A DNA stretch of 41,016 bases. Source: Klebsormidium nitens (Eukaryota > Plantae > Klebsormidiophyceae). Within the stretch, counting starts at the first letter, position 1. Each line of letters begins with the position of its first letter. Of the stretch, positions 1 to 41,016 are shown piece after piece. Under the pieces are notes generated by a model. The model had not been told where the DNA came from. It did not search any database and saw only the letters and a list, made by a program, of their open reading frames with translations. The DNA is taken from positions 1 through 41,016 of the forward strand of contig DF237665.1 in the NCBI GenBank assembly GCA_000708835.1, given 5' to 3'. A program made the position numbers and the translations under genes.

Positions 1-954
1 TATGCCTCTGACAACGAACTTGCTTGCAGAGCTTCCCCGTCTAACCATCTACATCTATACTCGGGAACTTTACTCCAGCCAAGTCCGATCCAGCTAACTC
101 CGGCCCGATTTCAAAGGTCCGACGTGGACAGAAGTAAGCCAGCGTGGCAATATGCTTTCTTGCAATTGGGTTTGCGGTCAGCAGTCAAACCTTAGGGGTA
201 GGTACCCGGGGGCCAGACATGAGCCTGGCCGGACCAACCGTGCCACTTTTCCGGTTCAGTGTCCCAACACTTGACTTGCGTTGCACAGACTACCGTAGAG
301 CCACGGTATCGGGGTACCGTACCTACTGCCGAGCAGTCCTACCTGGCCTGGGCACACTCCACTGCCCAGTTGGATCCTTTAAGGTCCCAGTTCTTAGACC
401 CGACGAGACTCCAAATCACCGGGGATGAAATGGAAGACCCCGAGGCTCGAGCGCGAGCAAGATCGACATGATAAAGGTACACATGGTTAGTATCAACATC
501 CCGTCCTTCACATGATATACTGTAGACAGCTGCTTCAACTCCCTAACCAAGCCTTAACCCCTCTGGCTCATCGGCGACAGGAGCACTCGGTACGCAGACT
601 TCTCTGTGCTCAGTAAGTGTGACTCGGTGCAACCCCTGCCCGGGGTACTGTTAAAGTATTGCCACGCTGGCTCAAGAAATCGGCCAGGAGTTAGCTGGAG
701 CAGAGTTAGCTGGAGTAAAGTTCCTGCGTATCTACATCTGAAATATGGCATAAAACCTCCAATCTCCTTGCGCCACGTGTCCCCCCTTCCGGACCGAACG
801 GTGGCTTGGAAAACCCGCCCAAAGTTTGCCCCGACCGGGTTGGTATGTGCAGTTGTCATATACGTGTCACCTTTCGCATATACGTGGCGCTTGCCCGCTC
901 AATTTCGGTCCGGAGCCCAGCCAGCTGCGGCCCGCTACGGCCCGGCCCGCTACG

Positions 955-1248
955 TACCGTAGTCCAACGTGATCATTCCGAACGGATTTTCCAAGTAATA
1001 ATTTCCGACAATCCGACCAGGAATGCGGAATTACTTATGCGGATTCCGACCAGAATGTGAATGCCCTATGTTCATACTTGAAGACGCATTTTAGGGCTGA
1101 TTTGAGCAGTTTTTGGCCTTCCGAAGCCTATTTCAGAATAATTTGATCTTTCCGAATCTCCACTTTCCGAACGGGAAACCTGAATTTCTGACTTTGCGAA
1201 TGCAAATAATTATTTATTCATTCGGAATCATTAGCTTGGACTACGGTA
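955..1248. mobile_element. MITE-like non-autonomous DNA transposon, probable TA target duplication (Tc1/mariner-like)
   Basis: Perfect 13-bp inverted repeat TACCGTAGTCCAA (955-967) / TTGGACTACGGTA (1236-1248), whose outer TA fits a TSD. The similarity extends imperfectly inward (ATTCCGAA/TTCGGAAT). The non-coding interior has several TTCCGA repeats. Confidence 0.6.
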
Positions 1249-2179
1249 GTACGGGGCCCTCTGCGGCCCGCTATACTCTGCGGGCCGATGTGATCAGTCC
1301 GAAAGCTCAGATGGAGGGCTATAAATTCCAGATTGTCAAATCGAATTTCTCATTTCCATTCCAGCATAGCCCAGGCAGCGCAACTAACACCGAGCAAAAC
1401 AGCCCATACTTGCGAGCAAGCGCCCAATTCTAGTATAAAAGTAGCAAGCGATCGCCCGCCGTTGACAAATAGAAACAGGCTCGAGCAGACCTTGAAAACT
1501 CGGCAAGTCTTTGTGAGCCATGCAAGTCGAATTCTCAGGCTGCAGCACAGACGAAGAGCAGATCTAAAGAAGCGGGACTCCGAGCTTTTGCAGGCAAGTC
1601 CTGAATCGTGATGATAGGGGAATCTTCAGCCTACTTTAATCTCCTGTTTACATCCACTCCTCTATATGTTTGACGCTAGCGTGTGTGCTGATTCAGGGTA
1701 CCCAATCAAAGCCAGATGGCAGCAGACCTAGATAGAGGATAGTTTGGTTGCCATGAAGAGTTGGTTGCCATGAAGAGTTGCCAGTCTGCCTGTCTGCGGG
1801 GCGCAGTCATCGATCTGAATTATATCCTAGTTCCTTGAAGCAAAAAAGGCGGCTGCTCACACCAGCACTGTGCCGCCAATTCCTTCATTCATTGCTGGAG
1901 ATAGCCTCAGGGTTTGCGCAACATAGCTGCCGAAACCCTCTTTTGCAGGCTAGTTACAGGCCTTCAGTTCAGCATCGGTTAAATCGGAGGTGGTGAGGCT
2001 TGGGAAAAGAGCTGCAGAAGATGGGATGAGACCAGCCGCTGAGCTCTTGTTAGCCAGCACAAACAGCCTGCTGCCTGCCAGGTGAAGATGGGGCGTTTAA
2101 CCTGGTGGCTTCACCGTTCCTTGCTGATGGCTTAAACTTGAGCTGGAATTTTTGCTCTTGCTGATTGCTTGAACTCGAG

Positions 2180-2330
2180 TAGGAAGTGTCCAAAGCTGTC
2201 CAAGCTCGCGGGGCTTGCTGACAGCAGGAATCCCTCATAGCCGACTTCGTCGACTCGGGCATGATCTGTCCGAGTTGTCCAAGCAAGCTCTAGGCTAAAA
2301 AACCGTGCCGTTGGGCTTGCTGATGTCATC
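2180..2330. repeat. Degenerate copies of the TGTCCAAG-doublet / TGACGTCA bipartite motif
   Basis: TGTCCGAG-TTGTCCAAG at about 2267-2283, followed by the variant palindrome TGATGTCA at 2321-2328. A further TGTCCAAAGCTGTCCAAG lies near 2187-2204. Confidence 0.6.
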
Positions 2331-2960
2331 AATCCCTTGCAGCTGACCGCTTGCAAACCAAAAAGCGAACGCTTGCAAGTCAGCAGATACGGTATCTAGT
2401 GTTGAATGTCATTTTGCAATGCCGGGGTTGCTGCGCGTTAAGACGTCAGGTCATTTGCATCACACTCTGTTACTGATAAAAAGGAAAGGTATCCAACATG
2501 GTGTCTCCACAGTGCATAAATTTTCACCAGACCTGTACCACTCTTACTGTCAATAATAGGATGTCCTGGACTCAATGCGTCGTACTATACTTGCAGAACA
2601 GCTGGTGAAGCTTCCCATCTAGCACAAGCAGCGAGCTATCACAAAGTTGTCTCTGAACCAGCTCCTTAGGCTTTTCACCCGGCCTCAGCGCACACTGCAC
2701 AAGTTGGCAGGTAAGCGCACTCAACTGTTTGGCTGTTTTTTGCGCACACGTTGCGCATCTAATCTATTTTTCGCTGCTGCTCAGTATTGATGGTATGCTT
2801 GATTTGAAAGCTAGTCGACAGCTCTCACTATGCGTTTTTAAGTGCTGGCAACTGTCGCTACATGGGCGGTTCTTGTCCACTTACATCCACAGAGTTCATT
2901 GAAAGCCTAGTTGGCATACGGTCCTTAATGCCCAAGCTGTTAAGCCAAACATCTCGCTGA

Positions 2961-3017
2961 TGACGTCAGCAATCGCAGCCCACACAATCGTTTCGCCAGA
3001 CCTTGGACACTTGGACA
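2961..3017 (-). repeat. Bipartite motif unit (TGACGTCA-33 nt-CTTGGACA x2)
   Basis: TGACGTCA 2961-2968; CTTGGACA 3002-3009 and 3010-3017; linker exactly 33 nt. Confidence 0.85.
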
Positions 3018-3055
3018 AGCCGTCAATCTGACCGAGTGCATACTTCCGGCTGCAG

Positions 3056-6000
3056 ATGTCCGAGCTTTTATCCACTCCTGAAGAGTCAACTGCCTCGGGT
3101 GCCGCAGCAATGGACGACGGATCCGATACAGAATTCAAGGCGCTTTTTGCAAAGAGGCGCAAGCGGCAAAGGAACTTTGGTCCCCATCAGAGACACGCCC
3201 GTGTCATCTCATCTCCAAGTGTATCCCCTCCTCGGAGCCGCAGGCAAGGAGCACAGGACGGCGAGGGGGGTGCTCAGAACAGGGGTGCAGGCGGGGCACC
3301 CCCATCACCTGGGGTATCAAATCAAGATGCACCCTCTGCCCAAGCAGAGGATTCACAAGAACACTCTAGCACCCCCCCAGCCGATGCCCCTGCGCTGAGG
3401 AGTTCCACTCCATCTCCCCCCCTTGCTGCATCGCAGGCAGAGTTCTCTCGTCAGGTAGGATTCATGCTATCATTCTCACTACGTTAATCCGCACAGTGTT
3501 TGTAGCTAGATCAATCTGCTCTGCAGGTCGAATTCATCAGTTCTGACGGTGGACAATCTGTCCTAAGTGTCCAAGGTCTGAAGTAACACTTCAACTGCTG
3601 GGGTTTGCTGACGTAGTCACACGGCCAGGTTGCAGGCATCTGTCTTAGTGTCCAATGTTTTGGACTAAAACTCCGGCTTTTGAGTTTTGCTGACGTCATC
3701 ACACCAAGGTCGTTCTGAACTATCACCTGACATGCTGTAGGCATCTGTCCAAGTGTCCAAGGTCTAGACTAAAACTCCGGCTGTTGAGTTTTGCTGACGT
3801 CATCACACCAAGGTCTGTTTTGAACTTTCACCTGACATGCTGTATTGCTTGACGTCATCAAATGAAGGTCCGATTTTATGATATCACCTGCTGACATTTG
3901 CTAATCTCACTACACAGGAGGCAGAAGAAGCAGAGGGGACGGAGGGGGAGGACATAGAGGATGTGGAATACAATCGGGTTGAAGAGCCTGAAGACGAAGA
4001 GACCTCTGAAGACCGGGACATGATCGACGACTCCACTCAAGATCAAATTGCCCCCGTGGTCGCTTATGCTGTTATGAACGTGGCAATGGACAACGCAGGA
4101 ATCGGCAAGGAGAGGCAAAGGCGGGAAGGGGAGCTTCAAACCACTGAGAGAGCTCCTACTCAGAGCCAGAGCCCAGAAGCAAGGGACAGTCGGACTGGAG
4201 GTGGGGCGGGGGTCAATTGGACCAGGGGTGCGGGCACTGGCGTTACCAGCAGCTCCCCAGCTGATGCGCTTGCACGTGGGAGTCCATCTTCCGAGTCAGC
4301 TGAGGATTGGGGCGAGCCCGAGCCACCTCTTGACTTCTTAGAGGACTTTGAGGACTCAGACGACTCGCTCCGCGAGTACTTCACAGTCTGCCGCATCATT
4401 GACGAACCCGCAGTGAGGAGAACGACACCATGCCCTCAGGTAGGAGTCCTCAACGCCACTCTCCCTTGGTCCTTGGAGTTGAGTCCAGGACAGTCATACG
4501 ACGATCAGCGGTTTCCTACGGAAGAGAGTGTGTGCTGAGCTTAGATAAAGTGGGCCCCCTGTGTCAGGTTGACAGGTTGCTGACGTCATCATACCGGTTT
4601 CCAGAGATCCTGTCACTCAGAAGTGGCAACATTGGCAGCCCAGGCAATATGTCAACACGTTGAAGGTTGGTCTCGCTTCTCAAATTTGAACTTGTTGGGC
4701 TGTCCATGTGGCAAATGGGTTTCCTAATGGTTTGTTGGCCGTGTATGCTGACGTCACCGCTCTGACTCTGGGAGAATGCTCACAAAGCTTTGACAACTTA
4801 AACAGCTGATTAACCGGGGGACCTTTTGATCATCTTGCTTTCATAAGCCTGAGGTTGATGGGCTGTCCATGTGTCCAAGGTTTTGCTCAAATCTCTTGTG
4901 GCATCGTTTTGATGACGTCATCCCAATCTGCTGCAGTCAAAGTTTCAATGAGCACTTAGGATTAGTAACTAGCAAGATTCTTAGCAATTGACCTGAAACA
5001 ACTTTTTTTTTGGGCCTGCAGGGACCAAGCCCAGCTGTGGATCCCATCTTGGCTGCTGCCCATTATTTCCACGAACTTGGCATCGTGACCATCACTCACG
5101 ACCTCCGAGAGAAGCTCCTTTCGAACGGCCAGGTCATCAAGTATCCCTGTAGTTGGGCATGCTCCTCCAAGCCCTGGAACGACGCGAACCTCGGCAACTG
5201 CCTCCGAGAGTTCGCCAAGCCAGGGTGCAATTCCATCTCCATCGTCACAGAAGAGTCAGACATTTATGCAATCGACGTGGACGTGAAAGACGGGGGCTAT
5301 GAAGCACTCCAGCAGATGCTAGACGAGTATGACAATTTCCCTGACGACACGCCTTGCCTAACCACCGGCAACGGGGGGCTGCACATTCTCTTCTCCCTTT
5401 CTCAATCTGAAGAGGCTGGTCTGCTCAACTGCAGTAACAGGGCCCGAATCCGATACAAGGGCAAAGCAGTGGGCATCGATGTGCGCGGGAGGGGGGGAGT
5501 GCTGTACACCGCACCTAGCAGCTATGCGGCTCTAGATGGCACCCTCAAGTCCTATAAGTGGGACCAGGAGATTCTGCCAGACCGCTCTAATCTCAGGGCC
5601 CTGCCAGACTGGCTCGTGTCCATCCTGAACGACAGCGGCAAAGCACCGAGAAGGGGTGTGGAGGTACCTCGGGATGGAGCCATGGCGGGGTGCGTTTTAC
5701 TGCTGCATAGTATGCTACAATTGCCTTTGTTGTCTTTGGTCCCCCAGGTTCGAGCAGGGCACTGTACGAGCTGTCCAATCTGTCCAAGCTCCAGATCAAA
5801 CTTTTCTGGTTGCAAATTGCTGACGTCATCAAGCACCTCTCGTTAATGTCGATCGGATGAGGGCCTAATCGAGTTGTCTACGCCGTCCAAGCTCCAGATG
5901 AAAATTTTCCTGGTCGCAAATTGCTGACGTCATCAAGCCACTGTCGTTAACTGCGTCGATTAGGTGGACAGCCCGGCCTTGAGAGCTTGACACTCTGTCT

Positions 6001-9000
6001 AGTGTCCCTTGTAAGGGAGAACCGTTCCTCATAGAACGGGTGTCTTTCAAACTCAGAGCTGGCCATGGCTATTTGAAGCCGTTCGAATTTTATGCAAAAC
6101 TCGTGACAGTGACCACCAGTGGACGCTGATCATTGTCCGTTCAATGACGAAAAGAGGGTTTATATGAAGTTTCGAAGTCTCACAGAATATCTCTATGATC
6201 GGTTCGCTCTCTGCTTGCTTGCTTCTATTTTGGTGTCTGATTCATCTTCTTCACTTTTTCCAGTGCCTTGATGTCTGCAGAAGATCTCTTGCTCACAAAG
6301 TGGTGTGCATCGAGAACGTCTCCAGCTTTCTTCTCTTCGGCGTTGACATGAGCTCTACTTTCATTTTCTGCAGCGAGTCGCAGGCTGCACCTGCACCTTT
6401 CGGACCTCCTCGTCCAGTCGAAGACCCTCAGCGGGCCCCTCCAGAAGCGGTCCTTGAGCGCATCAAGGCCCGCGTGGCGGCCACTGGCGACAACGCCTCC
6501 CGCTTCGATCGCCTCAAGGTGGGCGTCAAAGGGGCCATGTACATCTTTCGAGTGGACGGCCCTCGACGCTGCCCGTATGGCAATCACCACGACGGCTCCA
6601 ACAACTTCTCCGTGCTGGTGCACCACAGAGACCTGCTCTACTGCTGCAACAGCTCGGAATGCCAGGGAGTCCGTCCCTTACTGAAGATTGAAGAGCTCAC
6701 GCGCTTAGAGGCCATGATTGGAGGCGAGACGCGTGCGTTCTGTGCTAACGACGTCAGCGCGATCGACAGCCTGCACAAGAGCTTCGTCGACCATTGGGCA
6801 TTTGAGGGCGATGTCGGTGGCAGTAAGATCGTTGCTGAAATGTACAAACGCTGCGGCAGGTAGGCACAATGTTGACTGGAGCTGTGCTTCTGAGCTCGTT
6901 TCAGTGTAGGCGTTTGTGATTGCTCTTAATCTCTTTAGACGGTGCTGACGTCATCGTGCGCGACTCCGATAGATCTTGCGCAAAAGCTTGGACACACGGA
7001 CAACTTGACCTCTCTGTCGATCTGTCCAAGTGTCCAAGGTTCGATACAAAGTTTTTGTGGCAGCAAAATGCTGACGTCATCATATGGGCTCCAAAAAACC
7101 TTGCGCTGGACGCTTGAACAGTCGGGGGTATCTTCAATTGAGTATCGATTAGTGCTGCCATTGACAGCAGTGCGGGTTTAAGAAGAGCCAGCTCAGCAAG
7201 CAAGTTTTGGCCAAGTGTCCGAGGTCTGGCGAAAAGTCCTGTCGTTGTAGTTGCTGACGTCATCTCAGAGGGGTCTCCTTTTTTTGGGAAAAGCTTGGAC
7301 ATCTGGAGAGCTGGCAGTATCCAGTCAGTCTTAACGGTCTGTCCAGGTGTCCAAGGTCTGGCAAAGATTGCGTGCTTCAATTTATGACGTCATCAGCGAA
7401 CAGCCTGTCAACGATATTGACCCCCTGTTGTCTGCTGCTTTGCAGGTTGTGGTTCGATGGTGAAAGCTGGCACTGCTGGGATAGGCGGCGCTTCGTAACA
7501 GATTCAAAGAGCGCATTCTTTGTGAAGAATGTTCTCATTAACCAGCTAAGGATCGTGTACAAGCGATTGAGAGACGAGTTAGATGCAGCGATCGAGGCAA
7601 CCGCTGACGAGGAGAAGCGGGAGGCGCTGACACAGCAGCTTAAGCGCCTGCGCACGTACAACAATTGCCGAGTGATGTCCAGCACTTTGGAGCTCGTTCG
7701 GGGGGAGCTTTACGTCGCCGATTTTGCTCAGCAGCTAGATGCGAACCCAGACATCCTTAATGTGAAGAATGGCGTGCTCCTTTTGAAGACAGGGGAGCTC
7801 GATCTGCACAGACCCGAATACATGTGCTCTAAGATTGCAGAGACGAATTTCATGGTAAGCCCCTTCTGCCTGGACTGAGCACTGAGCCCGTGATAAAGCA
7901 TGCAGTTAGACTTAGCAGTTAGGCTTCAAAAGTTTGTTCCAGGGTTGCTACATCTTCTCTTAACTGGGGCGTGCGGATGAGGCTCTGGCTGCAGCATTAA
8001 TGTTTGCAACTGGAACCGCCTTCTGAATCTCGTTGTGGTGCACGCTGTAGTCTCCACTCCTCCTGCGGTCGCTCATCAGATTGTTGCTTTGTTCTTTCGT
8101 GAAAGGCACCGAGCAAGTACAGTCCCGTTCTGAGGTCGAGCTTGTTTCTTTCTGCAGGGGATCGAGTATCCCACTCCGCTCGTTGATACCTTCCTTGGCG
8201 ACATCTTCAACCACAACTCTGAGCTGCTGGACTATGTGCGCAAGCTGTATGGCTACGCTCTAAATGGTCATACTCGAGAAGAAATCTTCGTGCTCTTGCT
8301 CGGAGCTGGAGGTGAGCTTTGGATTCGGTTTTGAAGGGCCCACCTTGTTTATTGGTCCAGAACGTTGTGGTTTTCAAGGAGTGGCTCCGTGGGAACGAAT
8401 CCACCATGGATTACTTGAAAGGAACGACGCCGTTGAGATTGCCCCTGAGTTCCGTTTCGACTTGCTCTTCCGTCGTCAATCAATTTGCTGTTTAGGTTGT
8501 CATAAGGTCTGTAAGGTTACAGCGTCGACATCTGGCCGAATTAATTGGCTACATCGCTCTTTTGTGCCTGAGTCACCTGCTCCCCAGTCTTGCCTCTACT
8601 TGAACTGTTGCAGACTCCCTAGGCCTTCGAAATCCAAATTGCATCTCGAGTGTTTCTTGTACAAGGTGCGGCCTTTAAGTTTGCGATGTAGCGAGCCAGT
8701 GTTGTCAGTGTTGCGAACAGCGCAAGTAAGCGATTGCTCAGGGATTCATCCATTTTGAATTTCTCTATGCAGGAAACGGGAAGGGGGTTCTGAAGGAGAT
8801 GCTGCAAGCGGCAGTCGGCGATTACTATGGCGGTATGTCCAAGGATGCGGTGGTTACAGCTCCCGGCCAAAAGCCTTCCTCGAAAAACGCCCCTACCAAC
8901 TATCTCTTTGAGCTGATGGGCGTGCGACTCGCTGTTACTGATGAGACGGCAGAGGGCGAGCGCGTGGATTTGGGGCTCGTCCTAGGCATGACCGGGGGCG

Positions 9001-9590
9001 GCAAGACAAAGGCGCGCTGTCTTCATGCCAATAACGTGGAGTTCACCATCACCCACACGCCCTTCGTTCAGACGAATTATCCCCCCGCAATCTGCGCAAC
9101 TGCAATCAAGGAAAACGTTCGGCGCCGCCTTCGAGTGATTTCGTTTCCCAATAGCTATGTTGGTGCGGACGCCTTCGATCCCACCAACGCAACCCACCGC
9201 CTCAGAGATGACGGCTTGAAAGGTCGCATGAAGGAAGAGGAGTCTCTTCGCCAGGTACTTTCGTGGATCGCCCGCGGTTCAGCCGAGTGGTACGCTAGTG
9301 CAGACGGACTCGGGCCTCCTCCCCAGGCGGTGAAAAGCGCAACGCGTGAGTACTTCAGCGAGGCCGACAAGCTGCAGTTATTTATTGATCAGCATTGCGA
9401 GGTTGGAGAAGGGCTTTCGACTTTGCAGACCGAATTCGCCACCCTTTATCGCGAGTTCTCCTCGGAGAGAATATTAAATGAGGCATTGGCAAGAAGGATG
9501 GAACAGAAGGGCTTCAAGAGGCTAAAGAATAATGAGTCGCCACGCCAGTTTTACTATCCAAAGATCAAGTGCGAGTACACAGTTTGTTAG
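3056..9590 (+). CDS. Spliced bifunctional primase-polymerase / D5-like SF3 helicase (virus-derived) with a low-complexity N-terminus; about 1139 aa in my model
   Basis: Exons 3056-3454, 3918-4439, 5022-5663, 6384-6859, 7446-7854, 8158-8311 and 8773-9590 sum to 3420 nt. All junctions are GT-AG and phase-compatible, with no internal stop. Prim-Pol motifs: AIDVDVKDGG, TTGNGGLH, GIDVRGRGG..APS. Cys/His cluster: CPYGNHH..NF..CNSSEC. D5_N-like: LDANPDILNVKNG. Walker A GAGGNGKG spans the last intron; Walker B-like LAVTDE; MTGGG..AR. The 5' end and the intron-3 junctions are the least certain parts. Confidence 0.85.
3560..3857 (+). repeat. Tandem (~100 bp period) array of the bipartite motif in intron 1
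   Basis: Palindromes at 3609 (variant), 3691, 3795 and 3850; TGTCCAA boxes at 3568, 3649 and 3754; linkers 33, 34 and 33 nt. Confidence 0.85.
4581..4920 (+). repeat. Bipartite motif copies in intron 2, just upstream of the Prim-Pol exon
   Basis: TGACGTCA at 4581, 4749 and 4913. TGTCCAAG 4872-4879 is 33 nt from 4913. Confidence 0.8.
5771..5932 (+). repeat. Two tandem bipartite motif units in intron 3
   Basis: Boxes 5781-5788 and 5884-5891; TGACGTCA at 5821 and 5925; linkers 32 and 33 nt. Confidence 0.85.
6946..7392. repeat. Four bipartite motif units in both orientations in intron 4
   Basis: TGACGTCA at 6946, 7072, 7255 and 7385; linkers to the nearest box 33, 33, 31 and 29 nt. Confidence 0.85.
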
Positions 9591-9847
9591 GTTAGGTCTT
9601 TGAGGCTTGCACAGCACGCTAGACAAATGAGATCAAGGTGGTCTTTCAATGCAACCGGGGAGCTCTCTGTTTGTGCCTTTTAGATTGGTATGCCATGTAA
9701 ATAAATGATTGAACGATAGATTGTGTATAAACTGTTTCCAATAATGAATTGAGGAAGTTTAGCCTGCCAATGGTAAGGAGTCAGTGAAAGCCTTGCAGCG
9801 CACAAATTGTCTGAGCTCAGAGACACCTGATCTCTAGAATTTCAGCA

Positions 9848-10313
9848 TGACGTCAGCACTTCAGTACCGGAAAAGTTTGTGCAAAAGCTTGGACACTTGG
9901 ACAGCTCGAACATGCCTTGCGCGAGTCCACGTGTCCAGGCTCTCATGGAAAGGTCTGTCGGAAGCCCATATGATGACGTCAGCATTACACAGCCACAAAA
10001 AGTTGTGCAAAAGCGCTTGGACGGCATGGACAACTCGAACACGCCTTGCTCGAGTTCATTATCCAGTATCGATGACGACATCAGCTCTTTGTGGCCATGA
10101 AATATCAGTACCAAACCTCGGACACTTGGACAGATCGTCAGGCCCTGGGTCGAACTGTTGTTCGGAGCCCATATGATGACGTCAGCACTTTAGTACCGCA
10201 AAAAGTTTGTGCAAAAGCTTGGACACTTGGACAGATTCTCAGGCCCTAGGTCCGGCTGTCCAAGTGTCCAAGCTCTCGCATATAGTTTTTCGGAAGCCCA
10301 CAAGATGACGTCA
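9848..10313. repeat. Array of five bipartite motif units downstream of the helicase gene
   Basis: TGACGTCA at 9848, 9974, 10177 and 10306, plus the variant TGACGACATCA at 10073. CTTGGACA/TGTCCAAG doublets lie 32-34 nt away. Confidence 0.9.
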
Positions 10314-10536
10314 GCACTCGGATGCCACGCAGCCAAGCCCAACCTCTGAAAGACCGTACGACATTTATATTTTATCAAGACACCTATATACACCAGGGTT
10401 TTGAGTACGGCACCCATAAAGACAAGGTCGGCAGTTTGAGGACCATGCCGCTACGTCTCTACCCTAGCAATAAAGTAGTACGAGCAATGGCACATTCGGC
10501 TGGTGTTCTTTCTATCTACTGTCGCATGCAAGAACG

Positions 10537-10881
10537 TTATGGTGTGCATTTCTCGTTCGTCATACGTTCTCCGTTCTGACCTTCGTACCTTTTACTTTCC
10601 GCCTTTACCAAGTTTGCGATTTGTTCCCCTTGAAGATGGCAACCATCAACCAGCAAATGGATCGCTGCATGTTTCAATAATGTGATGATCTCATGTAGGT
10701 GGAAATTCGAGTCTTTAAAGACGAATTCGCAATTCCGATAATGCTCAGCCGGTTTTACCGACAAGCGCATAAGTTTTTCATACAGGTCATCCAGCGTAAA
10801 AGCTGTTGCATCTGCATTTAAATCGACAGCTTGTCGTATCAGAAGTGCCAATCCGACTTTCATAAGATCTATGCTTTTCAA
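10537..10881 (-). CDS. Hypothetical protein, divergent from the zinc-finger gene; possibly a degraded longer ORF
   Basis: ATG-initiated 114-aa ORF with globular-looking composition, head-to-head with 10981 (about 100 bp apart). No family recognised. Confidence 0.4.
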   Translation of the reverse strand: MKSIDLMKVGLALLIRQAVDLNADATAFTLDDLYEKLMRLSVKPAEHYRNCEFVFKDSNFHLHEIITLLKHAAIHLLVDGCHLQGEQIANLVKAESKRYEGQNGERMTNEKCTP

Positions 10882-10980
10882 TGCTAGCCCTACTCGCAGA
10901 ACGTGTTTATAGTGCTTAGTATTGGTACCGTCGGACAGAGACTCGCAACGAGCTAAATCGATTGCCTTGTTGAAGACGAA

Positions 10981-11448
10981 ATGGCAGACCCTTCAAGCGG
11001 TTCCTCCGACGTGCCAGAAGCAGCCACGCAACATTGGGAGAGGTGGGAGGGCCGCTACATCTGTCTCGAGCAGCATTTGATTCCTTCCAAAGATGCGGCA
11101 TGCTTCAAGAATTTTGCATCGAAGCAGGCTCTCGAGGCCCACCGTTCGAGGACCGGTTGTGAACCGGCAAAGCTGCCCAGCGACCGCCCCATCTCGCGGC
11201 TGCAGGGTCTGACTCCGGAGGCAGCTAAGCGCGTGAAGCAGCGGAGCAACCAAGTGGCCGTCTCTAGGTACAGGTGGACACCAGAAGGAGAGCGCGCAGT
11301 TTTTCGTGCTCGTCATATTGCGAAGTACCGCGTTCTCGCCCTGTCTGCGGTGCCCACAGCTCCAGAACCCGAAGCACCAGAGTATGTGCGGCCGCCAATA
11401 TCCCGGCCGTTAGCAGATGCTCAATTCAATCCCGACGAGGTAAAATAG
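10981..11448 (+). CDS. Small putative DNA-binding protein: C2H2/C2HC-like zinc finger plus a bZIP-like basic segment without a leucine zipper
   Basis: Intact ATG ORF of 155 aa. Zinc finger-like C-x12-C-x-K-x-F-x5-L-x2-H-x5-C (CLEQHLIPSKDAACFKNFASKQALEAHRSRTGC). KRVKQRSNQVAVSRYR fits the N-x7-R basic-region pattern. Confidence 0.6.
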   Translation: MADPSSGSSDVPEAATQHWERWEGRYICLEQHLIPSKDAACFKNFASKQALEAHRSRTGCEPAKLPSDRPISRLQGLTPEAAKRVKQRSNQVAVSRYRWTPEGERAVFRARHIAKYRVLALSAVPTAPEPEAPEYVRPPISRPLADAQFNPDEVK

Positions 11449-11576
11449 AAATTCGCTTCCTGGGAGATCCGTTTGAACCACCCTAGTTGGTCCCTCCGGT
11501 TCCATCCCGACAAGGTTCAGGTGAGCCAAATACTTTTTAAATAATAACAACAAACTTTGGTCGAAGGTCTTGATTC

Positions 11577-11690
11577 GTGTACATTTATAGTCATTTTTCA
11601 CTGAAAAAGTGTACACCTACAATCAATTTGCACAGAAACAGTGTACATCCACAATCATTTTTCACAAAAACAGTGTACATCCTCAAACAA
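11577..11690 (+). repeat. Four direct repeats at an exact 32-bp period (GTGTACA cores) in AT-rich intergenic DNA
   Basis: GTGTACA starts at 11577, 11609, 11641 and 11673. Unit consensus is approximately AGTGTACAtcYaCAATCAtTTTtCACaaAAAC. Confidence 0.85.
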
Positions 11691-11774
11691 TCTATTGACG
11701 TTGCACGTTGCAGGCAAGAAGCAGGAAACATCTAGAGGACTTTCAACAGTACAACAAGTATAGGCTTCCAAAGG

Positions 11775-12170
11775 TTGAACTGTCGGAGCCGATATCCGGA
11801 GGCGCTCGAAGGTCTTTACGCGACGGAACTATTTGGGCCCCTGAACCATGATCGTTACAAGCCCGGTCTGATCGCCCACAAGGCCGGAGGCATGCAATGG
11901 CAGGCGTGGGTGAACTTGGAGGCCGCACTCATAAGAGAGTACATCGTCTACTTGATGAGATTCGATGGCTACGAAGAACGGATGAAATGGTCCAAGAACA
12001 TGCTAAATGAAGCGCGGAAGAAGTGGATCAATGACCAGCTAGATCGAGAAGAAGTTTTGGAAGTCGAAAGCCTTTCAAAGATGCCAGGGTTCATGCAAAT
12101 AGGGGGCTGTAGTCTGCAAACATGCTTGTCCAGGAGTGACGAAGACGCCCAGACACTGAAGCGATTTTGA
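11775..12170 (+). CDS. Hypothetical protein
   Basis: 131-codon open frame (first ATG at 11892), helical and charged composition, co-oriented with the YR genes. No family recognised. Confidence 0.35.
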   Translation: MNCRSRYPEALEGLYATELFGPLNHDRYKPGLIAHKAGGMQWQAWVNLEAALIREYIVYLMRFDGYEERMKWSKNMLNEARKKWINDQLDREEVLEVESLSKMPGFMQIGGCSLQTCLSRSDEDAQTLKRF

Positions 12171-12454
12171 CTCCGGTCCTCAGTCGCTTTTTTCTGTCGC
12201 ACAACAAATGCTTTTTCCGCTACAGGCTCAGCTAGGAATTCTGACAACGCTAGTTGAAGTAAATAGTTATCAACCTGATAAAAACCGGTTTTTCTCGACA
12301 ATTTGCCTCTGCCGATAGCATTTCTCGAGACGAAAATTCCAACTGATTTTCCACCGTCATTATTTCTTGACACGGCTGTTTGATATAACTTTTGGAGCCC
12401 CACACTGGTTGTGTAGAATTTTATTGTCGAATCCTTTTATAGGAGGCAATAACT

Positions 12455-13282
12455 ATGGATGCATTGCGAAGGCTTTTCGATGATGGAATCCGCTCCCAGG
12501 CATCCGTGGATCAATACGTTAGAGGCATCGCTCTCGTCTACCAATTATGCCATAATCGTCCGCTTCCTAGCGAACCCGACCTAGGATTCCTTAAATCCGA
12601 CGCCGAAGCATTTACCCGAGTTGTTTATGAACTAAATGAGAATCCAGGGTCTCGTAGAACACGACTAGCCCCATTTCTTGCGGCTTGTAAGAAGCTTCCA
12701 GGTCACGCGGAGGCCTATAAAACATTCTTCCGGCCATTTCAAAAGGACAATAAGCCACTGAAAGAACTCCGTGAGAAGCAAGCCGCCGAAAACGAGGATG
12801 ATTCAATCAAGGTACATGAGATGTCGCGAGAAGATGTCGAACTTTTTGGTGCGAAGCTTGCCCGAAAGGTTAGATCTTTGGATGTAGACTCTGACCTCGA
12901 CAGGAAGGAGGTAAAGACTTTGATGATACATTTGCTTGTAGAATGGCACCTGCTCATTAAGAAGCACATCAGACGTGGGGTAAAGCTTTATCATCTGCCC
13001 ATCCTCTTGAAGAATGAGAGGGAGATGCACCATGAAACCATTGACGCGCTCATACAGGTTAGCCAAACGAAGCAAATCTTTCAACTACGTAAGCAAGGGG
13101 AGATGTATTAGCTACCTAGAATGTTCTGCAAATACCTCGCTAGAACATTGGAGCTCATCCCTCGAGAGTATTTTATAACATCAGTATCGGACCCGCTGAC
13201 ACCCATGAGCGGGAGCAACTACTCCAATTTCTGCGCGAAGATGGTTTTCAATAACAAGATGTTGAATCTTGAGCGTATATGA
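12455..13282 (+). pseudogene. Truncated tyrosine-recombinase-like paralog, copy 1 (internal TAG at 13109)
   Basis: N-terminus RSQASVDQYVRGI resembles the YR RTESTMTVYIRQL. Reading through the TAG gives LPRMFCKYLARTLELIPREYFITS..NYSNF..NKMLNLERI*, which aligns with the YR region just before LRH. Clear homolog at 38942-39747. Confidence 0.7.
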
Positions 13283-14450
13283 GCAGGACTCGCTTTTCAT
13301 CAGAATATAATTTCTATAGGTGGTTTCAAACCAGAGGAAGCTGGCGGCTGGCTATCAATGTCCACGATAGTCTTTCAAGTACCGAACAATCAGCGCAAGA
13401 CATTGCTTGTAGAAATTAAGAAGCCTACGAACAGAAAGAAGCGGGTCGTGATGGTTCGAATCCCACGATGCGAACAGAGTCGACAATGACCGTCTACATC
13501 AGGCAGCTTCGCACCGTGTTTACCATCCTCCATCCGAATACACAATTATGTGATGACGAGTCTCTCGATTGGATCAAAGAGCATCAACGGGTGATCCTAA
13601 GCGATCGAAAGTTTGACAGATACAAATGGCATTGCCCTCAAACCTCTGACGAAGGGCTGCTATGCGGCACCATTCTCAATCCTTGCTCAGAAGCAGGGCT
13701 TCAATGCGGCACAAAAAGCGTATGGTGATTACATTGAATCCACGAAACCCTGCCAGGAGGAGCTCGATCGAACGGCTCAAAAAAAGACCGAAAAGTAGAT
13801 TCAAAAGTTGGTGCCATGGAATGATGTCGTCAAGGTCAGAGATAACCTCGATAGAATCATTTCACGAACAATCGTTGAGAAGTACGAACATGGGCGCGCA
13901 CTGACACGCAATGATAAGCAATTAGTGAATGACCACCTGATTCTGAGTCTTTACACGATGCCTCTTGGACCAGTACGGAACGAGTTTGGCAGCTGCCGCA
14001 TTCTGATGCAAGAGGAAGTCTCCGATTTCGAACCTAAACCAGGTGACATGAATTCTTGTATTCTGGACTCCAGACCCCAAGCGGTGCGAATTTATCATTA
14101 GCACGCATAAGACCTTATCCAAGGTGGGGATACGAAGATTGCAGATACCTGAGTTAATCGTGAAGGTCATACTACGAAGTTGGAATCTCTGCCCAAGGAA
14201 GTTCCTGGTCATGAAATCCCGTTACTTAGGCTTTTTGGACGAACCGATTTCCAATTTTACCCCTGTGCTGAACGATCTTGGCGAGCGGCACTTCGGTAAG
14301 AAGCTTTCTTGTTCGATTTTGCGTCATATTTCTCACACCGAATGTACACCTGAATTGAGTTCTCGTGGCGAACTACGTCAGAAGTGTGATTTCATGGGAC
14401 ACTCAATTTCAACGGCACATAACCTCTATGAACGAAGGTATTCACGTTGA
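13279..14450 (+). pseudogene. Tyrosine recombinase/integrase (virophage/PLV-like), copy 1, disrupted
   Basis: Catalytic set R (GPVRNE), K (HKT), LRH (SILRHISHT), MGHS and Y (AHNLY). Frameshifts near 13600 and 14075; in-frame stops at 13417 and 13796. The start is uncertain (13279 or 13468). Confidence 0.85.
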
Positions 14451-14565
14451 CGCCTTTTTTTTTCAAGCATCATTAATACGTGATCGTAAAGTTGAGGCAA
14501 CCATATAACGATGTCGACCAGGCCACTCTTTGGAAGACTCTATATATAAATCAAAGCTGCTGCAA

Positions 14566-14883
14566 ATGGATCAAAGCATGCGCGTGTTGTACCGAAGATA
14601 ATTTCCTCGAGTGGAAGTAAATCGTTCTACATACAGTATGTTTGACAATCACAACCATTCCGACTGCTCCACTCTATGTGCAGCATGCTTGGAATCCGCG
14701 AACTACAAAGAGGACCAACAAGCACAAATGAGAAGCTACCCACAAGCATATTATAACATTAACAAGGACCGGATCCTATTGAAGAAAGCATTGGAACGAA
14801 TAGAAAGGGGTGTTTCCGTGAACAGACGCACGATGGAACGTTTACACGAAGCGCATGTTTACCCATCTGTGAATGTATCTTAG
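14566..14883 (+). pseudogene. Small basic/helical hypothetical ORF with an in-frame TAA at 14599
   Basis: ATG 14566 is in frame with the 14611-14883 ORF. YPQAYYNINKDRILLKK-type segment; TATATATAAA at 14541. Confidence 0.3.
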
Positions 14884-14934
14884 ACTTAGGCACTGCAGTT
14901 GGACTGTGCCAATTGGAGCAGGGCTTGTCTGAGC

Positions 14935-15105
14935 TTGTCCGAGCTGTCCAAGCTCTGGCGCAAAGTTCTCTAGTGCGCGATCTGCTGACGTCATCAAAGC
15001 CACTGTAGTGTACTGCGCCATTTGGGGCAGGGCTTGTTTTTGAGCTTGTCCGAACTGTCCAAGCTCTGGCGCAAGGGTTTTCTGGTGCGCGATTTGCTGA
15101 CGTCA
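14935..15105 (+). repeat. Two tandem bipartite motif units about 125 bp upstream of the second primase-helicase
   Basis: Boxes 14945-14952 and 15056-15063; TGACGTCA at 14986 and 15098; linkers 33 and 34 nt. Confidence 0.9.
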
Positions 15106-15231
15106 TCAAATCAATGTATGCCTCTTCAGAGCACTGTAGAAACATGCTCCTTATGAGGCCCATGGCCCCATGCGCGTCAGCTACCGTCCAAAATTTTCTC
15201 AGATAGAAATTAAACATCGGACGTTCAGACG

Positions 15232-18062
15232 ATGGCGCTGATGGACGTCTTTGAGAATTATGCCCAAGAAGGTATCTACGCTATCCCAGCGAAGGCATCG
15301 CTGGGCGAGGACGGGACCAAGATGGTTCACGCAACTGTGCCACACGCGAAAGGAGTCACGGCCATATGGTCAGGTTCCGATTGGAACAAGTCAAGAGCAA
15401 GAATCATCGAACATATTGAGGAGAAACAATACACCTTTCTCGCAATCAAAACTGGTGTTATGTCAGATGTATTCATCCTGGATGTGGATGTGAAGGACAA
15501 ACCCGAGGAGGACATTCTAGCTGGTATGCCTTTTTGGAAAAGCTTAATCGAGAAGCATGGGGAGCCGTACACGTTAAGGGCAACAACTATCAGTGGCGGG
15601 TTTCATCACTACTTCTCTTTCAGCGGCACGATCAGAGATGGGCTCCAATCGGGCAAATGTTTTGTGGGCGTGGACGTGGACGGGCAGCGTTATCGTATAG
15701 ACGGCCGCGGTGAGGGGGGGTTCGCTTTCGCTCCTCCAAGCTCCCTTGGTGTCGGCAAGAATACCGATGGAATGTGCCGCTCAAGAGGACGAACATCAAA
15801 CCCGCTCCCACATGGGTGATCGAGTTGGTGAATTCCTCTGCCAGACGAGCTGATCGAACGATGCACACAAGTACTCGAAATGCAGTTGAATCGATACGGT
15901 GTTCATCACTAGTTGAGGACGGCAACATGCTCCTACAACCGTGGGCCGTTGCAAACGATGGAGACTCGACCGATGATTCATTGGAAAAACGAGACGCACA
16001 AGCTTGCGAGTACAAAATTGCTGCTGCAATGATGAAGCTGCTGAAAGATGCTGGACTAGACGAGAACGTTAGCTTTTCGGGGAAGGTCTCCTCTCATGGT
16101 CCTCTTGGTTCATTTTACTCCTTCATCTGCAATGGGCCTCGAACTTGCATACACGGCCATCGCCATAATGGATCCAACAACCTCACGTTAGCCAAACGAG
16201 GTTGGGTAGTACTTTACCGTTGTTTCGGCGGGGTGGATTGCTCAGAACGGCCGCTCGTAGAACTTGGAAATCTAAGCCTCACCGAGTCATTGCTAGATGC
16301 AAATTCTACAAAGCTGCATCCTACTTTCGACCGTTCAGTGTTCCCAGATAATTGCAAGCTCTTATCTGGACAAGAATGCCAATATTATGTGGATCTCATC
16401 AAACGCAACGTGATGCAACGCTATCGGGGGATGGCGGCTGTATTTAGTGCCATATATGCCGTCGATGGGCGTATCCTTGCTGAAGGGAAGAATTTCCGAT
16501 ATTGGAATGCACGAAGGTGGTTATCAGATGGATCGTTTCACGTGCAATCCGTGTTCTCGAGCCGCATGTCGAGAATCCTGAAATGGTACGAAAATCTGCG
16601 AATGGAAGCATTCAAGCAAGAGATATATAAGGTTACAAAAGGATCCGAAAAGTGGGGTTGCATACCGGAGGGCTCGGAGGGCTCACTTCCAGACTAGGCA
16701 ACCTGCCCAAAGAGCAAAGAGGAAAAGGAAGCATGCCGTGCAGCGTGGAGGACAGTCGGGGCCACATTGCCTTTCCCTTGGAAGGGGAATTCATTATGTC
16801 AGCTGCTAGATCTGACACGTGGCTCTGAAGTGCGCGTCTGTCTTGAATATGTTCTGAATTCACTGCAAATCCAAGAGGACCTTAATGCTCTTATGGACGT
16901 TGCCAACCCGTTCATGTTCGCCTGTGAAAATGGTACGCTGGATACGACAACTGGACAGTTGCTTGCCCCCCATCCTGCACAGCTGTGTTCGCGAGCTTCG
17001 AAAGTAGCTTTTCGTGGAATGCCGAACGGCAAATCCCGCTTCGCAAAATTTTTGCTGGAATGCTTTAACGACGACAGAGAAGTTCTTAATTGGTATCAAA
17101 TGTACCTTGGATGTTGCATGACGGCCGATACCTCCGAGCAGATTTTTCTGGTAACACAAGGTGATGGTTCGAACGGAAAATCACTCATCAAGATAGCAAT
17201 ATTTCAAATCTTTGGATCTTATGCTACTGTGATGGACAAAGACGTCATCATCGAAGCGGGACCTGGCAAGCGATCTGTTGGTTCAGCTTCGTCCTACCTC
17301 ATTGCGTTGAAGGGAGCACGTCTGGCAATATCGGACGAATCAAAGGAGAAATCCGACCTTTCGGGAGGAGGCCCGATTACAGCACGAGAGCTTCAGAGTA
17401 AGCAAGAGAGCTCCGAGGTGACACATAAGGCCATTCTCATGACAAATTTCAAGTCGCAAATCGAAAATCCATCGTTCAGCTTTACACGGCGTATGGCTCT
17501 TCTACCGATGATTGTCACCTTCAAATCCGCCGATGAAGTGAACCAAAACAAAGCCCGACAAAAGCCCAAAGATTCCACCTTGGAAGCCTACGTGAAATCG
17601 GATGAGGGTAGGGAGGCCGGTCTTTCGTGGATTGCAGCCGGAGCTCAACGCTATTTCGAGCACAAACGGGCGAATCCTAACGACCAGGTCCTACAGAAAC
17701 GCCCGAAGGCAACGAAAGACGCTATGAAAGCCTACGTCAATGACAGCGATATCGGAAAGCGATTTATCGAAGAATGCCTAGAGTTTGAAGAGTTGCAGCT
17801 TGGAGCACGGCCGACGTGGCACTTGCCATTGGGGGAGAGGCTGGAAGCCGCGTGCCGGACTTGGATCAGAGAAGAAGATCTATCAAGCTCGCTCACCCCT
17901 CAATCATTGAAAAAACGAACCATCCTGTATGCTGATGGCGCCAATTATTTAGTCGAAGATGGCCGCTTTACGGATAGGACGGTCCAAGACAAAGGCCAAT
18001 TCAAAGGCCTCAGCGGCGTTCGTCTAAAGGCTGATTGTATCAGTGACACTGCATTGGGGTAG
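15232..18062 (+). pseudogene. Intronless Prim-Pol/D5-like SF3 primase-helicase, copy 2, disrupted
   Basis: ILDVDVKD, TISGGFHHYF, RIDGRGEGG..APPS; CIHGHRHNGSNN; FACENG; Walker A QGDGSNGKS; LAISDE. Frameshift near 15760 (restores KEYRWNVPL), in-frame TAG at 16695, and an apparent short in-frame deletion before GGG. Confidence 0.9.
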
Positions 18063-18147
18063 AGGGTGAGACCTCTTGTAAAGACAAGCTGTATCGTCGG
18101 TGGTTCTGCTACATGCACATCTTTTTATCTCTCTGTTTATCAACCGC

Positions 18148-18265
18148 AGTCCAAAAGTCCAAAAGACTACATTTCTAAGTATTTTCAATTTCATTTTTTT
18201 TTCTTTTATAGATATATCTGTGAATACGAAATATGTGGATTTGAGGTCTTTTGGGCTTTTGGTCT
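18148..18265. repeat. 20-bp imperfect inverted repeat around a 78-bp very AT-rich core
   Basis: AGTCCAAAAGTCCAAAAGAC (18148-18167) versus GTCTTTTGGGCTTTTGGTCT (18246-18265), 2 mismatches. Internal palindrome AGATATATCT at 18210-18219. Confidence 0.75.
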
Positions 18266-18519
18266 TGCAATGACATTGCATCTTGGATGATGGATTGCTC
18301 GACCCATAATTGAAGAAGCACTGCATGTTGCATCGGGTCTATAACGTTATCAGAACAATAACGTGATACATATAATGCCACGGCTTGTTAATAAAGTGCG
18401 TGACATTGATTGGCAAATCTTCGGTCGGTTTCCCTCCACTGTATGCTACTTGCAATTCTATCTGGGTCAAAAAGTCCAATGCTGGGCACTTGCTACCTAA
18501 TCGGGGTCACTTACATACC

Positions 18520-21500
18520 TCAATAATTCAATAGATTAGTTCGCACAGCTGCTTGCCACGTGTCTGCTCTTCCGGCTATCAGTAACTTAGGGTCATCAAC
18601 CCGCCTCAGCTTTGAGTTTCGTCCGCTGATAATGTTTGCTAGGATGATCATAAACGAGGCTAATCCCGAAAACCAAGCCAGAACCTTGAAGTCGACGAAG
18701 AACGAGTTGCATGACTCCACCGCAGACGTGTTGACCCACTGGACAGCATCGTAGTAATCTGTTGGAAGGCATTTACAGCAAGCTTCAGCGAGGGAAATAG
18801 AGGGCTGAGCCATCACTTGAGCCCTTTGATAAATGCATCCAATCAGGCAATCTGGACACATTACGACTTGCGGATTTTAGCTTCTACATTGCCGAAGTTT
18901 GCTATACTCACCTGGATTGAAGGAAGGCCCGCACTTGTGAGCCTTTGCATTAGTCCGTTGGAAGTGGAACCTGTGGGGAAACAACGGATCATTCAGGTTG
19001 AGCAGCTGCCAGCCAAGATACATGCCCCTCGAATCATCAGCTATTCTCGAAAATCAGTGCTAGACCTCCTGTCTATGGACTCCCTCCGGCTTGCTTTCCA
19101 CGGGTCAGGTCATGTTTCAGCTCAAGCATCATGTGCCTACCTTCTGCAGACGTTTCTACAAACTTTAAGGCCTTCTTGTCCCGAAGTTGATTGCCATCAA
19201 TTGCATGACAGAAGGGCAAATGAAGGCTTTTGACGCTTACCGGTCTACGAGAAACCGGACGTCCGCAAAATGGCCCGGCTCGCGCCTCATGCAGTAAGCT
19301 TGGAGTTTACACGTGTTGTCATAGATCAGGAAGTCAGGGAGATTCTGTTGGTGGAGGCGCGTGTATAGCACCGCAAAGGGATCCCTCGGTGACTCCTCCC
19401 GGACCATCACATGCCAGCCATAGATAACCCGGTGCGGACAACGAAATACGAAACCGCCCTTTGTGTGCTGCAGCCGTTTGATGGGCTTTGCGCTGCTCTT
19501 GGCAGCAATGGCATCGTCGAATTCTCCAACCGTGAGACCACTTCGGCATCGGTACTCTTCCTGCTGGTCGACGGACCTGCCGAGCTCGTCCTCGAACGGC
19601 TTGTACTGCGGGAGCGCCCGCTTCTGCTCCCAGCCTGGCAGAGGATAGCAGCCGAGCTCACGTTGCTCTTTGCAATAAGGATGATCGAGGGGAAGATCGG
19701 GGGGTTGACAGCCGTCTGCCTCGAGTCCCAACCTGTCGCGCAGGAGGTGGAGCTCCGCCGGGGAGAGAGAGTACTGCTGCGGGGCTGGTGGGGTTAAGTT
19801 CTCGACTCTCGGTAGTAGATCGTTGGCCCGGGCTTCCCAGAATCGGAACACTTCAAACTGCTGAGCGGTCGGAGGGTTTGCCTGTGTGCGGAACTCGCGC
19901 GCCATCCGTATGCAATAATCGAGGCCTTCCACAGCCGACAACGCCCACCCCGCTCGCCCCACCCCGAGACCCATCGCTCCGCGCCCAAACAAGGTCAGCC
20001 GATACAGATGGTGGAGGGCGGGCAAGAAGAAGACTGGAAAGGCGTCGCCATAGTGATCCAGCAGACGCCGCAGGATGGGGGAGTGCTCGGCCAAGGCGGC
20101 CTTGTCCTGCCCGTTTGCTGCACCCCCGAGAAGGAGTTTTCGAACGACGGCCAGCGCTCGTCCGTGCTGTATGAGGTTGCTGTCATCTGAGTCGCCCAGA
20201 GGGGCGCCCAGTCCGTAGAGGAGTTCTGCCCACTTTCCGGGGCAGCGGGGGGGCCAGCGTGGGTCTTCACGCATCGCTTCTTCCTCGATTCCCACGAGGA
20301 GCTCGAGCGTGGCTTGGTTCTTCGACCGGATCTGACCAATCTGATCCAGCAAGACTCGTCGCCTCCAGTGCAGAAGGACGGGGTCCCCCTCGCCATCATC
20401 CGGGTCTGGAACGAACTCGCCTACAGCTTCAACGTCAGCCCTCTCGAGCGCAACCTGGACAAGTACAGATTTCAAGGTCAGCGCCAAAGTCGAAATTGAA
20501 TGCCACTCGTAATCTATGCTGCATCTTGCCAAGTTGTCTGAAGTTCGGCTTGGGCGGCTTCTCCTGCAAGCTCGATCGAAAAGACACGACTTCCTCTTGT
20601 GGAAAACCAGGATGCTGCGCTGGCCATCTGAGTACTCACGACTTACCAGGAGCTCCACGTACTCGGGTCGAGATAGATCCTTCCCAAGGTCAGGGTCTTT
20701 CGAATGATGCCCGCTGAAACGTGCAAGCAGCGCCCGCAATTCTGGTTGAATCACTAATCTTCGCTTCATCCCTCGCCCCGCCAAAGATGCAGCGCAATAG
20801 TTGACGCCCGGTTCCATGGTCTTTTCGACGTTGACGCCAGCGGAGTCTCGACTTGGCGCTGTGAACGGGCGCACACCTGCTGCGTTGGTTCCCCCCAATC
20901 CACCCTTCTGTCGACCCCCGTCCGCGCATGAGAGTCCCGCGATGCCATCGCACAGGAGCACCTATAAGTGATCCAAGAAGGTTGATCAGATGTATTTATC
21001 TACTATCATGTTCGATCCATCATGCAAGCATTCAATCGGCAGCAATGATTATACCTTCAAGCTACGGCCTCAAAAAGGGCATGCGACCACGTTTTTGTAC
21101 TTTCGAATACATGTCAAAGCTTCGCTAGCAATGCACAACTCCTGCATCCAACTTCAGCGATTGGCATGCAAGCAAAGGCTGTCCACATGAAGCAAGGACA
21201 CCAAGCTTTGACAAAGTTCTGCCAAAAGCTTATATGGTGACGTCATGACTTTGGTGCTGGCCACGAAAACGTAGTATCCAACTTCAGACCCTTTTACAAA
21301 GCGTCAGGCTGACCCACCTTGGGATGCGGCCCGCAAAGGCTACATCACTCAAGGATCGACCAACCGCAGAGCCTTAAGAAGCCCAGGCTTGCCTGACGCC
21401 AGGTCTCCTCTGACAGGAGCACGGCACTAGGCCTGAAAAGCCGCCGGACATCTGCACTTGCCGTGATGAGCCCGACGAAAGATGAGCCCGTTTCTTGAAT

Positions 21501-24335
21501 GGAACGGAGCAACATTTGCAATGACCCCTGCGTGACGATTACCCCTCTCGTCCAAGCATAGAGTCCAAGAGCCTCCCCGCAGAAATGGACGCAGTGCTTC
21601 TCGGGACAAGCACATGCAAAGATGCGAATCTTCACCTGCAGAAAAGGAGAGTGCTATTGTATAGAAAAGCGCTTCTCTACTGGTCATGGGTTGATGACGT
21701 CAGCATTTCACGACCACAAAAAGTTTGTGCAAAAGCTCGGACACTTGGACAGATTGTCAATGTGTCAGCAGAAGGCAATCACGCTGGACGGACAGTGTCA
21801 CTCCAAAACTTCAATCTGCGTTGTCTAGATTTTGCATCTAAGAGAACATATATGAATCGACAACAAATAGACAGCGATTGCCCCTATCCTTGATTTGGGC
21901 ACGTGCCCCTGACGCGATGCGTTTTGAAAGGTCTAAGCACCGATTGCGGACAACAAAGGCAGTCTGAGTCCGCACGGCTCTCTTGATGCAAGCTAAGGCC
22001 AATGCTCGGCCATTGAGTGGCGGTCTCACCTCCTGCGACCACTGCAGGGAGTGCACTTGGGCTTTCTGCTAGAGTCCCATCCATCCAGTCTTGCAAGGTG
22101 GGAGTGCCCTAGGACAAGGAGCCGACAGGTACTCCATTCCGCTCAGCTCTGCGAAGTCCCGGGCTATTAGCTCACTGACCCTCACAGGCTGTTGCAGCAG
22201 CTTCACCTCAGGATCGTGAACCTCCCAGCTGTCTGCTGGGCGCACCAGCTTGGGGACTTCCAACTGAACGCCCTCAGCATCCATAGGCAGCACAACTGCA
22301 ACACGCCCGGACGCCCCATGAGTGCACGCGCTGGAAGGGCAAGTGCACTCGCTACAAACTGGGACCAAAAACTCCCCGGGTCCTCCCACACTAGCGCCAC
22401 TGCAGCCCCCCTCCTCATCTCTGCAGCTGCCCCCTTTCTCCTGCTCCACCGGCTCTGCTGCTTCGTGCTGCTCTTTTGCCGCCCAGTAAGTTTTGCCCCT
22501 CCGCTTCAACCCCCGCCCCAGTGCTCAGCCGTGTCCCCATCCGCTTGCTCTGTTCGTGCCCGCTTCCCACTTGCGGATGCAGAGTTACAACACCGGGCTG
22601 TACAACTTCCACTGTCCGGATCAACCCCGCCGCCAAACCAGGGATGCTGCTTGCAAAAACAGGTATCACCCTTACAGGCTGCCTCGTCGTGGCCGTCAGT
22701 ATTCAGCTCAAGGAGGTACCTCTCCACCTCCCAGAGCACGTCCGGCTCGGCCTGCGTCGAGTGCGCCCCCTGAACTTCATCGGGGCTTAGAGCCTCGGTG
22801 ACGCACGTCACAGATGTGCCGTTCGCTGCTGCCTCCTGCCCCTCGACTCGCATAACACTCTTTTCCTGAAGGATGGATATCATTGCCCGGTCGAGCTGTG
22901 CCTCCGGGAACAGACGCCCCTCCAGCCTGTGGACACCGTCCGGACGCTGTAGAGCTCTTTTCACCTCCACGATGTGGCTGCAGTCGCCGACCTTGCTGCA
23001 ACCCGCCTGTCTCCCTTCGCAATACCATGCGAATTGCTCATTGTCATCAAAATGCACCATGGTCCGCTGCGGTCCTGGGGATGCTGCGTTCCAGTACACG
23101 CCAAACACCCGCTCTCCAGGTCTCGTGCAAGGTGCCTCCACCACCCGGTTGCCCCTCTGCAGAGAGATGTGGCTTGCTTGCCTTGCTTCTTCCAGCCCCC
23201 GCAGCGCCAGCTTGTGGACGCAGGGGGCTCCGAAGTACAGCCGCCCCCGGTCGCAGGTGCAGTGTGGATTCCCGATGGTGTCCCAGTGCACAGTTTCGTG
23301 CAGAGCGCGCTCCTTGCTGGGCCGCCCAAGCGACTTGTGCCTGGCAGCGTTATGGTTCCATGCGGTCATCAGAAACACAGAGCTGTCAGAAACCCCTTCG
23401 CCGATGCTGTAGATTGCGCAGTCGCCACTCATGAGGTTGGCCAGGAACCGCCCAGATTGAGCGGCGAGTGTGAGCCGCTCGCCTGCATATCCCGCTTCTA
23501 CCGGTCCGCGATGTTCCTACGCAAGTAATTGAAGACGTACATCGATCAGAGAATTGTTTTAATCTGGATAGCCGGAAAATATCCGACGTCCGCGAGTCAA
23601 GTTGCATCTGCTGGGCAATCTGCTTTCCACCACTACCACCAAAGCGAGGAATAGGCGCGCAAGCGTTTCTTCTGAAAGTGGCATTCACTGAGTCCTGGCA
23701 AGATGGCAACAGCAGCTAGGATGGTAGGCTAACAACATCACTCACCAACAGTGGGACCTTTCGCGGGATCTGCCCAGCCTGGCGGCCTCGGCTGCAATTT
23801 TGGAGCGCTTTCCACCAGCTGCCTCTCTGCTCATTGCATCCTTCGACTGCAGCCCAATAAGATCTTCTCCAAGGAACACTTTCCGCTGGCGCCATGAGTC
23901 GATGGAATCTTTGCGCTCGAACCAAACCTCCGATGGACCTACACATCCAGCTAGGGTAACACGGACAGTGGTCTGGGTCAATGTGACCTTTCCCACCCAG
24001 CGCTCTACGCAAGCCAGGCACACTGGTTGGTTTTTGCCACTGCCTTTCACTCTGCTGGAGACGACGAAGCCGCCAAGGTTCGCTTGCTGGGATTTTCTGA
24101 AAGAGATCTGGCAGACGCCATTTTTCGAACTTAGTAGAGGCTGCTTGCACACAGCGCACTTGAAGGCAGTGGTGTTAGCTACAAGCAACTTTGGGTCGAT
24201 TATGAATTTCCCAGTCGACACCTGATTCCAGGAAGTGGGACAGAAACCTCCACCTGGTAATTGTGCCTCAAGGCCGCATGATCCTGCCACTCCTGCCATT
24301 ACTGCGGGGGGCGGAGCACTGGGCCTGGGGTACAA
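18520..24335 (-). pseudogene. KDZ (Kyakuja-Dileera-Zisupton) transposase 1 with N-terminal Cys cluster, SWIM-like fingers and CxC domain; spliced and disrupted
   Basis: Exons supported: 22065-22030, 21635-21318, 20961-19241, 18970-18912 and 18758-18520, plus coding blocks 24335-23742 and about 23430-22186. Motifs: CTCDRGRLYFGAPCVH (SWIM), C.LCGPHPK-VLLCDG, GGFVFRCPH, EESPRDPF, LIYDNTCKL, VDR|FH..HKC..FNP and NTSAVESCNS. In-frame TGA at 21345 and a frame change near 22510. Confidence 0.85.
21695..21751 (-). repeat. Bipartite motif unit inside a KDZ-1 intron (21636-22029)
   Basis: TGACGTCA 21695-21702, 33-nt linker, CTCGGACA-CTTGGACA 21736-21751. A lone TGACGTCA also occurs at 21238 in the neighbouring intron. 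Confidence 0.85.
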
Positions 24336-24600
24336 ATGGGGCTCGGCTTATGATCGCGGAGTTGAAACTTATGGAGAATTCGCGAGTCGAATCCGCCCTA
24401 TATAGCCACCGCCGAAGCCTGGGTGGGGTACGTTCGATCGGTCTGGGGTCGCTTCCTTTCTGCGTATAGGATTTTGTATCACGATATTAACCGTAACGGG
24501 TGCTACCGGCACAGCTGGGGCGTCTAAAGTACATGGTCGCGTTGCTTCGGTCCGCCGAGGGGGTCGGTAATGGAAGATCCTCTGCGGAGTATTCAGTCGC

Positions 24601-24720
24601 GCGGACGGGTACCGTCCTCGTGGACACGCCCGCGTGGACGGGTACCGCCGGTGTTGCCGCGCGGTACCGACCCGTAGCGGACGCCGTGTGGACGGTGCCG
24701 GTAATCTCACTGGACAGTGA
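24601..24720 (+). repeat. GTGGAC/GGTACC box cluster upstream of KDZ-1 (probable subterminal repeats)
   Basis: GCGGACGGGTACC at 24601, GTGGACGGGTACC at 24634; further GTGGAC at 24620 and 24688. Confidence 0.6.
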
Positions 24721-26571
24721 CAAGGCTGCCGGTTCCCGGCGAAACCAGTCGATATCAGCCAGAACCGGCACCCTGTCGTTACTTTTGCCATCCCAACTGA
24801 AACATTTCGAGTCCAGGGCTCCATACATGTCGCAATATTAGCGATCAGGAGGTGTCCTTTAAAGTTCAAACAGGTCGCCAAGTCCTCTTTTGCGCCTCTC
24901 AACCTCCAACGCAGACGCCCAACCGTTTGACATGCTAGGCTCAGCTTCCAAGTGTGTGTAGCGGGTAAACTCAGCATAATGGTTGTCAAGTCAAGGGACC
25001 CCTCAGGCCTTCAGCCTCGGCTGCTGTCACAGAAGACCTTGAAGACCTCAAGGCAGGGCTTTTTGAAGAATGCAAGGTTTAACAGGCAGCCCAGCTTTTT
25101 AAAAGTTTCAGAGTTCTCTTTCCCGCAAGGTCTGCAAGGTTTGCAGTCCTACAGATGTCAAACCCATTGACCAACCATTGTAGTCTCTGCTCTGAAAGCT
25201 GGAACACATTTTACTTGAGGGAGCAACTTCTGAACATGGCTGGCTTCACCCGTTACTGGGCTTGCTACATGCTGCAGCGTACGGATGCTGATTGCCCTGG
25301 TCGCAAAATCTACATTGGATGAGAGCCTTTTTTTTGGCGGTCTCTTTTGCTTGATTATAGCTCAGGGTAGCTCCCTGATAGCTCAGGATGGTAACTTATC
25401 TGATCTGCAATGAAGGTATCATGTTGGTTGCAGGATCGTCGGCAGCTTTTCTGCATTGCGGTGTTGTGAAGAATGTTGACCTGTTTCCAGTGAAGCTCGT
25501 TGAAGATTTGATGTAGTTGGTTACTGAGATGGGCTTGCGGGAACAGCCCATACATGCAATCCCTTTCGCACGAACATTCTTGAGCCTGAGTTGATTGCAG
25601 CATTTCTGGCATCAATGCTTGAAGTAAAAAGCCAGTCACAGAAAGGTTCTTGAAGCTGAGGAAGCTGTTTGAGAGTCAATTCTCAGCTCTGCAGGTCAGA
25701 CTTGCATGTTTAATTGCATGCTTTTGTTCTGTGGCTGTTGTTGTTTAAACGAAGCTAGTCATTGGCACATCCTGTGAATGAGACCAACGGCAATAGGCAA
25801 GTATCTGCCAGAGCTGAGCAGCGTGGTCCTGAAAGTAGTGAGAGCAAGTCAGTGGGTAAACAAGACCAAGTGAATAGCTTCTCCGAGTCGGAATCGACAA
25901 ACTCAACTATCGTGTTCTTGCTGCTCAGAACATGCACTCTTGATTGTGTTGTTCTCGCTTCACATGCAGATACACACACAACCCCACCCGACGCCTCCGC
26001 TGCCACAATGGAGAATTCACTGGTGGGCCCGCTTCAACTGCAGCCATGCGGCCACTTCAATTTGTACACATAGTCTATGGCTTCAATTCTCAAAAGGAGG
26101 CCACGAGGGTGAGCACCTGCAAAATTAGTGCTTGTTGTGTTCCTGTTGTGTTGTGCTCAGTGTGCAGGTGCATTTTTTGTGTTGTTTAGCGACTCCAGTA
26201 CCAGGAGTTGTGAGCATCCTGCAGCAAAGCTGATTGATCAGTGCTGCAAGGTTTTAAATGCAGTACTATTTTGAATCTTGTAGAGTTCAGCTCTCAGCAA
26301 ATTACTCCCATTGGACTTGTACCTGAATGCATACAACTGAAGGGACAAACAATTCGTTATGAGCGTGCTTGCAATTGGTGTTTCGCTATGGGGCCTAAGT
26401 CAGACATGAGAGATGCAAAGCCGCGTCAGATTGTATCCAGCTTTTAAACTGAACCAATCAAGGGGCAACAGCATATGTGCTCAGATGAAGTAGGCATTCA
26501 CCTTAAAGTGTCCTTGAATTTTGCTGAGCCCGTGAAAGGAAGCTTTCTGGGTGTCAATTTTGAAGCAACAC

Positions 26572-27447
26572 TTATTCATGGGGAAGGTTCTGAACAGTCT
26601 TTGCTGCGTTCTCTTTTTGCAGTTCGAGAGAGTCTGGCAGTATCCACGATCCTATAGCCGAGATGTACGCCGTGCCGTCTCCAACCTCACGCGCCGGCAA
26701 CTTCTTTCCGGTGTGGCGGGAAAGCTGCGCATCCTTGCGATCATGCTCAACCGACCGGAGTGGACAAGGTGTGTTCTTGAAGGTGATTGCAGTCACTTGG
26801 GGAGCGCTCAGAATATGCATATTGAAGTTTCGGACCAGCTCTTCGCGTTGAAGCTGGACCTTGTGAATCTGGACTGAGTTAAACCCTCTTTCTGCCTTCG
26901 GTTTGTGAGTTGAAAGTTGTTCCAACTGCACCAAGGCACGTGGAACTTTCTGTGACGCTATCGCAAATGTTGGAAGGGCCTTCCGGTAATTACGCTAACT
27001 AGGGTTCTCATGAGCAGCTTGTTTAGCAGCTCATGCTCACGCATGAGTACGTTATGGATGTGTCCGGAGTTTCCAGGAGCCCTTCCGAGTTTGAGTGCTC
27101 CAGGATTCTAAGCGGAGAAATAGATCACGTTCGTTTGATTGGAACGCAAAGCAAGCGGTGCTGACAACGTCCCGTCGTTTGGCGTCCTTGACTACAGGCG
27201 TCCACTGACCGTGCACTTCTTGAACGAAGAGCATCAGGCCATGGTCGAAGCTTGCGAGCCAGGGCTGACGGCAAACGTGATCCAAGTGGTTGGGCCATGG
27301 ACTGGATTTCCATAACGAGGTTTGCTTGAGAAGTAGGAAAACTTTCTTCCATTCTAGCAAAGCGGTTCCTTTTTCTGCTCCAAACAAGGGTTCCCCAAGG
27401 GTTCTATGATACTCTCGTAGAAGGCTCAGTGACTTGGGATTATTCAA
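26572..27447 (-). pseudogene. Degenerate unassigned coding sequence between the KDZ genes
   Basis: Consecutive minus-strand open frames (27447-27052 and 26934-26572) with protein-like composition, broken by stops or frameshifts. No family recognised. Confidence 0.25.
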
Positions 27448-28494
27448 GTTTTGGCCAACTGGCGAGGAAATGGACTGCTGAAGATTGTTATATTTTGGGT
27501 ATTGAAAGCGGGATGATCTTGCTTGCTATATGGGCCGAACTCAGGGTGACATTGGAAAGTTATTATGTTTTGAACGGCTTCAACATGGAACGGTCTCCCA
27601 CTAGTTTGAAGTTTTTGTATGCGTCGCTATCATGTTTCACTATTAGTACCGTACGGGCCATCCACGATGTTTGGTGATTATGTTGCATATGATTGCATCA
27701 TGTTGTCAAAGCGATGTAACAAAGCCGCCTCATGTTTGGTTGCATGCAATCGCCGCGGTCTGTCAATTATGTCAGTTGACTGGCGAGAGTTTCTCCGCCA
27801 CTATGCGCGCATGCACTGCATGGCGCAGCCACGCGGTGACATGATGCGAAACTAGAATATAGTTACTGATTTGTTATGTCATAAAAAACAGTGCGCGATC
27901 GAATTGTCTATAATGGGACCACTGAGTCCGGACACTGCACAATTGAATTGTGCATTCTGTTATATGTGAGCGGTTAGAAACATGCATGCAGTAATGCAGC
28001 AACGCTGGCTTGGAAATCGCACTGCAAGTGGTGAGAGTTCCGTGAGAGTGCTGCCGGCTCTGCTATTCATATTGTATGCGGGTAGCTGAACTTCGGAACA
28101 GCTCAAGTACTTATGCTCTCATGGCCCATGACCATGTCACGCTGTGCCCGGGCCCTGGTGTACATGTCCGCGCGTGCTAGCGCGTCGAGCTAGCCGCCGG
28201 CCTGCTGCCGCGCCAGGATCCGGCGCGGCAGCGATGAATACCGCCGTGACTGCACCGTGAAGTTAGATTTCGGAAGTTGACGCGGTCGCTAAGAATCGTC
28301 GATTGTGAGGCAGCAGATCATCCAACGGACCATATTGGATTGCGGAACTTGTTTCAAGCGACCAACTTGGCAATAGAGTCACTTTGCTGGTCGCTGGAGG
28401 CGGAACGAGTCCCTTTCGCCCTTGCTGGATTTGGTGAAGTCCAAATGTTGGTGTCCACAAGATAACGTTTTGAGTCTGCACAATTCAATTGTCC

Positions 28495-28613
28495 GTGGAC
28501 AGGTACCTTAAATTCGTGTGGTATTTGTGGACAGGTACCTCAAATTTGCTGCTCAATTGGAGGCCCGGAGGACAGGTACCTTAATTTCATGGCAGAACCG
28601 TGGACGGGTACCT
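28495..28613 (+). repeat. Four GTGGACRGGTACCT direct repeats
   Basis: Copies start at 28495, 28527, 28568 (GAGGAC variant) and 28600; spacings 32, 41 and 32 bp. Confidence 0.85.
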
Positions 28614-29398
28614 TTAGAGTGGAGGACTTGAACGACTTTTCACCACGCGCTCAGGCCGCCGTGCAGTGAACTCAGTCTGCTCGTGCCGCTGCCGTACACT
28701 GGGGTTTTTAGTTCGATTGTTGGGGTTTCTGTGGGTGATCCGATGTAAGATTCAGTATATTACCTTTGAAAGGTGCAAATTTTGGCTGATCTTACAAGAC
28801 CCTCTTTTACCATTTTATCATGTTCAACAAAGAATAAATCGCTCTCGGAACCAGAGGGTTCTTTTTAGCGAATAATCGGGGGATTTGTTTACAAATTGCT
28901 TAAAACTTAACAAAATACATCCCCGATACATCAGGATCTTTGTATCCAGAAGGTATTTACTATTCACTATTATTGTTGACTGCAAGCTGGAAAATGTTTA
29001 CTTTTCAATTTTGAAGTAGGCCGGTACGCACCGAGGTCCGAATCAGCTCGCTTTGTACCAGGAAATGCAGGCAGGCCGCAGGACCGGGTACCTACCGCAA
29101 TGCCGAAACCACTCTGAGTCTTATCAGGGCTAGTTCAACTTATAATTCCTAGTATGTGCGGCACACTAGACTGCCGACACTTGTCCTTTTTTCTCTATCT
29201 TCGCCAGTCTGCAAACAAGACCTGTAAGACTGCCTCCCAACATCCGTTAATCACCGGGCAGTCTGTATATCTGCTAGGAGTCTGCTTTGTGCTTAAGTTT
29301 GTGCCCGGTGAAACAGCACATAGAATAACCGTTGGCTGTTTTCAAATCTTCCAAGTATCGCGCGCGAGGTACTTTCCCGTACGTACCCCGGTTCGACC

Positions 29399-29475
29399 GT
29401 CCACATGACGTCCACAGCCACGTCCACAGTATAAGCCCAGGCTGTCCACTATACCTAAGGTACTCATACGGTACC
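29399..29475 (-). repeat. GTCCAC/GGTACC cluster in inverted orientation to 28495-28613
   Basis: GTCCAC at 29399, 29410, 29422 and 29444; AAGGTAC at 29457; GGTACC at 29470. Confidence 0.55.
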
Positions 29476-29869
29476 AGAATAGCGTCAAACGTGCCGCTAT
29501 ATCGTTTCCAAGCTCCCCTCGCCGTCTATTTTTCCCGAGGGGATCCCTGGCCGTCCATTTTATGCCATTCTTCAGTTGGTGGACCCAAGATTCGCCTTCT
29601 CAAGGGTTCAGTGGTCTAATCGACGGCGACTGCCGGTCCTGAAAATACGTTGGTCCGAGTTTCGTAAATTTGGTGGCGTACCAACACCCAGTATCCCCGA
29701 GCTCGCTTATAGCGTACGACGCCTGTGTAGAGCCTATGATAACTACTCATAGCTTATAGGTAAAATCATCGACGATGGTTCGCGATCTACAGAGTTTCAT
29801 CCGACGGCTATGAGCAACGGAAGCCCCATCAATTGAAACGCTCGCGCGAGAAAATCGAACGGCATAGCG

Positions 29870-30460
29870 TGGTGTCACTGTAGCATCGAACGTCTGTAGT
29901 GAACTGGGAGTAAAAAGTCCCTTTTAACATATGAAAACGGTTAACTTTCGGCAGGTTTTTACTCGCAGCCTTCACAGCCTGGCCTACTGACTGCACTGAG
30001 GGATTGTACGGTACTGCTTCGGAACGGTTCGGAGGCCCACTGGTGGATTTGGGGCAGCTCAGACAACTAGGACTTTACCGACCCACTGCTGAGCCCCAGC
30101 TCAGTGCCCACGTATCAGCTGGGGTTTGCACTGACGGTCAAGAAAGTTGGACGCGCAGCGGCATGGTGTCACTGACATAGCAACAAACCAACAAACCAGG
30201 ATGAAATCATTGAAATGGGAGTAAAAAGTCCCTTTTACATATGAAAACAATTAATCTCGGAAAGTTTTTACTCCCAGCCTCTGCAGGAGCTGGCCCACTC
30301 TGCACAAGCTGGCCCACTCTGGCCCACTGACTGCACTAGGGGCTTGCTGGCTTGTACTACTGCATGGAGAACTGGTGGACTGGAGCAGCTCAGATCGGAC
30401 AACTTGGATTTGACCGACCGTACGTAGCTGAGCCCCAGCTGCCCACACCCACGCTCGCAA
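29870..30460 (+). repeat. Diverged ~310-bp tandem duplication
   Basis: Both units carry GGTGTCACTG, the GGGAGTAAAAAG unit, CTGACTGCACT, CAGCTCAGA and GCTGAGCCCCAGCT in the same order. Confidence 0.75.
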
Positions 30461-32899
30461 GCTTAGGTCCAACACTTGAGCAGCGTCCGACCAAACTCTG
30501 AAATGCCCACTCTCCCCATCTCCCGGGCCACCAGGCCAAGTATCCAAGTACTGCCGGGGTCCAGTGGGTCAGAGCGGCCTCAAGTAGAACGCAGCTAATA
30601 TGATCTCAGTGCTCATCAACTTATGCAAACAAGGGACCCAACTTCGGACCCACTGAGCTACCACTGATCATGAGTTGCACATCAACAACGAGCTAGCGTG
30701 AATACGTATAGGTGTATAGGCCGGAATCACCAACTTCAATTGAAGCTTCAATCAGCCGCCCGGGATATCCATCCAAAGCTTACATGAGGCTTAGGTCCGA
30801 GTCTGAGAGATGAAAGAAAAAGCCTAGGGTGCGTGAGATGGTCTGAATTAAACTCGTAGCCTAGATAGGAAATGGTAGACTTCAGTTCCGAGGAGTCTGC
30901 TTGACATGCCTGCCCCAGTTGACGATCCTTGGAAGCTACCGGGCGCTAGCCTGAGAGCGAAATCTTGAGCTGTACGTTCTCAAGTCCGGAAGCATTTCTG
31001 TTCATACTGAGCCGAAAGAACAAGTGAGGCTTTGTACAAGAGATGCGGCATCACCAGAAGTGGGAGGAAAAAGTCCTTCAAAGTATAGCAAATGAATGAT
31101 CTCGAAGGTTTTTTACTCCCGACCCTTGAGACTGGGAGCAAAAAGTCTCCTAAAGTATAACAATGAGTCAGCTCAGGATGTTTTTACTCCCGACGGTCCC
31201 CTGTCATATACTTCCCTCACACCGGCTTGCACCCGAGGCTTTGTTTCAAGGAGTTGATGCCTGACCCTGCGTAGTCTGCCTTAGTATATATAGGCCACTG
31301 CCAGTGAGCTCAGCCTTGAGCAGTATTGCAGTGAGTACTAAAGTAAATCGACTGGGCCGAACTTGAAAGTCAGCCTGCTGTTTGACTGGCAGTGATGGGC
31401 GGGCCGGTGGACGTTGCGGGCAGTCCATCAGTGCAGCCCCCGCGGAACTTGCCCGCCTCTGCCCAGGCAGGACACTCGGAAGTTTGGAAGTTCTTCCTAT
31501 CCAAAACGTTCCAGCCGGTCCGCGCGCATCTGAGCACTTGCGCCCACCCAAAATCCTTGGCAGTGCCATCCCCCATACTACCCCCAACTGGTACGTGGGC
31601 CGCAAGATGGTTGCAATGATTGATAGAGAGGTCTTAGAAAAATTCTATGACCTCGCTCAAAAGAGGGAGGGAAAAGTTCCTAAAGAACTATAAGGATGAT
31701 TTCAACTCAGGAACTTTTTACTCCCTACCCACTGCCAATGACTCTTTAACTCTTTAACTAGACCGGACCAATGATCCACCCTTGCAGGACACAAACGGCT
31801 GGGTCGCCGGGGCCACTCGAGTGACGTCGATCCAAAACAACCCACAATCAAAACAACTCACGACGGCTTGCTCGTGATGCAGCCATGTGCAGTCGTACGT
31901 GGCCCACCGAAATTGTTGATGATGTGCACCACGCCCTGGGCTTTGTCGCAGGTGTCGCACGCTGTCCGCCGGACTAGGTAATTTATGGAGGCTGTAACTT
32001 TTTTCTTACGACCTCCTCATCAATCTTTGTAACCAACTTTGCCAACGTATGAGCTGGGTTTTGTCTCCCTTTGCCCTCGACAAGAAGGTTTAACGAAGTC
32101 CAGGATAAAGCCCTGGACTTCTGACCCTACATTTTGGTTGTCCACGCAAGAGGAGATCCCCGACAAGTTTCCATCCGATAGAAAACGGGCCACTGTGATC
32201 GAGGATGCTGATTCTGGAGGCCGTCTCATCCGTCTTCCTGATCTTGGAACCGCCGGATTCACTGGCAAACAGATCGCCTAGGTAAAGGACCATTAATCCA
32301 TGTGGCTGCGGGCTAGTCACCTCAAATTCGACAATCAGTGGTCCACCACTTGAACCCGTCTCTCCCCTGATGTCCCCTTTTGGCCTCTGGCCATATAATG
32401 TGGACCAGCGGTGTCTGACGTGGGCTGTCTTCATCCAATGTTTCTTCACGCTTTCAGACCGGACTATGCTTGGGGGCATCGATGGTGTCTCAGTCTTCTG
32501 CTTTCGACGGTCTGACTCTTGATCTGCTTCAACTCTGGGCTGCTTCATAGGTTACAAAAGGTCCTACTTTACTATGTGAAGCTTCGCGCAACCGGTTGAC
32601 CAATATGGACCAACTTAGAATGAACTGGACAACCGACCAGTTTGCCTACGGCAAGCAAGCTTGAGGTTCACCAACGACTCGCTCAACGACAAAAACGATC
32701 TTTGAGCCGCAATCGACACTCTCTTTGAGCCTTGGGACAAGCGCGCTTAAGCTGGGGGGCCAATTGCGTGGCATGGAACAAGATTCCAGTGACATATCCG
32801 CAAAAAACAGCTCCAGACGTTGGAAGGAAACTTGAACAGACGGGGAGTAAAATCCTCTTTAATATACAAAAGAGTTCACTTAAGGAACTTTTTACTCCC
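29906..32899. repeat. Six dispersed 57-61 bp inverted-repeat units GGGAGTAAAAA-(36-39 nt)-TTTTTACTCCC
   Basis: Units at 29906-29966, 30217-30275, 31062-31120, 31134-31191, 31665-31725 and 32843-32899. Confidence 0.85.
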
Positions 32900-33272
32900 T
32901 TTAAACTTGCATCCAACGGTCCGATAGTGTCCGTGTTGTTCCATCGGACGGCTATACTTCGAGCATCGTAACTCCGAAGCTCTCCGAATCTTGACGAACA
33001 TTGCTCGAATGACTAGGCCGGACATGTTTTTCTACCATATTAGTTTCCTACGAGTCACCCAAAAGTGGAACGAGATGGAATCACAATCTACACTTAGGAA
33101 AGAGAAGATGGGCGCCAGAAGGTATTCCATAGTCATCCAAGACAGCTTGCCCATTGCATTGCTTCTTCTGGTAGCCATTCTCAGCATTTCCTCCACAAAC
33201 TGCGAGCCTCTGGTAACGGTGTGCAAGACAATCCCAAACCCAGTCGTCTGCGCTGCTTCGGATCGACTTGCT

Positions 33273-36200
33273 ATGAGTGGTTACAAAGGTTCAACTGCAG
33301 GAATGGAAGGAGGAGCGCCCAACGTGCTGATTGTGGACAGCACTCTTGAAAGCAGCCGTCATTGGCATGAGGGAGAGAACCTGTTGGGTAAAGGGGCAAT
33401 AGTTCGCACCATAGGCTGCGTTGGGCAAGTCTCAGCGCTGGGTCCCGTCAATGGCTTAAGTGCGCGGGTAGTACAAGTACCGGCAGCCATTCCCCCATTT
33501 CAACCACGGGCAAACTATTCAATGCCTGGGAACCTCGAGCCTAGTCACTTCTACCTGGACTTTGGTCTTGTCCACACCCTATATCACAGCGACGCATGGA
33601 TTCGGCCCAATGTCAGCAAAGGTGGGCTCCGGCAAACCTGCAACAGGTGTGGCAAGGAGATTCACAGTAGCAGGAACTATCCATACAATTTCAAGGAGAA
33701 CCTATACGGGGCATACATATGCGAGCAAGGGAACCACGCGTTCTGCTTAAAGTGCCTTGACAAGCTCAGCAACGAGCATGGGCCACTCCATACACAGACA
33801 GGCGAACCGGTTCCGGTTGCTGGGGTGTTTGAACTGATCCCACATGATGCAGGGGGCACTTTCTGCTTCCAGCGCCGGGATCTGGTTGGCTGCTGGAAGT
33901 GCAAGGGGCTTCCGATGCGGAAGTTTGAGCAGAACAAGCAACGGTGTGAGGGTAAACGGAAAGCAGAGCAAAGAGAGAGGGACGAAAGCTCGATCCAGCC
34001 CAGGAAGCAGCGAGCTCGGACAAGGGTGGAGGAAGAGGTGAGAAGATCAAGTTCAAGGTCTACCTGGACATTGCAAATGTCACACTGTTACAACGCTTGC
34101 CAACGTTTATGCGCCCGGTTCCGGGGGCTCCAACTCGGAATTGCTCTTATGGCTCTGCATCGGCAAGTGACTCTGGTTCAAGTTTCCCAATCGGGCATCC
34201 CAATGTCGCTCACAGCAATTGTGAACATGGAAGGAACGCCATCCGGGATACAGGCTGGCCGGCCTAACCCTGCGGTGAGTCCAAGCGGGCCTACATTGCG
34301 ACTCTGAATTGTCTTCTGAATGAACATTTTGACGCTGAAGGCCACTTGTTGCTTCCATTTCCGCAGGACCTGCCGGTTGATATGCGGCTTCTCTCACTCC
34401 GCAAACTTGCACCAGGATGCTGGTTGGTTCCTGACTCATCAAAGAGGGAGCTTACCTACCAGTCTACCTCCGGGAAGCCGCGCAACATTCCCCGCTTGGT
34501 CTACCTCGACAACTGTGGAACGATACGCTGCAGCCATTGTTCCGGCCATCGAAGCGCTGTGCAGTGCGAGCACACACGCTCTGTCACTAAGCACCTGCAG
34601 ACTCGTCTGAAGCAGGCTGGGTGCACAAACGCCGCGGCTTCCTTTTTGGATATCGAGGAGTGCTTCGACGAGTATTGTACTGAGCTGGAGGTTTTGCGGG
34701 TTGTCCAACCTCAAACGGACGGCTGCATATACCTGGACAAGCGGAGAAACTTGCAGAAGGAGTCACCCGATTTTGCTACGTCCTTCCTTGGGCCCAAAAT
34801 CGAGTTTGTTTGTGGTGCGGGCGGAGGTCAAAGGGCGGTATAAAGAAGCGGTCGGTTTGTGGGACGGAAGCGCAGGCTCTGATCCGATGTCAGCATGGTT
34901 CTGCTCGGATCCCCGGTGCCAAAAGGCTATTCAAGCGAAGCTTCGGACCGAAAGCTTTTGCTGTGAGCACTTTGACAAAGTCGAGGGGGCTTTTTCAGAG
35001 GTTCTACGGCTGAGTAGGGGTTTCAAAGAAGCTCGCCCACAAGCCGCGAACACAGGACAACTATTGTTGGAGGGGTGACGGTCGAGCCGACGACGGCCAT
35101 GCCCGAAATCGGCAGGGGAGTGGAACCAGAGGGAAAAGACGGCTTGGCGGCAGCAGTGCCTCCTTTGGGAGAAACAACGGGGGGGTAGCAAGCTGGCATG
35201 GCTCCTGTCCATACAAGCCACGATAGAGTAATTGCGCTGCGAGGAGGCCCCTACCCCCGAATCCTCGTCTGCAACGATCCGGTGTGTCGAGCGTCCGCCC
35301 CTGGATCGCAACCGTGTAGCAAGCCGGATCACGCAGGAGAAGAGTGGGAGTGCCCATCAAGCGAGCGTCGACGAAATCAATATAGAGCCGACCACTGGCA
35401 GGCAGTCGACACGCTGTCACTGGGGGGGTGTGCGGGTCCGGCGGGCGAATGGAGTGACGCTGAGTGGGCAGCGCGGTCGGAACAGAGGCTTTTCTCTGCG
35501 CCTCGAGAGAAAGCGCAGGGCTCAGGGCGCGCATGCAGTTTGCCATGGGTGGTGAAGAGCTCGATGGCCACGGTATATTGTGGAGGGGGCCGAAGTGCGA
35601 TCCAGATTGAGAGGCGAAAGCTGATCTGTCAGGGGGGTTGCTGCACGCTTTCATACTCGGGCCGAGAAGATGGGGTTTACGCGTACACCTCCGAAAGTCT
35701 TTTCCTCTATGAGGCAATTGTTATTCCCCATCTTCAAAATGCCCAGGGGGCCACGTTTCAGTCCTACCATATGGTAGAGAAGCAGGCGTCTGCTCTCCTT
35801 GCAGTCCCGGGGGCCTCCCATCCTCCTCCCGTTGGGGACTCGAACTTTGACAGGGCTATCCGAGCCTTCAACGTATCTGCGGCCCGGGACTTGGCGTATT
35901 GTTGCTCCAGCCAGCTATGCAGTGGCCTATTTGGACGAGCGGCGGATCTGGAATCCACGTCTTTGGTGAGCCGAGAGGGTCGGAGCGAATATGACGACTT
36001 TGCTCTGACTGGAAAAGCGATCGTGGGGGACGGAACTTTGTTTTCCAATTCCTCAGTGGTCCGCGATTCTTGCCTGGGGAGCATTCGAAGCCTTAGCCAC
36101 CCCACCCCCGACTCCCCCATCTTCACAAACCATACTACTCCAAGAATGCCCCCGGCGCAAGCACCTCCCCAGCAAACAGTGGATGTTCCATACACTAGCC

Positions 36201-38148
36201 GCACGTTTGTGCGGATTCCCAACGATAATCGGCTGCTCGTCAAGCTGTGGGCCAACGACCGTCATATCCCCTCGTCAGCAAATGCAGCCGGCAACCAACC
36301 GCTTACTCCAGATCAGTTCGACAAGATGTACAACTCGTTACCGGAGAGCTTTAAGGGGCTTGTGACAAGGTTGCTCATTGATCCACCGAATTGTGCCGGC
36401 GGACTCTCCTGCTCTATATGCAGGGGTGTCGTACAGCGGAAGTGGATGGGAAAATACCGGGGCCCACTCCGGGAGGCTAGTGGAGAGCTGTCGCGCATGG
36501 GTTGGGCGCACGACCACTTTTTCCACTATTCTGTGCTGATCAGCACTCTGTTAGGCTCGGACCACTCTCGGGCCCAGCTTCTGCGGGTTAACAGCCTCAA
36601 GATCACCCGCAAGGCGCTTCTTGGGGGGACGATTACGAGCACAGAGCTGCGACATCTGGAGCGTGATGCGCCTTTGATTGGGGCCATATTACGAAGCTAC
36701 CCCGATCCCCACAGCAAACCCGACGAGTTGCTATTTGAGCAGTCGTTCCTTCCTGTGCTCCGAGACCTCTACTGCACCGCCATGGTGTCGTTCGAGCCTT
36801 CCAGTAATCGTTGCACAGCTGAGGGACAATCCCCCCTCCGTAAGTTGGTGGATGCTTTCGAGTGCATCGTTCAAAAGGGGCGGCTTGAGCGGGCGCTGCA
36901 ATATCGTCTTCTAACGGAGGCTGGTGGTGACGGCACCGTGGTTGCCAATCTACGCCTGTCGGTGTCTCGTGCCACAGAGAAGGTGGTCGCAGCGTTGGAG
37001 TCGGCAACCGAGGCTCTTGCTCCTTTGGAGATCAAGCTTCCGTCCGAAATCGGCACCATGCCGGCTACGCCAGAATACCAGCGTCGAGCATCTCTCGTGG
37101 GCTTCTACCCCCATGGCCAATTGCCCAAGTGGATGCGGCCCCACTTTCCAGATTTTGAAGGACCGGACGGCTACTCCAAATCCCGGAGAGAGGATATTAA
37201 ATGCAACGGGGTCCGTTCGGACCTCGTGAAACTAAAGGGCATGGCCGGCTTATTCCTTATCTGCTGCCCGGATGGGTACGTGATAGGTAAGCAATTGCTC
37301 TGATCTACGTTGTCATTTGAAAGCACGCTTTGAATGTCCATGATCAAACCGCCTGGTCAGTACGTTGATTCAAGATACTATACTCATAGCCATCAATAGT
37401 AATGCACCGGCTTCGATCAACGTTTGCTGATCAGCTAACGCAACTTGTCACACTGATTGCGCAGGGTTTCACTACATGGTGGGTGGGGAGAGCGTTTCGG
37501 ATCTATTCACGCTATTGGTTACACTCTATTCGTTCGAGCAGCTCAAAGGGTTGACCATCATCTACGACAACAGGTGAGCCTTGAAAGAGGAACAACGGTT
37601 TGTACGTGTCGACGCATCCTTTGCAGGTTGCTAGAGAGCACGTACGTAGGTCCAATCAGAGTAACTTACTACCACTGTCCTTGCTTGCAAATGCCTGATT
37701 AGTTCAAGAGCAGTAAGTAAATGCAACATGAGTGACGTTTTGACCATCATAGTTCGAGCCCTTAAGAGGACCTTCGATCTCTGTTCAAACGCTTTCGAAA
37801 CACACTCAATTCCGCTTTCATTGCAGCTGCAAACTGTACGAGTACATTCTCGACCGGATACCAGGCCTTGGAAAATTCCTCCTTTGCGTCCTAGACCGGA
37901 TGCATTCTGGAAAGGAGCCAGCTCCGATCCATTCGTGCCCCCAGGGATTCCATATTGACACGTTTAACAGAACGCACGGGACAACAAAGACGCCAAGTGC
38001 TGAAATGGTAAACGGTTCATTGAAAAGGATCAATCAAAGTCTGTCCCAGATACAAAGTGTTGATTACTTCATGCTTCGCTCCGGCACGTGTTTAGATATC
38101 ATAGCGCAGGGTAGATCTACAGGCAATTTCAAAGCAGTACGGAGGTAG
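33273..38148 (+). pseudogene. KDZ transposase 2 with N-terminal Cys cluster, SWIM-like fingers and CxC domain; spliced and disrupted
   Basis: CNRC..CEQGNHAFCLKC; CSHCSGHRSAVQCEH; intron 34275-34366; IVGDGT; GLFLICCPDG|GFHYMVGGES..IIYDN|SCKLYEY..LDRMH..HSC..SAEMVNG. The 3' exons are 37465-37573 and 37827-38148. Frameshifts near 34840 and 35072, TAG at 35186. Start uncertain. Confidence 0.85.
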
Positions 38149-38941
38149 CTGGGCCGTGGTTATCGATCCAAGTTTATAACCGTCCGAGCGTTGTATGGTT
38201 TCAGATGTTCTTCATTGCTCGATATACCACGGTTCACGATCACTTGTGCGCGCCATGTCCTACTAGACCCCATGCCTGCCAGAGCCCCTGACAAAATGAC
38301 ATGACAGTTGTAAACGCATTGCCACTGCCTAGCAAGCGGGAAAACGTGACATGCTCGATTGAATTATCTGATTATAAAAGTCAAAAACCCGGGGTTTTGA
38401 ATCACATATTTGAATTGCACCCTGCAAGAGGGTTTTTCACGGGATATAGCTTCCATCCGTCAGTTTTCGTCAAAAAAACGTGACAATGGTAAATGAATTA
38501 TCTGACCATGTTTTAACAGGGTTCTCAGGCAGTTATGAGTTATCCAAAGATAACTCGGATCCACATCTTGAAGTCTCTCAAAGCATCAGCACTGTTGAGT
38601 CAATCCTGATGCCTTCTCTATAGATAACCCGGATCCACATCCTGAAGTTGGCTAATGTTTGTAAACATCGGCAATGTTGGGTCGATCCTGATGCAATCGA
38701 TACTTAATTGAGATGCGCGCCAAGCGTTGAAGTTGGAAGCCGCTGAGCGGTTGCACAACTCAGGCTTGGTTCTCCCAGCTTGTGCTTTTCGTGAAAGCGC
38801 CGGATTTTGTGACAAGCTGTTGGGCCCAACCTTCAGGCTTCAAGCGGCATGTCCATTGCACATGTTCGTCTGGATCCAATTCTCAGGAATTATTTTCTCC
38901 CTACACTTATATGCTGTGCATACCAGCCTCTAGTCAAGAAC

Positions 38942-39747
38942 ATGGATTGCAAGGGGGCAGATCGGGTCCGTAGGTTCTTCAATGACGGAATTCGTAGCAA
39001 GAAATCGGCAGAGCAGTATGCTAAAGCCCTTCTCTTTGTGTGGCGATTAATTTCAAAAGACCCGGTTCCAGATCAACTAGAGTGGATCGACGAACGTCCA
39101 GACGCCATAGTCCAAGAAATACATGCACGATACACACAACCAGCCTCCATACGAACGCGCCTTGGCCCATTTTTGGCCGCTTGTAAGAAACTTGAGTACG
39201 TCGCTGCATACAAACGCTATTTGAAAGCTTTTCAGTCACAAGCCGGGTCGTTGAAAAAACACATAGAGGTACGGAAACATGAAACCAGCGACGAAATGTC
39301 AAAGGAAGAAGTCAAGGACTACATTGAACGCATTTCGCGCAAGGTTCGGCATATCCCGTTTGACCAGGAAGAATACGATGTCAACGATGTCAAGTCTATC
39401 ATGCGCCAGATGATACTCCTGTTTCATACGCACATCTCAGAAGATGTGAGAAAAAAGGTACTGCTTTATGAGCTGCTAATTGTTGAAAGCATAAGTGAAG
39501 CACAGAAGGTCGCATGTGCTATCGTTGAGCTCTCGCATAAGAAGCATACTCTTGTTATCAATGGTAAATGCCATCCGATAACCGACCATTCTCGAAGTAT
39601 GTTCATAAGTCGCTCAGGTTGTTTCCTCGTCCGTTTTTGATTTCATCGCTATCTGATCCAACCAAAGCCATGTCAAGCTCAAATTACAGCATGTTTTGTT
39701 CTCAGATGGAACGGGATGGCAGAAGAGTGAACTTGACGAACCTTTGA
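38942..39747 (+). pseudogene. Truncated tyrosine-recombinase-like paralog, copy 2 (frameshift near 39580)
   Basis: RVRRFFNDGIRS..RTRLGPFLAACKKL matches copy 1. The shifted frame FSKYVHKSLRLFPRPFLISSLSDP..SNYSMFC..VNLTNL* ends at the same aligned position as copy 1. Confidence 0.75.
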
Positions 39748-39790
39748 GGATTTTTTCCTAACGTTATCTAAGGTACCTTCAGATGGAAAC

Positions 39791-40861
39791 ATGGATCAAC
39801 GCTTATATGATATGTTAAAGGTCAAGCCGGAAGATATCTTTGGTCGACCCAAAGAGCGCACTGATAGTACAGTAAAGACCTACATCCGCCAAATCCGCCA
39901 GGTTTTTCAGCACATGTTTCCTAGCAATTATGAGATGGTGGACCTTAATTGGATTGATGATCATGACTTGGTCATTGAAATCGTGAACGATCTACCAATA
40001 AAGAAGCTGACGAAAGCAAATTTCGTTGCGGGCTTCATCGTTCTTGCAAAGCTTCTAGGTTATCATGACGCATATGAGGCATACTCCGAGTACAGCAGAC
40101 AGCAAAAGCCGACCATTGAGGAGGCAGATGCTCAGCATCAGGTACCTACTGAGAAGGAATGAACAAATTGGGTCAATTGGAAGGATATTGTGGAGCTAAG
40201 GGAAAAGCTTAACCGGCAGCTTGAAGCCTTGGTCGTCCCCAAGTATTATGCTTAGAAACCACTCAACTTTGAAAACAAACAGCTCATTAACGATCATCTG
40301 ATCCTAGCACTGTACACAATGGGGCTTGGACCTATGCGAAACGAGCTTGCTAACTGCAAAGTTGTACATGCAGACGAAACAGACGACTTGTCTACACTAC
40401 TCAGAAATGCGAGAGGCAAAGAGAACTACGTGTACATGCACGGCTCAGATAAGGCGCGGTGCTATTTCTACATATGTCAGCACAAAAACCTATCAACACT
40501 TGACATTCGCAAACATCAAGTGCCGCTTGACATGCTGAACATGATCTTGAGATCACTCAATCTCGTTCCCCGAACGTACCTTCTACTGAAACGTTCATAC
40601 CTCGATTTCAAAGACGAGCGCATTTCAAACATGGCGGCTGTATTTCGTGATCTCGGCCTTCGACACTTTGATAAGCAGCTTTCCTGCACATTGCTCCGCC
40701 ATATCTCACACACCGAGCTTAGTCCGGATCTCACAAAGGCAGAACTGCGACAAAAGTGTAACTGGATGGGGCACTCGATGGACATGGCACGCGAAAGCTA
40801 TCAGAGAAACATGAAGCATATTGAGAAGCACCTCAAAAAGGATTGGACACACTTGATGTAG
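39791..40861 (+). pseudogene. Tyrosine recombinase/integrase, copy 2, two in-frame stops
   Basis: One continuous frame with TGA at 40160 and TAG near 40254. GPMRNE, HKN, TLLRHISHT, MGHS and ARESY motifs; colinear with copy 1. Confidence 0.9.
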
Positions 40862-41016
40862 GGACTTGGACGCAAAGTTGAAGCGCGCAGCATGAATCAA
40901 TTGGGAAAGAGCTCGGGTGGCAGGCGAAGCGCCGCGTGCAAGCTCATCGAGGAGCTTGTTCTCTGCTTCCAAACTCGTTATCTGAATCAACTGACGGTTG
41001 GCTGTTCTCTTTGACC

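What the first reader, a model, noticed from the sequence alone, without database searches (positions are those of the whole stretch)
2961..21751. Fixed-geometry bipartite DNA code: TGTCCAAG doublet, 33-nt variable linker, TGACGTCA palindrome
Seen: 21 perfect TGACGTCA octamers (about 0.6 expected in 41 kb at uniform composition), 19 of them between 2.9 and 15.1 kb, none after 21.7 kb and none in an exon. About 17 have a TGTCCAAG-like doublet at a near-constant distance: exactly 33 nt in 11 cases, 32 or 34 nt in about 6, with outliers at 31 and 29. Linkers from distant clusters are poorly similar, so geometry is conserved more than sequence. That is about four helical turns centre to centre. 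Established: TGACGTCA is the canonical CRE/C-box bound by bZIP proteins. Inference: a composite protein-binding site of the element (origin, recombination accessory site, or chromatin/transcription control), rather than a recently copied repeat.
Basis: partly seen in the sequence, partly recalled or inferred. Interest (0 to 1): 0.88.

Follow-up and report, generated by a model that had tools for sequence, protein, structure and literature searches.

The report
Bipartite repeat modules around D5 gene
A 62-nt two-part DNA module (a doubled TGTCCAAG box and a perfect TGACGTCA palindrome 33 nt away) is kept by selection in the flanks and first introns of one family of virus-derived primase-helicase genes in the alga Klebsormidium, so it is almost certainly a protein-binding control site, though whether it controls transcription or DNA copying cannot be told from sequence.

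Summary
The window is a whole scaffold of Klebsormidium nitens. It holds 21 perfect TGACGTCA (0.7 expected). Eighteen of them have a TGTCCAAG-like box 29-34 nt away, most often 33.

The units are homologous repeats of about 62 nt with sharp edges. Their linkers are 47% alike between distant units, against 27% for flanks, so sequence is conserved as well as geometry.

The units mark one lineage of an intron-bearing D5 primase-helicase gene under purifying selection (dN/dS 0.05-0.32). All four loci of that sub-lineage carry 7-18 perfect palindromes. They lie in the 5' flank, the first introns and the 3' flank; only 1 of 42 lies in a conserved coding block. Polarity flips across the gene.

Five loci with related D5/recombinase/transposase-like modules have none. 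A more distant relative keeps the doublet and proximal linker but has no palindrome, and next to a second D5 copy it carries a variant doublet.

Between positional orthologues the palindrome is 111/112 identical, against an 82% background. Decayed copies show CpG transitions.

My best reading is a selected composite binding module: an element-specific doublet plus a host bZIP site. It is either origin/iteron-like or an enhancer. I rate it a new variant of a known kind, of moderate interest.

The parts
2958..3030 (-). Single unit: palindrome at 2961, doublet at 3002-3017, gap 33.
3568..3857 (+). Cluster of 3-4 units in tandem with a 104-nt period. One has a decayed palindrome, and palindrome 3850 has no box. 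The cluster lies upstream of the conserved ORF 3963-4538.
4561..4922 (+). Cluster of three palindromes (4581, 4749, 4913) just upstream of the first conserved D5 block. Unit 4913 has positional homologues in L131 and L133 whose palindrome has decayed by a CpG transition.
5767..5946 (+). Two tandem units (palindromes 5821 and 5925) in the first intron-like spacer of the D5 gene.
6942..7395 (.). Four palindromes (6946, 7072, 7255, 7385) in the second intron-like spacer. Two are two-sided, with boxes on both sides of the palindrome. All four related loci have units in this spacer.
9847..10317 (.). 3' cluster of four perfect palindromes and one decayed one, mostly in minus orientation. It lies between the end of the D5 gene and the end of a convergent conserved minus-strand ORF. 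Its most distal unit (10306) points outward.
14935..15119 (+). Two tandem units with a 112-nt period, 126 and 238 nt upstream of the start codon of D5 copy 2. They are present in L131 and absent at this place in L001, L002 and L127.
21238..21245 (.). Palindrome whose box has decayed in the window. The same place in L130 holds an intact minus-oriented unit.
21692..21764 (-). Single unit inside an intron-like spacer of the minus-strand KDZ-like gene. It is present in L130 and absent at this place in L001 and L003.
5010..9590 (+). D5-type primase-helicase gene, copy 1 (Prim-Pol, D5_N and SF3 helicase). It consists of five conserved blocks separated by spacers that relatives share. This is the lineage that carries the units.
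3963..4538 (+). Conserved upstream ORF, shared with L131 and L132. It may be an upstream exon of the D5 gene. No family match was found.
10537..10992 (-). Conserved minus-strand ORF, convergent with D5 copy 1, about 49% identical at the protein level to ORFs in L131 and L132.
12455..13111 (+). Gene W: unknown function, always found next to the recombinase-like gene. A paralogue lies at 38849-39640.
13355..14450 (+). Recombinase-like gene. It resembles a tyrosine recombinase only at the level of motifs seen by eye. It is interrupted in the window and is an uninterrupted 365-aa ORF in L001.
15232..18062 (+). D5-type primase-helicase gene, copy 2, a different lineage (25-35% amino-acid identity to copy 1). 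It reads as three ORFs in two frames.
18138..18199 (.). Palindromic repeat just 3' of the copy-2 helicase, also found in L001, L003 and L127.
19237..21700 (-). Multi-copy gene with sub-threshold matches to the KDZ transposase and CxC4 models (seen in the L001 homologues and in annotated paralogues, not in the window ORF itself). It appears to be multi-exon.
38849..40861 (+). Second W plus recombinase-like pair, marking the start of another module that is cut off by the end of the scaffold.

Best explanation
The units are copies of one repeat module of about 62 nt that selection keeps in place as a composite protein-binding site of a particular D5 primase-helicase gene module in Klebsormidium.

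The older half is a direct doublet of an 8-mer followed by a conserved proximal linker. It is specific to the D5 lineage. I infer that it is read by a protein of the element itself. The simplest candidate is the D5 protein, because it is the only gene always found with the arrays.

The younger half is a perfect C-box/CRE palindrome. No bZIP is encoded among the 30 window ORFs scanned, so I infer that a host bZIP dimer reads it. The spacing of about 41 nt centre to centre puts both proteins on one face of the helix.

Arrays of the module bracket the gene with opposite polarity and recur in its first introns. I therefore read them as the cis-acting control region of the module, of the 'iterons plus auxiliary host-factor site' kind seen at origins of small DNA replicons. 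Such a region can also act as an enhancer.

Shown: the motif statistics, the homology of the units, their conservation, their placement, their polarity, their restriction to one lineage, and turnover by tandem duplication and CpG decay. Inferred: which proteins bind, and what the output is.
For: Enrichment and spacing.

Sharp unit edges and graded conservation: doublet 79%, linker 47%, flanks 27% pairwise.

Linkage to one D5 lineage: all four loci of the window's copy-1 sub-lineage carry 7-18 perfect palindromes with boxes. Loci L001, L002, L127, L128 and L129 have none.

The gene is under purifying selection (dN/dS 0.05-0.32, with dS 0.4-2.5). Its spacers cannot be aligned between copies, yet units persist in the same spacers.

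The palindrome is 111/112 identical between positional orthologues, against an 82% background. In the window it has either 0 or at least 2 mismatches, never 1.

Polarity: 12 plus and 2 minus upstream and in the spacers; 2 plus and 10 minus in the 3' flank; seen in each locus; Fisher P = 0.0011.

The 3' cluster lies between convergent genes, which is not a promoter position.

L133 shares only the gene and the unit arrays with the other loci.

The box sequence varies with the D5 copy. In L134, TGTCCAAG doublets surround the first copy and TGGTCGAA-type doublets precede the second, both followed by the same proximal linker and neither by a palindrome. L127 and L128 have other doublet arrays next to other D5 genes.

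No bZIP domain was found among the 30 window ORFs scanned.
Against: No binding, replication or expression data exist here. The doublet boxes change at the background rate between close orthologues (84-85% against 82%), so their constraint shows only at greater depth, where choosing units by their boxes biases the proximal box. Units also sit 120-260 nt upstream of start codons in the sense orientation (D5 copy 2, ORF 6195, ORF 4020), and one sits in an intron of the KDZ-like gene. That fits ordinary transcriptional control. The link between box variant and D5 lineage rests on a handful of loci. Units within an array are tandem copies and not independent, so the polarity P value is optimistic. 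The host genome could not be scanned as a whole; the sample is about 200 kb in 12 places.
Confidence: 0.4

Rival explanations
1. The units are purely transcriptional control elements. Homotypic clusters of a two-factor module (a host bZIP on the palindrome and a second host factor on the doublet) would serve as promoter-proximal and intronic enhancers of the D5 gene and of a few neighbouring genes.
For: TGACGTCA is the canonical bZIP site, and in Prunus it is listed as the bZIP60 motif. Units lie upstream and in the 5' introns, mostly in the sense orientation. The distance from palindrome to start codon is 116-126 nt in four cases: copy 2 in the window (126 nt), the ORFs at 7384 in the window (121 nt), 8582 in L132 (117 nt) and 3754 in L003 (116 nt). 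For the ORFs at 7384 and 8582, however, a conserved splice acceptor lies just downstream, so those two start codons may not be used. A transcript from K. subtile covers the helicase block, so the lineage is expressed. CpG-transition decay of some palindromes fits a methylation-sensitive site.
Against: The large 3' arrays lie between convergent gene ends and point back into the gene in all four loci, although enhancers need no polarity. The arrays persist without any palindrome in L134, and there the box variant changes with the D5 copy. That is unexpected for sites read only by host factors.
Confidence: 0.3
2. The units are subterminal repeats that mark the ends of a mobile unit. They would be bound by the KDZ-like transposase or the recombinase-like protein, much as CACTA (En/Spm) elements carry repeated transposase-binding motifs in both orientations near their ends.
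For: The arrays bracket the D5 gene in inverted polarity. Homology between L133 and the other loci stops at the arrays. A KDZ-like gene and a recombinase-like gene lie nearby. An 80-nt inverted pair with 84% complementarity lies at 7020-7099 and 10157-10236.
Against: Five loci with KDZ-like and recombinase-like genes have no units. L133 has arrays but neither gene within its 11 kb. No terminal inverted repeat beyond the units themselves, no target-site duplication and no empty site was found. Units also lie deep inside the gene, in its introns.
Confidence: 0.12
3. The units are a neutral or selfish short repeat, a minisatellite or MITE-like sequence, that merely survives in non-coding DNA. Its boxes would look conserved because of recent copying and gene conversion.
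For: Within clusters the units are tandem copies 85-98% identical, with periods of 71-165 nt. Units come and go between close relatives. Mobile elements that carry TGACGTCA are known in plants.
Against: Units sit in the same spacers in four copies whose synonymous divergence is 0.4-2.5 and whose spacers no longer align. The palindrome is far more conserved than its surroundings. No units occur in about 100 kb of other Klebsormidium DNA sampled. No TIR or TSD was found. The strict pattern gave nothing in viral contigs and two chance hits in metagenomes.
Confidence: 0.08

Closest known systems
Iteron-type origins next to primase-helicase initiator genes (phage P4 ori/crr with the alpha protein; origins of staphylococcal pathogenicity islands just 3' of pri-rep). 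Recalled from established knowledge, not tested here.
   Same: Short repeated boxes occur in direct and inverted arrays beside, and 3' of, the gene for a primase-helicase of the SF3 type. The box sequence differs between lineages of the initiator.
   Different: Here the host is a eukaryote and the gene has introns. The arrays also lie inside introns, a host-type bZIP palindrome is coupled at a fixed distance, and neither binding nor replication has been shown.
Viral origins with auxiliary host transcription-factor sites at a fixed distance (adenovirus NFI/Oct-1; polyomavirus enhancer/AP-1). From established knowledge.
   Same: An initiator site and a host-factor site are combined at fixed geometry, and one region serves both as origin and as enhancer.
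   Different: The elements are unrelated and the motifs differ. This is a resemblance in architecture only.
TGACGTCA (bZIP60-type motif) amplified by Harbinger MITEs in peach and Prunus mume (PMC5950925).
   Same: It occurs in a streptophyte, the perfect palindrome is carried and multiplied by repeated mobile DNA, and it lies near genes and outside coding sequence.
   Different: Those MITEs number in the thousands, are dispersed genome-wide, are recent and are poorly conserved between species. Here there are a few dozen copies tied to one gene family, conserved in position and coupled to a second box.
Subterminal transposase-binding repeats of CACTA (En/Spm) and hAT elements. From established knowledge; papers listed.
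   Same: Short motifs are repeated in both orientations in arrays of a few hundred bases with opposite polarity at the two sides, and a CACTA-related (KDZ-like) gene lies nearby.
   Different: No terminal inverted repeat or target duplication was found, units also lie in introns, and loci with the KDZ-like gene alone lack them.
D5 helicase genes of giant-virus (Phycodnaviridae-like) type integrated in Klebsormidium genomes and transcriptomes (PMC5294986).
   Same: It is the same organism and the same kind of gene. The closest intact relative found here lies on a giant-virus-like metagenome contig (L004).
   Different: That survey recorded the genes. In the passages of that paper I read, the repeat modules, the intron structure and the linkage of the D5 gene with recombinase-like and KDZ-like genes are not described.

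Membership tests
CRE / C-box (bZIP binding site) | Palindromic octamer TGACGTCA with an ACGT core | tested here: met
   There are 21 perfect copies in the window and 42 in the gene spans of four loci.
CRE / C-box (bZIP binding site) | Occupied by a bZIP dimer | not testable with these tools
   No binding data are available. No bZIP domain was found in the 30 window ORFs scanned, so a host factor is inferred.
CRE / C-box (bZIP binding site) | Promoter-proximal or enhancer position relative to a transcription start | tested here: inconclusive
   Some units lie 116-260 nt upstream of start codons, but the largest arrays lie between convergent gene ends. Transcript starts are unknown.
MITE | Terminal inverted repeats and target-site duplication around a short non-coding element | tested here: not met
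   The only inverted repeats are unit-to-unit matches. Alignments with relatives that lack a unit show no clean insertion or duplication.
MITE | Many dispersed copies across the genome | tested here: not met
   No composite unit occurs in L001, L002, L127, L128, L129 or in window 22-41 kb, about 100 kb in all. The sample is limited, and the whole genome could not be scanned.
Satellite / minisatellite | Head-to-tail array with a uniform period and homogeneous divergence along the unit | tested here: not met
   Short tandem runs exist, with periods of 71, 81, 97, 104, 112 and 142 nt. However, orientation is mixed, periods vary, only the 62-nt core is shared, and divergence is strongly graded along the unit.
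Iteron-type replication origin | Repeated short sites in direct and inverted arrays next to the initiator gene | tested here: met
   Arrays lie 5' of, inside and 260-430 nt 3' of the D5 gene in four loci.
Iteron-type replication origin | Site sequence co-varies with the initiator lineage | tested here: inconclusive
   Different doublets accompany different D5 copies in L134, L127, L128 and the copy-2 lineage, but the sample is too small for a phylogenetic test.
Iteron-type replication origin | Bound by the initiator, and supports initiation of DNA synthesis | not testable with these tools
   There are no data, and the functional test lies outside what this report may propose.
CACTA/KDZ subterminal repeats | Arrays within a few hundred bases of defined element termini, and co-occurrence with the transposase | tested here: not met
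   No termini were found, and loci with the KDZ-like gene alone have no units.
D5-type primase-helicase (Prim-Pol, D5_N, SF3 helicase) | The three domains in order | tested here: met
   Pfam Prim-Pol and D5_N match above their cut-offs in both copies. PHROG primase families match the helicase parts at E = 1e-29 to 1e-41. A distant PDB match to a viral primase has E = 4e-7.
Tyrosine recombinase | Catalytic Arg-His-Arg-Tyr signature in a recognisable fold | tested here: inconclusive
   Motif-like stretches are seen by eye in alignment A4. Pfam, PHROGs and a PDB profile search gave no match. The structure model was too poor to use (pLDDT 47).
KDZ (Kyakuja-Dileera-Zisupton) transposase | Match to the KDZ catalytic model and an associated CxC cysteine cluster | tested here: inconclusive
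   Several paralogues give repeated sub-threshold matches: KDZ 24.2 bits against a cut-off of 26.6, and CxC4 16.9 against 26.9.

The most novel reading that the evidence does not exclude
A mobile module in a eukaryotic nucleus carries a plasmid-like pair of initiator and iterons. The D5 primase-helicase would recognise its own lineage-specific 8-mer doublets, and one sub-lineage would have wired a host bZIP site to them at a fixed helical phase. That would make an element-owned replication origin coupled to host signalling in a streptophyte alga.
Probability: 0.22. Interest if true: 0.8.

Novelty: new variant of a known kind. Interest (0 to 1): 0.55.

Why it matters
Giant-virus-type D5 genes are common passengers in algal and protist genomes, but how they are maintained, expressed or copied there is not known. 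Here a family of such genes has acquired introns, stays under purifying selection, and carries its own conserved non-coding code. One half of that code looks element-specific and the other looks like a classic host bZIP site. This gives a concrete, testable handle on two questions. The first is how endogenous virus-derived modules plug into host regulation. The second is whether primase-helicase genes in eukaryotic mobile DNA keep recognition sites of the origin type, as their relatives in phages and plasmids do.

Tried and rejected
1. A conserved hairpin in the linker. Several linkers look dyad-symmetric by eye, but RNAalifold on 21 units gave no consensus pair, so I rejected this.

2. A known RNA family. 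Rfam at gathering thresholds found nothing in 2500-22000, and there are no tRNAs.

3. Presence in public collections. A loose pattern in viral contigs gave only single chance matches with a flat gap histogram. A strict 21-base pattern gave 0 viral and 2 chance metagenome hits. That collection does not hold the samples containing the relatives, so the search says little about them.

4. Clean insertions. Aligning unit-bearing sites with relatives that lack units gave unalignable intergenic or intronic DNA, with no empty sites.

5. Units as a general mark of D5/recombinase modules. Rejected, because L001, L002, L127, L128 and L129 have none.

6. Each D5 block as a separate cistron with a unit as its promoter. 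This was weakened by conserved acceptor-like and donor-like signals at the block edges in all four loci.

7. Structure of the recombinase-like protein. The model was unusable. Only window sequences could be submitted, so the alignment was too shallow.

8. An element-encoded bZIP. None was found in 30 ORFs.

One slip to record: while judging whether copy 1 is intact, I read off from the ORF table where one ORF ends and the next begins inside a conserved block. I stopped there and give only a count.
Full report
WHAT THE WINDOW IS
The largest ORF (35198-37303) is identical to the Klebsormidium nitens protein KFL_007160040, on a contig of 41,016 bases. The window is therefore a whole scaffold of this charophyte green alga. 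There are no tRNAs and no Rfam families in 2.5-22 kb. I treated the D5-bearing region as a virus-like element because one distant PDB match is to the primase of an animal virus.

THE OBSERVATION
There are 21 perfect TGACGTCA, where 0.72 are expected, and 25 TGTCCAAG, where 1.87 are expected. Eighteen palindromes have a box with at most one mismatch 29-34 nt away. Three are two-sided, which gives 21 oriented instances: gap 33 nt in 11, 34 in 4, 32 in 2, 31 in 3 and 29 in 1. A second peak at 41 nt comes from the distal box. Shuffles give 0.7. The palindrome has either zero mismatches (21 instances) or two (3 instances), and never one.

THE UNIT
Repeat finding and alignment show one homologous family. 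In 25 units with a 33-nt gap, taken from six loci, the share of the commonest base per column has these means:
- outside the unit: 0.40 on both sides
- distal box: 0.79
- proximal box: 0.96 (this box was used to pick the units)
- linker: 0.61, with several columns at 88-96%
- three bases either side of the palindrome: 0.84

The two flanks of the palindrome differ, so it sits in an asymmetric context and the unit has a direction. Pairwise identity between units from different clusters or loci is 47% for the linker, 79% for the doublet and 27% for the flanks. The unit is thus about 62 nt long with sharp edges, and the linker is conserved too, only less so. No consensus hairpin exists.

CONTEXT IN THE WINDOW
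There are two D5-type primase-helicase genes:
- Copy 1 (5010-9590) is built of five blocks that are colinear with intact relatives.
- Copy 2 (15232-18062) is only 25-35% identical to copy 1.

Copy 2 belongs to a block (12.4-24.3 kb) that is colinear with other K. nitens scaffolds (L001, L127, L128) and with metagenome contigs from a Klebsormidium-like organism (L002, L003, L130). In order, this block holds:
- gene W;
- a recombinase-like gene, identified only by motifs seen by eye;
- a small ORF;
- D5 copy 2;
- a palindromic repeat;
- a multi-copy minus-strand gene whose L001 homologues and annotated paralogues give repeated sub-threshold KDZ transposase and CxC4 matches.

A second W plus recombinase-like pair starts at 38849.

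- Copy 1 has four internal spacers shared by relatives, plus one more before its first block. Apart from these I saw one in-frame stop.
- Copy 2 reads as three ORFs in two frames, that is, two interruptions. The layout is the same in L131, so short introns are not excluded.
- The recombinase-like gene at 13.4-14.5 kb has at least one frame change relative to the uninterrupted ORF of L001.
- The recombinase-like gene at 39.8-40.9 kb has at least one interruption.

THE UNITS BELONG TO THE COPY-1 LINEAGE
A search with the copy-1 helicase block found many close copies. Every locus of that sub-lineage that I fetched carries perfect palindromes with boxes at 29-34 nt: 11 in L131, 7 in L132 and 9 in L133 (K. 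nitens DF238135). The pooled gaps of 54 oriented units are 29 in 2, 31 in 9, 32 in 11, 33 in 25 and 34 in 7. Loci with copy-2/recombinase-like/KDZ-like modules but without this lineage have no composite unit: L001, L002, L127, L128 and L129. L003 has two palindromes with boxes, one of them two-sided.

THE GENE IS SPLICED AND SELECTED
In all pairwise comparisons the same five blocks align at 72-83% nucleotide identity, and the DNA between them does not align. Blocks 1 and 3 are preceded in all four loci by a pyrimidine tract and CAG|G. Block 1 is followed by a GTRYGT-type donor. The K. nitens annotation models L133 as multi-exon genes. dN/dS for the blocks is 0.05-0.32, with dS 0.4-2.5. A K. 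subtile transcript encodes the helicase block.

PLACEMENT AND POLARITY
Of 42 perfect palindromes in the four gene spans, one lies in a conserved block and it has no box. Blocks make up 37% of the span (P = 7e-8). The rest lie in the 5' flank, spacer 1, spacer 2 (in all four loci) and the 3' flank. None lies in spacers 3 or 4.

One-sided units are 12 plus and 2 minus upstream and in the spacers, and 2 plus and 10 minus in the 3' flank (Fisher P = 0.0011). The pattern repeats in each locus, but tandem copies are not independent. The 3' cluster lies between the end of the D5 gene and the end of a conserved convergent ORF. L133 shares with the other loci only the gene blocks and the arrays.

CONSTRAINT
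L130 and L131 come from one contig that is colinear with window 8954-24587. I picked units in one sequence and read their state in the other. The results are:
- palindrome: 111/112 identical
- inter-unit DNA: 82%
- linker: 82%
- boxes: 84-85%

Even if each orthologous pair is counted once, the excess conservation of the palindrome has P < 1e-3. Decayed palindromes at homologous places are often TGACATCA or TGATGTCA, that is, CpG transitions. K. nitens is reported to methylate its DNA, and giant-virus insertions in it are reported as well. Units are born by tandem duplication, with up to 98% identity within clusters, and they die one at a time.

DEEPER RELATIVES
L134 holds two tandem D5 copies whose helicase block is 54% identical to the window's. 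It has no TGACGTCA at all, but it has 14 units:
- Seven have TGTCCAAG doublets and lie around the first copy.
- Seven have TGGTCGAA-type doublets and lie ahead of the second copy.

In all 14 the doublet is followed by the same proximal linker. The 12-mer CTCTGGCGCAAA occurs verbatim in 6 of them and also in the window's unit at 14945. The doublet plus proximal linker is therefore the older core, the box can switch between D5 copies, and the palindrome was added in one sub-lineage. Other D5 genes have other doublet arrays beside them: L127 has CATGTGGTCACC doublets, L128 has runs of a 9-mer with a TGTCC core followed by TACGTA, and the copy-2 lineage has its 3' palindrome.

INTERPRETATION
What is shown is a selected, lineage-specific, directional, two-part non-coding module. 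What is inferred is that two proteins bind on one helical face, 41 nt apart centre to centre.

Four observations make me favour a control region of the iteron-plus-host-factor type, like the origins of small replicons that also act as enhancers (confidence 0.4):
- the element-specific history of the doublet;
- its variation with the D5 copy;
- the inverted polarity around the gene;
- the non-promoter position of the largest arrays.

The rivals are:
- A purely transcriptional reading (0.3). It is supported by the canonical bZIP site, by the upstream and 5'-intron positions, and by spacings of 116-126 nt to four start codons, two of which may not be used because a conserved splice acceptor lies just downstream.
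- Transposon-end repeats (0.12).
- A neutral repeat (0.08).

COMPARISON AND NOVELTY
D5 genes of giant-virus type in Klebsormidium are known. Mobile DNA that multiplies TGACGTCA is known in Prunus. Iteron origins and subterminal transposase sites are textbook knowledge. I did not find the module described: full-text searches for the box string, for the palindrome together with transposon and subterminal-repeat terms, and for Klebsormidium with primase, recombinase or giant-virus terms turned up no account of it, nor of its tie to an intron-bearing D5 family or its two-layer history. I rate it a new variant of a known kind.

LIMITS
The full host genome could not be scanned. The evidence comes from about 200 kb in 12 places. 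No expression, methylation or binding data were available.

Noticed in passing
window 18138-18199; L001 4681-5095 and 7412-7717; L003 1044-1165; L127 3268-3386: An inverted pair of short direct doublets (palindrome of about 100 nt) sits in the tail-to-tail interval between the copy-2-lineage helicase gene and the minus-strand genes, in several paralogous elements (just 3' of the helicase stop in the window, L001 and L003). In L001 it is duplicated around a 2.6-kb insert.
   Followed up: partly
L127 9860-11140: An array of repeats of about 375 nt, each with CATGTGGTCACC-type doublets, lies just 3' of another D5 gene and upstream of gene W. It has a different 'code' but a similar layout.
   Followed up: partly
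L128 23301-23570: Inside another D5 gene span there are repeats of 108 nt with two or three copies of a 9-mer that shares the TGTCC core. In gene orientation they are followed 23 nt later by TACGTA, another ACGT-core palindrome. There are only two copies, so chance is not excluded.
   Followed up: partly
L134 42-349, 1211-1810, 4291-6180: Units without the palindrome, with doublets of TGTCCAAG or of a TGGTCGAA type, both followed by the same proximal linker. The TGTCCAAG-type minus units keep a TGAC half-site-like stretch about 38 nt from the box.
   Followed up: yes
window 8954-24587 versus L130/L131: Divergence is mosaic. The copy-2 block is 90% identical (dS about 0.1), while the adjacent copy-1 blocks have dS 0.7-2.0 between the same two contigs. 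This suggests recent replacement or recombination of the right-hand part.
   Followed up: partly
window 24587-29470: About 4.9 kb is present in the window and absent from the colinear contig L130, whose homology resumes at 29470-29588. Its content was not identified.
   Followed up: no
window 11577-11691: Tandem repeat of a 32-nt unit, 3.6 copies, upstream of gene W.
   Followed up: no
window 28476-28613: Two 65-nt direct repeats, each with a doubled GGACAGGTACCT-like motif. They are unrelated to the units.
   Followed up: no
window 57-112 and 676-731: A 56-nt inverted repeat, 86% complementary, with arms 563 nt apart, near the left end of the scaffold.
   Followed up: no
L004 (metagenome contig, 12 kb): The closest uninterrupted D5 relative (41% identity to copy 2) lies beside a packaging-ATPase-like gene, an RNase III gene and HNH endonuclease genes. 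This is a giant-virus-like context.
   Followed up: partly
window 2900-10400: CpG observed/expected is 0.78 with an excess of TpG+CpA (1.21). This is mild CpG depletion, consistent with methylation-driven decay around the units.
   Followed up: partly
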